Assembly: GCA_043814605.1 (NCBI GenBank)
Contig: JBDRJV010000047.1
Span: forward strand, 5,077-69,076
DNA from: Candidatus Omnitrophota bacterium
GTDB taxonomy: Bacteria; Omnitrophota; Gorgyraeia; B26-G9
Reading direction: 5' to 3'
Length of the DNA stretch: 64,000 bases
Shown here: one piece after another, positions 1 to 64,000 of the stretch
Layout: each line of letters opens with the position of its first letter
Numbering within the stretch: position 1 is the stretch's first letter
Position numbers and translations under genes: made by a program
Notes under the pieces: model-generated
The model's database searches: none
Seen by the model: only the letters and a program-made list of their open reading frames with translations
What the model was told of the DNA's origin: nothing

Positions 1-350
1 GTGGTGATTCATCAGAAAAAATGATTTCTTTATTAAATAGCAATAAAAATGTGGGGTTATTTCCTGAAGGTGGTTGTAGTTATGATGGAAAACTAAAAGC
101 TTTCAAAAATGGAGCAGCTCTTTTAGCTATGCGGACAGGGAGGCCCATTGTACCCTGCGCAATTGTAGGAACTTATGAATCATTACCCGTAGATGCAAGC
201 TTTCCCAAATTATTCTTACCAATTATAATAAAAATAGGCAAACCAATTTATCTTTTAAAAGAATTTGATGAGATTATTGAAGATATTGATTTACAGGAAG
301 GAATTTTAAAAGTGAGAAATTCAATAAAGGCTATGCTCAATGCAGGATAA
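1..350 (+). CDS. lysophospholipid/1-acyl-glycerol-3-phosphate acyltransferase (PlsC-like), 5'-truncated by window edge
   Basis: Reading frame is open from position 3. The FPEGG (PlsC-type FPEG) acyltransferase motif sits near the N-terminus of the visible part, so the gene starts upstream of the window. Confidence 0.65.
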   Translation, partial: GDSSEKMISLLNSNKNVGLFPEGGCSYDGKLKAFKNGAALLAMRTGRPIVPCAIVGTYESLPVDASFPKLFLPIIIKIGKPIYLLKEFDEIIEDIDLQEGILKVRNSIKAMLNAG

Positions 351-1908
351 AGAGCTGATTCATATAAACATATCTAAAATTATTCACGCCCAAAAATGGA
401 GAGTTATTCGCCTTTTAACTAAAATCCATGAATTCCCCGGTTATATCCCCTGCGTAAAAGAAGCCAGCTTAATTGAAAAATCCCGCCATAAAATGAAAAC
501 TAAATGGCGGATTGAAATAAATAAAATCCCGATTAATTGGATAGAAAACGATAATCTTGATTTAAGAAATAATACAATTGAATTCCAGGCAGAAACAGGA
601 GATTTAGAAGAATTCAGGGGGGAATGGAAATTTCAGGACCATCATCAAGGGACAAAAGTTTCGGTTAATGTTTATGCCAAAGTAGGTATTCCGGCAATAA
701 GAATTAAGGTTGAATCTCACATCGAAAAAATTCTCACGGAAAATTTTACCGCAATATTAAGGGCTATTGATAACCGGCTTGTTTCTACGCGTTATGCACG
801 GTTTAAAAAAGGGGAAACACAGAGTGTTGCCGGCTTTGGTATTGTGGGCCATCTTTATAATTTTTATCATTTGGAACAGTATATTAAAGTGCTTGATCCG
901 GATGTAAAAATGCCTTCTATGGAATTTTTAAGCCGTATTTTCCGGATTACGCCTTCTTTTAAACTTTTTGATATCCCGGAATTTAAATCTGTAACTGGTC
1001 ATATAGTTAACGGTTGTTTTATTATGTCCACATTTATTCCGGAGATGATGGAAAAAGATGTTTGGGGCGTATTTTCTAAGGTGGTTAAATCCTGCCGTAT
1101 TGCAGAAAAGCAGGGTGTGGGGATTGTGAGTTTAGCCGGGTTTTCCTCGATTGTTGAGGAAAAAATCGGTCAGGCAATCAGCACAGAAGTAGATGTGCCG
1201 GTAACTACAGGTAACACTTATACAGTAGCGATGATTAAGGAGAGTATTTTTAAAGCTGTACAATTTTTAGATTTAGATTTAAGTAAAGCTAATTTAACAA
1301 TTATCGGCGCTGCGGGAAATATTGGCAGCGGATGCGCCAGGATCTTTGCGGATAAAGTAAAAGAACTTATTTTGACTGGCAGAGCCAAAGATTCTCTAAA
1401 AGATTTACAGCAGAGAATTTTTAAAAAATATAAAAAAAGTGTTTCCATTTCTCATAATAGTGAATTATCCGTTCGCGATGCGGATATTGTAATTTGTGCG
1501 GCTAATACGATCACTTCGTTTGTAAAAATGGAATGGTTTAAACCCGGCGCTATTGTTTGTGATGTGGGGTATCCGAGGAATGTTGAACCGGCTGAGCAAA
1601 CCCGGGAAGATGTTTTTATTTTTAACGGAGGTCTTGCCAAATCTCCCACACCCGTTACTTTTCCTTTTGATATGGGATTGCCGGCAAAAGAAGTATTGTA
1701 CGGATGTTTTGCCGAGGCAATAATCTTAGCGCTTGAGAAGCGTTATGAAAACTTTAGCACGCGTGCCGGATACATAATCCCAGAAAAAGTTGAGGAGATC
1801 AGGGTTTTAGGCGAAAAACATGGATTTAGCGTAGCTGATTTTTACTGGTGTAATAAAAAAATTGATGATCAGGCGATTTTGAAAGTTAAACACGTAATTA
1901 TTTCTTAA
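340..1908 (+). CDS. SRPBCC (START/polyketide-cyclase-like) domain fused to long-chain acyl-ACP reductase (AAR) homolog
   Basis: C-terminal ~350 aa align block-by-block with cyanobacterial AAR as I recall it: GIVGHL..LEQ, TGHIVNGCFIxSTFIPEM, TTGNTYT, IIGAAGNIGSGCARIF (Rossmann), LILTGR, VCDVGYPRNV, YGCFAEAIILALE. The N-terminal ~150 aa look like an SRPBCC lipid-binding fold. The start overlaps the upstream gene. Confidence 0.7.
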   Translation: MQDKELIHINISKIIHAQKWRVIRLLTKIHEFPGYIPCVKEASLIEKSRHKMKTKWRIEINKIPINWIENDNLDLRNNTIEFQAETGDLEEFRGEWKFQDHHQGTKVSVNVYAKVGIPAIRIKVESHIEKILTENFTAILRAIDNRLVSTRYARFKKGETQSVAGFGIVGHLYNFYHLEQYIKVLDPDVKMPSMEFLSRIFRITPSFKLFDIPEFKSVTGHIVNGCFIMSTFIPEMMEKDVWGVFSKVVKSCRIAEKQGVGIVSLAGFSSIVEEKIGQAISTEVDVPVTTGNTYTVAMIKESIFKAVQFLDLDLSKANLTIIGAAGNIGSGCARIFADKVKELILTGRAKDSLKDLQQRIFKKYKKSVSISHNSELSVRDADIVICAANTITSFVKMEWFKPGAIVCDVGYPRNVEPAEQTREDVFIFNGGLAKSPTPVTFPFDMGLPAKEVLYGCFAEAIILALEKRYENFSTRAGYIIPEKVEEIRVLGEKHGFSVADFYWCNKKIDDQAILKVKHVIIS

Positions 1909-1941
1909 TAATTAATGTTTCTTTACTTTTAAGGATTGTTT

Positions 1942-2802
1942 ATGGCTAAACAAAAAGTAAGAGTAGCATTTATTACTTATCCTTCATTGTATTCTTTAAT
2001 AATGTTAAATTATTGGTTGAGGAAGCCAAAAACATACCCTGTTGTAGCTATTTTGCTTTCTGATTTTGACTTCAAAGTAAAAGGGAAAGAATTGCCATTT
2101 TTAGCTGTAGTGGCTCGTGTTATTAAACAATCAGGATGGCAATACGCTTTATATGAATTTTTTGTCACATATTTATCAGGGATTCTTATTAATTTGTGGA
2201 ATTTTTTTAGAGTAGTTATTGGTAAAGAAAGAAAAATATTTACCTTCGAACAACTTTCTAAAAAACATAGTATCCCTATTTTTAGAAGTAAAGATTTCGG
2301 AGATGAACAGACTCTGAATTTTTTAAAGAATGTGAATGCTACGTTAATTGTTTCTGGATATAACAACCAGATTATTAAGAAAAATTTAATAAAATTTCCT
2401 GAATTTGGATGTGTTGGTATCCATCCAGCTTTTCTACCAGATTTTCGTGGAGCTGACCCTGTTTTTGCCGCGCTCTATTCTAATGTCAAAGAAACAGGTG
2501 TTACGATACATTATATAGATGGTAAAATTGATAGCGGCCCAATTATTGCTCAAGATAAATCACGTATAAGGATGGAAGATTCTTTATTTTCTCTTAATAT
2601 TAGACTTTGGATGCATGGAGCAAAAATATTATCTTATGTAATAAAACAAATCAGCGAAGGCAAAGTAAACGCAAAAAAACAAAATTATCGATTAACTAAA
2701 TATAAATATGAATCATTTCCTGCAAAACAAAAGATCCGGGATTTTTTAAAAAGAAAAAAATCTTTATTTACCTTTAAAGATATACAAAATATATTAAAAT
2801 AA
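1942..2802 (+). CDS. formyltransferase-domain protein (Fmt/ArnA N-terminal-like) with hydrophobic N-terminal region
   Basis: Formyl_trans_N-like motifs (GIHPAFLPDFRGADP, HYIDGKIDSGPII). AAGGA RBS 7 nt before the ATG at 1942. The ORF track uses an upstream TTG at 1936. Confidence 0.6.
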   Translation: MAKQKVRVAFITYPSLYSLIMLNYWLRKPKTYPVVAILLSDFDFKVKGKELPFLAVVARVIKQSGWQYALYEFFVTYLSGILINLWNFFRVVIGKERKIFTFEQLSKKHSIPIFRSKDFGDEQTLNFLKNVNATLIVSGYNNQIIKKNLIKFPEFGCVGIHPAFLPDFRGADPVFAALYSNVKETGVTIHYIDGKIDSGPIIAQDKSRIRMEDSLFSLNIRLWMHGAKILSYVIKQISEGKVNAKKQNYRLTKYKYESFPAKQKIRDFLKRKKSLFTFKDIQNILK

Positions 2803-2813
2803 AAGGGGAGAAT

Positions 2814-4100
2814 ATGCAAAATAATGATTTTGATAAAGAGATAGATATAAACGACTTATCCTTAGCAAATTTTATGGGAATAAAAGATAAAGATCTTTTT
2901 AAAAAAGCTAAGATGTTTTTTCAATTTAGTGAGGGATTCAAGAAAAGAGGCTATTATACCTATAGACGTCCTTTAGCTAGTGCCTCAAGTAATCGTTCTC
3001 TCGTGCGCGATCCGATTACAGGTGAAGAAAAAGAAATGATCATGATGGGTTCAAATAATTATTTAGGCCTTGCCAGTCATCCTAAAGTTATTGAAGCAAC
3101 AGAAAAAGCATTAAGAAAATATGGATTAGGTAGTACTGGTGCTTCACTGCTTAATGGGACATTTGATGTGCATCAGGAACTTGAAGCTCGATTAGCAAAA
3201 CTAAAAGGATGCAAGGATGCGGTTTTATTTGGATCTGGGTATGCAGCAAATTTAGGAACATTGACTGCTATTCTGGGTGATGGAGATATTGTTATTAGTG
3301 ATGAGTTAAATCATGCTAGCATTATTGATGGATGCAGATTGAGTGGTGCAAATATCGAAATTTTTAACCATAACAACATGAAACAGTTAGAATCAATTTT
3401 AAAAAATACAAATGTAGGTAATAAGGGTAAACTTATTGTGGTTGATGGAGTTTTTAGTATGGATGGAGATATGGCAAATCTTCCTAAAATTGTTGAGCTA
3501 GCGCAAAAATATAATGCTTATACTATGGTTGATGAAGCCCATGCAACCGGAGTTGTTGGTTCCCAAGGAAAAGGTTCTTTAGAACATTATAATGTAAGAG
3601 GAAAGATAGATTTAATTGTTATTACACTGAGCAAAGCTTTAGGATGTTTTGGCGGAGCTGTATGTTGTAATGATGAAAAAGTTGCTGAATTTTTAAGATT
3701 TTTTTCAAGAAGTAATTTTTTTTCCACAAGTTTTCCTCCGGCGTTAGCAGCAGGGGCTATAGCGGCTATAGATATTTTAGAAAAAGAACCGGAACGGATA
3801 AAAAAATTATGGAGTAATATTAATTACATGTTAGAAAACTTAAAATCAATGGGATATAATACTGGGAATACTCAATCAGCTATTATTCCGGTAATTATTG
3901 GAGATGATCAAAAATTACGAGATATGAGTGTGGATTTTCAAAAAGCAAATATTTATTTAGGAGCAATCCCTTACCCGGCTGTACCAAAAGGAGAGGCTCG
4001 GTTTAGACTTACAGTGATGGCAATCCATACTCAGGAAGACTTAAATCAAACCTTAGATGTTTTTAAAACAGTAGGGAAAAAGTTTGGAGTTATAAAATAA
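2814..4100 (+). CDS. alpha-oxoamine synthase family PLP enzyme (serine palmitoyltransferase / KBL / BioF-like)
   Basis: GSNNYLGL, SGYAANLG, DEAHATG and the PLP-lysine motif TLSKALG. The ~85-aa stretch before the GSNNYLGL motif is longer than in BioF and more SPT-like. RBS GGGGAG upstream. Confidence 0.8.
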   Translation: MQNNDFDKEIDINDLSLANFMGIKDKDLFKKAKMFFQFSEGFKKRGYYTYRRPLASASSNRSLVRDPITGEEKEMIMMGSNNYLGLASHPKVIEATEKALRKYGLGSTGASLLNGTFDVHQELEARLAKLKGCKDAVLFGSGYAANLGTLTAILGDGDIVISDELNHASIIDGCRLSGANIEIFNHNNMKQLESILKNTNVGNKGKLIVVDGVFSMDGDMANLPKIVELAQKYNAYTMVDEAHATGVVGSQGKGSLEHYNVRGKIDLIVITLSKALGCFGGAVCCNDEKVAEFLRFFSRSNFFSTSFPPALAAGAIAAIDILEKEPERIKKLWSNINYMLENLKSMGYNTGNTQSAIIPVIIGDDQKLRDMSVDFQKANIYLGAIPYPAVPKGEARFRLTVMAIHTQEDLNQTLDVFKTVGKKFGVIK

Positions 4101-4103
4101 AAT

Positions 4104-6233
4104 ATGAGTAATAATTTTTTAAGCATTTATGCGCTTCCTTATTTACTTGTAGCAATTTTATTTTTATTTCTTGGGGTTTTTGTTTTTTTGCATAACAAAA
4201 AATCTCTGACAAATCTTTCTTACCTTTTTGTTTGTATAAGTAGTTTTTTATGGCTTTTAGGTAATTACTTAATTATTTCCAGCACAAATGAGAACAGTGC
4301 ATTTTTTTGGGCTAGATTTGCTTATTTTGGAATAACTTTAATCCCTCCGAGTATGTATTTTTTCTCAACAGCTTGGTTGGATTTATATAAAGAAAAAAAG
4401 AAAATAGTAATTTTAAATTATATTTTGGGGTCATGCTTAATACTACTGTTTTTATTTACAGACTTATTTATAACCGGAGTTTATTATTATTTCTTTGGGT
4501 ATTTTTCTAGATTAAGTAAATTCAGTATAATATATTTAATTTGCTTTTTTTTAATTTCCGGAGCATTTTTCTGGAATTTATTTAAAGGTTATAAGAAAGA
4601 AAAAACTGCAATAAAAAAAATTCAAATCAAAAGCGTTTTAATTGCTTTTGTTATTGCGTTTATTGGTGCTGTAGATTTTTGGGTAACTTTTGGCCTAGAA
4701 ATTTATCCAATTAGTTTTATTACGATGACTTTATTTATTGTCATTGTTGCTCATTCGATTATTTATTACAAATTAATGGATATTGAAACTGTACTGCATA
4801 AAACAGCATTATGGTTATTATCTTTCTCTTTTATTGTGATTCCTGTTTTTCTAATATATCGAGGGATCTATTTTTATTTAGAAAAATCTATCATGCTACA
4901 ATTCATCTTTTGGACTGCTTCTTTCGTAATGTTCTCATTTTACCTAAGAGTTATACAGCCGAAAATTGATCATTTTTTTCAAAGGCGCGAGTATAATTTA
5001 CGAGAAACACTAAATAAATTTGTTGAAGAATTGGTTTATCTAAAAGGACTAGATAACCTTATTTCTCAAATAGAAAATACAATCAGAGATACTTTGTATC
5101 CTCAGACGGTTGATATTTTTATTTATAGCGAATTAGATGAAAGGTATATAGCTTTAAATAACAATACTCAAAAAAATAATAGAGAATTAATAGATGAAGA
5201 TAACAATTTTTTAACTTGGTTAAGAAAGAATAATAAAATTGTGTATAAAGAGTTTATAGATATGGATCCACAATTTGTATGGATTAAAGAAGATGCTAAA
5301 AATTATTTTAATTATAACAGTGCTGTTGTAGTAATCCCCTTGATATTAAATAATAATTTATTAGGAATTATTAATTTAGGGAAAAAACAAAATTTAATGC
5401 GCTATAAATCAGCTGATTTTGATTTCTTGAACGTGTTAAGAAATGAATCAGTTATTGCAATATCTAATTCACTTCTTTATGAATATACGGAAGAGCAGGT
5501 TAAACAGCGTTCTGAAGAATTAATTAAAGTACAAAAGCAATTGGTACAGGCAGAAAAATTGGCAACTGTAGGTACACTAGCTGGAGGAGTAGCACATGAA
5601 ATTAATAATCCTCTTGCAGCAATACTCACTAATGTGCAGCTATTATTGGATTCAGATGATATAAAAAATAAAGATGATAAAGAATCTCTGGAATTAATTG
5701 AAGAAGCAACTAAGCGCTGCCGCGAAATTGTAAAAAAACTTATGGTGTATGCACGTAAGCCATTAGCCCGAGAAGAAATAAGCAAAGTAGATTTAAATGA
5801 AGTTATTGGTAATGTATTATCTTTTATTAAATATCAGCTAGGGCAGGAAGATATTAAAATAGTTACTAATCTCCAAAAAAATAATTATTTTGTTACAGGG
5901 AATAAAAATGAACTTGAACATGTAATTACTAATATTGTTTTAAACGCAAAAGATGCGATTAAAAAAATAAAAAAAAGTGGTATTATAGAAATATCTTTAA
6001 CTAAAAGTGAAGAATTTATAAAAATTCAGATAAAAGACGAAGGTGTGGGAATGTCCAGCGAAGTCAGGCCAAAAATATTTGACCCGTTTTTTACCACTAA
6101 AGATGTAGGTAAGGGCTTAGGGCTTGGCCTTTCTATTTGCCAGGCAATTATCGAAAGACATAATGGCAAAATAGAGGTTGAGTCAGAAATAAACAAAGGG
6201 GCTGTTTTTACGGTTCAACTGCCGATTGCATAA
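4104..6233 (+). CDS. sensor histidine kinase, multi-TM N-terminal sensor + HisKA + HATPase_c
   Basis: About 8 hydrophobic helices at the N-terminus. H-box HEINNPLAAIL. G-boxes DEGVGM and GKGLGLGLSIC. Starts 4 nt after the AOS stop. Confidence 0.85.
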   Translation: MSNNFLSIYALPYLLVAILFLFLGVFVFLHNKKSLTNLSYLFVCISSFLWLLGNYLIISSTNENSAFFWARFAYFGITLIPPSMYFFSTAWLDLYKEKKKIVILNYILGSCLILLFLFTDLFITGVYYYFFGYFSRLSKFSIIYLICFFLISGAFFWNLFKGYKKEKTAIKKIQIKSVLIAFVIAFIGAVDFWVTFGLEIYPISFITMTLFIVIVAHSIIYYKLMDIETVLHKTALWLLSFSFIVIPVFLIYRGIYFYLEKSIMLQFIFWTASFVMFSFYLRVIQPKIDHFFQRREYNLRETLNKFVEELVYLKGLDNLISQIENTIRDTLYPQTVDIFIYSELDERYIALNNNTQKNNRELIDEDNNFLTWLRKNNKIVYKEFIDMDPQFVWIKEDAKNYFNYNSAVVVIPLILNNNLLGIINLGKKQNLMRYKSADFDFLNVLRNESVIAISNSLLYEYTEEQVKQRSEELIKVQKQLVQAEKLATVGTLAGGVAHEINNPLAAILTNVQLLLDSDDIKNKDDKESLELIEEATKRCREIVKKLMVYARKPLAREEISKVDLNEVIGNVLSFIKYQLGQEDIKIVTNLQKNNYFVTGNKNELEHVITNIVLNAKDAIKKIKKSGIIEISLTKSEEFIKIQIKDEGVGMSSEVRPKIFDPFFTTKDVGKGLGLGLSICQAIIERHNGKIEVESEINKGAVFTVQLPIA

Positions 6234-6345
6234 ATAAAAGTTATCAAGTTAGAAGATTAATGGTTTAATCTTCGCAATCTATTGTTAATCGTTGTAATTA
6301 GGTATAATCTGGTTTATAACGCAAGATTATACCAGGAGGTTAGTT

Positions 6346-6726
6346 ATGGCAAAAAATATTTTAATTATTGATGATGAGGCATTAGTAACCAAATCTTTAC
6401 GCAAACTACTTGAGAAAAAGGGTTATAATGTAACTATTGCCCAAAGCGGCAAGGAAGCATTAAAACTTGTGCAGGAGAAAGAATTTAATTTGATAATTTC
6501 TGATGTCCGGATGCCGGAACTTGACGGGGTGGAAACAATAAAAGCAATCCGTGATTATGTTAAAGAACAGGGTAAAAAACCCATAAAGGAAATTCTGATA
6601 ACCGGATATGCAGATGAGCAAAAGTATAAAGACGCCGTTGACTTAAAAGTTGCACATTATATTTACAAACCGTTTGATACAGAGGAGCTGGTTGAGGCAG
6701 TCGAAGACAATATTGGTTCTGCTTAA
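6346..6726 (+). CDS. response regulator, receiver domain only
   Basis: CheY-like fold motifs IIDDE, phospho-Asp context ISDVRMPELDG, and conserved K in YKPF. No output domain. Confidence 0.85.
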   Translation: MAKNILIIDDEALVTKSLRKLLEKKGYNVTIAQSGKEALKLVQEKEFNLIISDVRMPELDGVETIKAIRDYVKEQGKKPIKEILITGYADEQKYKDAVDLKVAHYIYKPFDTEELVEAVEDNIGSA

Positions 6727-6770
6727 GCACAGTAGCTACTCTCTACTTAAAAAAAGAAGGAGCAGAAGAA

Positions 6771-8012
6771 GTGCGCGACAATAGAAACGCCGTAATCACC
6801 GGAGTGGGAGTAATTGCTCCTAATGGGATTGGCAAGGAAAAATATTGGAAAGCGTTGGAAAATGGAGTTAGCGGGATAAGACCAGCTACGCTTTTTGATA
6901 CCACTTATTTTAAAAGTAAACTGGTGGGAGAGTGTACGGATTTTGACCCGGTGGAATTTTTAGGCCCTAAAGGCCACCGTACTCTGGATCGCGCTACCAA
7001 AATGATTGCTTCCGCGGCAAAGCTGGCGCTTGATGACGCCAAGCTTGAAATCACAGAAGAAAATACTGATGATATTGGTGTGGTAACAGCCACAACGTTA
7101 TCGGTTGCTTTTGATATTGCAGAGTTTACCAAAGAAGTTGTACAGGACGGGCCAAATATGGCTAACCCGGCTTTGTTTCCGCCCACAACCATGAATTTCC
7201 CCTCAAGTCACATTGCGATCCGTTATAAGATAAAAGGGTTTAACACAACTATTTCCACAGGATTTTCCGCTGGCCTGGATGCTTTGAAATACGCGATTGA
7301 TTTTATCAAGCTTGGCCGGGCCAAGGTGGTTTTAGTTAGCGGGGTAGAAAGCGCGTCATTTTCTAATTTTGTCGGGTTTTATAAAGCGGGTTTTTTAGCT
7401 GGACGTAAAGGTGAAGAAATATCCTGCCCGTTTGATAAAAGGCATAACGGGATTATTTTAGGTGAAGGCTCAACTGTGATTGTTGTTGAAGATGAAGAGC
7501 ACGCCAAGCAAAGAAAAGCTAATATTTATGCAAAGGTTCTGGCAGTAAAAACATTTTTTGATGCTTTTCGCATTACTGAATACGACCCAAAAGCCCGCGG
7601 CTTAAGGCAAAGCATGCGTAAAGCTTTGGATGAATCCAATACTAGCGAAGCAGAGATTGATTTTATCTGTTCCTGCGCAAATTCCGTTCCCATGCAGGAT
7701 GTTATTGAAACTCAGGCCATAAAAGAAGTGTTTAATATTTACGCTGATAATCTAGCGGTAAGCGGGATAAAATCGATGCTGGGTGAAAGCTGCAGCGCTG
7801 CCGGAGGATTGCAAATAGCCGCGGCAATCGGCGCGATGCAGAACAAATTTATTCCGCCAACTATAAATTATAAAGAGCCGGATCCGGAATGTAATCTTGA
7901 TTATGTAGCCAACAAATCCCGCAAGCAGGATGTGAACAATGTCATGATCAATAATTTCGGGCCGGGAGGAAATAATACAACCGCGATAATCACGAAGTAT
8001 CGTGATTATTAG
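6771..8012 (+). CDS. beta-ketoacyl synthase-like protein lacking the Cys-His-His catalytic triad (chain-length-factor-like)
   Basis: Thiolase/KS fold aligned to the downstream KS. Active-site Cys replaced by Phe (ISTGFSAGL vs NACAAGN), His1 by Cys (CSCANSV vs CAHGTGT), His2 by Glu (SMLGESCS vs SMLGHTMG). GTG start with GAAGGAGC RBS. Confidence 0.8.
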   Translation: MRDNRNAVITGVGVIAPNGIGKEKYWKALENGVSGIRPATLFDTTYFKSKLVGECTDFDPVEFLGPKGHRTLDRATKMIASAAKLALDDAKLEITEENTDDIGVVTATTLSVAFDIAEFTKEVVQDGPNMANPALFPPTTMNFPSSHIAIRYKIKGFNTTISTGFSAGLDALKYAIDFIKLGRAKVVLVSGVESASFSNFVGFYKAGFLAGRKGEEISCPFDKRHNGIILGEGSTVIVVEDEEHAKQRKANIYAKVLAVKTFFDAFRITEYDPKARGLRQSMRKALDESNTSEAEIDFICSCANSVPMQDVIETQAIKEVFNIYADNLAVSGIKSMLGESCSAAGGLQIAAAIGAMQNKFIPPTINYKEPDPECNLDYVANKSRKQDVNNVMINNFGPGGNNTTAIITKYRDY

Positions 8013-8606
8013 CAAATAAAAAAAGCTTTTATAAGGAAACCATGAACTTTAAAATACGTTCATGGTGACAGGAAGGCAAGAAGCCAGATCCGCCAAGCAT
8101 GTTCTTCGAAGTTTACAGTGGCGAGATTTAATCCGCCAAGTGCATTCAAAGAAGAGAACAGTGGCAAGGTTGGAAGTAAATAATAGGACACAGATTTTCG
8201 CAGATTAACAGGATTAATAAAAAAGGATTATGATAATCTAGTTATCTATTTGTAATAGATAACACTAATTCTGAAGAATTGATAAAAAACAAAAAATAAT
8301 TTTTGTTTTGTTAACGATCTCTCAGAATTATATTCCGCAAAATGCGGAACTAGATTAATATTATAGAACTAAGTTAATATCATTAAACCACAATAAACAT
8401 TGTTGTTTGATTGCGTAATAACAGTTTAAATCTGAGTAAAGCAGTGTTTATCTGTGGGCTATGAAGGTGTTGTATTTTTCCTGTGCAACCTGAGTCAGGC
8501 ATAGGAGATTTCCTGGGCTCCTTAGAGGAAAGATAAAATAATCATAATAAATAGTAATGCTTCATATTTAACTTGAAACATTAAATATGCAGGGTATAAT
8601 AAGATC

Positions 8607-9833
8607 ATGATAAAGCCGCGAATATTAGCTAATGTGCTTAAAAGAGCAATCAAAAGTTTCCCGGCGGTTGTTGTTACCGGGCCTCGGCAATCCGGAAAAA
8701 CAACTTTATTGAAAACATTGTATTCAAAAACACATCGTTATGTTTCTTTGGAAGATCCGGATGTGAGAATGCGGGCAAAAGAGGACCCGGTGAGTTTTTT
8801 AGCGCAAAATAATGCGCCGGTAATTATTGATGAAATACAATATATTCCGGAGCTGCTTTCATATATAAAAACAAAAATTGATCAAAAAAGAAAACCCGGA
8901 CAATGGTTGTTTACGGGGTCTCAGAATTTTGTTTTAATGCAGGGAGTGAGCCAGTCTCTGGCGGGAAGAGCTGCGGTTGTTTCTCTTTTACCATTTTCTT
9001 ATGCGGAGCGGATAAACCAGGCGGGCAAAGCGCAGGATATTAATAACTGGGTGAAGATGCTGAATGTTGAGCAAATTTGTTCAAAAAAAGAATCTTTGAG
9101 TGAACTTATTTTAAGGGGGAATTATCCGGAGATTGCCAGTAAAAAAACAGTTGACCGGCAATTGTGGTGCGGTTCGTATATCTCTACTTACTTAGAAAGA
9201 GATGTGAGAAATTTGTCGGCCATTGGGGATTTAAGCCAGTTTGAAAGATTCTTAAAACTATGCGCGACAAGAACCGGACAAATTTTAAATCTTTCCGAAA
9301 TGGCAAAAGAAATCGGGGTGAGTGTTCCTACGGCAAAAAGGTGGATTTCAATCCTCGAAACAGGATATCAAATATATTTGCTGTATCCATATTATAAAAA
9401 CATCGGTAAACGTTTAATAAAAAGCCCAAAGCTGTATTTTTGTGATACCGCTTTGGCAGCATATTTGTTGGGAATCAATGATCGTGAAGTGATCTTAAAT
9501 AGCCCAAATTTTGGAAATATTTTTGAAACTATGATTATAAATGATTTTGTTAAACGTTTTTTGCATTTTGGGCAGATGCCTTCAATGTATTACTTGCGCA
9601 GCCGGGATGGATTAGAAATAGATTTGGTGATAGAGGTTAATCAGCAATTGCATTTATTTGAAATAAAGAGCGCGATGAATATTACTCAAAAACATGCAAG
9701 CGCGTTGATAAGACTAAAAGCAGATAAAAAATTAGCAATTAAAACTGCGGCGATAATTTCCCGGTCCAAAGATAATTATTTGCTCAGTAAAGGAGTGGTA
9801 AATTATAATTGGAAGAATATTCTTTCTTTTTGA
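8607..9833 (+). CDS. AAA+ ATPase with C-terminal DUF4143 / PD-(D/E)xK-like domain (COG1373 family)
   Basis: Walker A GPRQSGKTT and Walker B VIIDEIQ. C-terminal D..EID..EIK motif. Paralog of the ORFs at 12498 and 25186. Confidence 0.8.
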   Translation: MIKPRILANVLKRAIKSFPAVVVTGPRQSGKTTLLKTLYSKTHRYVSLEDPDVRMRAKEDPVSFLAQNNAPVIIDEIQYIPELLSYIKTKIDQKRKPGQWLFTGSQNFVLMQGVSQSLAGRAAVVSLLPFSYAERINQAGKAQDINNWVKMLNVEQICSKKESLSELILRGNYPEIASKKTVDRQLWCGSYISTYLERDVRNLSAIGDLSQFERFLKLCATRTGQILNLSEMAKEIGVSVPTAKRWISILETGYQIYLLYPYYKNIGKRLIKSPKLYFCDTALAAYLLGINDREVILNSPNFGNIFETMIINDFVKRFLHFGQMPSMYYLRSRDGLEIDLVIEVNQQLHLFEIKSAMNITQKHASALIRLKADKKLAIKTAAIISRSKDNYLLSKGVVNYNWKNILSF

Positions 9834-9890
9834 GATCTTTCGCAATAATCACGAAATACCTGGATAAGTAGCGAGTAGCTAGTAGAGAGA

Positions 9891-10256
9891 GTGGAAAAGC
9901 AGAAGATAAAAAATGTAGAAGATTTTCTTGTTTATCAAAAATCAACAAAATTATTTGATGATTTTTTGGAAAAAGATTTACCGGTTTTAAAAGCAGATTT
10001 TGCTGGGAGTACATTAGCCAGAAACCAGTTAAGATGTTTAGATTCTATTTGCGCTAATATGGAAGAAGGCTATGAACGCAAGCATGGGAAAGAGATCAAG
10101 AATTTTTTTAGAATGTCCAAAGGCTCAGCTGGCGAAGCAAGAGGAAGATATAAACGGTTGAAGAGAGTATTACCGGAAAAAGTTATAGAAATTAGAGTAG
10201 CAGCTTTAAATGAGATTAGAGCCATGCTTGAATCTTTGACTAAGAAATGGGAATAG
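9891..10256 (+). CDS. four-helix-bundle protein (23S rRNA intervening-sequence protein family, TIGR02436-like)
   Basis: About 120 aa with the EG..R...G S.GEA.G pattern (NMEEGYERKHG...SKGSAGEARG) typical of this family. GTG start. Confidence 0.55.
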   Translation: MEKQKIKNVEDFLVYQKSTKLFDDFLEKDLPVLKADFAGSTLARNQLRCLDSICANMEEGYERKHGKEIKNFFRMSKGSAGEARGRYKRLKRVLPEKVIEIRVAALNEIRAMLESLTKKWE

Positions 10257-10352
10257 TTTTCTCTATTGCTTTTTAGTTTTAACAAAATATGAATTATGTA
10301 GTTTTGAAATAGATTGTAGAGATAAGTATGTTATAGAGAATTTTTGGTTTTT

Positions 10353-10420
10353 TCTCTCTACTAGTTGAAAACATTAATATATTTTCAGTGAAATCCCGCT
10401 AAGGCGGGGCTACTCGCTAC
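10353..10420 (+). repeat. REP-like dispersed palindromic element, copy 1
   Basis: ctctctact-agttgaaaacattaatatattttcag-tgaaatcccgctaaggcggggctactcgctac. Contains the CCCGC-TAAG-GCGGG hairpin. Confidence 0.8.
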
Positions 10421-10602
10421 TATTTACTTAAAAAAATAAGTTTAATTATTTTGTAATGAATAAAATATGAATGGTGAGTTTTGCAAGTGAACTGTATATA
10501 TAAGCGTATTTTAGAGGAATTGAGTATTTTTCTCTCTACTTGCTACTCGCTTGTGCCCGTAAGGGTACTACTCTCTACTTAAAAAAAGAAGGAGCTAAAA
10601 AC

Positions 10603-11820
10603 GTGCGCAACAACAGAAGAGTCGTAGTTACAGGAATTGGGATTGTTTCGGCATTAGGCATTGGCCGGGATAAGTTTTGGGATAATATTAAAAAAGGTAA
10701 GTCAGGGATATCTAAGATTACCTCAATAGATACATCTGCTTATAAATGCCATTATGGCGGAGAAGTAAAAGATTTTAATCCTGAAGATTTTATCCCGAAA
10801 AGAAGAATAAAGTTTTTAGGCAAAACATCACAGTTGGCAATTGCCGCGGCTTATTTAGCTTTACAAGATTCCGGTATTCCTTTAAAGCGAATCCCCAAAG
10901 AATCAATGGGTGTGATCATGGGAACAACTATTGGGGAGAAAGCTATAGAAGAGTTAGCTGCACAATGGGCCAAAGGCGGATTAAAAGAAATAGACAGAAA
11001 AAAACTTTTCCAGGCTGCTGCCAATAATATTCCGGCTAATGTAGCTATACAGTTTAAAGCCATGGGATTAAATTGTTTAATCCCCAATGCCTGTGCTGCG
11101 GGTAATTATGCAATTGGTTATGGATATGATTTAATAAGGAATAAAGATTTAAATTTTGCTTTAGTCGGTGGAAGTGAATCGTTTTCACCTTTAGCCTATG
11201 CCGGGTTTCAAAGGCTTTATGCTATGTCTCCGGATAAATGCAGTCCTTTTGATAAAAATAGAAAAGGCATGATGCTGGGAGAAGGTTCTGGAATATTATT
11301 TTTAGAATCTTTAGAATCAGCTTTAAAACGCAAAGTAAAGATTTACGCGGAAATTTTAGGTTACGGCTTATCCTGCGATGCTTATCATGCTACAGCGCCT
11401 GACCCCAAAGGCATTGCTCGAGTTATGCAAAAGGCGTTAGATCAAGCGAATATTAGTTATAAAGAGGTTGATTATGTTTGCGCGCACGGTACAGGTACTC
11501 CGGCTAATGATAAAGCCGAAAGCGCGGCAGTCAAGGAAGTTTTCAAAGAGAGGCATAAAGAAGTATTAGTTAGTTCAATAAAATCAATGCTCGGGCATAC
11601 AATGGGTGCGTCTTCAGCGATTGCAGGAGCAGCTTGTTGCTTAGGGATAAAAGAAGGAATTGTGCCGCCGACCATAAACTTTGAAACTCCGGATCCGGAA
11701 TGTGATATAGACTGCGTGCCGAATAAAGCGCGTAAAAAAGATCTGAATGTTGTTTTAAATAACGGCTTTGCTTTTGGCGGAAATAATTGCTGCGTGGCGT
11801 TTGGGAAATATAGCGGATAG
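10603..11820 (+). CDS. beta-ketoacyl-ACP synthase (FabF/KAS II-like), catalytic triad intact
   Basis: NACAAGNYAIG (Cys), CAHGTGT (His), SMLGHTMG (His). GTG start at 10603 with the same upstream leader (tactctctacttaaaaaaagaaggagc) as the 6771 gene. The ORF track extends to an upstream TTG at 10540, which I do not favour. Confidence 0.85.
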   Translation: MRNNRRVVVTGIGIVSALGIGRDKFWDNIKKGKSGISKITSIDTSAYKCHYGGEVKDFNPEDFIPKRRIKFLGKTSQLAIAAAYLALQDSGIPLKRIPKESMGVIMGTTIGEKAIEELAAQWAKGGLKEIDRKKLFQAAANNIPANVAIQFKAMGLNCLIPNACAAGNYAIGYGYDLIRNKDLNFALVGGSESFSPLAYAGFQRLYAMSPDKCSPFDKNRKGMMLGEGSGILFLESLESALKRKVKIYAEILGYGLSCDAYHATAPDPKGIARVMQKALDQANISYKEVDYVCAHGTGTPANDKAESAAVKEVFKERHKEVLVSSIKSMLGHTMGASSAIAGAACCLGIKEGIVPPTINFETPDPECDIDCVPNKARKKDLNVVLNNGFAFGGNNCCVAFGKYSG

Positions 11821-12121
11821 AAAAAAGTTACAAATTATAAATTATGAGTTACGAGTGAAAAGCTGAATTCTGAAAGCTGATGGCTGATAGCTAGTAATTT
11901 ATTTAACTGGTAAAGGGTACACAGGACAACCGGGTTAATGAAGGAAATATTTATACCTGCTAAAATTTATGTCAGGGGAACAATAACTCTGCTAAAATTT
12001 TAATAACTTGATAAAAAACAGTAAATGATTTATACAAAACAGGGTTGACAGTACTGATTTGTATAAGATTGAATATTTTAGAATTTATTTAAAAATATGG
12101 AGATAGAATCAGTATAGGCAG

Positions 12122-12230
12122 TTTTATACATCCGCGGCCTAAAACCGCGCCCATTTATGGCGCGGATAAAAGGAGGCCGCTTGAGTATTCCACCTCAGGA
12201 ACCACGGGCTTTAGCCCGTGGGGGTTCCAT
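12122..12230 (+). repeat. ~110-bp GC-rich structured element, copy A
   Basis: Nested stems GCGGCC/GGCCGC and CCGCGCC/GGCGCGG, plus hairpin GGAACCACGGGC-TTTA-GCCCGTGGGGGTTCC. Sharply GC-rich against the AT-rich background. Confidence 0.7.
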
Positions 12231-12497
12231 TAAAAAGCAATAACATTAATATCTGCAGTTAGTTGCATTATTAAAAAAGATAATTTTTCAAAAACAAAAA
12301 ATGACAAATTTAAAGTGATACTTTAAAATTATCAATAATTTATACAAATTAGTATTGACAGTACTGATTTGTATAAGTTTGGATGCGTAATAAGGATAAT
12401 AATATATTGTAAGGAAAAACATGACTTGACAGCAATATATTATGCCTGCTATAATTTATATAAAATTAATAATAACCCTGCTAAAATTTAGAAAAAA

Positions 12498-13745
12498 ATG
12501 TATATACATAGAGATCTCGAAAAAAAAATTATTAAATACTTAGATAGTCCGGAAATTTTGGCGATCATTGGCCCTCGGCAGAGCGGGAAGACTACGCTAA
12601 TTAAAAATGTTCTAAAAACTCTTAAAAACGCTGTATACATAGATTTTGAAGACAGAGAAGTTCTGGAATTATTTAATAGTGATATAAAGTCTTTTTATAA
12701 GTTATATGTTAAAGATTCTAAATATTTATTTGTTGACGAATTTCAATACGCGAAAGAAGGCGGCAAAAAGTTAAAGTATTTATATGATACTTTTAAACTA
12801 AAAATTATTATTTCCGGCTCTTCCAGCCTTGATCTTACAAAGCAGGCGATAAAATATTTAGTGGGGAGAGTTTTTGTTTTTTACCTTTATCCTTTTAGTT
12901 TCAAGGAATATCTGGATTTTCGCGATAAGTCATGTTATGAGAATATTTATTTAGATATCCATGAAACTGTCAAAGAATATTTTTTATACAAGAAAAAATC
13001 TATTCCGCTTATTTCTCCAGAAATGATAAAAAAAATTAATAAATATTATCATGAATATGCGATTTTTGGCGGATACCCCCGTGTAGTTCTGGCTAAAGGT
13101 ATTGAAGAAAAAATAACCGTTCTGAAAAATATTTACAACACTTACTTTTTAAGAGAAATAAGGGATATCCTACAGCTGAGTACAGAAGTGGAATTACAAA
13201 AGCTGATCAAATGCCTAGCGCTTCAGACAGGCAGTATAGTCTCATATAAAGAATTAAGCCAAACAACAAGTTTAAATTATAATAACCTGTTAAAACATTT
13301 AAATATCCTTGAGAATACTTTTGTGATAAAAAAACTTCTGCCGTTTTTTCGTAATAAAAGAACAGAAATCGCCAAAGCTCCGAAAATTTATTTTGTGGAT
13401 AATGGTTTGAGAAATATGTCGGTAGGTAATTTTCAGGACATGGGAGAACGAGTTGATAGAGGCAGTATTAATGAGAATTTTATTGCCGGAGAATTATTAA
13501 AGCAGGAATTTGCCATAAATTACTGGAGAACAAAATCTAACGCGGAAGTTGATTTTATCTTGGAAAAACAGGGCAAACACAGCGCGATTGAAGTAAAATC
13601 CAGATTGTCTTCGGATAAAATCGGTAGAGCATTAATCGCTTTTAAAGAAAAATATCCTGATTTTAGAATAACTATTGTTTCTGAAAATTATTATAGTTTT
13701 AATAAAAAAGAGCAGGTTTTTTTTCTGCCGTTATTTTTTGTTTAA
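12498..13745 (+). CDS. AAA+ ATPase with C-terminal DUF4143 / PD-(D/E)xK-like domain (COG1373 family)
   Basis: GPRQSGKTT, FVDEFQ, C-terminal EVDFIL...AIEVKS. Confidence 0.8.
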   Translation: MYIHRDLEKKIIKYLDSPEILAIIGPRQSGKTTLIKNVLKTLKNAVYIDFEDREVLELFNSDIKSFYKLYVKDSKYLFVDEFQYAKEGGKKLKYLYDTFKLKIIISGSSSLDLTKQAIKYLVGRVFVFYLYPFSFKEYLDFRDKSCYENIYLDIHETVKEYFLYKKKSIPLISPEMIKKINKYYHEYAIFGGYPRVVLAKGIEEKITVLKNIYNTYFLREIRDILQLSTEVELQKLIKCLALQTGSIVSYKELSQTTSLNYNNLLKHLNILENTFVIKKLLPFFRNKRTEIAKAPKIYFVDNGLRNMSVGNFQDMGERVDRGSINENFIAGELLKQEFAINYWRTKSNAEVDFILEKQGKHSAIEVKSRLSSDKIGRALIAFKEKYPDFRITIVSENYYSFNKKEQVFFLPLFFV

Positions 13746-13876
13746 AAAAGAAATAATTGCTGTGTCGCGTTTGGGAAATATAAATAATGTTGTGTAATGT
13801 TTAATGTGTTATGTGTAATGAATTTTTTATGCATCAAGCTCCAGGCTGCAAGCTTCAGGGGTTTTAGCTTGCGACT

Positions 13877-13934
13877 TGTTGAGAACATTAATATATTTTT
13901 AGCGAAATCCCGCTAAGGCGGGGCTACTCGCTAC
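13877..13934 (+). repeat. REP-like element, copy 2 (preceded by the gcatcaagctccaggctgcaagc module from 13831)
   Basis: Near-identical to copy 1. Confidence 0.8.
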
Positions 13935-13950
13935 TTTTAAAAGAGGCTTC

Positions 13951-15033
13951 ATGAACAAAAAACGGACAATATTTTTAACCGGTGCGACGGGATTAATCGC
14001 TTCCTATTTATTGAAATTACTTTTAGAAAACGGCAATAAAGTTTATGCTCTAGCTAGAGGTAAAAAAGATCAGTCTGCTAAAGATCGAGTAATTGACATG
14101 TTGAAATTCTGGCAGGCGGATATCTCGCCGGATTTATTTAAAAATTTAACTGTTGTTGAAGGAGATATTACTTATTCAGATTTAGTTAAGCTGGATGCAA
14201 AAGATATTTTAAATAAGCTTTATAATGAAATTGAAATAATTTTTCACAGCGCAGCATTAGCAGAATTAAAAGTTTTGTATGAAAAGATAAAAAAGATAAA
14301 TGTTGACGGCACCAGAAATGTTCTGGATTTTGCCCTAAAATGCAAAAAATTAAAAAAAGTAAATCATATCAGTACAGCATATGTTGTAGGAGATAAAAAC
14401 GGCATAGAATTTAGCGAAGATATGCTTGACGTCGGCCAGGGATTTCATAATACATACGAGCAAACTAAGTTTGAAGCAGAAGTTTTATGTCATGAATATA
14501 TAGATAACAAAGGATTAAATATCTCTATTTTTCGTCCAAGCATGGTAATGGGTGATTCAATAGAAGGAAAAACCAATAATTTTAGATTATTTTATGAGCC
14601 GCTGCATTTCTTTTCTAAAGAAATTTACGAAGCTTTCCCGGTAAATCCTAATTATACGCAAAACTTGATTAATAATGATGTTGTGGGAAAAGCGATTTTT
14701 GCATTAGGAGAAATAGAAAATATTGCAGTATATCATATTGTTTCTCCAAATCATATTACAATGCAGTTTTTTATGCAGACTGCAGCAGAACATTTTGGAT
14801 ACAAATTGCCAAAGCTTATCCCTATTGAAAAGTTTAATTTTAATCAATGGACAGCATCACAAAAACTTTTAGCAGAACCATTTATCCCATATTTTAATTT
14901 TAATACAAAATTTTTGTCTAAAAAAACAGGTGAAATTTTTAATAAAGTTAAACTTAAACTTCCAGAAATAAAAAAAGAGAGTTTAATTAAAATATTTAAT
15001 TTTTGCAATAAGGCTGATTTTATAAAAAATTAA
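13951..15033 (+). CDS. NAD(P)-binding thioester/fatty-acyl reductase-like protein (NAD_binding_4 / extended SDR)
   Basis: LTGATGLIASYL Rossmann motif and YEQTK (YxxxK). Architecture resembles terminal reductase domains and fatty acyl-CoA reductases. Could alternatively be a sugar epimerase. Confidence 0.6.
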   Translation: MNKKRTIFLTGATGLIASYLLKLLLENGNKVYALARGKKDQSAKDRVIDMLKFWQADISPDLFKNLTVVEGDITYSDLVKLDAKDILNKLYNEIEIIFHSAALAELKVLYEKIKKINVDGTRNVLDFALKCKKLKKVNHISTAYVVGDKNGIEFSEDMLDVGQGFHNTYEQTKFEAEVLCHEYIDNKGLNISIFRPSMVMGDSIEGKTNNFRLFYEPLHFFSKEIYEAFPVNPNYTQNLINNDVVGKAIFALGEIENIAVYHIVSPNHITMQFFMQTAAEHFGYKLPKLIPIEKFNFNQWTASQKLLAEPFIPYFNFNTKFLSKKTGEIFNKVKLKLPEIKKESLIKIFNFCNKADFIKN

Positions 15034-15047
15034 CAAAAGGCGAGAAA

Positions 15048-15647
15048 ATGGATATTTTAAAAATTATAAAGGAAAGAAAGAGTATTAGAAAATATCAGGA
15101 TAAGCCTATTCCAAAAGAAATAATTAATAAAATAATTGAAGCAGGTATTTGGGGGCCGTCTGTCCCAAGTTTTTTAAAAATCCAACCGTTTAAATTTGTT
15201 GTTGTAACTAAAAAAGAAATAATCGCAAAAATTTCTTCGCTATTAGAAAAGAAATCGTTAAAAGTTTCTGTAGCAGCTAAAATTTTACTGAAAGGAGCAA
15301 GCAATATTATTAATGCTGTTCCGGTGGTAGTTTTTGTTTACAAAACAAAAGATCTAGAGAATTCGCAGCATAAGTTTAAAGAGGTATATTTAAGTCTTAA
15401 AAAAGTGGTTAAAACTGCTCAAATATCTGCAATTTCAGCAGCAATCCAAAATATGATTTTAACTGCTGAAAAATTAGGGGTAGGGTCTTGCTGGTTAGAT
15501 ATCCCCTTGTTTTGCGAACAAAACATTAACAAGGTGCTAAATAACAATAATAAATTAATTGCTGTATTAACTCTTGGTTATCCTGCAGAAAAAGGGAAAC
15601 GATCACCAAGGAAACCATATGAGGAAGCAGTGGAATTTATAACATGA
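15048..15647 (+). CDS. nitroreductase-family flavoprotein
   Basis: N-terminal RKSIRKY motif typical of the nitroreductase family, about 200 aa. Confidence 0.7.
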   Translation: MDILKIIKERKSIRKYQDKPIPKEIINKIIEAGIWGPSVPSFLKIQPFKFVVVTKKEIIAKISSLLEKKSLKVSVAAKILLKGASNIINAVPVVVFVYKTKDLENSQHKFKEVYLSLKKVVKTAQISAISAAIQNMILTAEKLGVGSCWLDIPLFCEQNINKVLNNNNKLIAVLTLGYPAEKGKRSPRKPYEEAVEFIT

Positions 15648-17110
15648 ATAATAAATATGATGACATAATAATCGGAGCTGGTATTGGGGGATTAGTTTGT
15701 GGATGTTACTTAGCGAAACAAGGAAGAAAAGTTTTGATTGTTGAACAACATTTCCAAGCAGGTGGGTATTGTAGTTCATTTAAAAGAAAAGGTTTTACTT
15801 TTGATACTTCAATTCATTCAATAGGAAGTTTAAGAGAAGGAGGTAAAGTAAGAAAAATATTTAATGAACTTGGACTAGAAGATGAAATAGAATTAACCAG
15901 GTCAGACCCTACCGATATTTTAATTTTTCCGGGTCATACGATTTTTATAAGAAACAAGTTAAATGATACTATAGCTAGTTTTCAGGAATCATTTCCACAT
16001 GAATTTGAAAAAATTAAAGACTTTTTTTATTTTATTTACAATTTTGATTTTATAAAAAACTATTCAAATTTAAAAACTAAAACATTCAAAGATGTTTTAA
16101 ATATTTATTTTCAAGATGAAAAATTGAAATCTATAATCAGTATTATATTAGGCAATATTGGATTGCCTGCGAGCAGAGTCGCTGCATTACCAGCCATTGT
16201 TCTTTATAAAGAATTTATTTTGGATGGGGGGTATTATCCTAAAGGAGGCATGCAATCATTTTCAAATGGTTTAGCAAGAAAATTTAAAAAATTAGGAGGA
16301 GAATTAAGATTAAAAAATAAAGTTGAAAAAATAATTATAAAAAAAAATAAAGCGGTAGGAATAATTATTGGTAAAGAAGAAAAAATATTTTCTGATAATG
16401 TTATTTCGAATTGTGATGCTACGCATACTTTTTTAGATCTTATAGGGAAAAAATTTTTGTCTGATAAGTTTGTTAAAAAAATTGATAATCTTGAAACTTC
16501 AGCATCTGCTTTTGTTGTATATTTAGGTTTAAATAAGAGTTATAATTCAATTTTAAAAAACAGATGTAGTTGGTGGTGTTATTTAAGTGATAAATATGAT
16601 GTGGAAAAGGTATTTTCAGATATTAAAAGAAAAAATAAACCATATTCTGATAATTTTGTGTTTTGTATATTTACATCCTCACATGATAGATCTCTCGCTC
16701 CTGAAAGAGGAGAGACAATCTCTTTAGTTAGTCTAGCGACAGTTAAGGATCTAGATTTTTGGAAAAAAAATAAGGAAAAATTTGCAGATGATTTAATTAA
16801 AAGAGCAGAAAAATTTATTCCAGAGCTATCAAAACATATTATTGTAAAAGAAATAGCAACTCCACATACTATGCAGCGATATACTCTTAATAAAGATGGG
16901 GCTGCTTATGGATGGGCTTCTACTGTAACTCAAATTGATAAAGAAATTATGCCTAGAGAAACAAACATAAAAAATTTATACTTAACTGGACATTGGACTA
17001 CTCAGGGAAGTGGCCAGGGAGGGGTTTCAACTGTAGCTTATTCTGGTAGAAGTATAGCTAAATTACTGATTAGAAGAAAAAATTTTTATGAGAAAAAAGG
17101 GATTAAATAA
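15644..17110 (+). CDS. FAD-dependent oxidoreductase, phytoene-desaturase/amine-oxidase (CrtI-like) family
   Basis: Dinucleotide-binding IIGAGIGGL...VEQHFQAGGYC near the N-terminus, about 488 aa. The stop overlaps the start of the downstream kinase (ATGA). Confidence 0.75.
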   Translation: MNNKYDDIIIGAGIGGLVCGCYLAKQGRKVLIVEQHFQAGGYCSSFKRKGFTFDTSIHSIGSLREGGKVRKIFNELGLEDEIELTRSDPTDILIFPGHTIFIRNKLNDTIASFQESFPHEFEKIKDFFYFIYNFDFIKNYSNLKTKTFKDVLNIYFQDEKLKSIISIILGNIGLPASRVAALPAIVLYKEFILDGGYYPKGGMQSFSNGLARKFKKLGGELRLKNKVEKIIIKKNKAVGIIIGKEEKIFSDNVISNCDATHTFLDLIGKKFLSDKFVKKIDNLETSASAFVVYLGLNKSYNSILKNRCSWWCYLSDKYDVEKVFSDIKRKNKPYSDNFVFCIFTSSHDRSLAPERGETISLVSLATVKDLDFWKKNKEKFADDLIKRAEKFIPELSKHIIVKEIATPHTMQRYTLNKDGAAYGWASTVTQIDKEIMPRETNIKNLYLTGHWTTQGSGQGGVSTVAYSGRSIAKLLIRRKNFYEKKGIK

Positions 17111-19329
17111 TGAATTTATTTTCTTTAACTAGTATAGTTGTAATTCTTTCTACTTTGGGGCTTGGATTTTTTATTTTTATAACAAATAAAAATAATAAAG
17201 TTGCTAGTTCTTATGGAGCGTTAGCTATTGCAGCAGGTATCTGGGGAATAGGAGCTTTTTTATTTTCGACTACTTCTAACAAAGAAACAGCGTTATTTGG
17301 GTGGAGAATAGCACATATAGGTATAATATTTACACCGCCACTTTTTTTCCATTTTGTTTGTAGATTAGCTAATTTAAACAAAAAAAGGTTGCTTTTTATT
17401 AGTTATTTGTCGGGCTTGTTATTTTTGTTACTTTGTTTTTTAGATACTAAATTATTTTTAGGGGATATAGATTTTGTTTTTAATAGTTTTTATTTTTTAG
17501 CTTGGTATAAACAGAAAAATATAGGTTACTTATTATATTATATTCTGTTTTATCATATTTTATTAGGATATGCATTTTTACTATTGTTGCAGTTTTATAC
17601 AAAAATAATAGGTATTATGCGTATTCGAGTCAAATATATAATTTTAGCTTCTGTAATTGGTTGGTTAGGTCCACATGGTATGTATGTATTAATTTTAGGA
17701 ATTAAAAAATTATATCCAATTTCAAATCTTTGTATAGGTATATATCCATTTATTATTGCATACGCAATTGCAAAACATAGACTTATGGATGTCAAGGTTG
17801 CAATTACACGTAGTGCAATTTTACTTATAGTGTATATTTGTATAGTTGGATTCCCTCTATTAGTAATAGGAGTAGGTAAAGAATACTTGCAGAATAGTTT
17901 TGGAAATAAATGGTTTTACCCTCCTTTAGCATTATATACATTATTAGCTTTGTTTGCTCCGTATATTTATTTAACTTTACAAACAAGAGCTGAGCAAAAA
18001 AGAATCAGACAGCAAATACATCTGCATCAATCTTTAAAAGCAGCTTCTAAAACAACAATTGAGGTGCAAAGTATTGATAAACTAGCTAAAATTATTCCCA
18101 GATATTTAATCCGGCTTTACAGCCGGTTAGATAATAAAATTAGCCATATTACTTTGTTTCTTAAGGATAAGAAAAAAGAAGAATATCATTTGCGTTCATC
18201 TGTAGGAAACCAAAAATTGCAATCAGATATCTTGATTAATTCCGACAGCTACCTTGCGAAATGGTTTACCAAGGTCAGAGAAGTTTTAGTGGAAAATGGA
18301 GCCGTAAAAGCCAAAGAAGTGGAAGTTTTAGTGTATGAGGATATTGATTTTTGGATGAATAAAGCCAGTATTTTGAGTGTGCCTTACAAAGGATTAAATA
18401 AAGTACTGAACAATTTAAAAAAAGAAATGAAAGAATTAAAAGCCAGTGTGATTTTGCCCTCTGTCTACCAAAAAGAATTGTTAGGATTTTTGATTTTAGG
18501 CGAGAAAACTCCGGATCCGTATTCATTAAATGATATTGATACTTTTTCTATTCTGGCTAATGACAGTGCTATGGCGTTTAAGGCTGCGCAATTATTTGAG
18601 GATTTAAAGATTGCGCAGGCACGCTTGATCCAATCAGAAAAACTAAACCTTCTGGGCCAGCTGGCCTCATCCATGGCGCATGAAATTAATAATCCTCTGG
18701 CAATTATTTCCGGCAATGTGCAGTTATTGCTTATGGATGAATCGGATGAGAGCAAGATGAAATTATTAACTAAAATCAATGACCAGACTGAACGCGGTTA
18801 TAAAATTATCCACCGCTTGCTAAATTTTTCCAAGCTTCCTAAAGAAGACATTAAAGAAATTGATATTAATCGTCTGGTAGATGAAACACTGGAATTGATC
18901 AATCATAAGATCGTGCACGGTAATATTGAACTGCAAAAGGATTTTAAAGCAACAGATATAATCCGCGGTAATCCCACGCAAATCCAGGAAGTTATCTTAA
19001 ACCTGTGTGTTAATGCTATCCAAGCTATGCCCCAGGGCGGGAAACTGATGATCAATACCAGCCGCGCGGGCGATATGGTGCAGATAGAAGTTAAGGATAC
19101 AGGAAAAGGCATCCCGCCGGAAGAAGTAAAGGATATATTTGATCCGTTCTTTACCAAGGGCAAGGAAAACGGTACAGGGTTGGGATTGTTTGTGGCCAGC
19201 CAGATCATGAGCCTGCATAACGGATTAATAAAAGTTAAAAGTAAGGTTGGCGAAGGCACTAGTTTTGTGTTAAAATTTGCTTTAGGCGATGAAGGGCCGA
19301 AAGGCACGGAAAGTGGGGTCAGGTCTTGA
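17110..19329 (+). CDS. sensor histidine kinase, multi-TM sensor + GAF-like middle + HisKA + HATPase_c
   Basis: Multi-TM N-terminus. HEINNPLAIISGN H-box. GTGLGLFVA G2 box. Long near-identical blocks shared with the 21453 kinase. Confidence 0.85.
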   Translation: MNLFSLTSIVVILSTLGLGFFIFITNKNNKVASSYGALAIAAGIWGIGAFLFSTTSNKETALFGWRIAHIGIIFTPPLFFHFVCRLANLNKKRLLFISYLSGLLFLLLCFLDTKLFLGDIDFVFNSFYFLAWYKQKNIGYLLYYILFYHILLGYAFLLLLQFYTKIIGIMRIRVKYIILASVIGWLGPHGMYVLILGIKKLYPISNLCIGIYPFIIAYAIAKHRLMDVKVAITRSAILLIVYICIVGFPLLVIGVGKEYLQNSFGNKWFYPPLALYTLLALFAPYIYLTLQTRAEQKRIRQQIHLHQSLKAASKTTIEVQSIDKLAKIIPRYLIRLYSRLDNKISHITLFLKDKKKEEYHLRSSVGNQKLQSDILINSDSYLAKWFTKVREVLVENGAVKAKEVEVLVYEDIDFWMNKASILSVPYKGLNKVLNNLKKEMKELKASVILPSVYQKELLGFLILGEKTPDPYSLNDIDTFSILANDSAMAFKAAQLFEDLKIAQARLIQSEKLNLLGQLASSMAHEINNPLAIISGNVQLLLMDESDESKMKLLTKINDQTERGYKIIHRLLNFSKLPKEDIKEIDINRLVDETLELINHKIVHGNIELQKDFKATDIIRGNPTQIQEVILNLCVNAIQAMPQGGKLMINTSRAGDMVQIEVKDTGKGIPPEEVKDIFDPFFTKGKENGTGLGLFVASQIMSLHNGLIKVKSKVGEGTSFVLKFALGDEGPKGTESGVRS

Positions 19330-19367
19330 AACTTGACAAAAAGTGATTTGAATAATAATATTGTAAT

Positions 19368-20213
19368 ATGGCAAGACCATTAAGAATAGAATATGACGGA
19401 GCAGTATATCACGTAACATCGCGAGGTAATGCGAAAGAACCTATCTTTAAGAATGCTGAAGATAGGTTTAATTTTTTTGAAGTACTAGCAGAAGCAAAGA
19501 AAAAGCATAATATTATATGTCATGCGTATTGTTTAATGGATAATCATTATCATTTAGTTGTGGAAACTCCTGAGGGAAATTTGAGTAGGGCAATGAGGCA
19601 TATAAATGGAGTTTATACGCAAAGTTTTAACCGCAAGCATAAAAGAGTAGGTCATGTGTTTCAAGGTAGATATAAAGCGATGTTGGTAGATAGGGATGAA
19701 TATCTATTGGAAGTAATTAGATATGTGGTTTTAAATCCCGTACGAGCTGGATTAGTTAAAAGTGCGGAAAAATGGCAATGGAGTAGTTATTGTGGAACTG
19801 TGGGGATGAGCAAAAAAGAGAGATTTCTGGATACAGATTGGGTGTTGGAATATTTTGGAGGCACAAAAAATATTGCTCAAAAAAAATACCGAGAATATGT
19901 AGATGAGGGAATTGAAAAAGAAATAGTAAAGAAAAAGATTAGTCAGCAGAGTATTCTTGGCAGTGAAAGTTTTAAGCAAAAAATCTCTAAGTATGTGCAA
20001 GGGAAAAAAGAAATAAAAGAAATTTCAAGGTGCCAACGTTATGTGGGACGTCCTCAATTAGAAGATATTTTTAAGGGAGCGCAAAAAGTCAAAGCAGAAA
20101 GAAATGCTTTAATTAGAAAAGCAATAACAGATTACGGGTATCAGCAAAAAGAGATAGCGCAGTGGTTGGGGATGCATTATACCAGCGTAAGTAAAATACT
20201 AAGCAGGGAATAA
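19368..20213 (+). CDS. IS200-like Y1 (HUH) transposase, REP-associated (RAYT)-like, with C-terminal DnaA_C-like HTH
   Basis: HUH motif HYHLVVET. Catalytic-Tyr region GRYKAM. The C-terminal ~80 aa resemble the DnaA C-terminal DNA-binding domain. Paralog at 43640. Confidence 0.7.
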   Translation: MARPLRIEYDGAVYHVTSRGNAKEPIFKNAEDRFNFFEVLAEAKKKHNIICHAYCLMDNHYHLVVETPEGNLSRAMRHINGVYTQSFNRKHKRVGHVFQGRYKAMLVDRDEYLLEVIRYVVLNPVRAGLVKSAEKWQWSSYCGTVGMSKKERFLDTDWVLEYFGGTKNIAQKKYREYVDEGIEKEIVKKKISQQSILGSESFKQKISKYVQGKKEIKEISRCQRYVGRPQLEDIFKGAQKVKAERNALIRKAITDYGYQQKEIAQWLGMHYTSVSKILSRE

Positions 20214-20274
20214 AAAGCTAAAATTCACCGCAAATGCGGGACAGGCAAGACCTGAATCCATGCCTTAGGAAATG

Positions 20275-20376
20275 GAACTCCCACGGGCTAAACATGGTTC
20301 CTGGGGTGGAATACTCAAGCGGCATCCTTTTATCCGCGCCATAAATGGGCGCGGTTTTAGGCCGCGGATGTATAAA
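20275..20376 (-). repeat. ~110-bp GC-rich structured element, copy B (inverted; 60 nt downstream of the transposase stop)
   Basis: Reverse complement matches copy A at ~93% identity. Confidence 0.7.
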
Positions 20377-20421
20377 ATGCTAAAATTCAAGACCTGACCC
20401 CATTACGCTTTATTCGCAGAA

Positions 20422-21438
20422 TTGTTGAATGAGTTCTTTGAAAATAGTGAATTAAAATTAACTTTTGAAGTTTTATTATGCAATATTGGAATAAGCGCTA
20501 AAAAAGTGGCAGCATTATCAGCGTTGATTTTTTACAGAGATTATATTTTAGATGGTGGTTACTATCCTATGGGGGGAATGGATGAGTTTGCTAAAATTTT
20601 ATCAAACAGATTTGTTGAGTTAGGAGGAGAATTAATTTTAAATAATAGAGTTAATAAAATTTGTTTGTATAAAAATACAATTAAAGGGGTAGTATTAAGC
20701 GATGGAAAGTTTATTGATAGTAAATTAGTTGTTTCTAATTCTGATGCTACTCAAACATTTAAAGATTTGTTAGCAGATATAGATACAAAAGAAAAAAAAC
20801 TGGTTGAGCAATTTAAAATTTCCCCACCATTATTTGCTTTGTATTTAGGATTAGATTGTAAGTATAGTGATTTTACAAATGAAACATGTAATATGTGGTG
20901 GGTTAAAACGAATGATTTGGATAGCTACTATTCTGATTTAAAAAATAATATTTTAAGCGACAGTAATAATTTTTTTATGACCAGTTTTCCTGCGGCACAT
21001 ACAAATAATGTTGATGCTAACATAAAAAACACTATGCAATTTTTTATGTATGCTCCATATGAAAATGAGGATTTTTGGGGTAAACATAGGATAAGAGTTG
21101 AAGATAAATTAATAAATGAAGCGTCTGCAATTTTTAAAGGGTTTAAAAAAAATATAAAAGTTAAAGTTAGTGCGACACCTTTAACGTTTAATCGGTATAC
21201 CTTAAATAGATCAGGTTCTCCTTACGGGTGGGCGTCAACATTGGACCAATTAAGCAATTCAGTTTTTCCTCAAAAAACGTCAATAAATAATTTATATTTA
21301 GTTGGGCATTGGTGTACCATAGGTAGCGGGCAAGGCGGGGTTCCAAAAGTATTGTTTTCGGGGAGAAAAGCTGCATATTTAATAACTAAGCAAGCAAAAA
21401 TGAAATGGAAATTTAAGAAAAATATTTTAACTTATTAA
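20422..21438 (+). pseudogene. 5'-truncated paralog of the CrtI-like FAD oxidoreductase (lacks the FAD-binding N-terminus)
   Basis: Aligns to residues ~155-488 of the 15644 ORF (ILDGGYYP, GHW.T.GSGQGGV) at ~40% identity. The reading frame begins right after the transposase-plus-GC-element. Confidence 0.6.
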
Positions 21439-21452
21439 GATTGGAATAAATA

Positions 21453-23684
21453 ATGAACCTTTTTTCTTTTTCGTCATTAATAGTTTTTGTATCAAATTTG
21501 ATTTTGACTATTTTTTTATTGATTCAAGGAAGGAAGCAAAAAGTTAGTTATATTTTGAGTATTTTTAGCTTGCTTGCTACTGTTTGGGGATTAGGCGCGT
21601 ATAAATTTTCTTCTACCAACTTGATTGAAGAAGCTTTATTTTGGAGAAAGATAGCTAATGTGGCAGTTATTTTTAGCCCTGTTTGTTACTATTATTTTAT
21701 ATGTGAATATTTAGAGTTAAAGAACAAAAAGCATAAAATGCTTCTTTTTGTATCTTTTCTTTTTAGCATATTTTTTGTTTTTTCGAATTTCTTTTTACCG
21801 CCTAAGTTTTTTGTTGGTGGTTTAAGAATCGTTTTTAGCCAGTTCTACTATCCAGATTGGTTTCAATATAAGAGTTTTTTGTATTTATTTTTTTATGGAA
21901 CATTTTATTTGTTATTATTAGGATATGCTTTTCTTTTATTGCTGACGGCATATGTAAAAGCTACCCCTAAGCTAAGAAATACATTGAAGTATTTTATTTT
22001 GGGTTCAGTATTTGGATGGTTAGGCCCGACGTTTATGTGGCTGATAGAATTTAGAATAGACATATATCCTTATGCAAATTTCTTAATAGCAATATACCCA
22101 GCAATTTGGGCCTATGCTATTATAAAACATCGTTTAATGGATATTAAAGTTGCAATTACGCGCGGAGCAATTCTTTTAATAGTTTACGGATTTATCGTAG
22201 GATTGCCATTATTAACAATTTTAATAGCAAAAGATTATTTGCAAAATAATTTTGCAGATAAATGGTTTTATCCGCCATTGGCTTTGTATACTCTGTTAGC
22301 TTTATTTGCGCCGTATATTTATCTAACATTGCAAACAAAAGCTGAGCAAAAAAGAATACGTCAGCAAATCCATTTGCATCAATCTTTAAAAGCCGCGTCT
22401 AAAACTACCATTGAAGTGCAAAGCATTGATAAGCTGGCTAAAATCATTCCTAGGTACCTAATTAGGCTTTACAGCCGATTGGACAATAAGATCAGCCACA
22501 TTACATTATTCCTTAAAGATAAGAAAAAAGAAGAGTATAATTTGCGTTCATCTGTAGGAAACCAAAAATTGCAATCAGATATTTTGATTAATTCCGATAG
22601 CTACCTTGTGAAATGGTTTACCAAGGTCAGAGAAGTTTTAGTAGAAAACGGAGTATTAAGAGCCAAGGAAGTGGAAGTATTGGTTTATGAGGATATTGAT
22701 TTTTGGATGAATAAGGCTAGTATTTTAAGTGTGCCTTATAAAGGCTTGAATAAAGTATTATTAAATCTAAAAAAAGAAATGAGGGGATTAAAAGCCAGTG
22801 TGATTTTACCCTCTGTCTACCAAAAAGAATTGTTAGGGTTTTTGATTTTAGGCGAGAAAACTCCGGATCCGTATTCTTTAAATGATATTGATACTTTGTT
22901 AATCCTATCAAATGATATGACAATAGCTTTAAAATCACAGGAAATTATTGAAGATTTGACAAAAACACAAGCACATTTAGTGCAGTCAGAGAAACTAAAG
23001 GTTGTGGGAGAAATAGCTTCTTGTTTAGCTCATGAAGTAAAAAATCCGCTAACAACTCTAAAAACTTTCTCTGAATATTTACCACAAAAGATGCAAGAAA
23101 AAGATGAAGAATTTATTGAAAAGTATCGCAGATTGGTTCCTCCTGAGATTGAAAGGATAAATTCAATAGTTCAGAAATTATTAGATTTTTCTAAGCCAAA
23201 TCTTCCTAATTTTCAAAAAACAGATTTAAAAGCGTTGATAAAAGAGGTGGTAGAGTTTTTGAGTGAGAAGTTTTTAAAAAATAAAATAAAAGTAATAGAA
23301 AATTATTCGAAAGATTCCCTAATGCTAAAAATTGATCAGCACCAGATAAGACAAGTATTGTTGAACCTGATATTAAACGCGATAGATGCTATGCCCGAAG
23401 GAGGCAATATTAGTATAAGCTCAGAAATGTTAGATAACGCTATAAAAATAGAAATTAGTGATACAGGCAAAGGGATTCCTGAGGATGAGTTGAAAAATAT
23501 CTTTGATCCGTTCTTTACCAAGGGTAAGGAAAACGGTACAGGGCTAGGCTTGTTTGTGGCCAACCAGATCATGAGCCTGCATAATGGTTTAATAAAAGTT
23601 AAAAGTAAGTATGGCGAAGGCACCAGTTTTGTGCTAAAATTTGCTTTAGGCGATGAAGGGCCCAAGGGAACGGAGAAGAGTTAA
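21453..23684 (+). CDS. sensor histidine kinase, multi-TM sensor + GAF-like middle + HisKA + HATPase_c
   Basis: HEVKNPLTTLKTF H-box. The middle domain and the last ~90 aa are near-identical to the 17110 kinase. The DHp domain matches the 30290 kinase instead. Confidence 0.85.
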   Translation: MNLFSFSSLIVFVSNLILTIFLLIQGRKQKVSYILSIFSLLATVWGLGAYKFSSTNLIEEALFWRKIANVAVIFSPVCYYYFICEYLELKNKKHKMLLFVSFLFSIFFVFSNFFLPPKFFVGGLRIVFSQFYYPDWFQYKSFLYLFFYGTFYLLLLGYAFLLLLTAYVKATPKLRNTLKYFILGSVFGWLGPTFMWLIEFRIDIYPYANFLIAIYPAIWAYAIIKHRLMDIKVAITRGAILLIVYGFIVGLPLLTILIAKDYLQNNFADKWFYPPLALYTLLALFAPYIYLTLQTKAEQKRIRQQIHLHQSLKAASKTTIEVQSIDKLAKIIPRYLIRLYSRLDNKISHITLFLKDKKKEEYNLRSSVGNQKLQSDILINSDSYLVKWFTKVREVLVENGVLRAKEVEVLVYEDIDFWMNKASILSVPYKGLNKVLLNLKKEMRGLKASVILPSVYQKELLGFLILGEKTPDPYSLNDIDTLLILSNDMTIALKSQEIIEDLTKTQAHLVQSEKLKVVGEIASCLAHEVKNPLTTLKTFSEYLPQKMQEKDEEFIEKYRRLVPPEIERINSIVQKLLDFSKPNLPNFQKTDLKALIKEVVEFLSEKFLKNKIKVIENYSKDSLMLKIDQHQIRQVLLNLILNAIDAMPEGGNISISSEMLDNAIKIEISDTGKGIPEDELKNIFDPFFTKGKENGTGLGLFVANQIMSLHNGLIKVKSKYGEGTSFVLKFALGDEGPKGTEKS

Positions 23685-23884
23685 AATTTAATATTGTGTA
23701 GTGTTTAATGTGTTATGTGTCATGAATTTTTATGCAGCAAGCTCCAGGCTGCAAGCTTCAGGGGTTTTAGCTTGCGACTTGAAGCTTGAGGCTTGTGGCT
23801 TATATTTTTTCATTAAACAATAAACTTTACACATTACACAAAAATTTACGGATATTATATTGATTTATACACGGAGGTTAAAAG

Positions 23885-24922
23885 ATGCTGGAGATTTTGG
23901 TTGTTGATGATGAGCAAGAAATTGCTAAGGCACTAAAGAGATTTTTTGATCAAAAAGGATATTCTGTCCATATTGCCCATGACGGGAAAACTGCTGTTGA
24001 GCTGGTTAGGCAGCACCGGCCTCACCTTGTGTTCTTAGATATTCGTATGCCGCTGATGGATGGGTTAAGTGTGTTACGGAATATCCGTAATTATGACACG
24101 ACAATAAAAGTAATCATGGTTACAGCTTTTGGTACAAAAGAAATTGTTAATGAAGCTATGCGCCTGGGCGCAGTGGATTTTATCCGCAAACCTTTTACCC
24201 GTACATATCTGGAGCAGGAAGTTATGGCTAAGGTTAGCATCCAGCTTTTTGAAGATCTTCGCCAGGAAGTAGATGAGAAAAATAAATTAATTGATCAGCT
24301 TGAGAATTTAAACCAGAGAGCAGCAAGAAATTTTTATCAGACCGTGCTTTCTCTGGCTGCCGCATTAGAATCACGGGATTATTATACCCATGGCCATTCT
24401 GAACGCGTGGAAATGTACAGTAAACTTATTGCCAAAGAATTAAAAACAACGCTGGGTTTAGATATTAATAAGAAATTTATGGATGATTTGCATATTGAAT
24501 CAAGATTGCATGATATTGGTAAGATCGCGGTTTCAGATACAGTCCTGAATAAACCCGGAAGATTGACTCATGCTGAATACAATGAAATAAAAAGGCATCC
24601 GGGTGAAAGCGCGAGAATTCTGGCGCCATTAGATAATATTAAAGAAAATATAGAAGTTATTTATTCTCATCATGAACGCATTGACGGAAAAGGTTATCCG
24701 GATAATAAGACTGATAAAAAAATCCCATTAAGAGCCAAGATTATTGCTGTAGCTGATGCTTTTGATGCGATGACGTCAGACCGTCCGTACCGAAAAGCAA
24801 TGTCTGGAAAATATGCATTTACCGAACTTGAAAAAAACAAAGAAATTCAGTTTGATGCAGAAGTTGTTCATGCTTTTGTCTCTGCATATAATAAAAAAGA
24901 AACAATAGCTTTAAAAATTTAA
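23885..24922 (+). CDS. response regulator with HD-GYP phosphodiesterase output domain
   Basis: REC domain (VVDDE, FLDIRMPLMDG) plus HD..H..HHER.DGKGYP motifs. Confidence 0.85.
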   Translation: MLEILVVDDEQEIAKALKRFFDQKGYSVHIAHDGKTAVELVRQHRPHLVFLDIRMPLMDGLSVLRNIRNYDTTIKVIMVTAFGTKEIVNEAMRLGAVDFIRKPFTRTYLEQEVMAKVSIQLFEDLRQEVDEKNKLIDQLENLNQRAARNFYQTVLSLAAALESRDYYTHGHSERVEMYSKLIAKELKTTLGLDINKKFMDDLHIESRLHDIGKIAVSDTVLNKPGRLTHAEYNEIKRHPGESARILAPLDNIKENIEVIYSHHERIDGKGYPDNKTDKKIPLRAKIIAVADAFDAMTSDRPYRKAMSGKYAFTELEKNKEIQFDAEVVHAFVSAYNKKETIALKI

Positions 24923-25185
24923 AAACTACTTTGAAACTACTTCGTATAAGGAAGCTAAATCCGCCAAGTGTTTTCAAAGAAGAGAACAGTGGCGAGATAA
25001 AAAGCGAGTAATAGGACGCAGTGTTTATCAGGATTTATCAGTGTTCTCTGATTTACCCTGAGCTTTTTTCGAAGGGGATTCCTTAGAGGGAAAAGTAAAT
25101 ATATGTTGACAAAATAACATAAATATGTTATTTTTACAGTTAAAATAACATGTACACGTAGAACCTAAAAGTATAGGCATGATAA

Positions 25186-26334
25186 ATGCATTTTAAACGC
25201 AGCTTAAACCTTAAAAAATTCAATACAAGCTTATTTCTTTTTGGCCCTCGTTTAACAGGAAAAACTACATTATTAAAATTACTTTCCTTTGATGAATATT
25301 TTGATTTGCTAGATCCGGAATTAGAACTGGAGTATCGAACAAATCCTAAGCAATTTTGGCAGCAAATATCCGCGATGAAAAAAGGATCCCGCATCATTGT
25401 CGATGAGATTCAAAAAGTGCCGATACTTTTAAATTATGTGCAAAAAGCAATAGATCAGCTAGGGCATAAATTTATTCTCTCAGGATCAAGCGCCAGAAAA
25501 TTAAAACGCGGCGGAGCAAATCTTTTAGGTGGGCGGGCGTTAGATTTAAGACTGCATCCTTTAACATCCGAAGAATTAGGAGATAATTTTTCCTGTGATT
25601 TTAGTATGCAGTATGGAACATTACCGCGAATTTCTGATTTAATCAGTGAAAATAATTTAGACTTAGCTAAGCAGCATTTAAAAAGTTATATTTCAACCTA
25701 TCTTAAAGAAGAAATTCAAGCGGAAGCATTGACTCGGAATGTGGGCGCTTTTAACCGGTTTTTGAATATTGCCGCACAAAGTAATGGCCAGTTTATTGAA
25801 TTTTCTAATATTTCCCGGGAATGCTCTGTGCCGGCAAGCACGGTGAAGGAATATTATCAAATTCTTGAAGATACTTTAATCGGATTTTTTTTGTGGCCAG
25901 ATGATCGCAGTGAGAGAAAAAAAGCAAGGCCTAAATTTTATTTTTTTGATTGCGGTGTCTTAAGATCAATACAAAACAGGCTTAATGATCCTCCTACAGC
26001 TATTGAATTAGGGTGTCTTTTTGAAACATGGTTTGTTAATGAAATATTGCGCTTAAGAGATTATCTGGGCAAAGAACATCAGTTTTCTTTTTGGCGGGAG
26101 AGAGACCAGGAAATTGATATTTTAATTTCAGGGGGCCGGGGGGTAATTTTAGCGATTGAATGTAAATCCGGGAAAGTTAATAAGTGCCCAAATGCTGTAA
26201 ATAGTTTTAAAAAAAAGTTTCCTAAAGTTCCGATTATAATTGCTTCGTTACAAGAACCCAAAGCTAAACTTGTGGGGAATGTGAAAGTTTTACCTTATAA
26301 ACAAGCGATAGATTATTACAAAAATTTAAAATAA
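25186..26334 (+). CDS. AAA+ ATPase with C-terminal DUF4143 / PD-(D/E)xK-like domain (COG1373 family)
   Basis: GPRLTGKTT, IVDEIQ, C-terminal EIDILI...AIECKS. Confidence 0.8.
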   Translation: MHFKRSLNLKKFNTSLFLFGPRLTGKTTLLKLLSFDEYFDLLDPELELEYRTNPKQFWQQISAMKKGSRIIVDEIQKVPILLNYVQKAIDQLGHKFILSGSSARKLKRGGANLLGGRALDLRLHPLTSEELGDNFSCDFSMQYGTLPRISDLISENNLDLAKQHLKSYISTYLKEEIQAEALTRNVGAFNRFLNIAAQSNGQFIEFSNISRECSVPASTVKEYYQILEDTLIGFFLWPDDRSERKKARPKFYFFDCGVLRSIQNRLNDPPTAIELGCLFETWFVNEILRLRDYLGKEHQFSFWRERDQEIDILISGGRGVILAIECKSGKVNKCPNAVNSFKKKFPKVPIIIASLQEPKAKLVGNVKVLPYKQAIDYYKNLK

Positions 26335-26422
26335 AAACAAAAGAGAAACAAATAATTCAAATAATAATATTGATTTAACGCGGGCAATTCATGAATTGCC
26401 CCTTATATGCGGAGGAATGTGC

Positions 26423-27472
26423 ATGCTGAAAATTCTGGTTGTAGACGATGAACCGGCAATAACCGATATTCTGGAAAATTTCTTTAAAAAGAAAAAATAC
26501 GAAGTATATGTTGCCAATAACGGACAGATTGCCTTAGATATTATCAAAGAACAAAGGCCGCATCTAGTGTTTCTGGACGTTAAAATGCCGGTTATGGACG
26601 GCTTAACAGTATTGCGTAATATCCGCATGATTGATAATAGTATTAAAGTAATTATGGTGACAGCCTATGAGGATGAAGAAACAGTTAAAGAAGCAAAATC
26701 ATTAGGGATTGTCGATTATATCCATAAACCGTTTAAGCTGGAATATCTGGAAAAAGATGTTATTGAAAAAGTTAATGCCCAGCTATTTGGGGATTTACGG
26801 CAGGAATTAGACGAAAAAAGCAAACTGGTTGAACGCTTGGCGCAGGAAGTAGAAAAAGTAAGCACTTTAAATAAAAAATTAAAACGAAATTTTTACCAAA
26901 CAATACTTTCTTTAGCTACCGCATTAGAAGCCCGCGACCGCTACACCCACGGCCACTCTGAACGCGTGGATCTGTACAGCAAGCTTATTGCCGAAGAATT
27001 AAAAGAAGGATTTAGCTGGAAAATAGATGATGAGTTTATGGAAAAACTGCATATTGAATCAAGATTGCATGATATCGGGAAGATCGCTATCCCGGATATG
27101 GTTCTAAATAAACCGGGAAAATTAGATGATGAGGAGTTTAACCAGATTAAATCTCATCCTGTATACAGTGCGCATATTTTAGAGCCGTTAGAAGATTTAA
27201 AAGAAAGCAGTGAAGTAATCCGGCACCATCACGAACGCGTTGACGGAAGAGGTTATCCCAGCGGATTTACCCGGGAACAGATGCCGGTACGCTCAAGAAT
27301 TATTGCAGTGGCAGATTCATATGATGCCATGACATCAGACCGGCCTTATCGAAAATCAATGCCGATTGAAACTGCATTATCTGAACTTGAGAAAAATAAA
27401 GGCACACAGTTTGACGCTGAAGCTGTAGACGCGTTTATCAGCGCTTATAAAAAAGGTAAAATTCCCAATTAG
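26423..27472 (+). CDS. response regulator with HD-GYP phosphodiesterase output domain (paralog of 23885)
   Basis: MLKILVVDDE start by analogy to the paralog (MLEILVVDDE). GGAGG RBS 8 nt upstream. HHERVDGRGYP. The ORF track extends to an upstream ATG at 26396. Confidence 0.8.
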   Translation: MLKILVVDDEPAITDILENFFKKKKYEVYVANNGQIALDIIKEQRPHLVFLDVKMPVMDGLTVLRNIRMIDNSIKVIMVTAYEDEETVKEAKSLGIVDYIHKPFKLEYLEKDVIEKVNAQLFGDLRQELDEKSKLVERLAQEVEKVSTLNKKLKRNFYQTILSLATALEARDRYTHGHSERVDLYSKLIAEELKEGFSWKIDDEFMEKLHIESRLHDIGKIAIPDMVLNKPGKLDDEEFNQIKSHPVYSAHILEPLEDLKESSEVIRHHHERVDGRGYPSGFTREQMPVRSRIIAVADSYDAMTSDRPYRKSMPIETALSELEKNKGTQFDAEAVDAFISAYKKGKIPN

Positions 27473-27515
27473 GGTGAAGGGTGATGGTGGAAGGGGGAGG
27501 AAAAGCTTTTTTCTT

Positions 27516-27587
27516 GCTACTTTCTACTCTTTGAGAACATTAATATATTTTCAGCGAAATCCCGCTAAGGCGGGGCTCCTCGCTACT
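27516..27587 (+). repeat. REP-like element, copy 3 (immediately upstream of mtnP)
   Basis: ctactctttgagaacattaatatattttcagcgaaatcccgctaaggcggggctcctcgctac. Confidence 0.8.
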
Positions 27588-27608
27588 AATCAATAACTAG
27601 GAGCGATT

Positions 27609-28469
27609 ATGGAAAAAATTAAAATTGCGATTATCGGCGGCAGCGGGATTTATGATATTGAAGGGGTAAAAGACGTCACTACCTTGGATATCGATACTCC
27701 GTTTGGAAAACCTTCGGACAAAATTATTGTGGGAACTTTAGAAGGCGTAAGATTTGCGTTTTTACCGCGGCATGGACGAGGACACAGAATATCTCCGTCA
27801 GAGTTAAATTTTAGAGCTAATATTTACGCTTTAAAATCAATCGGGGTTGAGCAAATTCTTTCGATATCTGCAGTGGGCAGTTTAAAAGAAGAGTTAAAAC
27901 CGCGTGATTTTGTTGTGCCGGATCAGCTTTTTGACCATACAAAAGGCCGGCCAAGTACATTTTTTGGCGAAGGGATTGTGGCGCATGTCGGTATAGCTGA
28001 CCCGTTTTGTCCGGACTTAAGCCGCATTGCTTATGAAACGATTAAAAACTTGGGCATTGCTGTGCATAAGGGCGGGACTTATATTTGTATCGAAGGGCCG
28101 CAATTTTCTACCAAAGCCGAGTCAAATGCTTATCGCAAGATAGGTTTTTCGATTATTGGTATGACTGCTATGCCCGAAGCAAAGCTCGCCCGGGAAGCAG
28201 AAATATGCTATACAACCATTGCATTGGTTACGGATTATGATGTGTGGAAAGAAGATGAAGAAGTGACTTTAGAAAAAGTTCTGGCAAATCTATCCGCAAA
28301 TACAGAAAACGCTAAAAAGTTTATTAAAACCGTATTACCAAAACTGGTGCGGGAATTGAAATGCTCCTGCCAAAGCGCATTATCCACAGCCATTGTCACA
28401 GCTCCTGACGCCATGCCAAAAAAGACAAAAGAAAAATTAGGTTTGCTGATTAAAAAATATGTGAAATAA
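27609..28469 (+). CDS. mtnP: S-methyl-5'-thioadenosine phosphorylase (MTAP/PNP family)
   Basis: IGGSGIYDI N-terminal motif and a phosphate-binding region typical of MTAP. Confidence 0.8.
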   Translation: MEKIKIAIIGGSGIYDIEGVKDVTTLDIDTPFGKPSDKIIVGTLEGVRFAFLPRHGRGHRISPSELNFRANIYALKSIGVEQILSISAVGSLKEELKPRDFVVPDQLFDHTKGRPSTFFGEGIVAHVGIADPFCPDLSRIAYETIKNLGIAVHKGGTYICIEGPQFSTKAESNAYRKIGFSIIGMTAMPEAKLAREAEICYTTIALVTDYDVWKEDEEVTLEKVLANLSANTENAKKFIKTVLPKLVRELKCSCQSALSTAIVTAPDAMPKKTKEKLGLLIKKYVK

Positions 28470-28493
28470 TTTATAGGCTGCAGGTTTCAATTC

Positions 28494-28555
28494 ACCCCGT
28501 CTCAGCGGGATTTCGCTAAAAATTAAATTAATGGTCTCAACAAGTCACAAGTCTA
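28494..28555 (-). repeat. REP-like element, copy 4, variant hairpin CCCGCTGAGACGGGG (immediately downstream of mtnP, inverted relative to copy 3)
   Basis: Reverse complement matches the consensus. Followed by the gcttgcagcctggaacttgatgcat module. Confidence 0.75.
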
Positions 28556-28636
28556 AAAAACCCTGAGGCTTGCAGCCTGGAACTTGATGCATAAAAATTC
28601 ATTATGCAATTATTGGAATTTTTATCTGCTTCGTTT

Positions 28637-29557
28637 TTAACTTCTATAGTCTAGTTGCGATAAACGGGATTCGATAATACGCAAAAAATCTTTTTTTTCT
28701 TGATCCGTAAGCCGGGAATTATTAACAAGCTCTTTGATGTTGCTGATTTTAGTTAAAATATTTTTAAAGCAGGTTTCAGTTTTAATGCCTAGATAATCCG
28801 CAAAATATTTAAAGTCAGCGTAAGTGATTTTATTTTTTTTACCGTTTAAAGTCAAAGCCAGATCATCTTCATCAGGAATTACCAGTTTTGTACAAACGAT
28901 GTCATAAGCCGGGCTTAAGCGGATGCGGCCTTGCGGGGTGTAAATCAGGGAAAAGTTTTTTAGATGAGCGTCCCCGTTGCCGATTATGAAAAAAAGCAGG
29001 ACTCTTTCGAAAAATAACTGCACATCCAGTCCCGGGAATTCAGACGAAGTTTTTATTTTTTGGCCGATTTTTTCTAAGGAACATTTATATTTACCTTCTT
29101 CGGTTAAGATCTGCATAAAATCTTCCATGTGCAGTTTTTCTTTTTTATCCCGGTCAAAACGTTTTACGATGTAAGCCGTGCTATTATCAGCCAACTGGAT
29201 TAAAGTATGCGAGGGCACTGCTATTCCCAGATTATAGGCAATGTTCATGCAGAGGTTTTCATTCTGCGGGATATTCGGAAAAGTTTCTAACTGAGGTTTT
29301 AAAATATATTCACCGTTTTCCTGGGCAACTTCTAATTTTTTATTTTTTCGGTTGAGTTTTAGGGATAGTTTTACTTGTACTCCGGAGATAGACATTTTTC
29401 CCGCCATATCCTGAGCTTTGAGTGATATATTTTTTAAATCAATATCAATTTTGGGAAAATAATCCGTGTTAAAAAGCTTTTTTAAACAGCGGGAATGATA
29501 TTCAGAATCATTTTTAGTTTTTATTCCGCAAAAATCACAATACTTATTCATGAACAA
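28637..29557 (-). CDS. hipT: HipA-family Ser/Thr kinase toxin lacking the N-terminal subdomain (HipT-like)
   Basis: Gly-rich loop SISGVQVKLS, catalytic loop GNGDAHLKNFS, SPAYDIV. 306 aa. Overlaps the upstream 109-aa gene by 14 nt. Confidence 0.75.
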   Translation of the reverse strand: MFMNKYCDFCGIKTKNDSEYHSRCLKKLFNTDYFPKIDIDLKNISLKAQDMAGKMSISGVQVKLSLKLNRKNKKLEVAQENGEYILKPQLETFPNIPQNENLCMNIAYNLGIAVPSHTLIQLADNSTAYIVKRFDRDKKEKLHMEDFMQILTEEGKYKCSLEKIGQKIKTSSEFPGLDVQLFFERVLLFFIIGNGDAHLKNFSLIYTPQGRIRLSPAYDIVCTKLVIPDEDDLALTLNGKKNKITYADFKYFADYLGIKTETCFKNILTKISNIKELVNNSRLTDQEKKDFLRIIESRLSQLDYRS

Positions 29558-29873
29558 TCATTTCCTCGATAGACACCGCGCCGATAGTATCTTTACAGGT
29601 ACTCAGTAATATTTTGAAAGAATCACTTTTGTCAATTTTTAACTTTTTGGATACAATATCTAAATACCAGCCTTCAGGGATTAAGCCTTTAAAAAACGGG
29701 AACATTTTTTCGCTGGTATATGTTTTCTGATTAATCGGCAGGGAAAGGGAAATCCCTAAAGAATTTTTGATAAATTCATCATCATAAGTAAATTTATAAC
29801 CGGTTTGGGTTTTTTCCAGGATTCCGGCTAAAATATTATTAAATTTTACAATCGCCTTAGGGTTGTTTTTCAT
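29544..29873 (-). CDS. hipS: HipA N-terminal-subdomain-like small protein (HipS-like)
   Basis: 109 aa. Position and size match the HipS component of tripartite hipBST loci. Overlaps both neighbours. Confidence 0.6.
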   Translation of the reverse strand: MKNNPKAIVKFNNILAGILEKTQTGYKFTYDDEFIKNSLGISLSLPINQKTYTSEKMFPFFKGLIPEGWYLDIVSKKLKIDKSDSFKILLSTCKDTIGAVSIEEMIVHE

Positions 29874-30069
29874 TTTTTATGGCTTCAATATGGTAACCAA
29901 AAAATTCAAGCACCTGATTTATTTTATCTATTCTGAGAGTTTGCTTGCCTTGTTCGAGCTCTCTTAAAAAACGTAAGCCAACCCCGGCTCTTTTAGCTAA
30001 TTCAACCTGAGTTAATTTTGCGGCTTTTCTTAATTGTTTGATGCTTTTTTGAATTTTTTGGTTGTACAT
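29857..30069 (-). CDS. hipB: XRE-family HTH protein (HipB-like)
   Basis: HTH TQVELAKRAGVGLRFLRELE. ATG at 30069 with a GGAG RBS. The ORF track's GTG at 30099 would overlap the operator palindrome. Confidence 0.7.
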   Translation of the reverse strand: MYNQKIQKSIKQLRKAAKLTQVELAKRAGVGLRFLRELEQGKQTLRIDKINQVLEFFGYHIEAIKNEKQP

Positions 30070-30092
30070 ATATCTCCATTTTATGTTTAAAT

Positions 30093-30237
30093 TATACACC
30101 CTAAGAGGTATAATGTCAATGATTTTTAAAAAAAATTATACCCTTTAAGGATTATATTTATTAAATTGAATAAAATTATGCTCAAAAAAGCATAAAATTG
30201 CCTATCAATATTGCATTTTACACCCTTTAGGGTATAT
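30093..30237. promoter_or_regulatory. three operator-like palindromes TATAC(A)CC-N3-6-GGTATA in the hipBST promoter region
   Basis: 30093-30112 tatacaccctaagaggtata. 30137-30156 tataccctttaaggattata. 30218-30237 tacaccctttagggtatata. Confidence 0.6.
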
Positions 30238-30289
30238 AGTATTTGTGTTTACCAGAAGATATCAGTGTTCATCTGTGTTATCTAAGGTT

Positions 30290-31906
30290 TTATTTTTGCG
30301 GAATCTTTATCCTAAAGATGCTTCCTTTATCTACTTCACTTTCAACTTCAATCGTTCCATTATGATTTTGAATGATCTGCCTACATATGGATAGTCCTAA
30401 TCCTGAACCTGTGTGTTTAGTTGTAAAAAATGGATTAAAAATATTATCTAATGCTTTTTTGCTGATGCCGCAGCCAGTATCTTTGATTTCAATAGTTGAT
30501 GTATTTTTATCCGATGCAACAGATATAAAAATCTCACCGCCCTTAGGCATTGCTTCTATGGAATTTAAGATTAAGTTTAATAAAACCTGCTTAATTTGAT
30601 TGGAATCAATGTGAATCAATAATTCTGGATTTTCATATTCTTCATGAACTTTAATTTTATTTTTTAAGAATTCATTATTCAAGAATTCTAATATATCTTT
30701 AATCAGATTAGCAATATTTGTGGGTTTTAAATTGGGTTCTGCAGGTTTGGAAAAATCCAGTAATCTGTGAATAATATTATTTATCCGTTCAACTTCTGAA
30801 GGGATAAGCTTATTGAATTTATCAAAAAACTCATCATCTTTGTCTTTATATTTATCCTTAATGTATTCTGAAAATGTTTTAATCGTAGTCAAAGGATTTT
30901 TTACTTCATGTGCTAAGCCTAGAGCCATAGTTGTAGCAACCTTTAAACGTTGGGATTTTTCTAGTTCATGATGTAGGAGTTTGTTTTCTGTAGCAAATTC
31001 TTCAGTGGTTTTACCCAGAAATAAACGGTCGATAATTTTTTGGATTTTGTTACGGAGAGGATTAAACAATATAGCAATAATAAAAGTAGCGACTAAACTT
31101 ACAGGCAGAGATGTGTATCCAATGATATTTTTAAATAGCCACTCAATACCTACAATTAGTAATAGGTATATTCCAGTTAATATAGCTATAAGAATTGAAT
31201 AGATCAAACTTTTTTGTAAAGCTACTCTAATTCCCATAATTTGATGTTTAAATATTCCTATACACATGCATATTATCATAAGTGGAATACAAAAATATCC
31301 TAGTGGGTATATTTCTAACCCGTATTTACCTAAAAAATCAATTGGTCCAATAATAGTTCCTAAAACAAAAGGATACAGAGCAAAATAAAGTTGTTGTTTT
31401 TCTGAGGATGTAATATTAGGCTGATTAATTTTTTTGTAAATAATATAAATGACTAAAATTACTAAAACAGACCATATGAATTGAAACATGTAGTGGTAAT
31501 TACCAGCTTTAGGATAAAATCCCCAAAAGTGAGTATAGAAACCTGCGAGTATAGTATTAGTTTTAAATAAGAAGTAAACGAGAGTTAAATAACCTACTAG
31601 TAAACTTATTGTTACAATTTTTTTTAATTTTATTCCGGTTATTTTAGCAGTAAAATATAAACAAGAAAATGGTAATCCTCCAACTCCAAGGTAAACAGAT
31701 CTAGATAAAAAGTTAGCAAGAATTTTATTTGTGGTTGAGAAAAGAATAGCATCTGAGAATTGCCAAATAAATAAAGATAGACAGAATAAAAACCAACCAA
31801 AATTAATACCTGATTTAATATTTTTATTCCATACATATATTCCTAATAAAATAATTAATATGGCGCTGATAAATGGCGGGATGGAATATGCACTAAATAT
31901 AAGCAT
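30290..31906 (-). CDS. sensor histidine kinase, multi-TM sensor + HisKA + HATPase_c
   Basis: HEVKNPLTTIKTF H-box. GSGLGLSICRQII G2 box. About 8 TM helices. Confidence 0.85.
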   Translation of the reverse strand: MLIFSAYSIPPFISAILIILLGIYVWNKNIKSGINFGWFLFCLSLFIWQFSDAILFSTTNKILANFLSRSVYLGVGGLPFSCLYFTAKITGIKLKKIVTISLLVGYLTLVYFLFKTNTILAGFYTHFWGFYPKAGNYHYMFQFIWSVLVILVIYIIYKKINQPNITSSEKQQLYFALYPFVLGTIIGPIDFLGKYGLEIYPLGYFCIPLMIICMCIGIFKHQIMGIRVALQKSLIYSILIAILTGIYLLLIVGIEWLFKNIIGYTSLPVSLVATFIIAILFNPLRNKIQKIIDRLFLGKTTEEFATENKLLHHELEKSQRLKVATTMALGLAHEVKNPLTTIKTFSEYIKDKYKDKDDEFFDKFNKLIPSEVERINNIIHRLLDFSKPAEPNLKPTNIANLIKDILEFLNNEFLKNKIKVHEEYENPELLIHIDSNQIKQVLLNLILNSIEAMPKGGEIFISVASDKNTSTIEIKDTGCGISKKALDNIFNPFFTTKHTGSGLGLSICRQIIQNHNGTIEVESEVDKGSIFRIKIPQK

Positions 31907-31908
31907 TT

Positions 31909-32271
31909 TTAAATATTATTTTTAACTTTTTCTAAAATATCTTTAGAATCAAAAGGTTTGACAATATAGTCAATCGCGCCTTTTTCCGCAGCTTCCTGCG
32001 CGATTTCCGCGCTTTTATAACCAGTAACAATGATTACTTTTTTATCCGGGAATTTTTCTTTAATGCATTGAGTAACTTCTAACCCGTTCTGCACAGGCAT
32101 TTTGATGTCTAAAAGCACGAGGCTAATGGAAGATTTATTTTTTAAAGCAGACAGGCATTCATTGCCGTTTTTGGCAAAGACCAGGTCATAATCTTTTTCC
32201 AGGATCAGCTTTAATGATTCGCGTATTCCTTCTTCATCATCACAAATTAAAATTCTTTTTTTATCGCGCAT
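31909..32271 (-). CDS. response regulator, receiver domain only
   Basis: ICDDEEGIRE, LDIKMPVQNG, KPF. Only 2 nt separate it from the kinase. Confidence 0.85.
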   Translation of the reverse strand: MRDKKRILICDDEEGIRESLKLILEKDYDLVFAKNGNECLSALKNKSSISLVLLDIKMPVQNGLEVTQCIKEKFPDKKVIIVTGYKSAEIAQEAAEKGAIDYIVKPFDSKDILEKVKNNI

Positions 32272-32345
32272 AATTTACCTCCATAATTAATTTTATTTGA
32301 TTTTATTAAATTAATTAAATTCCAAATCATTTAATGTTTTGTTTT

Positions 32346-32380
32346 TCATTTGTCATTTGTTCATTTGACATTTGTCATTC
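32346..32380 (+). repeat. tandem heptamer repeats (TCATTTG)n in the promoter region of the minus-strand RR/HK operon
   Basis: tcatttgtcatttgttcatttgacatttgtcattc. A related array lies at 54537-54574 upstream of the GalT-like gene. Confidence 0.6.
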
Positions 32381-32393
32381 TTGTAGCCTACGA

Positions 32394-32948
32394 CTACAAG
32401 GCTATTGGACTTACCACGACCAGTAATTTCGCTTCCTGCTCTCCGATGTTTTTAATCGCATGCGGCATGGACGCGTCAAAATATATGGTTGAATTTTTCT
32501 TTAAATCATAAATTTTATCAGAGATTGATAACTCTGCGTTTCCTTCTAAACAGTAAATAAACTTATCTGTGCCGGGCTTGTTTTCTTCCCGGGAAGTGCT
32601 TTTACCTGCGGCAATCGTTAAAAGCTGTGGCAGCATTTTTTTGTTTTTTATGGGCTTAGAAAGAATTACCGATGTAACGCTCTCATCAAAAGTAAATACT
32701 TCTTCTTCCATATTTACATTATCTAAAAAAGAAATTTTTTCATCTTTTTTATCCAGATCTTTATAGAATTCTCCAATGTTCAGGTTTAGGGCATGGCAGA
32801 TCCTTAAATGCGTGTTCAGATTGCCGGTAGTAATGCCGTTTTCAATGCGGCAGAGCGTGGCCTTGCCCACACCGGACATTTGCGATAAGGCGTCAAGCGT
32901 AAGATGCTTGCCTTTACGTAAAAGTTTTAGTTTTTTCCCCAGTTTCAT
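32394..32948 (-). CDS. XRE-family HTH + cupin-domain transcriptional regulator
   Basis: N-terminal HTH (LSQMSGVGKATLCRIENG). C-terminal cupin beta-barrel region. Confidence 0.7.
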   Translation of the reverse strand: MKLGKKLKLLRKGKHLTLDALSQMSGVGKATLCRIENGITTGNLNTHLRICHALNLNIGEFYKDLDKKDEKISFLDNVNMEEEVFTFDESVTSVILSKPIKNKKMLPQLLTIAAGKSTSREENKPGTDKFIYCLEGNAELSISDKIYDLKKNSTIYFDASMPHAIKNIGEQEAKLLVVVSPIAL

Positions 32949-33665
32949 AGTACCTTTCTCTTCAAATTTTTCTGCTTTAGCTGTTTTAAAAAAGGATAAC
33001 CCAGTTCAATTATTTTTGCTCATTCTCGTCCCGCTTCCTGCGGGACTCCGAGGGAGACCGCAGATTTATTACATCCATGTAAAATCAGCTAGTCTAATCC
33101 GCAAAAACAATTGCTCTGTTTTATCAAGAGCTAAGCAAAGCTTGTGTTTTTAGCTAGTATCCAGAATCCAGGATCTAGTATCCAGTATCCAGACTGTCCC
33201 TAAATAAAAATTTACCACAAATGGAACAGGAAAGCAAGAACTTTTGTGAAAATTAATGTGAACATGCAATATGTTGTAAACAAATACGTTAAAATTTTTT
33301 AAACAATTATTATTTTTACCACAAGGAATATTATTGACAGATTATTTAAATATACTATTTTCATAAATGGAATTAAAAGGAGTAGGTTCCGGGGAGAAAA
33401 TTTATAGCTGATATCCTTTGCAAGGACTCCAGCTCGGATATTTACTTAAAAGTAAATTTCCGAGGGGGCTTATGCTGATAGTAAGTTAAGGGGGGATTAG
33501 GGACGATAAATATGTTGATGCTGATTTTGTTTTGTAACATCAGCTTATCAAAATAGCAACAAAAATTCTAAAAAATTTAAAATAATCATAAATCTATAAC
33601 TATTTTAATTGCAATAGGTTAAAATTTTTACACGTTTAAATATTCCATATTAGCAAAAAATATTG

Positions 33666-33693
33666 TTGACAAAAATGAAAAATATGGTATTAT
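33666..33693 (+). promoter_or_regulatory. sigma70-like promoter TTGACA-N16-TATTAT upstream of the tail-fibre-like gene
   Basis: Consensus hexamers. About 260 nt of leader follow before the ATG at 33953. Confidence 0.5.
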
Positions 33694-33896
33694 CATAAGT
33701 GGAACAAAAGTTTGCTCATTAAGAAAAAAATTTAAAAATTTGAATTGACTCGCCAAAAAGCGTGGCGTATAGGTCGCAAATAAAGCAACTGTAGATTTAA
33801 TGAAGAGCTTAAGTATAAGCTCATTTTCCCCGATACTTAAACATTTGAAAATTTTGAAAAAATTTTCTGCATAAGTTTCGGGATAAATTCGCGCAG

Positions 33897-33946
33897 ACAG
33901 CTTATGTCGCTTGATAAGCTCCATAAGTTGTGCGCTCATTTAGGAG
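33897..33946 (+). promoter_or_regulatory. conserved 5'-leader hairpin motif (copy 1) immediately upstream of the RBS of the tail-fibre-like gene
   Basis: CAGCTTATG-N15-CATAAGTTG stem followed by GTGCGCTCATT and the RBS. The homologous motif sits upstream of the RHS gene. Confidence 0.55.
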
Positions 33947-33952
33947 GGGAAT

Positions 33953-34969
33953 ATGAAAAAGTTAGCAGTTGTAGTTTTGGTGATTGGATTAGGAATTATT
34001 GTTGATTGTGCAAATATATTTGCTGGAGATGGAGATTTGATTGTGGGGGGGAATCTTGGTATTGGCACAGCAACTCCATCTGAGAAATTAGAGTTGGGGG
34101 TTTTAGGTGTTCCTGCATTTATAAAAATCTCCGGAGGACATCCCGGAGGTTCAGAAGCAGTTGGTTTAAAATTAAAAAGTTATTACCGTAATTGGAAAAT
34201 GGTTGTCAATGATAATCCAGTAACCAGTACTACAGGGCTACAACTTTGGGATGGAACTAATGTTAGATTACAGTTTACAGATAACGGATATGTTGGTATT
34301 GGCACAGTAACTCCATCTGAGAAATTAAAAATTAGTATCCCGGGAGTTTCGACATTTATGAAAATCACGGGTGGCAATCCTGGCGGAGGATCAGAAGCAG
34401 TGGGTGTGAAATTAAGCAGTCCTTATCGAAATTGGAGAATAGCTGTAAACGATGATTCGGTGCGTAGTACTGCAGGATTACAAATATTTGATGGGGCAAA
34501 TATCCGTTTGCAAATTGCAGATAACGGATATTTAGGAGTTGGGACAATAGCTCCGAGCCGCAAATTATTTGTAAACGGTGATGCGGGTGGATTAACACCT
34601 TGGTATAGTGCATCAGATGAGCGTTTAAAGAAAAACATTAGTACAATTGATAGCGCTCTAGATAAAGTTATGCAATTGCGGGGTGTGAATTTTGAATGGG
34701 ATGAGGCAGTTATCGAAGAAAAATACAAATGTAAGAAAGAAGCAAAAGATAAGCAAAATAAAACAAAATATTTTACAGAAGGAGTGCAAATGGGGCTTAT
34801 TGCCCAAGAAGTTGCCGAAGTAATTCCGGAAGTTGTTTCCACCGACGGAGAGCATTATTCGATTTGTTATGCGAGCATGGTCGGAATTCTCGTGGAAGCA
34901 GTCAAAGAACAGCAGGCGCAAATTCAGGATTTACAGCAAAGAGTAAATTATTTAGAGGGGAAAGAATAA
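33953..34969 (+). CDS. secreted tail-fibre-like repeat protein with C-terminal intramolecular-chaperone (peptidase S74) autoproteolytic domain
   Basis: Signal peptide. Three ~55-aa internal repeats (GIGTxTPSEKL...GG.PGG.SEAVG.KL). C-terminal SDERLKKNI...GVNFEW...MGLIAQEV motif of endosialidase/tail-spike chaperone domains. Confidence 0.7.
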   Translation: MKKLAVVVLVIGLGIIVDCANIFAGDGDLIVGGNLGIGTATPSEKLELGVLGVPAFIKISGGHPGGSEAVGLKLKSYYRNWKMVVNDNPVTSTTGLQLWDGTNVRLQFTDNGYVGIGTVTPSEKLKISIPGVSTFMKITGGNPGGGSEAVGVKLSSPYRNWRIAVNDDSVRSTAGLQIFDGANIRLQIADNGYLGVGTIAPSRKLFVNGDAGGLTPWYSASDERLKKNISTIDSALDKVMQLRGVNFEWDEAVIEEKYKCKKEAKDKQNKTKYFTEGVQMGLIAQEVAEVIPEVVSTDGEHYSICYASMVGILVEAVKEQQAQIQDLQQRVNYLEGKE

Positions 34970-35035
34970 GAAAACCAGAAAAACGAAAAAATATTTTAAT
35001 GAACAGGCAACCTCTTAACCAAAGGGGAAAAAAAA

Positions 35036-36417
35036 TGAAATTCTATAAATCTTTAATATTACTTTTTCTCTTACTTGTAATTTTTTCTCAGGGTTTGCCA
35101 GTATTGGCGCAGACGCTTTTTCCTATTAGAATTTTAGAAAATCCATCATTAACTTTTTCTACTTTGCAATCTGCCTATAACCAGGCGCAATCTGGCCAGA
35201 CAATTCAATGCCGCGCTGTAACTTTAAATGAATCAGTTACTCTTAACCGTGATATTGCGGTTACGATTTGCGGCGGCTATAACAGTGATTTTTCGCAAAA
35301 AACAGATGCAGTAACAGTTTTAATCGGCGGAGTTGCTTTAAACAGCGGTACAGCAATTTTGGATAATTTATCAGTTTCTTTTACGGACACGCAAACTGTT
35401 CCGGATACGCCGACTTTAGTGGAAGTCAGATATTTGGACACAAAAGTTTACTTAAATTGGAGCAGTGTGAATAATGCGGATGGATATATTGTCAAATACA
35501 GTACAACCAGCGGAACTTATACTTATACTGAATACATTGAAGCTGGTACAAGCCATGTGGTCACAAATTTAACGAATAATACGCAATATTATTTTGTGGT
35601 GAGCGCGTATAATGCGAGCGGCGTAAGTGATAATTCTAATGAATTAAGTGCGATGCCCCAGCCGCGGGAAGCAATTGCCGGCTATGAAACAGTATTTAGT
35701 AATGTTTCAACAAATGGGCTTTTTGCCGCCATGCCGATTATTATGAGTGAAGATGGGACGATTACCAGTATTAGTATGTTCCATAAAGCTGGCACAGGCT
35801 CTATGGTGTTAGGAATTTATAGCGGAGCAAATTCTCCCCAAACTTTACTAGCTACAACTCAAACCACAGCGATTGAAAATACAACAGGCTGGCAAACCAT
35901 AACGTTACTTAATCCTGTGCATGCGGAAAATGCAGAAACAATTTGGATAGCTTGGCTTTATTCGGTTAATCCCGGGATTCGCTATACAACAGGCGAACCG
36001 TCAGCTTATGCTTGCGGTGATAATTGGGATTCTTTAGGTGGTACAATGCCGGCTAATTTTCCCGCAAGTGGTGATTCCACTGTAATCGCTTCCTTATATA
36101 TAAATTATGTGCAAAACCAGCCGCCGCATATTACTGAACTTATTCCGGCAAATACAGCAACTCAAGAAGAAACAGATACCTTGACTTTTGAAGTTACTGC
36201 CAGTGATTATCATTTTGATCCGATTGAATATCAATTTGTAATTGATGATAATATTGTGCAATCCTGGACAAGTACAAATACTTATAATTGGGATACGCAG
36301 GAGAGTGATTTTGGCAAGCATTCTTTTAAAGTGCAAACTCGGGATGATATCGGCGCGCAGGAAGAGTCTGCTGTGCGCGAATTATTTATTTATCACAAAC
36401 CAATTTCAATAGAGTAG
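35036..36417 (+). CDS. secreted protein with fibronectin type III domain
   Basis: Signal peptide MKFYKSLILLFLLLVIFSQGLPVLAQ. FN3-like block (YLNWSSV..DGYIVKYS...YYFVVSAYN). Confidence 0.6.
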
Positions 36418-36484
36418 CAAGTAGCCCCGCCTTAGCGGGATTTCGCTTAAAATATATTACTGTTCTCAACAAGTAGAGAGTATT
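36413..36484 (-). repeat. REP-like element, copy 5
   Basis: Reverse complement: atactctctacttgttgagaacagtaatatattttaagcgaaatcccgctaaggcggggctacttgcta. Confidence 0.8.
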
Positions 36485-36558
36485 CCCGAGAAATTCAGGG
36501 GAATCTCCGGGACTAAATCCTGGAAATGCTTGGCATTTCACAGGGCAATTCGCATAGA

Positions 36559-36604
36559 TCACTTATGTCGTTAGTGCTCCATAAGTGATGTGCTCATTGA
36601 GGAG
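36559..36604 (+). promoter_or_regulatory. conserved 5'-leader hairpin motif (copy 2) immediately upstream of the RHS toxin gene
   Basis: ATCACTTATG-N12-CATAAGTGAT stem followed by GTGCTCATT and the RBS. The stem differs from copy 1 by compensatory changes. Confidence 0.55.
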
Positions 36605-36610
36605 ATGATT

Positions 36611-39600
36611 ATGAAAAAAATATTATTTAAATCCATGTCTGCGGTTCTGGCTGTAACCTGTTTTTTAAGTTTTACATTTAATGGATTAACCATTGCTAAG
36701 GCTGGCGAAAGCTCAGCTAGTATTGCCGCGAGTGGTGCGATTACACCGGGCGGAGCAACCAGTATAAACTTTTCCATGAATTCATTTCAAACCGATCTTT
36801 TCCGCGGTAATGCCTCTTATTCTGTGCCTATTGCAGTGCCTGGTGGCCGCAAAGGAATATCTCCTCAACTAGGTTTAAGTTATTCCAGTCAGCCGGCAAA
36901 TTCCTGGTGCGGTGTAGGCTGGAGTTTGGAGCTGGGTGCAATCACCCGCAGTATGAAAAATGGGTATCCCAAATATGACAGTACAGATATTTTTTCCTAT
37001 AACGGCGCAGAATTAGTAAATACAACTGGTAATGAATATCGTTTAAAAACAGATAATGCGTTTATGCGGTTTTTTAATAACGGTTCAACTTGGGAAGTAC
37101 TGGATACTAAGGGAACAAAATATAATTTTACAAGTACAATTACAACGCCATTGGGAATTTATCAATGGTCTTTAACCCGGGTGACTGATCTAAGTGGGAA
37201 TTATATGAGTGTGACTTATATTACGGATCAAAATCAGGTTTATCCGCAGCAAATTCAATATACAGGCAATGATAATACCAGTGCTGTGCCTTATTATACA
37301 GTTGATTTTGTTTTAGAAAATAGAACTGATACAATCACGCAGAATTTAATCATGCCCATTGCCAATACATCCGGCCCGGCAACTATTTTTAAAACTGTTA
37401 CTGCTAAAAGACTAAAAACTATTGAAGTTAAATACAGCGGGTCATTGATCAGAAAGTACATATTAAATTATCATGATAGTGCTGTTACTAAGCGATCAAT
37501 GCTTGAGAGTATTACATTATATGGCGAGGATGGGATAACTGCTTTAAATCCCATAACTTTTACTTATGATGAAACTGTTCCCTCGATTAATGCTTCAACC
37601 GGAGTTAATTTAAATACAGTACAAGGTAGCCCATTAATGGGTGATTTTAACGGTGATGGAATTAATGATATTTGTGTTGCTTTATATGAAGATTTCGGAG
37701 TTTATTTAGGTAATGCTGATGGAACTTTTCAATCTAGATCTATTTGGGGACATTATCCAGGATCAGATGCAGGAGCTTCTTTTTTTTCAACAGGAGATTT
37801 TAACGGTGATGGTTATACAGATATTTTTAATTTATTAGCATGGGGAAATGGTTGGGAAAACTATGGATTAATTGTGTACTTATCTGATAATGGAACAGGA
37901 TTTAAAAATGAAGCTTATTGGTATAGAGACACAAGGTCATTTTCTACACAAAGGCAACCGCTTGTTTTTTCTACTGATGTAAACAAAGACGGTAAAACCG
38001 ATATACTAGTTTTAGATAAGTATAGTGGAATATATAATCCGCCTCAAAGTAATGTGCCGGATATAAAAGGAAAATTCTATGTTGCTAATGACAATGCAAA
38101 TGGCTTTAATATCAGTGATCTGGAAAGTAATCTTTTTGTGGGAGAATATGGTAATTTTATGACCACTATAGGAGATGTAAACGGAGATGGAGAGTTAGAT
38201 ATGGTGTTTGGTTGTCATGGAGCAAATCTTGTAAAAGTTGCTTTGTATCCAGATTATATTTCAGGAAATATTATATCTCCTTATGTTTGGTTGTCCGGAC
38301 ATTTAATTGATAGCAATATAATAACCACAGATGTAAACTATGATGGTAAAAGTGATTTTTTAAGATTTTACTCACCTCAAGGGAATTGGGATTGTTTTCT
38401 TTCTAATGGAGCTAATTTTGAATCAAATTATCAAACCTGGTGCTCTTCATTTGGTGGGACAAGATGTCCAATTGCAGGTAATTTTGGTACTTCTAGCGTA
38501 ACAGTTCCCGGGACTTTTTATAATAATACTCATAATGGCACAGCAGAATGGCAGATTGCTCAAGCAACTTCAGCTAATGCACGTGCAGATTATTTATTAA
38601 GCGTGGATAATGGTGTTAGCGGAAGCTTAGACATAAATTATACACAATATCAAGAAGATACATTGCCGTTTATTCATTATGTGGTCGAATCCATTACTCA
38701 AAATGACGGCAGGGGAAATAGTTATACATCCAGGTATGAATACAGCGGCGCGCAATATGACCGCCAGGACCGGGAATTCCGCGGGTTTAATTGCGTGAAA
38801 GTTCTGGATGCGGATGGAAATTATTCTTTGAATTATTTTCATCAGGACGATATCTTAAAAGGTAAAACTTATTTATCAGAAACTCGTGATGCTGCGGGTA
38901 ACCTTTACGCAAAATCAGAAAATATTTGGGCAAGCACACAGCCATTTACCGGGGTTTATAATATTTTTGTCACCCAGCAAAATAATTATTCCTATGAAAC
39001 TCAAGCCACTCCCAAGCACACCCGGATGAATTATGATTATGATAGCTATGGCAATTGTACTTATGTGGGTTGTGAGGGATATTTAGATATTAGCGGTGAT
39101 GAAAAAACAGTACATACACAATATTATGCTCCGGCTGCGAATATTACATGTTTGCCTAGCCATACCTGGACACAAAATAGCAGCGGTTACAAAACTTCTG
39201 AGCAGTGGTTTGAATATGACGGAGGGACAAGTCTTTCTCACGGATTGCTGACAAAGCAGACTTCCTGGTTAGAGGGAGGGACTAATCCTGATGTTGAATA
39301 CACCTATGATGATTACGGCCAGGTGATTGAAGTAAAAGATGCCCTGTCTCGGACAACGACAACAGAATATGATAGCGCACAGCATTTATTCCCTATAAAA
39401 ATTACCAATGCTAAGGCACAGGAAATAACTTCTACTTATAATCCTAAAACCCAGCAGGTATTAACAATAACTGATGCTAATAATCAAACTACAACTAATC
39501 AGTATGATGTGTTCGGCCGCTTAATAAAAGTTATTGGGCCCAATGACACTGCAGCTTATCCCAGTGCCAGTTACAGTTATGATTTGAATGCAAATCCCAT

Positions 39601-42600
39601 AAAAGTTACATCCAATACCAAAATCACAGACAGCAATTATTTAACCAGTTATTCTTTTTATGACGGTATGGGTAGATGCATTCAATCCAAATCACCGGCG
39701 GAAAATTCTAATCAGCAGGTTGTCAGCGGCGCGGTTGTCTATGACACCAGAGGGTTAGTTAGCGAAACATATTTTCCGCATTTTGCAGCAGCTTCTGCGA
39801 ATTATTCCACGCCGGATTTAAATCAGCCAAAAACCACATTTAGCTATGATGCAATGGGTAGAGTGATTCAAACTCAAGCTCCGGATGGTACAATTTATTG
39901 TAAAGAATATGACATTAGCAAGATTACGGCAACTATTGAGTATCAAGGAGTAGAATTACAAAAATCAGTTTCCTATTTTGATGCTTACGGCCAGTTGACT
40001 TCTAAAGAAGAACATAATCAGGGTGAAATTTATACCACAACTTATGCTTATGATACATCAGGTAATTTAAAAACTCTTACAGACAGCCAGGGCAATGTTA
40101 CCACAATTAACTATGATACTTTAGGCCGGAAGGTTTCCATGAATGATCCGGATATGGGAACATGGAGTTACAGTTACGATATTTTAGGTAATTTAATTTC
40201 CCAAACCGATGCCAAAAATCAGCAGATAACATTTACTTATGATGAATTAAACCGTTTGTATTTAAAAAATTATGTTTCAGCCGGGCAGACGATAACCTAC
40301 GAATATGACAGTACCAGTAAAGATTATTGCATTGGCAGGCTTTCATCAGTTAACTATCCATCAGGTTCAACAGAATTTTATTATGATAACTTAGGGCGGG
40401 AAATAAAATCCGAGAAAACTGTTTCCGGGACTACCTATACCGTAGAACGCACTTATGATGCTTTAAACCGCTTAGATATTCTGACTTATCCGGACGGAGA
40501 AAAAGTAAAATACAATTATAATCTTTCTGGGGCAATTGAATCTATTGAATATGACCGGGACGGAGACACTACCTTTACAGCCCAAGGCACATATTTAGTT
40601 GATGTGGATTATAATGTTAACGGCCAAATGACTGATGTTACTTTTGGCAATAATGTGTATACAAATTATACTTATGATAGTAATACTTTGCGTTTAAGTA
40701 ATCTGTTAACCAATTCCGGGGCAATCCAGGATTTAAATTATCAATTTGATCATTTAGGTAATGTTACTAATATTACAGGCGTTGCCAATAATAAAACAGT
40801 TAATCAGGCGTTTACATACGACGGTTTAAGCCGGCTGACCGAAGCAAATAGCCCGTCAACCTACGGCACTTATCAATATTATTATGATTCCATTGGAAAT
40901 ATAGATTATAAGGTAGAGAATGCAACTACCACAAATTATACTTACGGAAGTTCCCGTCCGCATGCAGTAACGCAGTTTGGAGATAAGACAATCACTTATG
41001 ATGCTAATGGAAATATGCTTTCCAAAGGTGATTTGAATTTTGATTATGATGATGAGAATAGATTAACCCAAGTTACCATTGATGATCCGTATCCGGTAAC
41101 CGCGGAAAAAACAATCAGCCTTCAAGAGGGGTGGAATTTCATTAGTTTTCCGGTGGAGTTTGCAGATTCAACCATTACAACTGTACTTTCATCAATAGCA
41201 AGTGATTACGATCAGGTATCAAGATATAACAATGCAACAGGTGAGTTTGAGCATTTCGTGAAAAATCCGGACTACAATGATTTTAGCGAATTTGAATATG
41301 GACGGGGGTATCAGATTCATATTACTAATGCCGCTGGTGTAAACCTTGCAGTTAGCGGAACAGTTCCCACTAACCATGAAGAAGTTTTAAATGCTGGGTT
41401 AAACTTAATTGTTAATCCCAAATTAGCTACAGCAACAATAGAAGATGCATTAGCAGATTTAAAAGATCAAGTGCATTATGACACTGTTTACAAATACAAC
41501 ACAACTACAGATGTATTAGAGTCTGTAGATCCAAAGACAACTAATGTAAATGTTGGTGAGAGTTTATTTATAAATATTAAAAACGATGTTACCTGGGTAA
41601 TAAATAAGAAACTTGGTACAACAACTTATACCTATGATGGTGATGGCGGTAGAACAAAGAAGGTAGTTACTGGAGGATTAAGAAATAGTTCAACCGTTTA
41701 TATTGGATCACTATACGAAGAAGAAACTGTTGATGGAAATACTACAACTAAGAATCATATTTACTTTAGAAGGAAAAAATTAACAACAAAACAGGATAAT
41801 GGAACTACGGTTAAAACTTTGTATTTCCATGAAGATCATCTTGGTAGCAGTAATGTAATTACTGATTCTAATGGTCAAGTAGTACAGCATGTTGAATACG
41901 AACCGTTTGGTAAAGTAATTCTTGAAGAAAAAGACGAGGAATTATATACTAATTATAAGTTTACTGGTAAGGAGTGGGACGCATCTGCTGAATTGTATTT
42001 CTACAGTGCCCGCTACTTTGACCCTGATCTTTGTAAATTTATTACGCCGGATAGTATGGTTCCATATCCAGATGATCCGCAAAGTTTTAATCGGTATTCT
42101 TATTGTGACAACAATCCTGTGAATTATGTAGATCCGAGCGGGCATTTTTTCTGGGCTGCTGCATTGATTGGGGCAGCTATAGGAGGAATTACAGCAGCTG
42201 CAACTGGTGGAAATGTTTGGCAAGGGATGTTAGGTGGATTTATTGGTGGTGCTATATTCTGTGGTATTGGAAATATGGGACTTGCTGGCTTAGATAAAAT
42301 TGTTGCACATACTGCTGGAGGAATGATTTCGGGTGGTGTTAATTCTGCAATTAGCGGTGGTGATATTGGAATGGGAATTATTTCTGGTGGACTAAGCGCA
42401 GGTGTTGCTTCGTGGGCAGGTGAATCTTTTGGAGAATTATTTAGTCCGATCGAAGGACAAATTGTGAAAAATGGCATAAGAAGAACTGCTTTAGGTTCAT
42501 TAACTGGAGGTGTAGTTAGCAAAACAATGGGTGGAGATTTCTGGGATGGAGCTAAAAATGGGTTCTTGACTAGTGCTATCGCCTATGCTTGTAATGATGT

Positions 42601-43021
42601 TTATCATTTGTTTAAATCCAATAACGGTGGTACGCCTCATGCAGGTGCTATTGTTGGAAAAGATGGTAAATATACATACCATTCTTTTGGTCCAGACGGA
42701 AAACCGAGACCACTAGGACCGGGCGAGTATACTGAAAAATCTTTTAATTCTTGGGAAGACGCAAAAGCATATGCATTAGAACAAGGTTATGAAGAATTTG
42801 CTAGATATGATACATCAAGCAGTGAAGATGCCGCAGCACGAGCAGCAGCTCGAGGATATAAAGGGACTGAATATAATGTTGGAGCAAATAATTGTCAGCA
42901 TATGGTAAATGATATGTTTTTAAGTGTTCCTAGAATTCCGTTTGTAGGAAGAGGACACCCTAAATTTAGTTTTAATGAACATAAAAGAGCTGGAGTTGCA
43001 GATGAGTACGGTAAATTTTAA
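36611..43021 (+). CDS. RHS/YD-repeat polymorphic toxin (SpvB-like N-terminus, FG-GAP/VCBS-like repeats, YD repeats, RHS core, C-terminal LRAT/NlpC-P60-like domain)
   Basis: Signal peptide. SpvB-type motif FRGNASYSVPI. Repeated GDFNGDGxxDI FG-GAP-like units. Many YD repeats. RHS core ending ...YCDNNPVNYVDPSGH. The tail contains a Gly-rich hydrophobic stretch followed by HAG...NNCQHMV. Confidence 0.85.
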   Translation: MKKILFKSMSAVLAVTCFLSFTFNGLTIAKAGESSASIAASGAITPGGATSINFSMNSFQTDLFRGNASYSVPIAVPGGRKGISPQLGLSYSSQPANSWCGVGWSLELGAITRSMKNGYPKYDSTDIFSYNGAELVNTTGNEYRLKTDNAFMRFFNNGSTWEVLDTKGTKYNFTSTITTPLGIYQWSLTRVTDLSGNYMSVTYITDQNQVYPQQIQYTGNDNTSAVPYYTVDFVLENRTDTITQNLIMPIANTSGPATIFKTVTAKRLKTIEVKYSGSLIRKYILNYHDSAVTKRSMLESITLYGEDGITALNPITFTYDETVPSINASTGVNLNTVQGSPLMGDFNGDGINDICVALYEDFGVYLGNADGTFQSRSIWGHYPGSDAGASFFSTGDFNGDGYTDIFNLLAWGNGWENYGLIVYLSDNGTGFKNEAYWYRDTRSFSTQRQPLVFSTDVNKDGKTDILVLDKYSGIYNPPQSNVPDIKGKFYVANDNANGFNISDLESNLFVGEYGNFMTTIGDVNGDGELDMVFGCHGANLVKVALYPDYISGNIISPYVWLSGHLIDSNIITTDVNYDGKSDFLRFYSPQGNWDCFLSNGANFESNYQTWCSSFGGTRCPIAGNFGTSSVTVPGTFYNNTHNGTAEWQIAQATSANARADYLLSVDNGVSGSLDINYTQYQEDTLPFIHYVVESITQNDGRGNSYTSRYEYSGAQYDRQDREFRGFNCVKVLDADGNYSLNYFHQDDILKGKTYLSETRDAAGNLYAKSENIWASTQPFTGVYNIFVTQQNNYSYETQATPKHTRMNYDYDSYGNCTYVGCEGYLDISGDEKTVHTQYYAPAANITCLPSHTWTQNSSGYKTSEQWFEYDGGTSLSHGLLTKQTSWLEGGTNPDVEYTYDDYGQVIEVKDALSRTTTTEYDSAQHLFPIKITNAKAQEITSTYNPKTQQVLTITDANNQTTTNQYDVFGRLIKVIGPNDTAAYPSASYSYDLNANPIKVTSNTKITDSNYLTSYSFYDGMGRCIQSKSPAENSNQQVVSGAVVYDTRGLVSETYFPHFAAASANYSTPDLNQPKTTFSYDAMGRVIQTQAPDGTIYCKEYDISKITATIEYQGVELQKSVSYFDAYGQLTSKEEHNQGEIYTTTYAYDTSGNLKTLTDSQGNVTTINYDTLGRKVSMNDPDMGTWSYSYDILGNLISQTDAKNQQITFTYDELNRLYLKNYVSAGQTITYEYDSTSKDYCIGRLSSVNYPSGSTEFYYDNLGREIKSEKTVSGTTYTVERTYDALNRLDILTYPDGEKVKYNYNLSGAIESIEYDRDGDTTFTAQGTYLVDVDYNVNGQMTDVTFGNNVYTNYTYDSNTLRLSNLLTNSGAIQDLNYQFDHLGNVTNITGVANNKTVNQAFTYDGLSRLTEANSPSTYGTYQYYYDSIGNIDYKVENATTTNYTYGSSRPHAVTQFGDKTITYDANGNMLSKGDLNFDYDDENRLTQVTIDDPYPVTAEKTISLQEGWNFISFPVEFADSTITTVLSSIASDYDQVSRYNNATGEFEHFVKNPDYNDFSEFEYGRGYQIHITNAAGVNLAVSGTVPTNHEEVLNAGLNLIVNPKLATATIEDALADLKDQVHYDTVYKYNTTTDVLESVDPKTTNVNVGESLFINIKNDVTWVINKKLGTTTYTYDGDGGRTKKVVTGGLRNSSTVYIGSLYEEETVDGNTTTKNHIYFRRKKLTTKQDNGTTVKTLYFHEDHLGSSNVITDSNGQVVQHVEYEPFGKVILEEKDEELYTNYKFTGKEWDASAELYFYSARYFDPDLCKFITPDSMVPYPDDPQSFNRYSYCDNNPVNYVDPSGHFFWAAALIGAAIGGITAAATGGNVWQGMLGGFIGGAIFCGIGNMGLAGLDKIVAHTAGGMISGGVNSAISGGDIGMGIISGGLSAGVASWAGESFGELFSPIEGQIVKNGIRRTALGSLTGGVVSKTMGGDFWDGAKNGFLTSAIAYACNDVYHLFKSNNGGTPHAGAIVGKDGKYTYHSFGPDGKPRPLGPGEYTEKSFNSWEDAKAYALEQGYEEFARYDTSSSEDAAARAAARGYKGTEYNVGANNCQHMVNDMFLSVPRIPFVGRGHPKFSFNEHKRAGVADEYGKF

Positions 43022-43571
43022 AGGGGTTTTGAGTTTAGGGGAATATAACATGTTAAAAATAATTGGAGGTATAATCGGTATCTTCATTATTGCATCTTCA
43101 GGGCTGGCTGGCAATGATTGGAGTATTAATTTTTATGATGAAGCGCAAAAATTAATTCAAGAATTTCATGAAAAAGAATACGAGCAACTATTAAAACTTG
43201 ATCCTAAAACGAAAGATTTTATAGAAATAGATGCTTCTTTTAATGCGGTTGTAAGCAAGCTAAATCGTAGAGCATTTGTATTAAAGATAAATGATTCTTC
43301 TGTCAAAATTGACTGGTCAGATTATTGGGAATGGGCTTTTTGGACAGTATCAAAAGAAGAACAAGAAGAGTTAATTAGGAAGGATTCAGAATATAAAGAA
43401 ATCTATAATGAGTATCTTCGGTTAAAAGAAATCAAGAAACAATCTGTAAATGAAACAAAAATTAGAAATCAGCTTTATAAAGATAATTCGGAAACGTTTT
43501 ATTATATAGAAGAAGAGTTTGCTAACAAATTAAAACTGTTGCAAAAAAAAGTAGATAAAAAAAGACAGTAA
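43002..43571 (+). CDS. candidate cognate immunity protein of the RHS toxin (signal/TM-anchored)
   Basis: Starts within the last 20 nt of the RHS gene with a GGAG RBS. An alternative ATG is at 43050. N-terminal hydrophobic helix. No recognisable domain. Confidence 0.45.
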   Translation: MSTVNFKGVLSLGEYNMLKIIGGIIGIFIIASSGLAGNDWSINFYDEAQKLIQEFHEKEYEQLLKLDPKTKDFIEIDASFNAVVSKLNRRAFVLKINDSSVKIDWSDYWEWAFWTVSKEEQEELIRKDSEYKEIYNEYLRLKEIKKQSVNETKIRNQLYKDNSETFYYIEEEFANKLKLLQKKVDKKRQ

Positions 43572-43580
43572 TAGTAATAG

Positions 43581-44651
43581 GGGACGTAGTTAGATAATTA
43601 GATATTGACAGGAATAAAAAGTAATGATAGAATGAGTATATGCCAAGGCAAGGAAGAATACATATAGAAGGCGGTATATACCACGTTATTCAGCGGGGGA
43701 TAGAGCGGCGAGAGATATTTAAAGATGATGAAGACCGGGAGGAATTTTTAAAGCGGCTTGAAGAAGGATTAAGATATACAAGAGATAAATGTTATGGTTG
43801 GGTGTTGATGCCCAACCATTTTCATTTAGTGATCAGAACAAGTTTGATGCCATTGAGTGATTTGATGAGAAGATTACTTACCGGATATGCGCTATATTTC
43901 AATAAAAGGCATAAGCGAAGCGGATATTTGTATCAGGGAAGGTATAAATCGATCTTATGTCAAGAAGACGCATATTTGTTGGAGTTAATAAGATATGTGC
44001 ATTTAAATCCGCTGCGAGCAGGGATGGTAAAAGAAGTAAGTGGGTTAAGGGGATATAAATGGAGCGGGCATGTAGAATTGGTAGGATCAAATAAATGGGA
44101 GTGGCAATCTACAGAAGATATCTGGGGTTTATTTGGAAAAAGAAAAAATAAAGCAATAAAGAGCTATGAGGAATTTATTATAGAAGGGGTAGGAAACGTA
44201 AGAAAGGGAGAATTTTCCGGAGGGGGTTTAATCCGGAGTATTGGAGGCTGGAAAGAGGCAGAAAAATTCCGAAGGGAAAAATGGCTGCAGGAAGCAGATG
44301 AGCGGATATTAGGAGATGGAGATTTTGTTAGCCAAACATTGCAAGAAGCCGAAGAAAAAATGGAACGCCGGGAAAAACTTAAACAAGATGGTTGGGATAT
44401 TGAAAGGGTAATTCAAAAGGTATGCAAATTGATGGATGTTTCTTCAGGGGAAATAAAACGTGAGAGCCGCAGGAGCAGGGTGGCGCAGGCAAAGAGTGTG
44501 GCCGTATATTTAGCAAATAAGGAATTGGGGATAAGAGGATCTGAGCTTGCTGAGTATTTTGAAATAACGCGAGCTTCGATAAGCGCCTCGATACAAAGGG
44601 GGAAAAAGATTGTCGAAGATAATGAATATCTAATTATCTAACTACGTCCCT
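43581..44651 (+). mobile_element. 1.07-kb element bounded by perfect 24-bp terminal inverted repeats (GGGACGTAGTTAGATAATTAGATA) carrying the Y1 transposase gene
   Basis: Left IR at 43581-43604, right IR at 44628-44651 (reverse complement identical). The right IR overlaps the stop of the transposase ORF. Confidence 0.6.
43640..44641 (+). CDS. IS200-like Y1 (HUH) transposase, RAYT-like, with C-terminal DnaA_C-like HTH
   Basis: HFHLVIRT HUH motif. GRYKSIL Tyr region. C-terminal VAQAKSVAVYLANKELGIRGSELAEYF resembles the DnaA C-terminal domain. Confidence 0.7.
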   Translation: MPRQGRIHIEGGIYHVIQRGIERREIFKDDEDREEFLKRLEEGLRYTRDKCYGWVLMPNHFHLVIRTSLMPLSDLMRRLLTGYALYFNKRHKRSGYLYQGRYKSILCQEDAYLLELIRYVHLNPLRAGMVKEVSGLRGYKWSGHVELVGSNKWEWQSTEDIWGLFGKRKNKAIKSYEEFIIEGVGNVRKGEFSGGGLIRSIGGWKEAEKFRREKWLQEADERILGDGDFVSQTLQEAEEKMERREKLKQDGWDIERVIQKVCKLMDVSSGEIKRESRRSRVAQAKSVAVYLANKELGIRGSELAEYFEITRASISASIQRGKKIVEDNEYLII

Positions 44652-44739
44652 AATTATATATACAGGCGGTAAGCTTCAGTTTTTTTAACTTGCAGTTTAT
44701 ATTTTTTTTCATTACACAATAAAATACAGAAAGGTTTTT

Positions 44740-45543
44740 ATGAAAAAAATCGTGTGTTCAGTTATAGCAGTAGGCTTTGTTTTAATAACAGCTAATGTTT
44801 ACGCCGCAAGTATCGGCGGGTCGTGGGATATTGTTGAACAAGGGAAATTTGGCATAAGCATGGTTGGTGATTATATTTCAGAAAAGGAATTTGATGTACC
44901 CAGCTATTCCGGCCCGGGCACTGCATTAACCGAACTAAAATTTAAAAATTGCCGTGACTTTGGAGTAAAATTAAGCTACGGCGTTCTAGAAAATTTGAAC
45001 ATCTATTTAAAAGGCGGGTTTTCAGAAAAAGAAATAAAAACAACTTGGGCAGACGCAAGTAAAACAGATTTGGAAGTTAATAATGGGACTTTTTTCGGGA
45101 TAGGAGGCAAGTATGCCTATTGGTTTGACCAGGATTATTTGGTGGCCATAGATGCCCAATACATACAGCATCCGGATAAGTCTGTAGATACAGTCAGGGA
45201 AAATGGAATAACCGCATCTGCAATTACAAGTGCCGGGGATATAAAATATTATGAGTTTAAAGCAGCATTTATTTTTGGTAAAAATTTTGAATTAAGTCCG
45301 GATTTAAATTTACTGCCATACTTAGGGCTTTCTTATGATAAATTTAATTTAAGAACAGATACGATAAATTATTCAGTCAGCGGAAACGGGTATACCTTAT
45401 CACCTATGGATTTGGATGAGGAAAAGAATTTAGGTTTTATCCTGGGTTCGGATTTGAAAATCAGTGAAAATGTTAAATTTAATGTTGAAGGAAGATTCAG
45501 TTCAGAAACTGCGTTTTCCGGAAATATTATCCTGATGTTCTAA
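44740..45543 (+). CDS. outer-membrane beta-barrel protein (OmpA/OmpW-like barrel)
   Basis: Signal peptide. Alternating amphipathic beta-strands. C-terminal aromatic residue (..IILMF). Confidence 0.65.
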   Translation: MKKIVCSVIAVGFVLITANVYAASIGGSWDIVEQGKFGISMVGDYISEKEFDVPSYSGPGTALTELKFKNCRDFGVKLSYGVLENLNIYLKGGFSEKEIKTTWADASKTDLEVNNGTFFGIGGKYAYWFDQDYLVAIDAQYIQHPDKSVDTVRENGITASAITSAGDIKYYEFKAAFIFGKNFELSPDLNLLPYLGLSYDKFNLRTDTINYSVSGNGYTLSPMDLDEEKNLGFILGSDLKISENVKFNVEGRFSSETAFSGNIILMF

Positions 45544-45757
45544 TTCAGGCCTCAAGTCGCAAGCAACAAGTAACAAGTAAAAAAGCTAATAAGAACAAAA
45601 ACCAAGGTTTAATTTTTTAAGTCTTGAGCTTGTAACTTGCGGCTTGGAGATTGTAGCTTATAACCTGCAACCCAAAACTTGCCACTTTTAACTCAATTCT
45701 ATATTGTAAAATCAGCGTTTTTATGCTACTATATCAGCTCTGGAGATATTCTCTTAT

Positions 45758-46879
45758 ATGAAAAAAATATTGTTGTTATATATATCTAATAATTCAGGCC
45801 ATCACCGGGCAACCAAAGCCATAGAAGAAGCTCTGTATTTGGCTTCGAATGAGGTTAAAGTGATAAACTTGAATTGCTTTAATTATACTAATCCTGTATT
45901 GGAAAAAGTGATTAATAGTATATATAACAAGGTAATTAAAGTAAAACCGGAAGTATGGGAATACCTTTACGATAATCCCAAAGTTGTGCGCCGAACTCAA
46001 AAACTGCGTAAACTTATCCATAAACTTAATTCTAAAAAATTAAAAAAATTGATTTTTAACTTCCAGCCGGATGCGGTGGTCTGTTCACAGGCTTTTCCCT
46101 GCGGCATGGTGGCTGATTTTAAAAAAACTTATGACCAGAAATACAGCTTAATCGGCGTGCTTACGGATTATGCGCCGCATTCTTACTGGATGTACGATAA
46201 TGTAGATGCGTATATTGTGCCTAGCCAACAGACAAAAACCAGATTTGTTAATAACGGAATAGATAAAAAGAAACTTTTTCCTTTTGGTATACCGATCAGC
46301 CAGAAATTTTCCCAAAAATCAAACTATAAAGAAGCATTAGAGATTTTAAAATTAGATGAAGGAATTCCTACAATCTTAATCATGGGTGGAGGCCAGGGCC
46401 TCGGGCCGATCGAAGATTTGGTGTATGCAATCAATACAATCGAAAAACAATTTCAGGTGATTATTGTTTGCGGTACTAACAAGAAATTGAAAAAATGGCT
46501 GGAAAAAAGAAGGTTGCTTTTCAGAAAGAAAATGGCTATTCTGGGCTATACTAAAGAGGTAGAAATGCTTATGGATGTTGCGGATTTAATCGTGACAAAA
46601 CCCGGCGGGTTAACCACAGCCGAAGCACTAACCAAAAATTTACCGATTGTAATTGTTAATCCTATCCCCGGGCAGGAAGCAAAGAATACAGAATTTTTAT
46701 TAAAAGAAGGGGTGGCGGTAAAAGCAAAAAATCCTTTAGATGCTGCAGTACAGATCGAAGAATTACTGGGTAATCCTGAACAGTTAAAAAGGATGAAAGC
46801 TGCGGCAAAAAAACATGCACAGCCGAATTCAGCTAAGAACATCGCTGAGCTTGTGCTTAAATTAATTAAACAAGAGTAA
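45758..46879 (+). CDS. diacylglycerol glycosyltransferase (MGDG-synthase/UgtP-like, GT28 family)
   Basis: N-terminal LLLYISNNSGHHRATKA resembles the UgtP/MGDG_synth N-domain. C-terminal GT28 fold (GGGQGLG...VTKPGG.T..E). Confidence 0.7.
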   Translation: MKKILLLYISNNSGHHRATKAIEEALYLASNEVKVINLNCFNYTNPVLEKVINSIYNKVIKVKPEVWEYLYDNPKVVRRTQKLRKLIHKLNSKKLKKLIFNFQPDAVVCSQAFPCGMVADFKKTYDQKYSLIGVLTDYAPHSYWMYDNVDAYIVPSQQTKTRFVNNGIDKKKLFPFGIPISQKFSQKSNYKEALEILKLDEGIPTILIMGGGQGLGPIEDLVYAINTIEKQFQVIIVCGTNKKLKKWLEKRRLLFRKKMAILGYTKEVEMLMDVADLIVTKPGGLTTAEALTKNLPIVIVNPIPGQEAKNTEFLLKEGVAVKAKNPLDAAVQIEELLGNPEQLKRMKAAAKKHAQPNSAKNIAELVLKLIKQE

Positions 46880-46884
46880 AATCA

Positions 46885-47766
46885 ATGGTAATGTTTTTCT
46901 TGTATTCAATCGGTCAGTGGCTGGCTTTATCATTACCGCTTTCCTTAGCCTATCGTGTCGGGGCATGGTTCACTTTTTTTAAATATGTATTTTCCCCCGG
47001 GGAACGCCGGGCGATGCGCAATAATCTAAAAGTTATCTTAGGGGAAAATCATCCGGGAGTTAAAAAATACCCCAAACAAATCTATGCAAATTTTGGCAAG
47101 TATTTGGTGAATTTTTTCCGTACAGAAGAAGTTGATAAACAATTTATTGAAAAATATATCCGGATTAAAAATAAGCAAAATATGGAAGAAGCTCTGAGTA
47201 AAGGCAAAGGAGCTATCGGACTGACTGCGCATATTGGCAATTGGGAACTTTGTGCGCAGGTTATGGGAATTCTCGGATATAAAATGAATGCTGTGGCGCT
47301 TAGCCATAATAATAAAAAAATCGATGATTTTTTTGTGCAGCAAAGGCAAAGAAAAGGGATTAATGTTATTCCTGTGGGGATTAGCGTAAGAAAATGTTTT
47401 TCTGCTTTAAAAAATAATGAAATTGTCGGGATTTTAGGAGACCGGGATTTTTCTGGTGAAAACGGCATATTTGTTAATTTTTTGGGCAAAGAATTATTTG
47501 CACCCTTAGGAGCAGCGGTGTTGAGTTTAAGAACCGGGGCGGCAATTGTGCCGGCTTTTGTCATCCGGGATGAAAAAGATGACCGCTATTTTGATTATAT
47601 ATTTGAAAAACCAATCTATCCTGAGAAAACCGGTAATGAAAAACAAGAAGTAAGAACCTTGACCCAAAAATATGTGGATGTTATTGCCAAATATGTAAAA
47701 AAATATCCCACGCAGTGGTTTGTGTTTCATGAATTCTGGAAAGCGACAAAAAGTGAAATAGTCTAA
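46885..47766 (+). CDS. lysophospholipid / lipid A-type acyltransferase (LpxL/HtrB family)
   Basis: The HIGNWE acyltransferase motif and size are typical of the family. 5 nt after the upstream GT. Confidence 0.7.
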   Translation: MVMFFLYSIGQWLALSLPLSLAYRVGAWFTFFKYVFSPGERRAMRNNLKVILGENHPGVKKYPKQIYANFGKYLVNFFRTEEVDKQFIEKYIRIKNKQNMEEALSKGKGAIGLTAHIGNWELCAQVMGILGYKMNAVALSHNNKKIDDFFVQQRQRKGINVIPVGISVRKCFSALKNNEIVGILGDRDFSGENGIFVNFLGKELFAPLGAAVLSLRTGAAIVPAFVIRDEKDDRYFDYIFEKPIYPEKTGNEKQEVRTLTQKYVDVIAKYVKKYPTQWFVFHEFWKATKSEIV

Positions 47767-48114
47767 AATGTTCAGAGAACATTTTAGACTAAAGACAACA
47801 GACTATAGACCAAAGACCAAAATTTTGAAAAACTTTTATTCTTGTACGATTGTAAATTGGTGTTAACGGAATAAAGTGATTAGCTGATTATTGGGAATCG
47901 AATAAAAACGCACTTTGTAAAATTATGTTTATTTTCTAATAATTTATGCCTGAAGACTTCGCCGCCAAAAAACCATCCCTGGTTTACGGCGTTTCGACGT
48001 CCTGTCTTCATCTTCATACATAAATTAAAGAAAATTACACATAATTTTTCCATAATTGCTTTTTTTATTTGATTCCCCGATAATTAAGATTATAAATAAT
48101 AGTTTTTTGTTTTT

Positions 48115-48176
48115 AACTTGTGACTTGTTGAGAACATTAATTTAATTTTTAGCGAAATCCCGCTGAGACGGGGAAA
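48115..48176 (+). repeat. REP-like element, copy 6, variant hairpin CCCGCTGAGACGGGG
   Basis: cttgtgacttgttgagaacattaatttaatttttagcgaaatcccgctgagacgggg. Same variant as copy 4. Confidence 0.75.
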
Positions 48177-48208
48177 CTTGGGGCTTGCAGCTATTCAAAA
48201 ATAAATAT

Positions 48209-48934
48209 ATGAAAACATTCGTCCTATTGCCCGCATATAATGAAGCAAAAACAATTACTTACCTGATTAAAGAAGTAAAACAACTGGGTTTGGATGCGGT
48301 TGTTGTCGATGACGGTTCCCTAGATAAAACCGCGGCTTATGCCGAAGAAGCAGGAGCAATAGTATTAAAACACCCTGAGAATAAAGGCAAGGGCCAGGCT
48401 ATGCGAACCGGGTTTGATTATGCTATAAAAAATAATTTTGATGCCGTGATTATTATGGATTCAGACGGCCAGCATGCGCCGGAGGAAATTAATAGTTTTA
48501 AAAATGCCATAAAAAATAATGATGCCGGAATTATTGTTGGTAACCGCATGCATAATCCTCAGGGAATGCCGTGGGTGAGAAAATTAACCAATATGTTTAT
48601 GAGTTTTTTTATTTCTAAACTGATCGGGTATAATGTTCCGGACAGCCAATGCGGATTTCGCATGATAAAAACAGATATATTAAAAGTTATCGATCTTTCT
48701 ACCGGAAAAGGCAAGTATGATACAGAATCGGAAATTCTGATCGAAGCAGCCAGAAAAGGATTTAAAATAGAATCAGTACCCATAAAAACTATTTATACGG
48801 ACCAAACCAGTAAAATCCATCCCGTACGTGATACAATCCGGTTTTGGAGATTAATTATTAAAAGTGTTTTTAAAAAAAATAAACTACATTTTAAAATTAT
48901 TAATAACCAAGAAACAATAACCAAAAAACACTAA
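48209..48934 (+). CDS. GT2 glycosyltransferase (polyprenyl-phosphate sugar transferase, DPM1/ArnC/GtrB-like)
   Basis: VVDDGSLD, DSDGQH (DxD). ATG at 48209 preferred over the upstream TTG at 48185. Confidence 0.75.
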   Translation: MKTFVLLPAYNEAKTITYLIKEVKQLGLDAVVVDDGSLDKTAAYAEEAGAIVLKHPENKGKGQAMRTGFDYAIKNNFDAVIIMDSDGQHAPEEINSFKNAIKNNDAGIIVGNRMHNPQGMPWVRKLTNMFMSFFISKLIGYNVPDSQCGFRMIKTDILKVIDLSTGKGKYDTESEILIEAARKGFKIESVPIKTIYTDQTSKIHPVRDTIRFWRLIIKSVFKKNKLHFKIINNQETITKKH

Positions 48935-49059
48935 TAACAAAATTAAAAATATAAATACCTTAGTAAATAATTTTTTTATGAAATATTGATGATTGTTTTT
49001 TGTGTTTTGATTATTGTGTTTAAATTTTTTATTAAAATAAATAATACAAGTATAAAAAA

Positions 49060-49710
49060 ATGGAGTTTCAAAGTCTTAGAAAAAAAATGGTAGAGTTTCA
49101 ATTAATGGCGCGGGGAATAAAAGATACACGAGTCTTAGATGTGTTTTTAAAAATACCCCGGCATGAATTTGTTCCTGAAGAATTAATAAAATCAGCTTAT
49201 GAAGACTGCCCCCTACCGATCGGTAACGGACAAACAATATCACAGCCTTACATGGTTGCGTTAATGACGGAATTGCTGGGGTTAACAGGCAGGGAGAAGG
49301 TCTTAGAACTGGGTACGGGCAGCGGATATCAAACAGCAGTTTTAGCTGAATTGGCGAAAGAAGTTTATTCTATTGAACGCATTAAAAAATTATCTAAAGC
49401 AGCCTGGGAACAGTTGCAAAGATTTAATTATTCTAATGTAAAATTAGAAGTGGGTGATGGGTCCTTGGGCTGGGCGGAATTTGCACCTTATGATGCAATT
49501 ATCGTTACAGCTAGTGCTCCGGAAACACCAAAGATTTTAATTGAGCAATTAAAGGATAACGGAAGGCTGGTTATCCCTGTAGGAGGAAGGTTTTCCCAGG
49601 AATTATTATTAATTGAGAAAGAGCCGGGTGAAATTAAAACACATGAAATTTGCGGTTGTGTGTTTGTGCCGCTGCTTGGCGAACAAGGCTGGAGAATGAA
49701 TAATGAATGA
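49060..49710 (+). CDS. pcm: protein-L-isoaspartate O-methyltransferase
   Basis: GQTISQPYMVA and SAM-binding VLELGTGSGYQTA. Confidence 0.85.
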   Translation: MEFQSLRKKMVEFQLMARGIKDTRVLDVFLKIPRHEFVPEELIKSAYEDCPLPIGNGQTISQPYMVALMTELLGLTGREKVLELGTGSGYQTAVLAELAKEVYSIERIKKLSKAAWEQLQRFNYSNVKLEVGDGSLGWAEFAPYDAIIVTASAPETPKILIEQLKDNGRLVIPVGGRFSQELLLIEKEPGEIKTHEICGCVFVPLLGEQGWRMNNE

Positions 49711-50188
49711 ACAAATCATAAATTTTTTTAGCGGCTTATCTAATGAATGGTTGGTGATTATTTTATCGGCCATGCCGGTTTCAGAACTCAGAGGGGCGAT
49801 ACCTTTGGGAATTGTATTAAATCTTACTCCGATAAAAGTATTTTTACTGTCAATATTAGGGAATATGACACCAGTTCTGCCGCTGCTTTATCTGCTTGAG
49901 CCGGTATCAGAAAGGTTGAGAAAGTTTGGCATCGCCCGTAAATTTTTTGATTGGCTTTTTGCACGTACAAAAAAAAGAGCAGATCTAATTGAAAAATATG
50001 AACTTTTAGGGCTGGCTTTATTTGTGGCAGTTCCTCTTCCCATGACCGGGGCTTGGACCGGATGTATTGCCGCTTCCTTATTTAAATTAAATAAAAAACG
50101 TTCTTTTTTTGCAGTATTCGCCGGAGTGTTAATCGCGGCAATGATTGTGATGAGTGTAACGCTCGGTGCTAAAGCAGGAATGAAGTAG
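49703..50188 (+). CDS. small integral membrane protein (COG2426-like putative small multidrug export protein)
   Basis: 4 predicted TM helices. Overlaps the pcm stop by 8 nt. Confidence 0.45.
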   Translation: MNEQIINFFSGLSNEWLVIILSAMPVSELRGAIPLGIVLNLTPIKVFLLSILGNMTPVLPLLYLLEPVSERLRKFGIARKFFDWLFARTKKRADLIEKYELLGLALFVAVPLPMTGAWTGCIAASLFKLNKKRSFFAVFAGVLIAAMIVMSVTLGAKAGMK

Positions 50189-50487
50189 TTTGTGAATTAT
50201 AAGTTATGAATTATGAATGAAAGACTTAAAAGTAGCGAAGAGAAAAAGCAAATTTTAGTTAACCAGTTACTAGTGAGCCAGTAGGCCGGTTTTTAAAAGA
50301 GCATTTAACTCGGGCATACAGGATAACTGGGAACCGTGTAAATTATATTAAATTTTTACATTTTTCATTACACTTTATCCCGAATGAAGTAGCTTTATTA
50401 AGTAATTCTTCGGGATCCCGAAGAGATTTTTTGAAAGATGAACCTCATTCGGGACACAATTAACATTACACAGTAATTTTATACACA

Positions 50488-52515
50488 ATGAATATGAGTA
50501 ATAATAAATTTGTTCAAGTTTCTCTAAACCTGCCTTTAAAAGATGTGTTTGATTATTCTGTGCCGGAAAATCTCCAGTCTGCAGTTGCTCTGGGAAAGCG
50601 GGTTTGGGTCCCGTTTGGACAGCGGACAATTGTGGGAACAATCGTAGGCATAAGCGCTCAAACAGAGATTTCTAAAACCCGCGATATTAAAGAAATAATT
50701 GACCAGAATCCGATATTAGATGAAGAAATGCTAAAACTAACACGTTGGATTGCGGATTATTATTTTTGCTCCTGGGGAGAAGCAATCGAATCCGCGATAG
50801 CTGCACCTTTTAAAAAAGGCAAAACTGAGGTTAGAATTGGGAAAGATATAGATTCTTTAAAATCAGTGGATTTAGATTTAACCCCGAAAAAAAATATTCT
50901 CACCGCTTATCAGGATAAAGCATTAGCGGAAATCACTCCTTATATAAATGAAAAAAAATTCGGAGTTTTTTTATTGCATGGAATTACCGCCAGCGGAAAA
51001 ACCGAAGTGTATTTTAGAGCAATCGAGGCAGCTTTAAAACTAAATAAACAAACCTTGGTTTTTGTGCCGGAAATCGCTCTAACACCCCAGACCTTACAAA
51101 GATTTGTGGAAAAATTCGGCAAAGAACAAATCGCAGTTATACACAGCCGGTTAAGTAAAAGTGAAAAATTTGTGCAGTGGCAAAAAATAAAAACAGGACA
51201 GATAAAAATTGTTATTGGGCCGCGTTCTGCAATATTTAGCCCTTTGCCGAATCTAGGATTGATTGTTGTCGATGAAGAACATGAACATACTTATAAACAA
51301 GAAGATGTGCCTAGGTATCATTTGGTGGATACCGCAATTAAACGTGCGGAAATCTCCCAAAGTGTGGTTATTTTAGGCAGTGCTACGCCGTCTTTAGAAT
51401 CAGTCTATCAGTCTAAACAAAAAAAGTTCAAATTTATTGAATTGCCGGAACGGATTAAAGGCATAGAACTGCCCCGAGTGCAGATTGCCGATATGCGTAT
51501 TCATATGCGGACCTCTAAAAGAAAACCGATTATTTCTAAAATTCTCGAAGATCATATTAATAATTGCTTAAAAAAGAAAGAACAGGTGATTTTATTTTTG
51601 AACCGTAGAGGATTTTCAACCTTTATCCATTGTGAAAAATGCGGTTATATTGTGCAATGTCCCAGATGTAATGTGGCGCTTGTGCATCATTTTGATAAAA
51701 ATAAGCTGATCTGCCATCATTGTAATTATCAAGGTAATGCACCGGAGATATGTCCTGAGTGTAATCAGGATTATATCCGTTTTTTTGGCACCGGAACACA
51801 AAAAGTAGAAAGTGAATTGTGCAGATTGTTTCCTAAAGCGGTGATCGAAAGAATGGATTCAGATTCTATGCAGAAAAAAAATGCTTATTTTGATATTTTT
51901 AAAAAATTTACAAATCGAAAAATTGATATTTTAATCGGCACCCAGATGTTGGCTAAAGGGCTGGATTTTCCGAACGTGACTTTAGTCGGAGTTATTTCTG
52001 CGGATGTTATTTTGAATTTGCCTGATTTCCGTGCATCAGAAAAAACTTTTTCTTTATTAACTCAAGTCGCGGGCCGTGCCGGACGCGGGCCGGCCGGAGG
52101 CAAGGTGATTATTCAGACTTATACCCCTGAGCATTATGCGATTCAATGTGCAATTGCGCATGATTATAATCGATTTTATGACGAAGAAATTGTTTTCCGC
52201 AAACAATTGGAGCTGCCGCCTTTTGCGCATATGATCAGCCTGGTCTTACGCTGTAAACAGGAAAAAAATCTGGAAAAAACCAGCGAGGCTTTATTCAATG
52301 TTTTGAAATTAAAAAATAAAAATACCCAAGTCCACATCTCTGAGCCGGCGCCTTTGCCTGTATCAAAACTGCGCGGATTTTACCGCTGGGGACTGGTTTT
52401 AAAAAGCAATGATGTTTTAAAAATGAATGCGTTAATAAAAGAAGCATTTGCAAACTGGCGGCCGGCAGCCGGAGTCAAAATCGCCGTGGATGTTGACCCG
52501 CTTACAATAATTTAA
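50488..52515 (+). CDS. priA: primosomal protein N' (replication restart helicase)
   Basis: Walker A GITASGKTEVY. DEEH box. Cys4 zinc-binding cluster (CEKCGY..CPRCN..CHHCNY..CPEC). Confidence 0.9.
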   Translation: MNMSNNKFVQVSLNLPLKDVFDYSVPENLQSAVALGKRVWVPFGQRTIVGTIVGISAQTEISKTRDIKEIIDQNPILDEEMLKLTRWIADYYFCSWGEAIESAIAAPFKKGKTEVRIGKDIDSLKSVDLDLTPKKNILTAYQDKALAEITPYINEKKFGVFLLHGITASGKTEVYFRAIEAALKLNKQTLVFVPEIALTPQTLQRFVEKFGKEQIAVIHSRLSKSEKFVQWQKIKTGQIKIVIGPRSAIFSPLPNLGLIVVDEEHEHTYKQEDVPRYHLVDTAIKRAEISQSVVILGSATPSLESVYQSKQKKFKFIELPERIKGIELPRVQIADMRIHMRTSKRKPIISKILEDHINNCLKKKEQVILFLNRRGFSTFIHCEKCGYIVQCPRCNVALVHHFDKNKLICHHCNYQGNAPEICPECNQDYIRFFGTGTQKVESELCRLFPKAVIERMDSDSMQKKNAYFDIFKKFTNRKIDILIGTQMLAKGLDFPNVTLVGVISADVILNLPDFRASEKTFSLLTQVAGRAGRGPAGGKVIIQTYTPEHYAIQCAIAHDYNRFYDEEIVFRKQLELPPFAHMISLVLRCKQEKNLEKTSEALFNVLKLKNKNTQVHISEPAPLPVSKLRGFYRWGLVLKSNDVLKMNALIKEAFANWRPAAGVKIAVDVDPLTII

Positions 52516-52666
52516 GTGCAAGGTGGTGTAAAATATTAAACCTTAAATATTAAATCCTAAATAAACTAGAAAGAGAAAACCCAGGACAGAAAGGTTTTAA
52601 AATTGATTTTTGAGTTTTGGATTTGAGATTTTTTTAGAGTTTATAATTTAGAGTTCAGGATTTATT

Positions 52667-53275
52667 TTATGTGGCGGGTTTGATATCGTCAAAGCCTTTT
52701 TCAATTGTGCCGAGTGCGGAAATATCTTTTAAAATATTTTCTGCGTCTAATTGATGCGGGTTGAGTTCCAAAACAAGTTTGGCCATAAGTTTTGCTTTAG
52801 GAAAGTTTTCGGTTTCAAAATATAATTGCATCAGAGATTTTAAAGCAGCAGGATGATACCGGTTAACAATTAATAGTTCTTCAAGTATAAAAATCGCTTT
52901 ATCTATCTGTTGCTGCTTAATAAAAATTGTTGCTAATTTGTATAAAATTCGTGTATCATCAGGATTAATAAGAATAATTTGCTCAAGGTATGTTTTGGCC
53001 TGGTTGAAATTATTTGATAAAGAAGAAATTTCCGATTTAGTTACAAGAAAAAGGTAAGAAGTTTTCTTAAAAATCAAGTTTAATAAAGACGGCGGATTTA
53101 TTTTTTTATTTTCTCTGATTGCCTGCCACAAATAATGCTGGCACTGCAGTGAATTTGGGTAGGAAAGCAGAAGGTTCTGAAAAATTTCAATAGCATAGGC
53201 AAAGTTTCTTTTTTTAATTGCACTTTGGCCTTTTTGAAAAAGCTCATTATCGTGAAGATTTATGTTTTCGTTCAT
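52667..53275 (-). CDS. TPR-repeat protein
   Basis: Multiple 34-aa TPR-like repeats. No other domain. Confidence 0.55.
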   Translation of the reverse strand: MNENINLHDNELFQKGQSAIKKRNFAYAIEIFQNLLLSYPNSLQCQHYLWQAIRENKKINPPSLLNLIFKKTSYLFLVTKSEISSLSNNFNQAKTYLEQIILINPDDTRILYKLATIFIKQQQIDKAIFILEELLIVNRYHPAALKSLMQLYFETENFPKAKLMAKLVLELNPHQLDAENILKDISALGTIEKGFDDIKPAT

Positions 53276-53453
53276 AATGTTATTATTGTAAGGGAAAATG
53301 TCAGCACTGTCAATTTAGATAAATTAATTTATAAAAAAAGAGTTTCAGGCAGCAAGTATCAAGTCACAGGCTAAAAGCAGAAGGAGATCAAACGGAAAAT
53401 TTTTTGATTTTAGCTTGCAGCCTGAAGCCTGTAACCTGTAAAGGACTAGATAC

Positions 53454-54413
53454 ATGCGTATTGTTTTTTTTGGCTCATCAGATTTTGCCGTAGAAAGTTT
53501 AAAAATGATTTTGGGTAAGCACCCGGTTTTAGCGGTAGTAACCCAGCCGGACAGAAAAAGCGGCCGGCATTTGCATTTATCCCAGACTCCGGTAAAAACT
53601 TTTGCGCAGAAAAAAAATATAAATATTTTCCAGCCGGAAAATATCTCCAGCCCGGAGAATTTAGAAAAGTTAAAAAGTTTTCAGGCGGATATTTTTGTAG
53701 TGGTTAGTTTTGGCCAAAAATTATCCCGGGAAGTTTTGGATATTCCTGAAAAATTTTGCCTGAATGTGCATGCATCGGTGTTGCCGCGCTGGCGGGGAGC
53801 CTCGCCGATTAACCGGGCCATAACCAGCGGAGATAAAACTACCGGAGTAACAATTATGCGCATGAGTGAAAAAATGGATTGCGGGGATATTCTTTTAACG
53901 CAGGAAATTGAAATCAGCCCGGATGATGATGCGATTTCTCTGCAGGAAAAATTAGCCAATTTAGGGGCAGAAGCTTTGATTTGCGTCTTGGATAATATAG
54001 AGGAAGGCAATTTTGAATTTAAAAAACAGGATGAATCAAAAGCCACGCTGGCTCCCAAATTAAAAAAAGCCGAAGGCCTGATCAATTGGCAGCAAAGCGC
54101 TGAAACAATTTTTAATCAGGTCAGAGGTTTGTTGCCCTGGCCCTGCGCGTTTACGCATTATCAGGGGAAAAACTTAAAAGTTCTCAAGGTAAAAGTTTGT
54201 CAGGACAATATCTCGAATATCCCGAATATTCCAGGCGAAGAAAAATATTCTGCGGCAGATATTGTTGCAATTGAAAAAGGAAAAGGTATAATCATAAAGA
54301 CCGGTGAAAATAATCTGTTAATAGAATTGCTGCAGCCGGAAGGAAAAAAAGTTATGCCTGCATATGATTTTGTTTTAGGGCATAAAGTGCAGGTAGGAGA
54401 TAAATTTACATAA
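53454..54413 (+). CDS. fmt: methionyl-tRNA formyltransferase
   Basis: MRIVFFGS..FA, HASVLPRWRGASPI, plus the C-terminal Fmt domain. Confidence 0.85.
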   Translation: MRIVFFGSSDFAVESLKMILGKHPVLAVVTQPDRKSGRHLHLSQTPVKTFAQKKNINIFQPENISSPENLEKLKSFQADIFVVVSFGQKLSREVLDIPEKFCLNVHASVLPRWRGASPINRAITSGDKTTGVTIMRMSEKMDCGDILLTQEIEISPDDDAISLQEKLANLGAEALICVLDNIEEGNFEFKKQDESKATLAPKLKKAEGLINWQQSAETIFNQVRGLLPWPCAFTHYQGKNLKVLKVKVCQDNISNIPNIPGEEKYSAADIVAIEKGKGIIIKTGENNLLIELLQPEGKKVMPAYDFVLGHKVQVGDKFT

Positions 54414-54536
54414 GTAGTAAGTAGTAAGTAGAGAGTAGTTGTGTTATCCTGAACTAAAAACAAAATCAGAAAATTTAATTATTTGGGAGTTGTAAAAGGA
54501 TTCTGTATTAATGGTTAATTTAAAATTAGCAATTTA

Positions 54537-55625
<1,089 letters not shown>

Positions 55626-55643
55626 GGAAAAAAAAGGAAAAAA

Positions 55644-56657
55644 ATGCAGCAGTTAAGAAGAGATCCCATTTTAGGTAGATGGATAATTATCCATTATGAT
55701 CAAGTCAAAGAGCCTCATGATTATAAAATATATTCTGCCGGTGAGAAAAACGCGGATAAGGTTTGCCCTTTTTGCCTGGGCCAGGAAGATATTACGCCGC
55801 CGGAAATCTATGTTGATCGTGCTCCGGACAGTTTTCCCAATCAGGCTGGCTGGAATTTAAGGGTGATTGCTAATAAATTTCCGGCATTAAAAGTAGAAGG
55901 AGATATAGACAGACAAGGTATTGGTCTTTATGATCAGATGAACGGAGTGGGAGCGCATGAAGTGATTATTGAAACAAATGACCACAAAAAAGATATCGCG
56001 GATTTAAATACAGAAGAAATTAAAAAAATAGTTATTGCTTATAAACAGCGCTGTATTGATTTAAAAAAAGATAAGCGCTTTAAATATGTTTTAATTTTTA
56101 AAAATCATGGCCAAAGTGCCGGTGCTTCACTGGAACATTCGCACTCTCAATTGATTGCTCTGCCGATTGTACCGAAAAAAGTAAAAGAAGCTTTGCGCGG
56201 GGCACAAATGTATTACAGCTATAAAGAAAGATGTGTGTATTGTGATATAATTTCCCAGGAACTTGAGCAAAAAGAAAGGTTAGTAGATGAAAATGAAAAC
56301 TTTATTGCTTTTTGCCCTTTTGCCTCCTGTTCACCTTATGAAATTTGGATCTCTCCGAAAAAACACAGAAGCGCTTTTTACCGTATTCAGGAAGAGGTAA
56401 TTGATGATTTTTCTCAGATGTTAGGCCGTACTTTGATACGCTTGAAAAAGGTCTTGACAGATCCGCCGTTTAATTTTATCATTAACACTGCTCCTATCCA
56501 GCATGACCAAGAGCTCGAATTTTATCACTGGCATATAGAAATCTTACCTAAGCTTACCAGGTCTGCTGGTTTTGAATGGGGAACAGGTTTTTATATTAAT
56601 CCCAGCCCGCCGGAACAAGCTGCAAAAGAATTGAGAAAAGTTAAATTAAAAAAATAA
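55644..56657 (+). CDS. galactose-1-phosphate uridylyltransferase-like HIT-family protein (paralog 2, HSHSQ intact)
   Basis: CPFCLG, HSHSQLIALP active site. 337 aa. Confidence 0.7.
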   Translation: MQQLRRDPILGRWIIIHYDQVKEPHDYKIYSAGEKNADKVCPFCLGQEDITPPEIYVDRAPDSFPNQAGWNLRVIANKFPALKVEGDIDRQGIGLYDQMNGVGAHEVIIETNDHKKDIADLNTEEIKKIVIAYKQRCIDLKKDKRFKYVLIFKNHGQSAGASLEHSHSQLIALPIVPKKVKEALRGAQMYYSYKERCVYCDIISQELEQKERLVDENENFIAFCPFASCSPYEIWISPKKHRSAFYRIQEEVIDDFSQMLGRTLIRLKKVLTDPPFNFIINTAPIQHDQELEFYHWHIEILPKLTRSAGFEWGTGFYINPSPPEQAAKELRKVKLKK

Positions 56658-56694
56658 AAACAAATAATTTAGTGTTTGAAAGGAGGAAGTACAA

Positions 56695-57702
56695 ATGGGA
56701 GTGCGTATAGGTATTAATGGGTTTGGCCGAATTGGCCGTCATGTTTTTAAGATTGCTATGGAGAATAAAGATATTGAGGTGGTGGCAATCAATGATTTAA
56801 CAAGTGCGGCAACTTTAGCACATTTGTTAAAATATGATTCTATTTACGGCAGATATAGTAAAAAAGTAACTGTTGACGGTAATGCAATTGTGGTTAATGG
56901 GAAAAAAATTGGCATTAGCGCAATCAAAGATCCTAAACAATTACCCTGGAAAGAGTTAAGCGTAGATATCGTAATTGAATCAACCGGAGTGTTTAGGAAA
57001 AGAGAGCAAGTGATGTGGCATGTAGAAGCAGGAGCAAAAAAAGTTATTCTTACGGTGCCATCTAAAGATAAGGTTGATAATACAATTGTGCTGGGAGTTA
57101 ATGAAGGAATGCTAAAAGCAAAAGATGTTGTTGTATCTAATGCGTCTTGTACAACTAACTGTTTGGCGCCTGTGGCCAAGGTATTACATGATAACTTTGG
57201 TGTAATTGAAGGATTAATGACAACAATTCATTCTTATACAAATGATCAGCAACTTCTTGATTTTCCGCATAGTGATTTAAGACGGGCACGGGCCGCAGCC
57301 CTTTCTATGATTCCGACGACTACGGGAGCAGCAAAAGCTGTGGGACTGGTAATTCCGGAGCTTAACGGAAAATTAAACGGAATGGCAATTCGAGTCCCGA
57401 CTCCAACCGGTTCTTTGGTTGATTTAGTGGTAAAACTGGAGAAAGATGCTTCAGTTGAGGAAATTAATGCTGCAGTGAAAAAAGCTGCCGAAGGTCCGAT
57501 GAAAGGAATTTTAGCTTACTGTGAAGATCCGATTGTCTCAGCGGATGTTATTGGTGATTCTCATTCCTCAGTTTTTGATGCCCTGAGCACAATGAAAATT
57601 GGCGCAGGAATGGTAAAAGTTCTTTCTTGGTATGATAATGAATGGGGTTATTCTAGCCGTGTTGTGGATTTAATCAGTTTAATGGTTACCCGGGGACTTT
57701 AA
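56695..57702 (+). CDS. gap: glyceraldehyde-3-phosphate dehydrogenase
   Basis: GINGFGRIGR. Active site SNASCTTNCLAP. Confidence 0.92.
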   Translation: MGVRIGINGFGRIGRHVFKIAMENKDIEVVAINDLTSAATLAHLLKYDSIYGRYSKKVTVDGNAIVVNGKKIGISAIKDPKQLPWKELSVDIVIESTGVFRKREQVMWHVEAGAKKVILTVPSKDKVDNTIVLGVNEGMLKAKDVVVSNASCTTNCLAPVAKVLHDNFGVIEGLMTTIHSYTNDQQLLDFPHSDLRRARAAALSMIPTTTGAAKAVGLVIPELNGKLNGMAIRVPTPTGSLVDLVVKLEKDASVEEINAAVKKAAEGPMKGILAYCEDPIVSADVIGDSHSSVFDALSTMKIGAGMVKVLSWYDNEWGYSSRVVDLISLMVTRGL

Positions 57703-57746
57703 TCATAGGTCATGTTAAGAGCTTTAAAATCATAAAGTTATAGACA

Positions 57747-57787
57747 AAAGGGAGCAGGATGTTTTAATGTCCTGCTCCCTTTATATT
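57747..57787 (+). terminator. rho-independent-type terminator hairpin downstream of gap
   Basis: 13-bp perfect stem AAAGGGAGCAGGA/TCCTGCTCCCTTT with a 10-nt loop, followed by an AT-rich tract. Confidence 0.6.
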
Positions 57788-57789
57788 AC

Positions 57790-57818
57790 TTGACATCAAC
57801 TACTATATATGCTATTAT
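57790..57818 (+). promoter_or_regulatory. sigma70-like promoter TTGACA-N17-TATTAT
   Basis: Consensus -35 and near-consensus -10 with a 17-nt spacer, about 130 nt upstream of the small HTH gene. Confidence 0.5.
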
Positions 57819-57949
57819 CAATTTTGTTAAAAACTATATATTATATACATAAAAAACTTCTTGAAAAAGATATTTTCCACCCCATACCTAAGGATAGGGT
57901 GAATTATTTTAAAAGGAATTATTGTCTTTTGTAACTGCATGAGGTAAAA

Positions 57950-58180
57950 ATGAATGATATTATTACGGCGATGGAAGTAGTGAAAAAATTTAATATTTCT
58001 TATCAGACATTAAATCACTATACTAATTTTGGGCTGCTTAACGCAATCAGGAAAAGAGGGTTAGGGAATAAACGGTTTTATAAAACATCTGAAGTTAAAA
58101 GAAACCTGGATAAAATTGATGATTTGAAAGGAAAAGGATATCCATTGAAAATTATTGCTAAGATGCTGGATAATAATTAG
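57950..58180 (+). CDS. small MerR/excisionase-like HTH protein
   Basis: 76 aa. The N-terminal HTH-like segment is weakly diagnostic. Confidence 0.35.
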   Translation: MNDIITAMEVVKKFNISYQTLNHYTNFGLLNAIRKRGLGNKRFYKTSEVKRNLDKIDDLKGKGYPLKIIAKMLDNN

Positions 58181-58303
58181 TAATAAATAAGCTTTCAAGG
58201 AAGAAGGGGAAAATGGATTTTTTAATAAATGTTGATCAGTTACTAAGAACATTAAAAAGCTGGGCTTTTTGCAAACAGGCAAAGGTACAGCTTTTTCTTT
58301 TTA

Positions 58304-59176
58304 GTGAGGCCAATTATGAGTTATTATAAAATTTTAGGATTTAAAAAAGAACCGTTTTCAACTAGTCCTGACCCTTTGTTTTTTTATGAATCACGCGAAC
58401 ATGAAGCAGCTTTAACTAATTTATTAATTGATTTAAGATTAAAAAGAGGGTTGAGTGTGATTCTCGGGGATGTGGGAACAGGTAAAACCACATTAAGCCG
58501 AAAACTCTATCAGCAGGTAAAATCACAAGAAGGGTTTATTTGTCATATGATGTTAGATCCCGTATACAATGACGAGGAAGTTTTTCTAACATCTTTAACC
58601 AGAAACTTTGATGTGGGGACAAGTAATGAGGGGCCGAAAAGCTTGAATTTAAAAGAGGCTTTGGAACGGTTCTTGTTCCAAAAAGGGGTTGAGGAAAAAA
58701 AGACCATTGTTTTGATTATTGATGAGGCGCAAAAGCTGAATGAATTGACGTTAGAGTGTTTAAGAGTTTTATTGAATTATGAGACGAATGAATATAAGCT
58801 GTTGCAGCTTATTTTACTGGGACAAATGGAATTACATTCAAAAATAATATCAATCCCGAATTTTATTGATCGAATCAGTTTTAAATATACATTAAATCCT
58901 TTGGACGAAACCGAAATGCGCCAAATGATTGATTTTCGCATTAAACAGGCCGGATATAGTTCAAACATGCAGTTGTTTTTAGATAAAGCATTAAAAGCAA
59001 TCTATGATCATACCCGGGGGTATCCAAGACGGGTAAATATGCTTTGCCATAAAGCGCTTAAACGTTTGGTGATGAGAAATAAATTTATTGTAGATGAGGT
59101 GTTGGTTAGAGAACTTATTGTTGAGGAAGTTGCGCAAGGGTTGGTTTGGGTCAGGCAGCCGACAATTGTAAATTAA
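58304..59176 (+). CDS. ExeA/GspA/MshM-like AAA ATPase
   Basis: LGDVGTGKTTL Walker A, IIDEAQ Walker B. About 290 aa, as in ExeA/MshM. Confidence 0.75.
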   Translation: MRPIMSYYKILGFKKEPFSTSPDPLFFYESREHEAALTNLLIDLRLKRGLSVILGDVGTGKTTLSRKLYQQVKSQEGFICHMMLDPVYNDEEVFLTSLTRNFDVGTSNEGPKSLNLKEALERFLFQKGVEEKKTIVLIIDEAQKLNELTLECLRVLLNYETNEYKLLQLILLGQMELHSKIISIPNFIDRISFKYTLNPLDETEMRQMIDFRIKQAGYSSNMQLFLDKALKAIYDHTRGYPRRVNMLCHKALKRLVMRNKFIVDEVLVRELIVEEVAQGLVWVRQPTIVN

Positions 59177-59191
59177 AATTTTTAGAAAATC

Positions 59192-59869
59192 ATGGCAAAT
59201 AAAAATTTTTCACCGGAAAAACGTTTATTGCAGATTATTGAGTCTCAAGAAAAAACAGATGATTCTAATCTTTCACCGATAAATGAAGCAAAAAAAATTG
59301 TTTCACCCAGTTTTTTAAAAGCAAAATTTTCTTTTTTGCTTAGCCGGCTAAAAAATATTCCGGGGAAAAGTACAAAATTAAAGCTCGAGTTAGAAACAAT
59401 AAATAATGTACTGCAGGTATTGATTGTTGCTGGTGTAATTATATTAGGGATAAGTGTAACGCTTAGTTTTAATAAGCTGAATAAAGGCATTATAATTAAG
59501 GATAATGAATTAGAGGCAAATGCAGAGATAAACTTGAGTGAAATTGTATCTTTGCTTAAACCGGTAGAATATTATTTGGAAAAAATAAAAAAACGCGATT
59601 TGTTTAGCCTGGAGACTGCTGCAGAAGTGAAAAAAGGCAGGTTTAAAGATGCGGAAGAACCAGGTTCCTGGTTAGCTGAGCGTGTGAAAGATTTAAATTT
59701 AGTCGGGATTTCCTGGTCACAAGATCCGGATGCAATTATTGAAGATAAAAAATTTGAGCAGACTTATTTTGTGAAAAAAGGTTATATGATTGATGAAATC
59801 GAAGTTTACGAAGTGCTTGAGGACCGGGTAGTTCTTCGTGCAAGGGGAGACAAAATAGAACTAAAATGA
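59192..59869 (+). CDS. membrane protein of unknown function (single TM), pilus/secretion-cluster associated
   Basis: One TM helix (LQVLIVAGVIILGISV). Overlaps the secretin start by 4 nt. Confidence 0.4.
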   Translation: MANKNFSPEKRLLQIIESQEKTDDSNLSPINEAKKIVSPSFLKAKFSFLLSRLKNIPGKSTKLKLELETINNVLQVLIVAGVIILGISVTLSFNKLNKGIIIKDNELEANAEINLSEIVSLLKPVEYYLEKIKKRDLFSLETAAEVKKGRFKDAEEPGSWLAERVKDLNLVGISWSQDPDAIIEDKKFEQTYFVKKGYMIDEIEVYEVLEDRVVLRARGDKIELK

Positions 59870-61674
59870 AAATATTTTTTAAAGGGTTATTTATTGTTTT
59901 ATTTAATATTGTGCTGGTTATTTTATGCTTTGCTGAACCAGTCTCGCCGCCGGTTTTAACGACAGAACCGCAGCCGAAAGTTTCGCCTTTAGTCGAAGGA
60001 ATACAAGGTACTATTTCCCTGGATTTACGCAAGATTAATATCGATGATGCGTTAAAGTATTTTTCCCTTAAAAGCGGATTGAACATTGTCACGACAAAAT
60101 CAGTTACCGGACGGGTAACGCTTGTGGTTAAGGATGTTCCGGTACAGGATGTTTTTGATATTATGCTGCGTTCAAATGGGTTGGCTTATGACAAAATCGG
60201 AGATATTTATAATGTTATGAGCCAGGATGAATATAAGGTTATTTATGGTAAAAGGTTTTCGGATATCCGGGAAGTAAAAGTTTTTCGCTTAAATTATGCA
60301 ATGCCAGAACAGGCTTTTAGCATGCTGGATACAATGAAAAGTGATATTGGAAGAATCCTGGTTGACCAGGAAACAGGCACTGTGCTTTGCATGGATTCTC
60401 CGGAAAAATTAGAGCAGATGGAAGCGGTAATGAAAGAGTTTGAAAAAGAAAATATTACCCGGATTTTTCAGCTAAATTACGCGAAAGCACTCGAAGTCGA
60501 AGGCCATTTAAGAACGCAGCTTAATAATAAAAATGTTGGTTCAATCCGGGCAGATGAAAGATCTAACCAAGTTATTGTACAGGCTTTTCCGGAAAGAATG
60601 AAAGAAGTAAGAAGATTAATTGAAGCTTTAGATGTAAAAACAAAAGAAGTTTTAATTGATGCCAAAATTTTGAAAATAAATTTGGATGATAGTGTAACAA
60701 CCGGAATTAAATGGGAAGGATTATTCGACGTTTCGGAAAAAAAAGGTTTAACCTATATCGGGTCTACACCGTTTACTTCTGTGCAGGCAACAACGGATGA
60801 TTGGCGTTCAAGGCAGCAAGTTTTAAATGATGTGGGTAATGTTGGCTCCTATCCTTTTAGCGGGACAACATCAAATTATTCCAGCGGCCAATCTTCAATT
60901 GGTATTGATAAAATGCATATTGGCATGATTGGTGCACATGATTTTGATGTTACATTACAATATTTGAAAACAGTTACTGAGGCAAAAATCCTCTCTAACC
61001 CGAAAATTGCTGTGGTTAATAACCAGGAAGCCCGGATTCATGTCGGAGAACGCCAGGCCTATGTTACGACAACGACTACCAGCGGCCAATCAACAAGTAC
61101 GATTTCGGAAGAAGTAAATTTTATTGATATCGGTATTCAAATGGATGTTGTCCCGACAATCAATGAGGACGGGTTTATAAGTATTAAACTCAAGTCTGAA
61201 GTTAGTAGTGTGATCAGTGTTTTAATTACGCCGACAGAAAATCAAATCCCGATAATCGATACCTCCTTGGCAGAAACAACGGTGTTAGTAAAAGAAGGAG
61301 CGACAATTGTTATTGGCGGGTTGCGTAAGGAAGAAAAAACAAAATATGTCCAGAGAGTGCCAATATTAAGTAAGATCCCTTTGTTCGGGTTATTATTTCA
61401 AAATAAAACTGACGGCAAAACTATTACAGAATTGCTGATCATGATTACTCCGACGATTATTACAGGAGAAACATTAATTGCTTCTGAATCTAAAGAGGTT
61501 GGCCTGCCGAATATTAAACCGGCACAGCAATATGAGGATGTTGAGCGGATTAAAAAAGAGCAAGAAACTTTTATGCCTCCGCCGCCGGAAAGTAATTTCG
61601 GAGGCATGCAGCTTAAAGGGGCAAAGGCTTACAAAAATTACGAAGGATTCGAAGATTCTCAAAATAAAAAATAA
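59866..61674 (+). CDS. secretin (GspD/PilQ/MshL family)
   Basis: Signal peptide. Secretin_N-like region. C-terminal secretin core (ILSNPKIAVVNNQEARIHVG...VPILSKIPLFGLLF). Confidence 0.85.
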   Translation: MKIFFKGLFIVLFNIVLVILCFAEPVSPPVLTTEPQPKVSPLVEGIQGTISLDLRKINIDDALKYFSLKSGLNIVTTKSVTGRVTLVVKDVPVQDVFDIMLRSNGLAYDKIGDIYNVMSQDEYKVIYGKRFSDIREVKVFRLNYAMPEQAFSMLDTMKSDIGRILVDQETGTVLCMDSPEKLEQMEAVMKEFEKENITRIFQLNYAKALEVEGHLRTQLNNKNVGSIRADERSNQVIVQAFPERMKEVRRLIEALDVKTKEVLIDAKILKINLDDSVTTGIKWEGLFDVSEKKGLTYIGSTPFTSVQATTDDWRSRQQVLNDVGNVGSYPFSGTTSNYSSGQSSIGIDKMHIGMIGAHDFDVTLQYLKTVTEAKILSNPKIAVVNNQEARIHVGERQAYVTTTTTSGQSTSTISEEVNFIDIGIQMDVVPTINEDGFISIKLKSEVSSVISVLITPTENQIPIIDTSLAETTVLVKEGATIVIGGLRKEEKTKYVQRVPILSKIPLFGLLFQNKTDGKTITELLIMITPTIITGETLIASESKEVGLPNIKPAQQYEDVERIKKEQETFMPPPPESNFGGMQLKGAKAYKNYEGFEDSQNKK

Positions 61675-61710
61675 AATATAAAATGGACAATTAAAAATTG
61701 AGGTTAGCTT

Positions 61711-63882
61711 ATGAAAAAAGCAGGATCAATTTATGTAATGATTTTAGTCTTTACTTTTGCTGTTTTTTTAGCTTGGGCGCAAGCAGAAGATAAGGAAAAT
61801 ACATCAACCGATGTGACAAATAAGATGCAGAATATTGTTAAGGATATGGATATTCTCAACCAGGATTTAAAAAAAGAGAAAAAAGCGTATGAAGAATTAA
61901 AAAAACAATATGATCAATTAAAATCAAAACATGAATTCATGGCGGAACAATTTTCACTTAAAGAGCAATCTTTAAGGCTTAAAGAAAATGAGGTTATTTC
62001 ATTAAAAGAACAGCTTAGTAATATCAGCAAACTTTTGGAAAAAACTCAGGAACAGCTTGACCAGTTTAAATTAAAAAATGAGGAAATGACGCAGCAGCTT
62101 CTGCAGGTAAAATCAGAATTAAAAAAAAGTGACGAAAATTATCTGCAAAATATGCTGGATAAAACTAACCAGATGAATGATCTGGAGGTGATTGTTGTCG
62201 AGTTAAGGCAGGCGAGCCGCCAATTATTAAATGAAAAGGAAAAATATATAAAACAGGTAGAGGAATTAGCAGCAGATGTTAAAAATTTGCAAGCCCTGCT
62301 TCAGGATAAAGAGCAGGAATTTAACAACAAACTGATGAAGATGAAACAGGATAATATTAGTCAGATAGAAGAGATGCTAGAGAAAGAAAAACTTTTAAGT
62401 GAACAAATAGTTATTGCCAGAAAAGAAATTCAAACGCTTGAATATAGAAATATGCAGCTTGATGTAGAAAAGCAGGAGGATAAAAAAGCCGCAGAACTTA
62501 AGCTTGCCGACAAACAAAAAGAATTAGATTTTATCAAGGAGGAATTAGAAGGATTGAGGCGGCATTATGCCGAACTTGATAAAAAATCAAAAGATTTTAA
62601 CTTATTTAAAGAGAGATATGAAAACGATATCTTAAGATCAAAAAGAGAGTATGAAAAAAAAGAAAAAGAAATTGCTGAGCTTGAGCAATTGCTTAAAGAT
62701 AAAGAAAACGAAGCCAAAAAACAGTTTTTAGATTATGAACTGACACAAGCAGAGCATAAAAGAGAATTTGAAGCAGAAATTACAAAAATGCAGGAAAAAC
62801 AAAAACTGTTGATGCAAGAAAAAGACCAATTAAATTCCGATAAAAAGCAGGTTTTATTGAGAATGATTAGTCTGGAAGAAAAAATGAAAGGGAAAGTTAT
62901 ACCCGGGGAAAACCAGGCTGCTGGAACAGCCGAAGGCGTAAATCAGGAAAGTTTGCAAATTGCTAATGATGAGATGGAATTTCTCAGAACAGAATTTAAA
63001 CATCTTAATAATGTGTTAAAAAGAGCGAATGAGGAAATTAGTATTTTAAAGCAAAATAACAGCGATGTGACGCAGGATAATATCGGTTTAAGGACGCAGG
63101 TTATAGATTCCAAAAAGAAAGAAAGGGATTTAAGAGGAGAATTGGAAAACATAGAAAAAGAACTTTTAGAAAAAGAACAAAATTATGCGGAAAAACTTGA
63201 GAAAAATAAAGATGATTCAGATAAAGAATTTAAAAAATTCACTAAGCTTGTAACTGAACTGGAAAAACAGAATAAACTTATCAATAAAGAGAAGCAGAAT
63301 TATTTAAACCAGGTTTCCGAGGAACAAGCAAAAGTTTCTGCATTAAAGCAAGAACAGGAAAGTTTAAAAAAAGAAAACAAGGATCTTACGGCGCAATTTA
63401 AAAAACTCTCTTATGCAGAACGCCGGTGGCAGAAAAAAGAGCTTGTCCAGGAACAGCTTATTGCAAAATATTCCGAACAGATTAGTGACTTAAAGGGTGA
63501 TGTTGACTATTGGAAAGTTGAGAATAAGCGCTTAGAGTTATTGCTTAAAACTATGCCGAAGAAAATGGCTGAACTTGAGAAAGAAATTAGTGATATAAGA
63601 ATTGAAAATTCAATGCTGCATTATAATACGGGCGTTTTTCATACTCAGCGACAGGAATATACTCAGGCGATTGTTGAATTTAATAAGTGTTTAAAATATA
63701 ATACGAACGATGCGAGTGCGCATTATAATTTGGGCATTATTTATTCCCGGTATCTTATTGATGAGCAGAAAGCAGTTTTGCATTTTAAACATTATCTATC
63801 TCTTTCTCCAAACGATAAAGATGCAAACCGAGCCAAGGAATATCTGCTTATTTGGGCTACACAAAAAGACAAAGAACCATAA
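61711..63882 (+). CDS. secreted long coiled-coil protein with C-terminal TPR motifs (MshN-like?)
   Basis: Signal peptide. About 600 aa of heptad-rich E/K/Q coiled coil. TPR-like C-terminus. Confidence 0.55.
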   Translation: MKKAGSIYVMILVFTFAVFLAWAQAEDKENTSTDVTNKMQNIVKDMDILNQDLKKEKKAYEELKKQYDQLKSKHEFMAEQFSLKEQSLRLKENEVISLKEQLSNISKLLEKTQEQLDQFKLKNEEMTQQLLQVKSELKKSDENYLQNMLDKTNQMNDLEVIVVELRQASRQLLNEKEKYIKQVEELAADVKNLQALLQDKEQEFNNKLMKMKQDNISQIEEMLEKEKLLSEQIVIARKEIQTLEYRNMQLDVEKQEDKKAAELKLADKQKELDFIKEELEGLRRHYAELDKKSKDFNLFKERYENDILRSKREYEKKEKEIAELEQLLKDKENEAKKQFLDYELTQAEHKREFEAEITKMQEKQKLLMQEKDQLNSDKKQVLLRMISLEEKMKGKVIPGENQAAGTAEGVNQESLQIANDEMEFLRTEFKHLNNVLKRANEEISILKQNNSDVTQDNIGLRTQVIDSKKKERDLRGELENIEKELLEKEQNYAEKLEKNKDDSDKEFKKFTKLVTELEKQNKLINKEKQNYLNQVSEEQAKVSALKQEQESLKKENKDLTAQFKKLSYAERRWQKKELVQEQLIAKYSEQISDLKGDVDYWKVENKRLELLLKTMPKKMAELEKEISDIRIENSMLHYNTGVFHTQRQEYTQAIVEFNKCLKYNTNDASAHYNLGIIYSRYLIDEQKAVLHFKHYLSLSPNDKDANRAKEYLLIWATQKDKEP

Positions 63883-64000
63883 TGAAAAATCTTTTTTTTA
63901 TTATAGTTTTGACTATTTTAATTTTGCTAGTTACAATGTTACATATTGGGTATAAGGCTTGTGCAAATCAGGAATTTGCGTCTTTAGCGCCGCCGGCGGG
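63882..64000 (+). CDS. start of a membrane/secreted protein, 3'-truncated by window edge
   Basis: ATG overlapping the upstream stop (TAATG), followed by a hydrophobic helix. Too short to classify. Confidence 0.3.
   Translation, partial: MKNLFFIIVLTILILLVTMLHIGYKACANQEFASLAPPA

Follow-up and report, generated by a model that had tools for sequence, protein, structure and literature searches.

The 64-kb stretch of DNA analysed here (the window) comes from the phylum Omnitrophota and carries on its + strand a string of genes for acyl-chain chemistry in which genes of two-component signalling are embedded. A sequence-only reading had described such a same-strand set, and the set is real: the ORF list and translations place every gene named there intact on the + strand at the coordinates given below, and profile searches against Pfam and NCBIfam upheld their family assignments. 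The string opens with a PlsC/LPLAT-type acyltransferase (21–350, +; PF01553, 42 bits), of which only the C-terminal 109 aa fall in the window, as the gene begins upstream; this part is 53% identical to the acyltransferase of the related locus L001 and shares 11 nt with the gene that follows. That gene (340–1908, +) encodes a fusion of a lipid-binding SRPBCC domain (Polyketide_cyc, 40 bits) and a domain matching the acyl-ACP-reductase (AAR) profile. The AAR domain scores 152 bits against TIGR04058, below the cutoff of 450, and 157 bits against the N-terminal half of PigE, but it is full length, spanning residues 2–335 of Synechococcus elongatus AAR (6JZQ) and keeping the catalytic Cys294. By these matches the fusion, which has hundreds of orthologues in Omnitrophota at 55–61% identity, is predicted to reduce thioesters to aldehydes.

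Two signalling genes complete what proves to be a conserved core: a polytopic 7TM sensor histidine kinase, HK1 (4104–6233, +; HisKA_7TM, HisKA and HATPase_c), with about 9 hydrophobic segments in residues 1–281, and a single-domain CheY-like response regulator (6346–6726, +; Response_reg, 98.7 bits). The order acyltransferase, SRPBCC-AAR, HisKA_7TM kinase, CheY-like receiver recurs in dozens of species-level relatives, so the grouping seen in the window is not due to chance. The acyltransferase lies directly upstream of SRPBCC-AAR in 40 of 54 related loci. Among the 28 loci of related species with at least 5 kb of downstream sequence, the kinase is found on the same strand no more than 4.6 kb from SRPBCC-AAR in all 28, and the receiver comes next after it in 22. 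Across loci the start of the kinase gene overlaps the preceding gene or falls within a few bases of it; the AAR-to-kinase junction measures –31 to +24 nt in relatives that have nothing inserted there, and HK1 of the window starts 4 nt after the stop codon of the synthase gene before it. The proposed link of lipid genes to a membrane sensor kinase is thus both real and conserved. Further 3', the window and about nine related loci carry another 7TM kinase and either one or two regulators of the REC-HD-GYP type, with a tail in the order HK-RR_HD-RR_HD-PNP common to the window, L003, L013 and L040. The acyltransferase, SRPBCC-AAR, kinase and receiver form a phylum-wide core, and the window locus is best read as the form that an operon found throughout Omnitrophota takes in one lineage. 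We found no description in the literature of this layout, in which acyl-tailoring enzymes, a ketosynthase (KS) pair and sensor kinases share one gene string.

Between AAR and kinase lies a variable cassette, absent in some relatives and otherwise present in about ten alternative forms: a GMC oxidoreductase; an SDR (L004); a thioester reductase; a second AAR; a B12 radical SAM protein (L005, L014, L022); a LuxD-like acyl transferase with a methyltransferase; a PigE-like class-III aminotransferase with a GNAT; an aminotransferase with a formyltransferase-like (FT) protein; an alpha-oxoamine synthase (AOS) with a GNAT of ∼375 aa (L066, L069); and FT with AOS, as in the window. The chemistry of these cassettes is coherent and focused on the acyl head group. 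The FT-like protein of the window (1936–2802, +; Formyl_trans_N, 83.6 bits) has a hydrophobic N-terminal insertion, lacks the C-terminal domain of Fmt and belongs to a small, Omnitrophota-specific clade of ∼15 close homologues, beyond which scores fall to the level of Fmt and PurN. His163 and Asp199 are invariant in the alignment; the catalytic Asn161, present in all other aligned sequences, is Gly (GGT) in the window copy. It was seen in six contexts: in four its partner is an amine-forming enzyme, either AOS (window, L065) or a class-III aminotransferase (L067, P0245 contig), and in the other two, L004 and L037, it comes after an SDR. The true fmt of the genome is a separate gene at 53454–54413.

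The AOS (2814–4100, +; Aminotran_1_2, 213 bits) retains the PLP-Lys (TLSKAL), NHAS and DEAH motifs and is predicted from them and its family to be a PLP enzyme joining an amino acid to an acyl thioester. Its earlier label of 'SPT-like' did not survive, since it scores about equally against BioF (414 bits, cutoff 426), Kbl (415, cutoff 460) and SPT (395, cutoff 640) and stays below every curated cutoff, including those of TIGR01825 (423 versus 535) and the CqsA-type model NF005526 (212 versus 428). Its best PDB matches, at similar scores, are Thermus AOS, Sphingobacterium SPT and Kbl. Its scores below the BioF, Kbl and SPT cutoffs, and the lack of bioA, bioB and bioD in the window, bear out the view that the operon is of neither the fab nor the biotin nor the sphingolipid type. 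None of 59 species-representative loci carries AOS; its clade has a polytopic histidine kinase beside it in each of the six contexts examined, two of which (L068 and L069, the latter labelled Dadabacteria) are probably outside Omnitrophota. A Firmicutes AOS 51% identical to that of the window has no kinase neighbour. PilZ, GNAT and outer-membrane-channel genes are often found near AOS in the six contexts, and PilZ proteins and PilZ-AOS fusions link the enzyme to c-di-GMP.

[quoted passage not shown] Both are present. The product of 6771–8012 (+) has the KS fold without the Cys-His-His triad, which is replaced by Phe/Ala-Asn/Glu, and is therefore CLF-like; the triad is lost in the same way as in orthologues, which indicates a conserved state and not decay. 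Its best PDB match is chain C of 9S5H (353 bits, 44% identity), it is 58.5% identical to KSa of L001, and of the anammox tunnel residues it keeps Phe135 and has Thr for Val139. Its partner at 10540–11820 (+), which probably starts at a codon further 3' than 10540, is an active ketosynthase with the triad intact, best matched by chain B of 9S5H (468 bits, 53% identity) and 70% identical to KSb of L001. The contiguity of the pair fails: ∼2.5 kb separate the genes, with a DUF4143 AAA-ATPase (8607–9833, +; Pfam) and a 23S_rRNA_IVP four-helix-bundle protein (9891–10256, +; Pfam) encoded where relatives, ordered CLF-ACP-DH-KS, carry ACP and dehydratase. These two genes are insertions outside the pathway, and a promoter-like site (11/12) at 8573–8600 precedes the first. 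By tblastn, the 64 kb contain no gene for an ACP, a ketoreductase or a dehydratase; by analogy with L045, those for ACP and ketoreductase are probably to be found immediately 5' of the window. The best solved-structure matches of the relatives' ACP and dehydratase are amxACP and amxFabZ, the latter known from 7QV0 and 8AYB, alone or with amxACP (PMC10139942). We take 9S5H to be, almost certainly, the amxFabF2/amxFabFmut heterodimer of anammox Cluster I described in a preprint, since Val takes the place of Cys in its chain C and an ACP chain is part of 9S5I. That heterodimer favours C6–C8 (bioRxiv 10.64898/2026.05.19.726425), so the 'long-chain' product proposed before is unproven.

Downstream of the KS, the redox genes expected at 13951–17110 are in place: a stand-alone thioester-reductase-like SDR (13951–15033, +; NAD_binding_4, 180 bits; TIGR01746, 144.5 bits), with homologues in the same loci of L023, L024, L031, L035 and L036; a nitroreductase-family flavoprotein (15048–15647, +; PF00881, 94 bits), with an orthologue at the equivalent place in L045; and a CrtI/phytoene-desaturase-like flavoenzyme (15644–17110, +; TIGR02734, 173 bits, below cutoff), the kind of gene with which the KS module ends in L001, L004 and L055. 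The region has been rearranged. A second inserted DUF4143 AAA-ATPase (12498–13745, +; Pfam) is preceded by a promoter-like site (12/12) at 12426–12455, and 33 nt from the 3' end of the KS gene (11780–11812) are repeated at 13750–13782. An IS200-like Y1 transposase (19368–20213, +; Pfam) is followed by a 5'-truncated CrtI-like duplicate (20422–21438, +; Pfam), 39% identical by tblastn to CrtI residues 140–478. A third DUF4143 ATPase (25186–26334) sits between the two REC-HD-GYP genes.

The second 7TM kinase, HK2 (17110–19329, +; HisKA_7TM, HisKA, HATPase_c), is 61% identical to HK2 of L045. Its paralogue (21453–23684, +), recognised from Pfam, the translations and the direct repeats D1 and D2, is near-identical to it in the central region and originates from a duplication of the CrtI-HK segment. 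An RpfG-like regulator (23885–24922, +) and a second regulator of the same build (26396–27472, +), each a receiver joined to HD-GYP (Response_reg, HD_5), both carry the HD and HHE...GYP motifs and by these are predicted c-di-GMP phosphodiesterases; none of the response regulators of the locus has a DNA-binding output. To our knowledge, no HisKA_7TM kinase has a known ligand. Loci that share a cassette are 9–17 identity points more alike in the HK1 transmembrane region when identity of AAR and of the kinase catalytic core is controlled for, a value reached by 0 of 1000–2000 permutations, and about 0 points more alike in the catalytic core. The effect declines with distance from the cassette and is also seen, at +2–3 points, in the AAR C-terminus; if adjacent stretches of DNA were transferred together, it could arise with no matching of ligand and receptor. 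The earlier description of the locus had missed the Cluster I homology, the HD-GYP regulators on the output side and the ATPase insertions.

The case for a dedicated acyl-chain pathway is upheld. The genes do not make up a single fixed pathway: the neighbourhoods of related genomes keep the acyltransferase, AAR, kinase and receiver together; the FT and AOS genes belong to a swappable cassette, AOS being absent from the 59 representative loci, and the KS module is accessory, present in 8 of 20 related loci.

Several known systems resemble parts of the locus. In alpha-hydroxyketone quorum sensing by CqsA/CqsS of Vibrio and LqsA/LqsR/LqsS of Legionella, the gene of an AOS-family PLP enzyme that uses an acyl thioester lies beside those of a polytopic histidine kinase and a receiver, and in the window, too, AOS adjoins a polytopic kinase followed by a receiver. 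However, the window AOS matches CqsA in the PDB at ∼120 bits as against ∼300 for Kbl, SPT and Thermus AOS, the kinase sensor is HisKA_7TM with no CqsS model among the best 25 NCBIfam matches listed, and the locus has AAR, acyltransferase, FT and KS/CLF genes in addition. The Rpf/DSF system (RpfF synthase, RpfC membrane kinase, REC-HD-GYP protein RpfG) likewise sets fatty-acid-derived chemistry beside a membrane kinase and has an HD-GYP output, but the window lacks a crotonase-type RpfF and has non-hybrid kinases and HD-GYP regulators, two of each, and PilZ is linked to AOS in relatives. Cyanobacterial AAR, the partner of aldehyde-deformylating oxygenase, aligns over its full length with the catalytic Cys kept; here the domain is fused to an N-terminal SRPBCC, scores 152 against the cutoff of 450, and is partnered by a PlsC-type acyltransferase with no such oxygenase. 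Where relatives combine AAR with the PigE-like class-III aminotransferase, both halves of the PigE model (prodigiosin) are present. In bacterial ceramide and OlsB-OlsA synthesis, AOS condensation, GNAT N-acylation, SDR reduction and PlsC-family O-acylation are combined, and the Omnitrophota loci use the same families and logic, N-formylation possibly replacing N-acylation; the window has neither GNAT nor SDR of this kind, a formyltransferase stands in for the acyltransferase, AOS scores below the Spt cutoffs, and the genes are tied to kinases, as the Spt/bCerS/CerR and Ols pathways are not.

Our preferred explanation, which we hold tentatively, is that the operon makes a fatty-acyl-derived amphiphile which the neighbouring kinases detect within the membrane and which feeds into c-di-GMP turnover. 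The Cluster-I-type KS/CLF pair, working with the ACP and ketoreductase presumed upstream of the window, would build or extend a short- to medium-length acyl chain; AOS would join the acyl thioester to an amino acid, giving an alpha-amino-ketone whose amine the FT-like protein would cap. SRPBCC-AAR, the stand-alone thioester reductase, or both may supply aldehyde or alcohol forms, while the acyltransferase would load the chain or esterify a hydroxyl. The product in the window would possibly be an N-formylated amino-ketone or amino-alcohol. Being hydrophobic, it would enter the membrane, where one or more of the neighbouring kinases would read it through the transmembrane domain and act through the receiver and HD-GYP regulators on c-di-GMP. 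In favour of this we count the synteny of core and kinase, the head-group focus of the cassettes, the AOS-kinase adjacency, the co-variation of the HK1 transmembrane region with the cassette, the HD-GYP and PilZ links to c-di-GMP, and the C6–C8 preference of the anammox KS/CLF. Several points speak against a signal: the window has no exporter genes, no HisKA_7TM kinase has a known ligand, an acyltransferase of the PlsC type would suit synthesis of a membrane glycerolipid or aminolipid more than that of a diffusible molecule, the core is near-universal in the phylum whereas quorum sensing is usually patchy, and the co-variation could stem from co-transfer. Moreover, by its scores the AOS is not a CqsA orthologue, the window FT-like copy lacks the catalytic Asn, the ACP, ketoreductase and dehydratase genes are outside the window, and two ATPase genes with promoter-like sites of their own break the operon.

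Nearly as likely as a signal, in our judgement, though still a doubtful proposition, is a structural envelope-lipid pathway under two-component control. Its product would be a glycerolipid with an ether or alcohol linkage, an aminolipid of the OlsB/OlsA kind, or a ceramide-like amino-alcohol bearing an N-acyl or N-formyl group. In that case the 7TM kinases would sense membrane state and no specific ligand, as does DesK, the kinase encoded beside des, and the envelope would be adjusted via c-di-GMP. The acyltransferase, with its HX4D motif (45 of 46 orthologues) and translational coupling to the reductase, suits this, as do the presence of the core in essentially every related species, expected of a housekeeping function, and the MGDG synthase and lipid A acyltransferase genes in the conserved flank. 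Bacterial ceramide synthesis proceeds through Spt/bCerS/CerR, and AOS with GNAT (L066, L069) and SDR (L004) make up its three enzyme families. Yet head-group enzymes vary among close relatives while the kinase stays constant, which is unusual for a bulk lipid, and the kinase sensor domain co-varies with the cassette; AOS scores below the SPT equivalog cutoffs, no flippase or transporter gene is present, and the C6–C8 preference of the nearest characterised KS/CLF is short for a bilayer lipid.

Anammox Cluster I (kuste3603-3608), with amxACP, amxFabZ, amxFabF2, amxFabFmut, a phytoene-desaturase homologue (PDH) and a B12 radical SAM protein, invites an unlikely third explanation: synthesis of ladderane-related or other unusual fatty acids, desaturated or cyclised and including alcohol forms for ether lipids, by a counterpart of this cluster built from the KS/CLF, CrtI-like and reductase genes, with the kinases mere neighbours. 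KS, CLF, ACP and DH of the Omnitrophota module all best-match anammox structures, at the identities given above for 9S5H chains B and C and with the triad of CLF lost in the same way, and the CrtI-like gene that ends the module is, at family level, the same kind of gene as PDH in kuste3603-3608 (PMC4790861). B12 radical SAM cassettes occur in the three relatives named above, and antiSMASH 'ladderane' calls have been reported for Omnitrophota MAGs (PMC9902471). However, Pfam finds no radical SAM gene in the window, the host phylum is another one, and the Omnitrophota module, which adds a ketoreductase and, in relatives, a third KS, is set inside a two-component operon with acyltransferase, AAR and cassette and is found in fewer than half of relatives against a constant acyltransferase-AAR-kinase core. 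Ladderanes are reported from anammox bacteria only (PMC9902471; bioRxiv 10.64898/2026.05.19.726425), and kuste3603-3608 gave no new fatty acid in E. coli (PMC4790861). A chance or decayed cluster, in which AOS would be a plain BioF or Kbl, the FT-like protein a folate enzyme and the KS genes spare FabF copies in an insertion-broken relic, is very improbable and largely refuted by synteny. It could draw on a BioF score 12 bits below cutoff, on the lost catalytic Asn, and on the three DUF4143 ATPases, IS200-like transposase, truncated CrtI and repeats that mark recent rearrangement. Against it, bioA/B/D and tdh are absent from the window and fmt is elsewhere, the biosynthetic ORFs are full length with catalytic motifs kept except for Asn to Gly in the FT-like protein, AOS and AAR adjoin a kinase in every context examined, and triad loss in CLF is shared by orthologues.

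If the operon does make a lipid signal for its own kinases, it would be a circuit like CqsA/CqsS, LqsA/LqsS or RpfF/RpfC/RpfG, assembled from unrelated parts.

Positions 1-28,500 of the window hold a nearly unbroken string of plus-strand genes, and each family assignment made in the sequence-only reading was confirmed by Pfam and NCBIfam. The string opens with the C-terminal 109 aa of a PlsC/LPLAT acyltransferase (21-350), whose gene starts before the window, followed by an SRPBCC (Polyketide_cyc) domain fused to an acyl-ACP-reductase-like (AAR) domain (340-1908), a formyltransferase-like Formyl_trans_N protein (FT, 1936-2802), an alpha-oxoamine synthase (AOS, 2814-4100), the HisKA_7TM histidine kinase HK1 (4104-6233) and a receiver-only regulator (6346-6726). 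Two ketosynthase (KS)-fold proteins come next (6771-8012 and 10540-11820); between them lie a DUF4143 AAA-ATPase gene and a 23S_rRNA_IVP gene (8607-10256), which had not been mentioned before, nor had the second 7TM kinase, HK2 (17110-19329), which follows genes for a NAD_binding_4 thioester-reductase-like protein (13951-15033), a nitroreductase (15048-15647) and a CrtI-like flavoenzyme (15644-17110). After HK2 lie, likewise unmentioned until now, an IS200-like Y1 transposase gene (19368-20213), a 5'-truncated CrtI copy with a kinase paralogue (20422-23684) and two plus-strand receiver-HD-GYP regulators (23885-24922 and 26396-27472). The latter match Response_reg and HD_5 in Pfam and have HD and HHE..GYP motifs at residues 209/262/270 and 225/278/286. 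The true fmt lies elsewhere, at 53454-54413.

This arrangement is conserved. We labelled the ORFs of 59 species-representative loci and several metagenomic loci by BLAST against proteins of the window and its relatives. Genes recur in the order HTH_17, acyltransferase, SRPBCC-AAR, cassette (variable), HisKA_7TM kinase, receiver; a second variable stretch then leads to another kinase, two REC-HD-GYP regulators and a PNP_UDP phosphorylase. Wherever 5 kb or more of downstream sequence was available (28 loci), a same-strand kinase lies no more than 4.6 kb downstream of the reductase, and in 22 of the 28 it is directly followed by the receiver; the acyltransferase is directly 5' of the reductase in 40/54 loci, and KS genes occur farther downstream in 8/20. 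Genes are tightly spaced: where the cassette is missing, the gap from reductase to kinase is -31 to +24 nt.

It is the cassette, between reductase and HK1, that varies. Among 44 loci surveyed, 22 have nothing at this position and eight a GMC oxidoreductase. Three loci each have an NAD-dependent epimerase/SDR (with or without an FT-like gene), a B12-binding radical SAM protein (L005, L014 and L022) or a second, stand-alone AAR paralogue. Single loci carry a thioester reductase, a LuxD-like Acyl_transf_2 domain fused to a methyltransferase, a class-III aminotransferase with a 379-aa GNAT, two small unassigned ORFs (L044) and, in the window, the FT-like protein with the AOS. The class-III aminotransferase matches best to PigE, in the C-terminal half of that model (481 bits); AAR and aminotransferase together therefore amount to a PigE in two pieces, leading from thioester via aldehyde to amine. 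Most simply, the cassettes would serve to modify an acyl chain at its head group.

Residues 166-497 of the fusion align (phmmer) with residues 2-335 of the Synechococcus elongatus AAR chain in 6JZQ, that is, with the full-length AAR fold. Catalytic Cys294 of 6JZQ corresponds to the Cys of YGCFAEA, which is at least 90% conserved across 15 orthologues, and the NADPH-binding glycine motif GAAGNIGSG is present. The score against the long-chain AAR model TIGR04058 (152.1 bits) is far under the equivalog cutoff of 449.7 and equals the score against the N-terminal half of the PigE model. No ferritin-like aldehyde-deformylating oxygenase was found among the Pfam-scanned ORFs of at least 100 aa, which cover most of the window; the neighbours of the reductase are the acyltransferase and the cassette. 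The HX4D motif is present in 45 of 46 acyltransferase orthologues. The fusion itself has hundreds of homologues at 55-61% identity, which wherever named belong to Candidatus Omnitrophota. Stand-alone AAR paralogues (∼330-360 aa, 27-32% identical to the fusion) occur in loci L008, L012 (8419-9411), L014, L017, L022, L024 (11583-12680), L026 and L035, either before the acyltransferase or after SRPBCC-AAR; the window has none.

The AOS matches PF00155 (Aminotran_1_2) with 213 bits, and its translation contains the PLP-lysine motif TLSKAL as well as NHAS and DEAH. Its scores against BioF, Kbl, TIGR01825 and SPT subfamily models are about equal and all below the cutoffs (BioF, 413.9 bits with a cutoff of 426.45; three NCBIfam SPT models, 395/640, 331/500 and 286/670 bits for score/cutoff), while the CqsA-type model NF005526 scores far lower (212.1 bits, cutoff 428). 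A PDB search gave the same picture, with ∼120 bits for CqsA versus ∼300 for other AOS enzymes. There are no bioA, bioD or bioB genes in the 64-kb window, and in relatives the AOS neighbours are PilZ proteins, GNATs, FTs and kinases; on gene context and sub-cutoff scores, a plain BioF or Kbl was rejected.

About ten Omnitrophota homologues are 63-67% identical to the window AOS, and more distant ones (52-57%) include PilZ-AOS fusions. In all six contexts examined, a polytopic kinase, its transmembrane or hydrophobic segments being counted from sequence, adjoins the AOS or sits at most two genes away. Four nucleotides separate AOS stop and kinase start in the window (FT, AOS, kinase). The two genes are also adjacent in L065 (FT, PilZ, AOS, hybrid 7TM kinase), L066 (FadL-type channel, GNAT, AOS, hybrid 7TM kinase) and L068 (TIGR04551-like protein, PilZ-AOS, a GAF kinase with ∼10 hydrophobic segments, hybrid kinase). 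One gene intervenes in L064 (SRPBCC-AAR, PilZ, AOS, unknown, two 7TM kinases) and two in L069, where the homologue is labelled Dadabacteria (AOS, TIGR04551-like, GNAT, GAF kinase as in L068, hybrid kinase). Since a 51% identical Firmicutes AOS has no polytopic-kinase neighbours, the link is specific to the clade of the window AOS. PilZ, a c-di-GMP receptor, is fused to or directly upstream of clade AOS enzymes (homologues P0133 and P0136; L068, 7001-8662; L064, 9544-9927; L065, 2431-2868), which implies c-di-GMP control of the condensing enzyme.

Genes of outer-membrane channel types, namely TIGR04551-like with weak Alginate_exp similarity, FadL/Toluene_X and Alginate_exp, were also seen beside AOS/kinase or acyltransferase/AAR modules (L068, 5199-6998; L069, 8457-10121; L066, 7460-8839; L004, 7713-9068). 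Their products are possible conduits for a hydrophobic product.

The FT (Formyl_trans_N, 83.6 bits) belongs to a clade of only ∼15 known members, across which the catalytic His and Asp are kept. In the window copy His163 and Asp199 of the Asn-x-His...Asp triad are retained, but position 161 is Gly (GGT, codon 2416-2418) in this copy alone; all other aligned sequences, 13 clade members and three Fmt/PurN-type proteins, have Asn161. The window FT may thus be inactive or of altered chemistry. An amine-forming enzyme stands beside the FT in four of six contexts: the window, L065, L067 (aminotransferase-FT-kinase) and the contig encoding P0245 (acyltransferase-AAR-aminotransferase-FT-kinase); in L004 and L037 the FT follows an SDR. 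A GNAT takes its place next to the amine-forming enzyme in L063, L066 and L069. From this placement the FT would N-formylate a lipid amine, an assignment weakened in the window by the Asn-to-Gly change.

For 44 loci, we aligned the AAR protein and the kinase encoded downstream of it, and regressed pairwise region identity on a phylogeny proxy and a shared-cassette term. Sharing a cassette adds +8 to +9 identity points in the HK1 transmembrane region (+17 when none-none pairs are left out; 0 of 1000-2000 permutations) and +3 to +13 points in the linker (19/2000 permutations in a first run, 2/1000 and 0/1000 in a second). The AAR C-terminus gains +2 to +3 points (3-5/1000 permutations), and the effect is ∼0 and not significant for both the HK1 catalytic core and the SRPBCC domain. 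Cassette type and sensor domain therefore co-vary. Ligand-receptor matching is compatible with this pattern, and so is recombination that exchanges the cassette together with the adjoining 5' end of the kinase gene. Indirectly, the co-variation suggests that the kinase may respond to the product of the AOS.

The claim of a KS/CLF-like pair was right: the KS (10540-11820) has an intact Cys-His-His triad (PNACAAG, AHGTGT, GHTMG), while its chain-length-factor-like partner (CLF, 6771-8012) lacks all three residues, having Phe, Ala/Asn and Glu instead (STGFSAG, SCANSV, GESCS). The top solved structure for the KS is 9S5H chain B (468 bits, 53% identity, versus 345 bits for the ishigamide KS Iga11 and ∼318 for FabF), and for the CLF it is 9S5H chain C (353 bits, 44% identity, all others at most 255 bits). 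In chain C, Val replaces the triad cysteine and Asn and Glu the two histidines, and 9S5I holds an ACP chain. A literature search found the code 9S5H in no paper. From the chain sequences we infer that 9S5H and 9S5I are the anammox amxFabF2/amxFabFmut heterodimer, alone and with ACP. Structures of this heterodimer in both states are described in a 2026 preprint whose text gives no PDB codes (bioRxiv 10.64898/2026.05.19.726425). According to the same preprint the heterodimer prefers C6-C8 acyl chains, and Cluster I, comprising amxFabF2/amxFabFmut, amxACP and amxFabZ, is unique to ladderane producers. Of the two CLF tunnel residues named there, the window CLF keeps Phe135 and has Thr in place of Val139.

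The similarity extends to other members of the cluster. In L001 the dehydratase (DH) and ACP encoded between CLF and KS have amxFabZ and amxACP as best matches (7QV0 and 8AYB-8AYI are amxFabZ structures, and 7QV0 includes amxACP; PMC10139942). Anammox Cluster I, kuste3603-3608, consists of ACP, FabZ, FabF, a non-canonical FabF, a phytoene-desaturase homologue and a radical SAM protein (PMC4790861). With its ketoreductase (KR), CLF, ACP, DH, two KSs and CrtI-like protein, the module of Omnitrophota relatives is a homologue of Cluster I minus the radical SAM; B12 radical SAM genes are seen in some of the relatives' loci, as the cassettes of L005, L014 and L022. Calls of 'ladderane' by antiSMASH in Omnitrophota MAGs were noted earlier without analysis (PMC9902471). 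We also considered an aryl-polyene cluster and rejected it: the relatives' DHs match ApeI/ApeP weakly, and anammox proteins are better matches for DH, ACP, KS and CLF.

Of the Cluster I partners (ACP, FabZ, phytoene desaturase, B12 radical SAM), the window has the CrtI-like gene only; tblastn with relatives' proteins and a small-ORF listing found no ACP, KR, DH or third KS in the 64 kb. The most similar layout, that of L045, runs KR, ACP, acyltransferase, AAR, kinase, receiver, CLF, KS, methyltransferase, nitroreductase, kinase, and KR and ACP may likewise lie just upstream of the window. Decay as an explanation for these absences was set aside, as the position that KR and ACP occupy in L045, 5' of the acyltransferase, would fall beyond the window. 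In the window, the ATPase and IVP genes occupy the position that ACP-DH take in other relatives.

Three DUF4143/AAA_14 ATPase paralogues (8607-9833, 12498-13745 and 25186-26334) lie inside the conserved operon. Near-perfect sigma-70-like sites stand 5' of two of them (8573-8600, 11/12; 12426-12455, 12/12 with TG), in a window where promoter and terminator scans gave overall counts equal to chance, and 33 nt of the KS 3' end, present in two copies, flank the second (11780-11812 / 13750-13782, 94% identical). The duplication suggests that the ATPase genes are mobile or were brought in by recombination. A 31-nt hairpin element, GAAATCCCGCTAAGGCGGGGCTACTCGCTAC, occurs in four copies versus 0 expected (10390-10420, 13904-13934 and 27556-27586 on the plus strand, 36414-36444 on the minus strand), always intergenic and just 5' of genes (KS, thioester reductase, PNP and near an RHS gene), and pairs of sites share longer flanks, 79-95 nt in length (10346-10424/13860-13938 and 13785-13878/23689-23781). 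The element, REP-like or regulatory, has no counterpart in Rfam, a scan of which gave no match, and thus no riboswitch, in the whole window. The CrtI-like/7TM kinase pair is duplicated (15644-19329 versus 20371-23684) with the transposase between; the second CrtI copy lacks the first ∼140 residues, and the kinases are near-identical in their central regions and diverged at the sensor and catalytic ends, a mosaic or gene-conversion pattern. Arms of an 83-nt inverted repeat (98% complementary) lie in the gap 5' of the second DUF4143 gene (12122-12204) and beside the IS200-like Y1 transposase gene (20295-20377), and may form a transposase-associated element.

Downstream, a minus-strand block (28637-32948) that is not in the syntenic locus L003 encodes a split HipA-type toxin (HipA_C, 28637-29557; Couple_hipA, 29544-29873), a fourth HisKA_7TM kinase with receiver (30290-32271) and an HTH-cupin regulator (32394-32948). 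It is followed by a Peptidase_S74/fn3 pair (33953-36417), a 2143-aa Tc-toxin-like SpvB/TcdB/RHS-repeat protein (36590-43021) and a second Y1 (IS200-like) transposase, fused to a DnaA C-terminal helix-turn-helix domain (43640-44641). A 2520-aa Tc-toxin-like homologue lies ∼4 kb 5' of the same operon in L001 (1-5314). Genes for an MGDG-synthase-like glycosyltransferase and a lipid A biosynthesis acyltransferase follow at 45758-47766; in L003 an MGDG-synthase-like gene is directly 3' of the HK-RR_HD-RR_HD-PNP tail, so ∼17 kb (28.6-45.7 kb) are inserted in the window relative to L003.

The part families are all known (AAR/PigE, AOS, formyltransferase, anammox-type KS/CLF, HD-GYP). Literature searches found nothing on the SRPBCC-AAR fusion, its coupling to a HisKA_7TM kinase, the cassette system or the AOS-kinase module, and no papers on Omnitrophota with acyl-ACP reductase or on SRPBCC with AAR. 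HisKA_7TM is reportedly mentioned in two papers, surveys of archaeal and eukaryotic kinases. The layout, a synthase beside a polytopic sensor kinase, resembles that of CqsA/CqsS, LqsA/LqsS and RpfF/RpfC/RpfG. The window locus nevertheless belongs to none of these systems: the AOS scores below the CqsA cutoff, and a crotonase-family (enoyl-CoA hydratase-type) RpfF was found neither in the window nor in the relatives' loci.

By their motifs, the enzymes are intact for the predicted acyl-thioester reduction, amino-acid/acyl condensation and chain extension; the outputs are HD-GYP regulators, with PilZ links to the AOS in relatives. We propose that the KS/CLF pair would build a short- to medium-length acyl chain on a dedicated ACP, which AAR and the thioester reductase would convert to an aldehyde or alcohol, or the AOS to an alpha-amino-ketone. 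Capping of the amine would fall to the FT-like protein, and esterification of a hydroxyl possibly to the acyltransferase. The resulting amphiphile would be sensed inside the membrane by HK1 and HK2, which would act on c-di-GMP via the CheY-like protein and the HD-GYP regulators. Taken as a whole, this proposal of a self-made, membrane-sensed signal is tentative, and we give it somewhat under an even chance. Nearly as likely is a structural envelope-lipid pathway, with kinases that sense the state of the membrane; the PlsC-type enzyme favours it, as does the universality of the core in the phylum. A ladderane-related pathway to unusual fatty acids trails both and seems improbable, and that these are housekeeping or decayed genes is very improbable.

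In its general form, the signal proposal would have the polytopic kinases of Omnitrophota, and at least Dadabacteria, act as receptors of signals that the cells make themselves (fatty amines, amino-ketones or aldehydes), with c-di-GMP as output and with signal head groups diversified by the swappable cassettes (AOS or PigE-like aminotransferase with a formyl or GNAT transferase, oxidoreductases, radical SAM). We regard this as rather unlikely; if true, lipid autoinducer circuits of this kind would form a new family spanning phyla, and the KS/CLF-ACP-FabZ-PDH set of anammox 'ladderane Cluster I' would be a general short-chain acyl module of the PVC group, not specific to ladderanes. Clear homologues of amxFabF2/amxFabFmut, amxACP and amxFabZ in a sister PVC phylum, in another genomic setting, constrain what Cluster I can be doing, and the Omnitrophota module offers comparative, possibly more tractable material for this long-standing problem.

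Omnitrophota are uncultured and mostly ultra-small, with host-dependent traits (PMC10066038), and nothing on their lipids or chemical signalling turned up in our literature searches. The pairing of amine-forming enzymes with N-formyl or N-acyl transferases predicts new small lipid amides, and a candidate ligand class is offered for the HisKA_7TM sensor domain. Finally, a phylum-wide operon that joins acyl chemistry, 7TM kinases and c-di-GMP provides a concrete hypothesis for how these bacteria might sense self, envelope or hosts.

Follow-up and report, generated by a model that had tools for sequence, protein, structure and literature searches.

[quoted passage not shown] The fusion represents a conserved protein family of Candidatus Omnitrophota. 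From its sequence and its gene surroundings we consider that it may well be an NADPH-dependent reductase converting acyl-thioesters to aldehydes at the head of a variable lipid-tailoring pathway, with the product monitored by an adjacent histidine kinase; we give this reading about an even chance.

The DNA analyzed, referred to below as the window, comprises 64,000 nt of a Candidatus Omnitrophota bacterium (Gorgyraeia; B26-G9; assembly GCA_043814605.1, contig JBDRJV010000047.1, positions 5,077-69,076, forward strand). In cyanobacteria AAR is paired with the ferritin-like aldehyde-deformylating oxygenase (ADO) to produce alkanes, and to our knowledge AAR has been studied almost exclusively as one half of that pathway. 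Omnitrophota is an uncultured, largely host-associated phylum, in which the AAR catalytic scaffold appears to have been reused with a built-in lipid-binding domain instead of an ADO partner, feeding a swappable set of tailoring enzymes. Should this chemistry prove right, the family would provide self-contained aldehyde-forming enzymes for production of fatty alcohols or amines, and a first handle on the specialized lipids of Omnitrophota.

Table 1. Features of the fusion locus and the genes around it (window positions; loci of homologs carry the prefix L).
Feature	Position	Strand	Basis or remark
PlsC/Aas-type (LPLAT) acyltransferase, 3' part, cut by the left edge of the window	3..350	+	Pfam Acyltransferase, E 1e-10
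SRPBCC-AAR-like fusion protein	340..1908	+	522 aa, ATG start
SRPBCC/START helix-grip domain (aa ~7-156)	358..807	+	PF03364; PDB 2d4r; DSSP of AlphaFold model
AAR-superfamily acyl-thioester reductase domain (aa 166-518), predicted	835..1893	+	TIGR04058; NF053554; 6jzq; Foldseek 6jzy
Dinucleotide-binding motif GAAGNIGS (aa 323-330)	1306..1329	+	read in translation
Cys456 codon	1705..1707	+	HMMER alignment and translation
Formyltransferase-like protein	1936..2802	+	Formyl_trans_N domain only; variable slot
Alpha-oxoamine synthase (AOS; BioF/Kbl/SPT-like PLP acyltransferase)	2814..4100	+	Pfam Aminotran_1_2, E 9e-63; variable slot
HisKA_7TM sensor histidine kinase	4104..6233	+	kinase core: many NCBIfam HK families; conserved downstream partner
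Stand-alone response-regulator receiver, 126 aa	6346..6726	+	45 nt upstream of ketosynthase (KS) gene
Ketosynthase-family protein, CLF-like, without active-site Cys	6771..8012	+	domain and active-site comparison
FabF-like ketosynthase, Cys/His/His active site intact	10540..11820	+	70% identical to second KS of L001
NAD_binding_4/thioester-reductase-domain protein (FAR-like)	13951..15033	+	relatives fill the slot in other loci
Nitroreductase-family protein	15048..15647	+	pathway membership uncertain
Amine-oxidase/desaturase-like flavoprotein	15644..17110	+	pathway membership uncertain
Signalling tail of operon	17110..27472	+	gene order common to L003
Two further HisKA_7TM kinases	17110..19329, 21453..23684	+	signalling tail
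Two RR-HD-GYP proteins	23885..24922, 26396..27472	+	HD and GYP motifs intact

Domain architecture and conserved residues

Matches in Pfam, NCBIfam and the PDB and the structural comparison agree on an SRPBCC plus AAR-like fusion at exactly the position given in the original prediction. Residues 24-129 match the Pfam family Polyketide_cyc (SRPBCC, PF03364) with E 4e-10 and 40.4 bits against a cutoff of 23.4 bits; the N-terminus passes the Pfam gathering threshold, and the helix-grip fold is present too. A sequence search with this domain retrieved PDB entry 2d4r (E 7e-10), on which the AlphaFold model of the fusion (pLDDT 87.3, pTM 0.79) superimposes with a TM-score of 0.93. Five aromatic residues of the domain are invariant (W56, W67, F82, F92 and W96), and according to DSSP of the model its long C-terminal helix (residues 118-156) joins the reductase domain.

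[quoted passage not shown] AAR was also the top structural match of the model, with a TM-score of 0.85 (target-normalized) and an rmsd of 2.9 Å on entry 6jzy (Foldseek), while TAD domains came second.

The AAR motifs proposed from the window sequence proved to be conserved, i.e. GAAGNIGS, TTGN, GYP(K/R)N and the equivalent of the catalytic cysteine, C456. In an alignment of 198 family members the GYP(K/R)N, TTGN and GxGxxG motifs are conserved; G323, G326 and G329 are invariant, as are T289, G291 and N292, with T290 nearly so. Cys456, aligned with C294 of AAR by HMMER, is kept in 193 of the 198 sequences and missing in five. R348 (190/198) follows strand beta-2, at a position taken by Asp in NAD-specific relatives. 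Full-length homologs of the reading frame reach E values of about 1e-220, so that a chance origin is excluded.

Relation to AAR, PigE and TAD domains

Judged by profile scores, the fusion is not an ortholog of cyanobacterial AAR; it forms a separate branch of the superfamily that lies as near to the reductase domain of PigE. The AAR membership originally predicted is upheld at superfamily level only, since the TIGR04058 score falls about 300 bits short of the equivalog cutoff (449.7 bits). The PigE equivalog cutoff is 850 bits, and the fusion matches only the N-terminal 355 positions of that profile. A class-III aminotransferase domain was found neither in the fusion nor elsewhere in the 64-kb window. 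The traits common to AAR, the PigE N-terminal domain and TAD are all present, namely the fold, the TTG(N) motif, a Rossmann CTD and a cysteine in the cleft between NTD and CTD, although the sequence similarity to TAD is marginal (E 1.5e-5). Glutamyl-tRNA reductase, named in the original prediction as a possible better match, was rejected with 30.7 bits for hemA versus 152-157 bits for AAR and PigE, and FolD, OCD and SDR, with at most 30 bits, were likewise rejected.

An AAR-like protein outside cyanobacteria had been considered unusual, a view that could not be maintained. PigE, a documented thioester reductase plus transaminase whose Cys296 is the counterpart of Cys456, is a known non-cyanobacterial member (PMC8341465), and the TAD domains of NRPS form another such branch (bioRxiv 10.1101/2024.10.28.620694). 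TAD owes its NAD specificity to Asp2102 and is possibly no reductase at all (bioRxiv 10.1101/2024.10.28.620694).

With AAR the fusion shares the two-domain fold, the position of the catalytic cysteine, TTGN, GxGxxG, GYPKN and the Arg after beta-2, and a ping-pong mechanism, with an acyl-S-Cys intermediate followed by hydride transfer, is likely common to both. It differs in sequence (26-27% identity to 6jzy/6jzq), in the additional N-terminal SRPBCC domain, in host phylum and in lacking an ADO partner, and it is surrounded by genes for an acyltransferase, tailoring enzymes and a sensor kinase. The likeness to PigE of the prodigiosin MAP pathway consists of equal profile similarity and the common cysteine; however, PigE carries a C-terminal class-III aminotransferase where the fusion carries an N-terminal SRPBCC domain, the PLP enzyme of the window is an AOS and not a transaminase, and there is no pyrrole or prodiginine cluster. 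The TAD domain of carmabin CarI (9e4s/9e50) has the superfamily fold, the invariant cleft cysteine and the TTG motif, but aligns at E about 1e-5 only, is NAD-specific through its Asp and is embedded in NRPS modules.

That AAR is the top structural match and TAD the next would suit a genuine alkane-pathway AAR with its ADO encoded elsewhere in the genome, or a TAD-like enzyme that off-loads acyl chains without reduction, and the search covered 64 kb of this genome and at most 20 kb around each homolog. Even so, we regard both as extremely unlikely. In agreement with the original prediction, Pfam scans of window ORFs of at least 120 residues gave no match to the ADO family, and there is no ADO among the annotated neighbors in seven related loci (L001, L003, L084-L086, L088, L089); the AAR equivalog score is far too low for the former, and the marginal similarity to TAD and the lack of an NRPS/PCP context speak against the latter.

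A family conserved in Omnitrophota

The fusion had been put forward as a new architecture. A taxonomic survey instead gave at least 486 homologs, with a relative of the fusion in about 94 GTDB species, essentially all of them Candidatus Omnitrophota, and the idea of a rarity was abandoned in favor of a conserved family with hundreds of members. Some of these have been auto-annotated by JGI as 'fatty aldehyde-generating acyl-ACP reductase'. Literature searches for acyl-ACP reductase with SRPBCC, START domain or Omnitrophica returned no earlier description of the fusion, and a 2026 review of bacterial START proteins does not mention it.

The domain composition varies within the family. Some genomes encode the SRPBCC and reductase parts separately, in adjacent genes, as in locus L086 (E 9e-15 to the N-terminal domain, 37% identity to the C-terminal domain), and in some genomes PilZ or HTH_17-PilZ is added to relatives of the fusion, the PilZ-fused ones carrying RxxxR and (D/N)xSxxG motifs.

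The SRPBCC domain resembles the RatA/COQ10/ARO-CYC group (TTHA0849 2d4r, TcmN, ZhuI, MSMEG_5634/Rv0910) in its helix-grip fold with a presumed hydrophobic pocket and in its association with KS/CLF genes and, presumably, with acyl or polyketide chains bound to ACP; it differs in being covalently fused to a reductase. A RatA-like SRPBCC protein binds long-chain acyl-AcpM (PMC9014085). This precedent and the separate adjacent genes of L086 both count for the SRPBCC domain as a functional partner of the reductase.

Adjoining acyltransferase and variable slot

The most conserved partners of the fusion went unmentioned in the original prediction; they are an overlapping acyltransferase gene upstream, and a 7TM histidine kinase and a response regulator downstream. 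The acyltransferase frame is open from nt 3, contains an FPEGG motif and has its stop codon within the start of the fusion gene, with an overlap of 11 nt (ATGCAGGATAA). The product is 52.6% identical to the acyltransferase of L001, for which the best NCBIfam match is the acyl-[ACP]--phospholipid O-acyltransferase domain. An Aas-type acyltransferase adjoins the fusion upstream in 54 of 62 loci of the main clade (at least 48% identity); in the divergent clade it is absent from this position (0/18), yet the kinase link is kept. A FadL/TodX gene, confirmed by Pfam, lies directly upstream in L086 and L048, and similar proteins with signal peptides are encoded at that position in L053, L069, L079 and L083; one lies ~5 kb upstream in L088.

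The formyltransferase-like and AOS genes are located downstream as originally described, and it is plausible, as had been suggested, that an aldehyde or acyl intermediate serves enzymes of this neighborhood as substrate. They occupy a position, here called the slot, whose content differs between loci: GMC oxidoreductase, SDR/thioester reductase, PigE-type aminotransferase, B12-radical SAM enzyme (resembling radical SAM enzymes of lipid clusters), or formyltransferase-like protein plus AOS. In L026 it holds a protein with AMP-binding, ACP and acyltransferase parts, and in 27 of 51 loci there is no slot gene. The AOS was dismissed as a conserved partner, being found in the slot of two of 84 loci only (the window and L040). 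It scored 423 bits against TIGR01825, under every equivalog cutoff, and 212 bits against the alpha-hydroxyketone autoinducer synthase NF005526 (cutoff 428 bits), BioF and Kbl being far better matches. In the formyltransferase-like copy of the window the catalytic Asn is replaced by Gly, and the N-terminal part has a hydrophobic insertion. Orthologs occur in the slot of L037, L040, L073 and L079, in the last three adjoining amine-forming PLP enzymes; the one in L043 is a tblastn match only.

A class-III aminotransferase follows the fusion directly in L071, L073 and L079. The L073 enzyme, the only one scanned, has the aminotransferase half of PigE as its best NCBIfam match (467 bits, E 1e-139). 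This order of reductase and transaminase mirrors PigE and would recreate it as two genes, which favors an aldehyde as the product of the fusion. In L086 a ThDP enzyme adjoins, just as PigD adjoins PigE. GMC oxidoreductases and SDR/NAD_binding_4 proteins are families that handle alcohols and aldehydes, and these too count for an aldehyde product.

On these grounds we infer a substrate, product, cofactor and domain role for the fusion as follows. Cys456 would take over an acyl chain from an ACP-type thioester, and the acyl-S-enzyme would be reduced by hydride with release of an aldehyde. The cofactor of the C-terminal domain is probably NADPH, as suggested by R348 at the position where the NAD-specific TAD has Asp. 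A presumed hydrophobic pocket of the SRPBCC domain may either capture the acyl chain of acyl-ACP or hold the poorly soluble, reactive aldehyde, the latter being the job of the ADO partner in the case of cyanobacterial AAR. The aldehyde would then be passed to the slot enzyme and not be turned into alkane, and the translationally coupled Aas-type acyltransferase would draw on the same acyl-thioester pool. For the window, the formyltransferase-like protein and AOS suggest an N-formylated or N-acylated amino-lipid; AOS enzymes use an acyl-thioester and not an aldehyde, and the link between fusion and slot is for that reason less direct here than in the transaminase loci.

Several findings count against this proposal. 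The scores lie far under the AAR and PigE cutoffs, Cys456 is lacking in a few family members, about half of the loci are slotless, the TAD relative is possibly non-reductive, and the window formyltransferase-like copy is without its catalytic Asn.

The fusion might also operate in the opposite direction, as an acylating aldehyde dehydrogenase. Hydrophobic aldehydes from outside the cell, entering through FadL and caught by the SRPBCC domain, would then be salvaged to an enzyme- or ACP-bound thioester, from which the Aas-type acyltransferase would put the acyl chain into phospholipid. FadL/TodX genes directly upstream in several loci, an acyltransferase of the Aas salvage type and a window devoid of an ACP, KR and DH set are in line with such a role. 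We nevertheless hold it to be very unlikely: PigE-type transaminases, SDRs and GMC oxidoreductases downstream better suit aldehyde production, AAR and PigE as characterized are both reductive, and R348 suggests NADPH, typical of biosynthetic reduction.

Linked 7TM kinase and co-variation of its sensor with the slot

A HisKA_7TM kinase is found within 3 kb downstream of the fusion in 49 of 51 loci, versus 1 of 61 upstream, and the link is kept at 31-38% identity. The orthologs in L001, L003, L085, L086 and L088 are annotated HisKA_7TM, and the N-terminal 235 residues of the window kinase align with its HisKA_7TM paralogs in the window. Mean identity of the kinase cores across loci is 61.5%, compared to 33-34% for the window paralogs, which identifies the cores as orthologous. 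Literature searches returned census papers only for HisKA_7TM sensors and no described ligand.

With fusion identity and kinase-core identity as controls, identity in the 7TM sensor (+0.10) and in the linker (+0.06) was higher between loci that share their slot gene (permutation p < 0.001), and there was no effect on the kinase core, the fusion 3' end or the SRPBCC domain. The two AOS-type loci (the window and L040) have sensors 52% identical at 52.5% enzyme identity, whereas no-slot versus GMC loci show 22% sensor identity. The effect persisted with quadratic covariates and in every matched bin, which led us to reject non-linear divergence as its cause; symmetric linkage was rejected since the fusion 3' end is without effect. 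It is possible that one-sided cassette recombination, comprising the slot gene and the 5' part of the kinase gene, produced the co-variation, and this counts against the reductase proposal, though the other flank shows no effect.

In the favored reading, with the fusion heading a tailoring pathway, the adjacent kinase would monitor what the pathway finally makes, or a membrane condition arising from it. It would signal by way of the receiver, perhaps straight to the ketosynthase pair, and via RR-HD-GYP proteins to c-di-GMP. The directional kinase link and the sensor tracking raise the hypothesis that HisKA_7TM sensors may read lipid-derived molecules, and could be a sign that Omnitrophota use lipid-based signalling tied to c-di-GMP.

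A more specific physiological version, leaving the enzymology unchanged, is that fusion and slot enzyme act as an autoinducer-type synthase of a diffusible lipid signal, cell-cell or other, detected by the cognate 7TM kinase; this is conceivable but not probable. A fatty aldehyde, alcohol, amine or amino-ketone would exit through FadL-type channels, and a swap of the slot gene would create signal 'dialects'. Lipid-signal synthase/kinase pairs are known in CqsA-CqsS, LqsA-LqsS and RpfF-RpfC-RpfG. The likeness to these systems is by analogy only: the gene for a putative acyl-thioester-using synthase adjoins that for a polytopic sensor kinase, the window has an AOS-family enzyme and RR-HD-GYP outputs as in RpfG, and the sensor would diversify with the chemistry. 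RpfF has no homology with the fusion, the window AOS resembles CqsA at family level only (212 bits versus the 428-bit cutoff), and the kinase sensor here, in contrast to CqsS, LqsS and RpfC, belongs to the HisKA_7TM family. Besides the synthase-like gene next to a membrane kinase in nearly all loci, it is the sensor and not the kinase core that tracks the tailoring gene, the AOS does match NF005526, FadL/TodX or similar genes lie upstream in several loci, and c-di-GMP could act back on synthesis by way of the PilZ fusions. On the other hand, more than half of the 51 loci are without a slot gene, and the AOS is far closer to BioF/Kbl than to CqsA. The Aas-type acyltransferase that overlaps the fusion and the KS/ACP genes close by are more reminiscent of structural-lipid metabolism, and a kinase sensing a product that stays in the membrane of the same cell would lead one to expect the co-variation just as much.

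We tentatively note, as a possibility against which the balance presently tilts, that acyltransferase, SRPBCC-reductase, slot enzyme, 7TM kinase and receiver might constitute an unrecognized family of lipid-derived signalling cassettes in Omnitrophota. The slot enzyme could then, if this doubtful reading applies, turn the aldehyde into a lineage-specific signal (an alcohol, acid, amine, N-formyl amine or amino-ketone), for which a matched 7TM sensor would be the detector. Outputs would, with the same reservation, be c-di-GMP turnover (RR-HD-GYP) and chain synthesis (RR-KS), with PilZ feedback in some lineages.

Ketosynthases and further genes of the window

Of the two ketosynthases downstream of the receiver gene one is catalytically dead, and ACP, KR and DH genes were not found in the window (tblastn, E <= 0.01), leaving the acyl donor undefined locally, a further point against the reductase proposal. 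Receiver and KS are fused (RR-KS) in L088, and about one in three of the loci having long flanks has KS/CLF/ACP/DH/KR sets no farther than 10 kb away.

Such genes bring into consideration that acyltransferase and reductase divert acyl-ACP to unusual structural lipids (fatty alcohols, ether or vinyl-ether lipids, amino-lipids), with the two-component system answering membrane stress. This envelope remodelling, for which myxobacterial ElbD would be the parallel, appears unlikely to us. It is in keeping with the translational coupling of the acyltransferase in most main-clade loci, the slot protein of L026, the KS/CLF/ACP/DH/KR sets, the likeness of the B12-radical SAM enzyme to those of lipid clusters, the MGDG-synthase-like and lipid A acyltransferase genes on the same strand, and the RR-KS fusion, which implies phospho-control of chain synthesis. 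By itself, however, it leaves the sensor tracking of the tailoring gene unexplained; the acyltransferase is missing in the divergent clade while the kinase link is kept, and no glycerol-ether-forming enzyme was identified. ElbD, a multidomain FAAL-ACP-reductase-AGPAT protein, has a reductase of a different family (NAD_binding_4, versus AAR-type in the fusion), and its acyltransferase corresponds to a separate gene at the fusion loci, an AMP-binding-ACP-acyltransferase protein being present only in L026.

A flavoprotein similar to that of the window follows the KS genes in L001. The MGDG-synthase-like gene and the lipid A acyltransferase gene lie farther along the window, and the signalling tail is broken up by an IS200-like gene and a gene for a DUF4143 ATPase.

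Domain structure and family assignment of the fusion protein

Pfam, NCBIfam and PDB matches, together with an AlphaFold2 model, bear out the original prediction of an ORF joining an N-terminal SRPBCC domain to a C-terminal domain resembling acyl-ACP reductase (AAR). In Pfam, residues 24-129 match Polyketide_cyc (SRPBCC) above the gathering score (E 4e-10) and residues 313-429 form a Shikimate_DH-type Rossmann region. The NCBIfam model for acyl-ACP reductase, TIGR04058, covers residues 166-497 (E 2.4e-44) and NF053554, the N-terminal reductase part of PigE, covers residues 197-518 (E 6e-46). The PDB sequence search returned AAR (6jzq, E 5e-31) and PigE (4ppm, E 2e-30), and the SRPBCC protein TTHA0849 for the N-terminal domain. 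The confident model (119 homologs as input, pLDDT 87.3, pTM 0.79) superposes with its C-terminal part on AAR 6jzy (TM 0.85 normalised to AAR, rmsd 2.9 Å, 26% identity) and with its N-terminal part on TTHA0849 (TM 0.93) and ARO/CYC polyketide cyclases.

HMMER alignment places C456 opposite the catalytic Cys294 of AAR, and GAAGNIGS opposite GATGDIGS. C456 is kept in 193 of 198 aligned family members; in the TTGN motif (T289-T290-G291-N292) T289, G291 and N292 are invariant among aligned members and T290 nearly so, and D408 and a GYP(K/R)N motif are also present in the window protein. Strand beta-2 is followed by Gly-Arg (R348 in 190 of 198), which hints weakly at NADPH as the cofactor; the family has this Arg, like the position of the catalytic Cys, in common with AAR. 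The TTG motif and the Cys are also found in 'terminal amidation domains' (TADs) of NRPS, which have an AAR-like structure with an invariant cleft Cys (bioRxiv 10.1101/2024.10.28.620694), but the NAD-specific TAD carries Asp after beta-2, and TAD-like non-reductive chemistry is a less likely reading.

While fold, motifs and C456 match the proposed AAR family, orthology to AAR was ruled out: the TIGR04058 score of 152 bits lies about 300 bits under the equivalog cutoff of 449.7, and the PigE reductase domain matches no worse than AAR. [quoted passage not shown] Glutamyl-tRNA reductase, named beforehand as a possible better match for the C-terminal domain, was rejected since the hemA-type NCBIfam model scores only 30.7 bits. 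As predicted, no aldehyde-deformylating oxygenase (ADO, about 230 aa) was found among window ORFs of at least 120 aa scanned against Pfam, and a distant ADO partner is less likely.

Distribution and architectural variants

The fusion had been thought rare, which did not hold up: the first database search gave at least 486 homologs, and a scan with one genome per GTDB species gave 94 relatives. Nearly all of the best 120 of the at least 486 homologs are full-length (about 522 aa, 54-61% identity), and the organism-named records among these 120 are all Candidatus Omnitrophota/Omnitrophica; the 80 relatives retained of the 94 are likewise nearly all full-length fusions from Omnitrophota MAGs and SAGs. 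A few uncultured-MAG records labelled 'uncultured Planctomycetales', 'PVC group' or 'Uhrbacteria' we read as classification noise. At 50% clustering the architecture occurs in at least 16 clusters, reaching down to 27-31% identity. In public databases these proteins carry only generic automated names: 'SRPBCC family protein' at NCBI, and 'predicted amino acid dehydrogenase/RatA' or 'fatty aldehyde-generating acyl-ACP reductase' at JGI.

An exhaustive search of 50%-identity representatives gave 2697 relatives at E <= 1e-3 and 252 at E <= 1e-30. The best 150 of the 2697 all score above 140 bits, compared with about 111 bits for cyanobacterial AAR (same query, PDB search), and most of them are stand-alone proteins of about 350-380 aa with 30-40% identity; AAR-like enzymes are therefore numerous outside cyanobacteria.

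Distant relatives carry N-terminal additions, PilZ-SRPBCC-AAR in proteins P0131 and P0139 and HTH_17-PilZ-SRPBCC-AAR in P0133 (locus L084), where the HTH_17 part corresponds to a small gene otherwise found upstream of the acyltransferase gene in many Omnitrophota loci; a GMC oxidoreductase gene follows. Loci L086 and L087 have a split form, in which an SRPBCC gene of 160 aa, matching the N-domain of the fusion at E 9e-15, directly precedes an AAR-like gene of 371 aa that has 37% identity to the C-domain. These variants argue that the two domains are functional partners, fused or not. Another AAR-like architecture was seen in P0196, P0200 and P0268 (693-706 aa), in which about 330 N-terminal residues without a Pfam match precede the reductase domain; the P0196 gene is followed by a class-IV aminotransferase gene in a housekeeping neighbourhood without a 7TM kinase.

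Acyltransferase and ketosynthase neighbours

The stop codon of the upstream acyltransferase gene overlaps the fusion ATG by 11 nt (ATGCAGGATAA), indicating translational coupling. The best family match of the acyltransferase is the acyl-ACP-dependent acyltransferase domain of Aas. An acyltransferase gene ends less than 200 bp from the fusion start in 54 of 62 loci of the clade with at least 48% identity, and in 0 of 18 loci of the divergent clade; in several loci genes for FadL/TodX outer-membrane channels lie directly upstream of the fusion.

KS/CLF/ACP/DH/KR sets are located within 10 kb of the fusion in about one third of the loci with long flanks. In the window no ACP, KR or DH genes were detectable; the first ketosynthase (KS) lacks the active-site Cys and is CLF-like, and the second is intact. 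Between them are genes for a DUF4143 ATPase and a 23S-rRNA-IVP where locus L001 has an ACP-DH segment. This ATPase gene is the first of three AAA_14/DUF4143 genes interspersed in the operon, with another in L088; the pattern resembles that of a selfish or defence-type element which has inserted repeatedly.

The coupled Aas-type acyltransferase and nearby FAS-like genes speak for regulated remodelling of structural envelope lipids, one of two possible physiological versions of the route proposed below, each of which on its own has low confidence.

Table. Coordinates of features in the window and in related loci
Feature	Location	Remarks
PlsC/Aas-type acyltransferase gene	window, frame open from nt 3	cut by left edge; FPEGG motif; directly upstream of fusion
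Fusion gene	340..1908, + strand	522 aa, ATG start
GAAGNIGS motif	nt 1306-1329	
C456 codon	nt 1705-1707	
Formyltransferase-like gene	1936..2802	slot
AOS gene	2814..4100	slot
HisKA_7TM kinase gene	4104..6233	
First KS gene	6771..8012	
AAA_14/DUF4143 ATPase genes	8607..9833, 12498..13745, 25186..26334	
23S-rRNA-IVP gene	9891..10256	
Second KS gene	10540..11820	
Amine-oxidase-like gene	15644..17110	
IS200/Y1-transposase-like genes	19368..20213, 43640..44641	second fused to DnaA C-terminal HTH domain
Partial amine-oxidase-like copy	20422..21438	39% identical to the gene at 15644..17110
Block breaking synteny with L003	28637..36417	between PNP_UDP_1 and MGDG-synthase-like genes
SpvB/TcdB/FG-GAP/RHS-repeat toxin-like gene	36590..43021	2143 aa
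Genuine Fmt gene	53454..54413	
Tandem GalT/HIT-superfamily paralogs (two)	54552..56657	galactose-1-phosphate uridylyltransferase-like, DUF4921/DUF4931; upstream of GAPDH gene
Giant gene upstream of fusion	L001 1..5314	2520 aa
P0133 gene	L084 1083..3251	HTH_17-PilZ-SRPBCC-AAR
Receiver-cyclase gene	L085 6416..7468	
ThDP enzyme gene	L086 9123..10901	acetolactate-synthase-like
AAA_14/DUF4143 gene	L088 5871..7034	
Receiver-ketosynthase gene	L088 14622..16328	568 aa
P0196 gene	L089 7001..9082	

A variable slot for tailoring enzymes

The window and 83 related loci were compared by tblastn of neighbour proteins, ORF extraction and Pfam/NCBIfam scans. The slot between the fusion and the downstream HisKA_7TM kinase gene is filled by one or two genes in 22 of the 49 loci with such a kinase, and the identity of these genes varies: GMC oxidoreductase (9 loci, L001 among them), B12-binding radical SAM (4, including L004), SDR, NAD_binding_4 or thioester-reductase-like proteins (4), a second stand-alone AAR-like gene with a PEMT/ICMT-type methyltransferase (2), an AMP-binding-ACP-acyltransferase protein (L026), a class-III aminotransferase followed by a formyltransferase-like gene (L073, L079) or by a GNAT-like gene (L071), and an alpha-oxoamine synthase (AOS) with a formyltransferase-like gene, present in the window as originally described and also in L040.

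The best NCBIfam match of the L073 aminotransferase is the aminotransferase half of PigE (467 bits, E 1e-139), so that the two activities of PigE are encoded in L073 by neighbouring genes. This pair is the strongest indirect evidence that the reductase domain of the family would release an aldehyde. In L086 an acetolactate-synthase-like ThDP enzyme gene directly follows the stand-alone AAR-like gene, recalling the PigD-PigE pairing of the prodigiosin MAP branch.

The formyltransferase-like slot proteins all have a hydrophobic insertion and no Fmt C-terminal domain. Their catalytic His and Asp are kept, as is the Asn except in the window copy, where it is replaced by Gly (VGIHP, versus INIHP/LNVHA in orthologs and in the genuine Fmt of the window); this copy may be inactive or use a different donor.

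Co-variation of the kinase sensor with the slot

Of the 51 loci with enough flank, 49 have a same-strand HisKA_7TM kinase gene beginning no more than 3 kb downstream of the fusion, with a receiver gene after it; upstream, such a kinase gene was seen in only 1 of 61 loci. The link was still seen at 31-38% identity (L085, L086, L088). The family of the window kinase has four paralogs in the window, with only 33-34% core identity to the fusion-adjacent kinase, compared with a mean pairwise core identity of 61.5% over 56 loci; the fusion-adjacent cores are therefore orthologous. In the same comparison the mean was 57% for the fusion and 30% for the 7TM region.

The identity of each region was regressed on fusion identity, core identity and a 'same slot type' indicator, with slot labels permuted among loci. 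Sharing a slot type raised identity by 0.10 in the 7TM region and 0.06 in the linker (p < 0.001 for both), and by 0.00 in the kinase core. No such effect was found for the SRPBCC domain or for the 3' end of the fusion gene (-0.005, p = 0.42), which borders the slot as closely as the 5' sensor-coding part of the kinase gene does. The sensor effect was unchanged with quadratic covariates and persisted throughout when pairs were binned by fusion or core identity in 5% steps; at equal core identity, sensor identity was 0.32-0.42 for same-slot and 0.25-0.29 for different-slot pairs. For example, the AOS-type loci (window and L040) have 52% sensor identity at only 52.5% enzyme identity, whereas no-slot and GMC-type loci have 22% sensor identity at 60% enzyme identity. 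The sensor therefore diverges to paralog-like levels with the tailoring gene while the core stays orthologous.

In the simplest reading, what the sensor reads would depend on the tailoring chemistry. One-sided cassette recombination, in which the slot gene and the sensor-coding 5' part of the kinase gene move as a unit, may also have taken place and would be expected to leave the same pattern; if units of this kind were kept time and again, that in itself would point to functional matching. A diffusible lipid signal with a matched receptor, by analogy to CqsA/CqsS, LqsA/LqsS and RpfF/RpfC/RpfG, could likewise fit a sensor that varies with the slot, and is the other possible physiological version of the proposed route.

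Possible outputs of the two-component system

The two RR-HD proteins of the window operon have intact HD and GYP motifs, and the PilZ domains found as fusion partners in distant relatives have RxxxR (read directly in the printed sequences) and (D/N)xSxxG motifs. In L088 a receiver domain is fused to a complete ketosynthase, aligning with the window receiver (37% identity) and the window KS genes (34-36%); downstream of its gene come a stand-alone SRPBCC gene and one for a further 7TM kinase. This fusion points to a direct action of the receiver on chain synthesis, and would imply direct phospho-control of a condensing enzyme. The L085 relative, at 31% identity, has a 7TM-GAF kinase followed by a receiver whose fusion partner is a nucleotidyl (guanylate/adenylate) cyclase domain, apparently a different second-messenger output of the same cassette; its host assembly GCA_024449895.1 has contigs in the millions.

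Proposed route

Taking the observed architecture, fold, motif conservation, distribution, synteny and co-variation as the starting point, we propose that Cys456 would accept an acyl chain from an ACP-type thioester and that this chain would then be reduced to the aldehyde, with NADPH as the probable reductant, on the pattern of AAR and PigE; aldehyde salvage by the reverse reaction is less likely than the two physiological versions named above. The SRPBCC pocket might capture the acyl chain of acyl-ACP, for which the RatA-like MSMEG_5634/Rv0910 offers a precedent by binding long-chain acyl-AcpM (PMC9014085), or it might shelter the aldehyde until the next enzyme, and would then stand in for ADO as acceptor. 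The slot enzyme would set the end product, in the window possibly an N-formylated or N-acylated amino-lipid, although this route is less clear than at transaminase loci because the substrates of AOS are thioesters and no catalytic Asn is left in the formyltransferase-like copy. The 7TM kinase would monitor the product or its membrane effect, with output to the receiver/KS pair and c-di-GMP turnover. The chances of this composite of reductase, slot tailoring and kinase-monitored product are about even, and those of the enzymatic core alone, an aldehyde-forming thioester reductase, are somewhat better.

The catalytic scaffold and its use outside cyanobacteria are already known. On the other hand, we found no description, in the literature searched, of the SRPBCC-AAR fusion, its restriction so far to Omnitrophota, the variable tailoring slot, or the directional, sensor-matched link to a HisKA_7TM two-component system, and a 2026 review of bacterial START proteins makes no mention of the fusion. 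The original prediction was partly supported: it called the architecture and the absence of ADO correctly, whereas the fusion is neither rare nor an AAR ortholog, and the conserved partners had been overlooked.

Other features of the window

The partial amine-oxidase-like copy lies right after the first transposase gene, suggesting rearrangement. In the block breaking synteny with L003, the minus strand encodes a kinase resembling HipA, a further HisKA_7TM kinase, a receiver, and a regulator of the HTH-cupin type. Next come a Peptidase_S74 protein (endosialidase-chaperone, tail-fibre-like) and an fn3/DUF4082/Big_7 protein. Fusion loci seem repeatedly to have giant surface or toxin genes nearby: the toxin-like gene of the window has a similar counterpart upstream of the fusion in L001, and L086 has a gene of 8849 aa.

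Follow-up and report, generated by a model that had tools for sequence, protein, structure and literature searches.

A mosaic histidine kinase with an HK4-type DHp segment at a conserved 7TM kinase locus of Omnitrophota

Kinases, regulators and gene order at the locus

The window, the whole stretch of 64,000 nucleotides that was analyzed, comes from a Candidatus Omnitrophota MAG, and a protein search recognized HK3 as a protein of such a MAG. All four ORFs of interest (HK1, HK2, HK3, and HK4) carry the Pfam domains HisKA_7TM, HisKA, and HATPase_c (Table 1), as anticipated by the initial annotation, which had described four multi-TM sensor kinases. It had also called them a striking expansion, a view refuted by conserved synteny elsewhere in Omnitrophota: HK1-type genes are syntenic and single copy at three loci and HK2-type genes at six. 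HK1 and HK2 are thus not a local expansion, and HK3 is the sole additional copy among HK1, HK2, and HK3. HK1 is a conserved syntenic orthologue and no recent paralogue of HK2 to HK4. Its orthologues occupy the equivalent position in loci L001 and L003 (32 to 36% identity in the 7TM part and 74 to 81% in coil plus DHp), with a partial one in L002, and RR1 shares 43 to 60% identity with the REC-only genes that follow HK1-type genes in L001 to L003. The REC domains of RRa, in which HD and GYP motifs are present, and RRb are 73% and 67 to 76% identical to L001_HDa and L003_HDa and to L001_HDb and L003_HDb, respectively. The order conserved in the phylum runs from HK1 and a REC-only regulator through fatty-acid/polyketide-type enzyme genes and a single HK2-type kinase to two REC-HD-GYP regulators.

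Table 1. Features of the locus, in window coordinates
Feature	Coordinates	Strand	Description
HK1	4104..6233	+	7TM, middle-domain, HisKA, HATPase_c (Pfam); syntenic orthologues
RR1	6346..6726	+	Stand-alone receiver downstream of HK1; Response_reg E 2.9e-28
AO1	15644..17110	+	Full-length amine-oxidase/phytoene-desaturase-like; Pfam Amino_oxidase and NAD_binding_8; directly upstream of HK2
HK2	17110..19329	+	Canonical Omnitrophota 7TM-GAF-HisKA-HATPase member
HK2 7TM	17110-17724
HK2 TM6-7	17725-17904
HK2 mid-a	17905-18165
HK2 mid-b	18166-18540
HK2 linker	18541-18642		Signalling-helix linker
HK2 DHp+CA-N	18643-19089
HK2 CA-C	19090-19326
Y1 transposase	19368..20213	+	IS200-like, 281 aa; Pfam Y1_Tnp E 6.9e-13; between HK2 and AO2
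Palindrome-rich repeat	20271..20377		Inverted copy of 12122-12231, 93.6% identical (self-blastn)
AO2	20422..21438	+	Amine-oxidase paralogue upstream of HK3; N-terminally truncated; 338 aa
HK3	21453..23684	+	Mosaic extra copy; 743 codons
HK3 7TM	21453-22076
HK3 TM6-7	22077-22256
HK3 mid-a	22257-22517
HK3 mid-b	22518..22895	+	C-terminal GAF part (aa 356-481); relatively recent ancestry with HK2 18166-18540
HK3 foreign block	22896..23456	+	aa 482-668: divergent signalling-helix linker (482-515) and HK4-type DHp/CA-N (516-668)
HK3 CA-C	23457..23681	+	G1 box through F and G2 boxes to C terminus; ancestry common with HK2 19090-19326
RRa	23885..24922	+	REC-HD-GYP; Pfam Response_reg and HD_5; orthologue of first of conserved pair after HK2-type kinases
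RRb	26396..27472	+	REC-HD-GYP (Pfam domains); orthologue of second of conserved pair
HK4	30290..31906	-	7TM kinase without GAF block; ties with P0173 as closest relative of HK3 foreign block
RR4	31909..32271	-	Stand-alone receiver immediately upstream of HK4; Response_reg E 1.1e-26

The HK2 family comprises about 23 relatives at 44 to 58% identity to HK3 (protein search). HK2 is 88 to 100% identical to its orthologues P0003 to P0025 in the linker and 74 to 90% in the DHp, which is thus vertically inherited and the canonical type of its family. The initial annotation had matched it to the DHp of HK1, to which it is only 39 to 40% identical; the C-terminal type proposed to be shared by HK1 and HK4 (61% over 51 aa) dissolves into the 48 to 61% identity that HK1 has to HK4-type kinases in general. 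The middle block of the family has a GAF fold too divergent for Pfam (GAF_2, 17.3 bits against a cutoff of 28.6). The order of 7TM, GAF-like domain, signalling helix, HisKA, and HATPase_c is that of HisKA_7TM (PF16927) or 7TM-receptor kinases with a cytoplasmic GAF; unlike in those kinases, the GAF falls below the Pfam cutoff and the linker and DHp are unusually invariant. Very strong purifying selection acts on everything cytoplasmic in these kinases, from the GAF through signalling helix and DHp to CA.

AO1 belongs to a variable "left arm," has a GC3 of 0.15 resembling that of the left part of HK2, and is 43% identical to the amine oxidase upstream of P0004 in L002, where a Y1_Tnp 36% identical to the window's copy lies directly 3' of the HK2-type gene. 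The palindrome-rich repeat abuts the start of AO2 homology (about position 20371, corresponding to AO1 residue 140; tblastn), and AO2 lacks about 140 N-terminal aa, including the FAD-binding fold. AO2 is 40% identical to AO1, with saturated 4-fold sites (0.24 same base), and 41% identical to the L002 amine oxidase. This arrangement is consistent with insertion of an extra unit, the truncated amine-oxidase gene plus HK3, between HK2, transposase, and repeat on one side and the regulators on the other; the 7TM sensor of HK3 and its upstream gene would then represent an old, divergent left arm.

Shared and foreign blocks of HK3

Over HK2 aa 266 to 478 (213 aa), HK2 and HK3 are 95.3% identical in protein and 87.6% in DNA (NG86 dS 0.85, dN 0.026), and over the last 70 residues (HK2 aa 666 to 735) about 90 to 91% and 87% (NG86 dS 0.65, dN 0.051); protein identity is 42% in the 7TM block and 31 to 35% in DHp/CA-N. 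These values bear out the annotated shared middle region and C-terminal end, their lower DNA identity with many synonymous differences, and the divergence of sensors and DHps. Only two stretches, HK2 aa 353 to 477 (dS 0.41) and 661 to 735 (dS 0.62), have silent sites short of saturation. In mid-b (94% aa and 91% nt identity, dN 0.033), 82% of identical residues use the same codon and 27/34 4-fold sites are identical; in CA-C (89 to 91% aa) 17/26 are, compared with 7/24 in 7TM, 5/12 in TM6-7, 10/24 in mid-a, and 3/14 in DHp-CAN (whole middle block and CA-C versus other blocks, Fisher P = 3.6e-7). Silent divergence is heterogeneous even inside the middle block (42/82 versus 20/116 codons differ; 0/300 permutations). 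Aa 266 to 352 are 98% identical in protein despite saturated silent sites (pS 0.77, pN 0.015), which indicates strong purifying selection and not conversion. Relatively recent HK2/HK3 ancestry is confined to the C-terminal GAF and the C-terminal half of CA (dS of about 0.4 to 0.6). As in interparalogue gene conversion or concerted evolution, the tandem genes show sharp-edged segments of lower silent divergence than their flanks; unlike there, DNA identity in the shared tracts stops at 86 to 91% (dS 0.4 to 0.6), so that any conversion must be old, and part of the protein identity (aa 266 to 352) stems from constraint. Recent gene conversion is not supported, the shared blocks being 82 to 91% identical in DNA.

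HK3 diverges most in linker and DHp, where the HK2 family is most conserved: its identity to P0003 to P0025 is 44 to 56% in the linker and 29 to 35% in the DHp. Against a family-wide regression, the HK2-HK3 pair stands out in three blocks, linker, DHp, and CA-N (z = -12 to -17), and not in the 7TM block. The foreign block (aa 482 to 668) is 56% identical to HK4, from which the middle block is entirely absent, 58% to P0173, and 34% to HK2. The annotated match between the HK3 and HK4 DHps was upheld (60 to 61%, versus 34% to HK2), and CA-N behaves likewise (54 to 55% versus 31 to 34%). In NJ block trees, aa 516 to 668 (nt 22998 to 23456, with the phospho-acceptor His codon at 23031 and ending at the G1 box) fell within the HK4-type clade in 198/200 bootstraps, and HK3 was sister to HK2 on the flanks (193/200 for the end of the middle block, 192/200 for CA-C). 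Divergence is not uniform along the alignment: breakpoints at aa 514/516 and 668/673 were supported by maximum chi-square (61.4; 0/1,000 permutations as high), and the junction sequences lie at SEKL and DTGxGI motifs. GC3 of the foreign block is about 0.25, compared with about 0.45 in the HK2 equivalent (P = 1e-4). Aa 482 to 515 are close to neither family; they have 50% identity to HK2-type kinases and grouped with these in only 147/200 bootstraps, so that the 5' boundary could be 481/482 or 515/516. An exhaustive HMMER search yielded no close donor of aa 482 to 668; the best matches were HK4-type kinases of about 540 aa (53 to 58%), against which silent sites are saturated.

We consider it probable (roughly 0.7) that HK3, as a structural and evolutionary statement, is an extra HK2-type copy carrying an HK4-type DHp and CA-N. 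About 150 to 190 residues would have been replaced by an HK4-type cassette that starts in the last part of the signalling helix, includes the DHp, and stops at the G1 box of CA. The putative crossovers fall at two motifs that HK2-type and HK4-type kinases both retain, DTGxGI and, immediately ahead of the H-box, SEKL. Of the domain shuffling initially envisaged, the recombinant nature of HK3 stands on block trees and breakpoints, and reciprocal DHp swaps between pairs do not: no HK1/HK2 or HK1/HK4 swap was found, the DHps of HK1 and HK2 being typical of their own orthologous families.

Other origins of the mosaic

If HK2 and HK3 were an old tandem duplicate without recombination, the alternation would reflect uneven constraint, with a conserved GAF and ATP-lid and a fast sensor and DHp. 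Constraint in this family is indeed extreme, as aa 266 to 352 illustrate, and orthologues likewise pair a variable 7TM block with a conserved core. However, silent sites form two classes, HK3 diverges most exactly where the family is most conserved, and its DHp and CA-N join another kinase family at abrupt breakpoints, which makes this explanation very improbable. An assembly artefact, in which alleles of two co-occurring populations were joined at the repeat or HK3 represents a chimeric contig path, would agree with the MAG contig source, the presence of HK3 on a single contig, the truncation of AO2 exactly at a dispersed repeat, and the fact that HK2 and HK3 differ like alleles of different MAGs (e.g., L009 and L010). 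The foreign block, however, has only about 67% DNA identity to HK4 and aa 482 to 515 match nothing else in the window, so reads of HK2 and HK4 could not have been combined into HK3. Misassembly also does not produce a pair of in-frame junctions that fall at homologous motifs and spare every catalytic box, a false join would require the repeat inside AO2 of the second population, and the swapped DHp is unexplained by assembly in any case; we regard an artefact as unlikely.

Similarly unlikely is that HK3 is a decaying, nonfunctional by-product of transposon- or repeat-mediated rearrangement without signalling consequence, although it is a singleton, adjoins a truncated AO2, the Y1 transposase, and the repeat, and has a 50% diverged linker where this is normally invariant. 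Although the genome is AT-rich, the HK3 ORF is unbroken over its 743 codons and retains all of the catalytic motifs (H, N, G1, F, and G2); dN/dS is 0.08 to 0.11 in the HK2-shared blocks, indicating purifying selection on both HK2 and HK3 since their divergence; and the AO2 ORF is still open over 338 codons. More serious, if still doubtful, is an ancient chimera, a separate HK4-core kinase whose C-terminal GAF part and ATP-lid were later homogenized with HK2 in two conversion tracts ending at the nonhomologous core. Saturated silent sites between foreign block and HK4, younger flanks of somewhat unequal age (dS 0.41 versus 0.62), and the silent heterogeneity of the middle block would fit such a history. 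Against it, such a history requires a pair of independent tracts when a single event would be enough, and a word-indexed search of a 5.8-billion-protein collection returned no other HK3-type chimera, compared with the roughly 23 HK2-type relatives; this is weak evidence, the lineage being sparsely sampled.

Partner choice and sensor exchange

The DHp determines dimerization and regulator choice, for both of which a few residues of DHp helices 1 and 2 are reportedly decisive. Three helix-1 positions were compared, and all (H+7, +11, and +12) are identical in HK3 and HK4 (T, T, F). Taken with the role of the DHp, this identity suggests insulation and redirection of HK3, and its recombinant core, with segments of different ages, renders a change of partner specificity plausible. 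New kinase paralogues need insulation from their parent, and the natural route known for it is a few point substitutions. The DHp swap probably insulated HK3 from HK2, in which case exchange of an entire DHp cassette would have done what such substitutions do elsewhere.

The two DHp types had been equated with REC-only and REC-HD-GYP regulators, but the claimed types cross their neighbours, uniting HK1 (REC-only) with HK2 (REC-HD-GYP) and HK4 (REC-only) with HK3 (REC-HD-GYP). Within the available flank, an RR4-like receiver adjoins the HK4-type kinase in only three of the eight closest loci. At the HK4-type loci L092, L093, and L097, the adjacent stand-alone REC is 45 to 52% identical to RR4 and 32 to 38% to RRa/RR1. 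The RR4 class is the predicted target of the HK4-type DHp. Tentatively, and at somewhat less than even odds, the output of HK3 may have been redirected to a stand-alone receiver of the RR4 kind, away from the two REC-HD-GYP regulators; no obvious compensating change was seen in RRa, which adjoins HK3. If so, a second 7TM sensor could feed a different output, and the locus would be an example of a bacterial signalling pathway rewired through recombination.

Shuffling of N-terminal sensors has been described as a hallmark of new histidine kinase paralogues in work that anchors the phylogeny on the kinase core and traces changes in upstream domains (Alm, Huang and Arkin 2006, PMC1630713). As in such lineage-specific expansion, HK3 is a duplicated kinase with a new module combination, the sensors of close paralogues differ, and a transposase lies nearby. 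Unlike there, the core itself (DHp and half of CA) is replaced inside an otherwise conserved gene, and the sensor swap, which has a single fixed junction and involves neighbouring enzyme genes, is seen when orthologous loci are compared across genomes. Members of the HK2 family have in common a near-invariant cytoplasmic core but carry unrelated 7TM sensors, the two parts meeting at about aa 218 (median change point in 15 pairs). The DNA of L009 and L010 is 87% identical over a stretch that begins at HK aa ~223 and takes in both regulator genes, with no collinear similarity upstream of it through the 7TM region, and 7TM cassettes are common to different transmitter types (P0173, P0037, and P0027). 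The 7TM sensor and upstream enzyme genes are probably swapped between lineages as one unit, up to the end of TM7. GC3 in HK2 changes from 0.16 to 0.41 at codon 333; it is also modestly lower in the 7TM part of other family members, so this compositional signal is partly generic.

Mosaic structure of the kinase HK3

The four sensor kinases of the window (HK1 to HK4) each carry an N-terminal HisKA_7TM domain (PF16927; ~220 aa, 36.9 to 49.1 bits against a gathering cutoff of 28.6), a HisKA domain (DHp; 36.3 to 53.6 bits, Pfam gathering cutoff 26.9), and a HATPase_c domain (CA; 86.4 to 101.4 bits, cutoff 26.4). The receiver proteins RRa and RRb combine REC with an HD_5/HD domain (Pfam) in which HD and GYP motifs are present, and in a tblastn sweep of the 64-kb window, kinase and receiver domains were confined to these eight proteins.

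Coordinates of kinases and receiver proteins (ORF listing and Pfam for the kinases)
Feature	Position	Strand	Domains
HK1	4104-6233	+	HisKA_7TM + HisKA + HATPase_c
HK2	17110-19329	+	HisKA_7TM + HisKA + HATPase_c
HK3	21453-23684	+	HisKA_7TM + HisKA + HATPase_c
HK4	30290-31906	-	HisKA_7TM + HisKA + HATPase_c
RR1	6346-6726		REC only
RRa	23885-24922		REC-HD-GYP
RRb	26396-27472		REC-HD-GYP
RR4	31909-32271	-	REC only

Between the 7TM part and DHp, HK2 and HK3 contain a middle block of ~230 aa, which HK4 lacks entirely; it is preceded by an extra TM helix and runs via a long helix into DHp. No Pfam GAF match reached the gathering score in this block (HK3, GAF_2 at 17.3 bits versus 28.6; HK2, no match), and Pfam GAF matches were present in more distant relatives (P0028 to P0036). 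In an AF2 model of the block (mean pLDDT, 80.6), the top Foldseek matches in the PDB were GAF domains (3oov, 3ci6, 3eea, and 5w10; E values of 4e-6 to 5e-5, probability of 1.0, target-normalised TM-scores of 0.58 to 0.67), and the block has a GAF fold.

Identity between HK2 and HK3 by block, with fourfold-degenerate sites carrying the same base (random expectation, 0.25 to 0.39)
Segment of HK2	Protein identity	Nucleotide identity	Same base at 4-fold sites
7TM, aa 1-205	42%		7/24
TM6-7, aa 206-265	70%		5/12
Middle block, aa 266-478	95.3%	87.6%	
aa 266-352			10/24
aa 353-478			27/34
DHp + CA-N, aa 479-665	35%		3/14
CA-C, aa 666-735	91%	87%	17/26
Upstream amine oxidases, AO1 versus AO2			0.24

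In a four-way alignment, HK3 was nearest to HK4 in DHp (61%) and in CA-N, the N-terminal half of CA (54%), where HK2 and HK3 were 34% identical. The core of the initial annotation, that near-identical HK2/HK3 blocks alternate with a divergent DHp of HK4 type, is therefore real. The two other swaps that it had read into these kinases were rejected: the supposed match between the DHp domains of HK2 and HK1 was weak (39 to 40%; the HK2 DHp is 74 to 90% identical to its own family), and the C-terminal type said to unite HK1 and HK4 amounted to 61% over the last 51 aa, which lies inside the range found between HK1 and any HK4-type kinase (48 to 61%).

Breakpoints were assessed at the protein level with custom implementations of the maximum chi-square and neighbor-joining (NJ) bootstrap tests. 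Over sites at which HK3 agrees with only HK2 or only HK4, the maximum chi-square test delimited an inner segment at HK3 aa 516 to 668, with 50/60 informative sites HK4-like inside it versus 3/46 outside (maximum chi-square, 61.4; reached by 0/1000 permutations). In block NJ trees (200 bootstraps), HK3 paired with HK2 as its sister for the tail of the middle block (193) and for CA-C, the C-terminal half of CA (192), and fell inside the HK4-type clade for DHp plus CA-N (198/200, of which 116 had HK4 as its sister). Significant breakpoints and conflicting block phylogenies were thus both found, and HK3 is a real, statistically solid natural mosaic kinase. Its junctions coincide with motifs common to both kinase types, the first with SEKL/KV immediately ahead of the H-box and the second with the G1 box DTGxGI, and its catalytic motifs are all intact (H, HEVKNPL; N, LLNLILNAIDA; G1, DTGKGI; F, FDPFFT; G2, GTGLGL).

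Silent sites are evidence for recombination that is independent of the protein-level tests: the whole middle block plus CA-C differed from the other blocks at fourfold sites (Fisher P = 3.6e-7). By the NG86 method, dS between HK2 and HK3 was 0.41 (dN, 0.033) over aa 353 to 477 and 0.62 (dN, 0.066) in CA-C and was saturated outside these two segments. For aa 266 to 352, pS was 0.77 (pN, 0.015) despite 98% protein identity, so the identity of this stretch reflects very strong purifying selection, not recent exchange. The dN/dS of 0.08 to 0.11 in the shared blocks indicates that HK2 and HK3 both remained under selection. Base composition gave a further signal: GC3 of HK2 rose from 0.16 to 0.41 at a change point at codon 333 (chi-square, 56.6; 0/200 permutations), suggesting that its left part, to mid-GAF, has a history distinct from that of its right part, and GC3 was ~0.25 in the foreign block of HK3 (aa 482 to 668) versus ~0.45 in the HK2 equivalent (P = 1e-4). 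As a milder GC3 drop in the 7TM part also occurs in other members of the HK2-type family, the GC3 signal is only supportive. As a separate observation, GC3 was 0.15 in AO1, like HK2 left of codon ~333 (0.16), and 0.19 to 0.24 throughout HK1 and HK4, except in the last ~70 codons of HK1 (0.38).

Gene conversion, which the initial annotation had entertained, would, if recent, leave near-identical DNA; the shared blocks are only 82 to 91% identical at the nucleotide level, with dS at 0.41 to 0.62 or saturated. HK4 was rejected as a direct recent donor, as it is 56% identical to the foreign block in protein and about 67% in nucleotides, with saturated silent sites; HK4 nevertheless belongs to the donor class. 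An exhaustive HMMER search with the foreign block against 1.84 billion representative proteins matched mainly HK4-type kinases of ~540 aa, the best being 53 to 58% identical; a word-indexed search returned short fragments only and missed HK3 itself. A database search matched HK3 to a protein of a Candidatus Omnitrophota MAG, on a contig of 76.7 kb. HK3 and the tandem HK2-HK3 arrangement are known from this one MAG contig, and a misjoin of the assembly at the repeat at 20271-20377 is possible; such a misjoin does not, however, explain an internal, in-frame chimera with two junctions, and the foreign part of HK3 matches nothing else in the window. At the left edge of that part, aa 482 to 515 are 50% identical to the otherwise near-invariant family linker and grouped with the family in only 147/200 bootstraps; this stretch either came in with the imported piece or was altered after the swap. 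An HK4-like DHp is also found in 7TM-GAF kinases elsewhere (P0212 and P0230, ~40% identical), and among the proteins scored, none other joined an HK2-type middle block to an HK4-type DHp.

The conserved locus and its sensor exchange junction

HK2 and HK3 were compared with ~23 proteins of HK2 architecture from other Omnitrophota (P0003 to P0025). HK2 was 88 to 100% identical to these in the signalling-helix linker, 74 to 90% in DHp, 62 to 72% in the middle block, and 54 to 65% in CA-N but only 18 to 41% in the 7TM part, and it contains the linker and DHp signature that is near-invariant in the family (SILANDSAMAFKAAQLFEDLK..AQARLIQSEKLNLLGQLASSMAHEINNPLAIISGN). HK2 is thus the canonical representative of a family whose cytoplasmic core is very conserved. 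HK3 fits the family in the middle block (63 to 73%) and CA-C (67 to 80%); its linker (44 to 56%) and DHp (29 to 35%) fail the signature and it clusters with HK4-type kinases, and it is therefore a chimera and not a full HK2-type member. In a regression over 171 family pairs, the HK2-HK3 identity in the middle block predicted 93 to 100% in linker, DHp, and CA-N, and the observed values (50%, 34%, and 31%, respectively) were 12 to 17 residual SD lower; by the same regression, the divergence of the two 7TM parts was normal for the family.

The gene order around HK2 is common to six other Omnitrophota loci (L001, L002, L003, L007, L009, and L010). It starts (window from 340) with an SRPBCC/shikimate-dehydrogenase fusion, an HK1-type kinase, and a REC-only regulator, an upstream part that the available flanks cover only in L001, L003, and partly L002; it continues with ketosynthase (KS), ACP, and KR genes, variable oxidoreductases or methyltransferases, and one HK2-type kinase; and it ends (window to 28469) with two REC-HD-GYP genes, PNP_UDP_1, an MGDG-synthase-like glycosyltransferase, and a lipid A acyltransferase. 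L002 departs from this order beyond its HK2-type kinase, where a Y1_Tnp gene is followed by a rearranged downstream part. The locus resembles a two-component-controlled pathway of membrane-lipid or polyketide type. HK1 is the orthologue of its first kinase, HK2 takes the HK2-type position (preceded by the KS and oxidoreductase genes, followed by the two REC-HD-GYP genes and PNP_UDP_1), and RRa and RRb are orthologues of the REC-HD-GYP pair (REC domains 73% and 67 to 76% identical). Relative to the other loci, the window has insertions of three DUF4143 ATPase genes, a 23S-IVP gene, a Y1 transposase gene (19368-20213), and the unit formed by HK3 and the truncated amine oxidase gene AO2 (20422-21438). 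Given this synteny, the four-kinase expansion noted initially resolves into two conserved syntenic kinases (HK1 and HK2), an unrelated neighbour (HK4), and one extra copy (HK3).

Some family pairs from different MAGs were 90 to 97% identical from the end of TM7 on and only 20 to 30% in the 7TM part. Two loci from different MAGs, L009 6670-10403 and L010 6679-10414, shared 87% DNA identity in a collinear match that starts at kinase codon ~223 and includes both REC-HD-GYP genes, and no collinear DNA similarity was found upstream of that codon through the 7TM region; the genes just upstream of the kinase also differed (two amine oxidases versus an amine oxidase and a methyltransferase). In a single-change-point scan of 15 pairs, the median junction was HK2 aa 218 (range, 176 to 234), with HK2-HK3, one of these pairs, at aa 211. 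7TM cassettes like those of HK2 and HK3 were also found fused to other outputs: P0173 joins one (45 to 47% identical to HK2 and HK3) to an HK4-type transmitter (69% to HK4), and P0037 joins one (59% to HK3) to a non-kinase tail. In the small set of loci inspected, the 7TM type seems to track the kind of enzyme encoded upstream.

The amine oxidases upstream of HK2 (AO1) and HK3 (AO2) were 40% identical, and each was 41 to 43% identical to that of L002. With all three comparisons at 40 to 43%, the idea that AO2 is closer to the enzyme of another genome than to AO1 was rejected, as was a 333-aa protein upstream of P0003 as a counterpart of AO2, being unrelated. The equidistance points to AO2 and the HK3 sensor as an old, divergent left arm (the upstream enzyme genes plus the 7TM sensor) rather than a recent copy of AO1 and the HK2 sensor.

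Regulator choice and predicted output of HK3

As established for two-component systems and reported in Skerker 2008, Capra 2012, and Ashenberg 2011, DHp sets both homodimerisation and regulator choice. At helix-1 positions H+7, +11, and +12, HK3 and HK4 have T, T, and F, and HK2 has A, G, and N. Among the eight closest full-length HK4-type loci, three (L092, L093, and L097) have an adjacent REC-only ORF 45 to 52% identical to RR4; the other five have no adjacent RR4-like receiver, four having none within short flanks and L098 having a 351-codon REC ORF ~2 kb downstream of the kinase. L095 has a REC ORF of 363 codons. No regulator adjoins P0085 (a truncated soluble HK4-type protein) or P0033 in their genomic contexts, and HK4 as a query against genome contigs found only distant kinases of other phyla (≤42% identity), via a generic motif. 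The exchanged cassette may have insulated HK3 from HK2 and shifted its output from the HD-GYP pair, which presumably hydrolyses c-di-GMP, towards an RR4-like, CheY-type receiver.

These observations can be joined in a single reading, to which we give a probability of only about three in ten. The 7TM/cytoplasm boundary within one conserved Omnitrophota kinase gene would be a population-level exchange point, at which a variable left arm (lipid- or polyketide-modifying enzymes and the matching 7TM sensor) is swapped against a constant right arm (the GAF-transmitter core and two HD-GYP regulators). The genome studied here would have acquired a second left arm in tandem, and replacement of the whole DHp cassette would have kept the second kinase functional, insulating it from the resident kinase in one step and redirecting it to a CheY-like receiver.

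New two-component pathways are widely accepted to originate in duplication, with insulation following through a few specificity substitutions, and shuffling of sensor domains is accepted as well. To our knowledge, there is no well-characterised natural case in which DHp and half of the ATP-binding domain have been exchanged as a cassette inside a strongly conserved kinase. HK3, with its specificity core replaced inside a conserved gene, is an unusual variant of domain shuffling, and so is a fixed sensor/transmitter exchange junction common to several genomes and linked to neighbouring enzyme genes. Domain shuffling in expanded kinase families is a known general phenomenon (Alm et al. 2006, PMC1630713), and a literature search on natural DHp swaps and Omnitrophota kinases returned nothing directly relevant beyond that study. 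With its breakpoints mapped at conserved motifs, HK3 offers a natural template for engineered chimeric kinases (with SEKL, ahead of the H-box, and the G1 box as the junctions), and how a fresh kinase duplicate escapes cross-talk becomes testable with the four kinases and four regulators of a single locus. Family-wide exchange of 7TM sensors together with upstream enzyme genes at one fixed junction hints that what the sensor detects is the product of the neighbouring enzymes; if true, this would be a lead on the ligands of HisKA_7TM sensors.

Inserted genes and repeats in the window

The three DUF4143/AAA_14 ATPase genes (8607-9833, 12498-13745, and 25186-26334) split neighbours that are adjacent in other Omnitrophota and lie between two KS genes, after the second KS gene, and between the two REC-HD-GYP genes; in L002, such a gene separates the HK1-type kinase from the REC gene of that kinase. 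These genes behave like insertions. IS200-like Y1 transposase genes adjoin kinase genes in three genomes, directly after the HK2-type kinase in the window (19368-20213) and in L002 (10311-10985) and before P0085 in L004 (4219-4725); that of the window is 34 to 36% identical to the other two. The interval from the conserved locus to HK4 contains a HipA-like C-terminal kinase-domain gene (28637-29873, minus strand; 306 aa) whose upstream end overlaps a 109-aa ORF; this may represent a split toxin-antitoxin module of HipBA type.

A dispersed intergenic repeat of ~70 to 80 bp (10341-10424, 13860-13938, 27507-27588, 28477-28559, 36413-36482, and 48103-48191; 80 to 95% identical) occurs in both orientations, mostly just after gene ends, and carries a conserved hairpin, CCCCGC-TAAG-GCGGGG; no Rfam family matched in the window. 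A second repeat family is found at 13785-13878 and 23689-23781, the latter directly 3' of the HK3 stop codon, and a third, palindrome-rich family at 12122-12231 and 20271-20377 (inverted). The KS paralogues (6771-8012 and 10540-11820) are 37% identical in protein with saturated silent sites, and their 5' ends share a 68-nt stretch that is 82% identical (6736-6803 versus 10568-10635). The ORF at 33953-34969 contains an internal direct repeat (34053-34314 versus 34290-34554; 72% identical).
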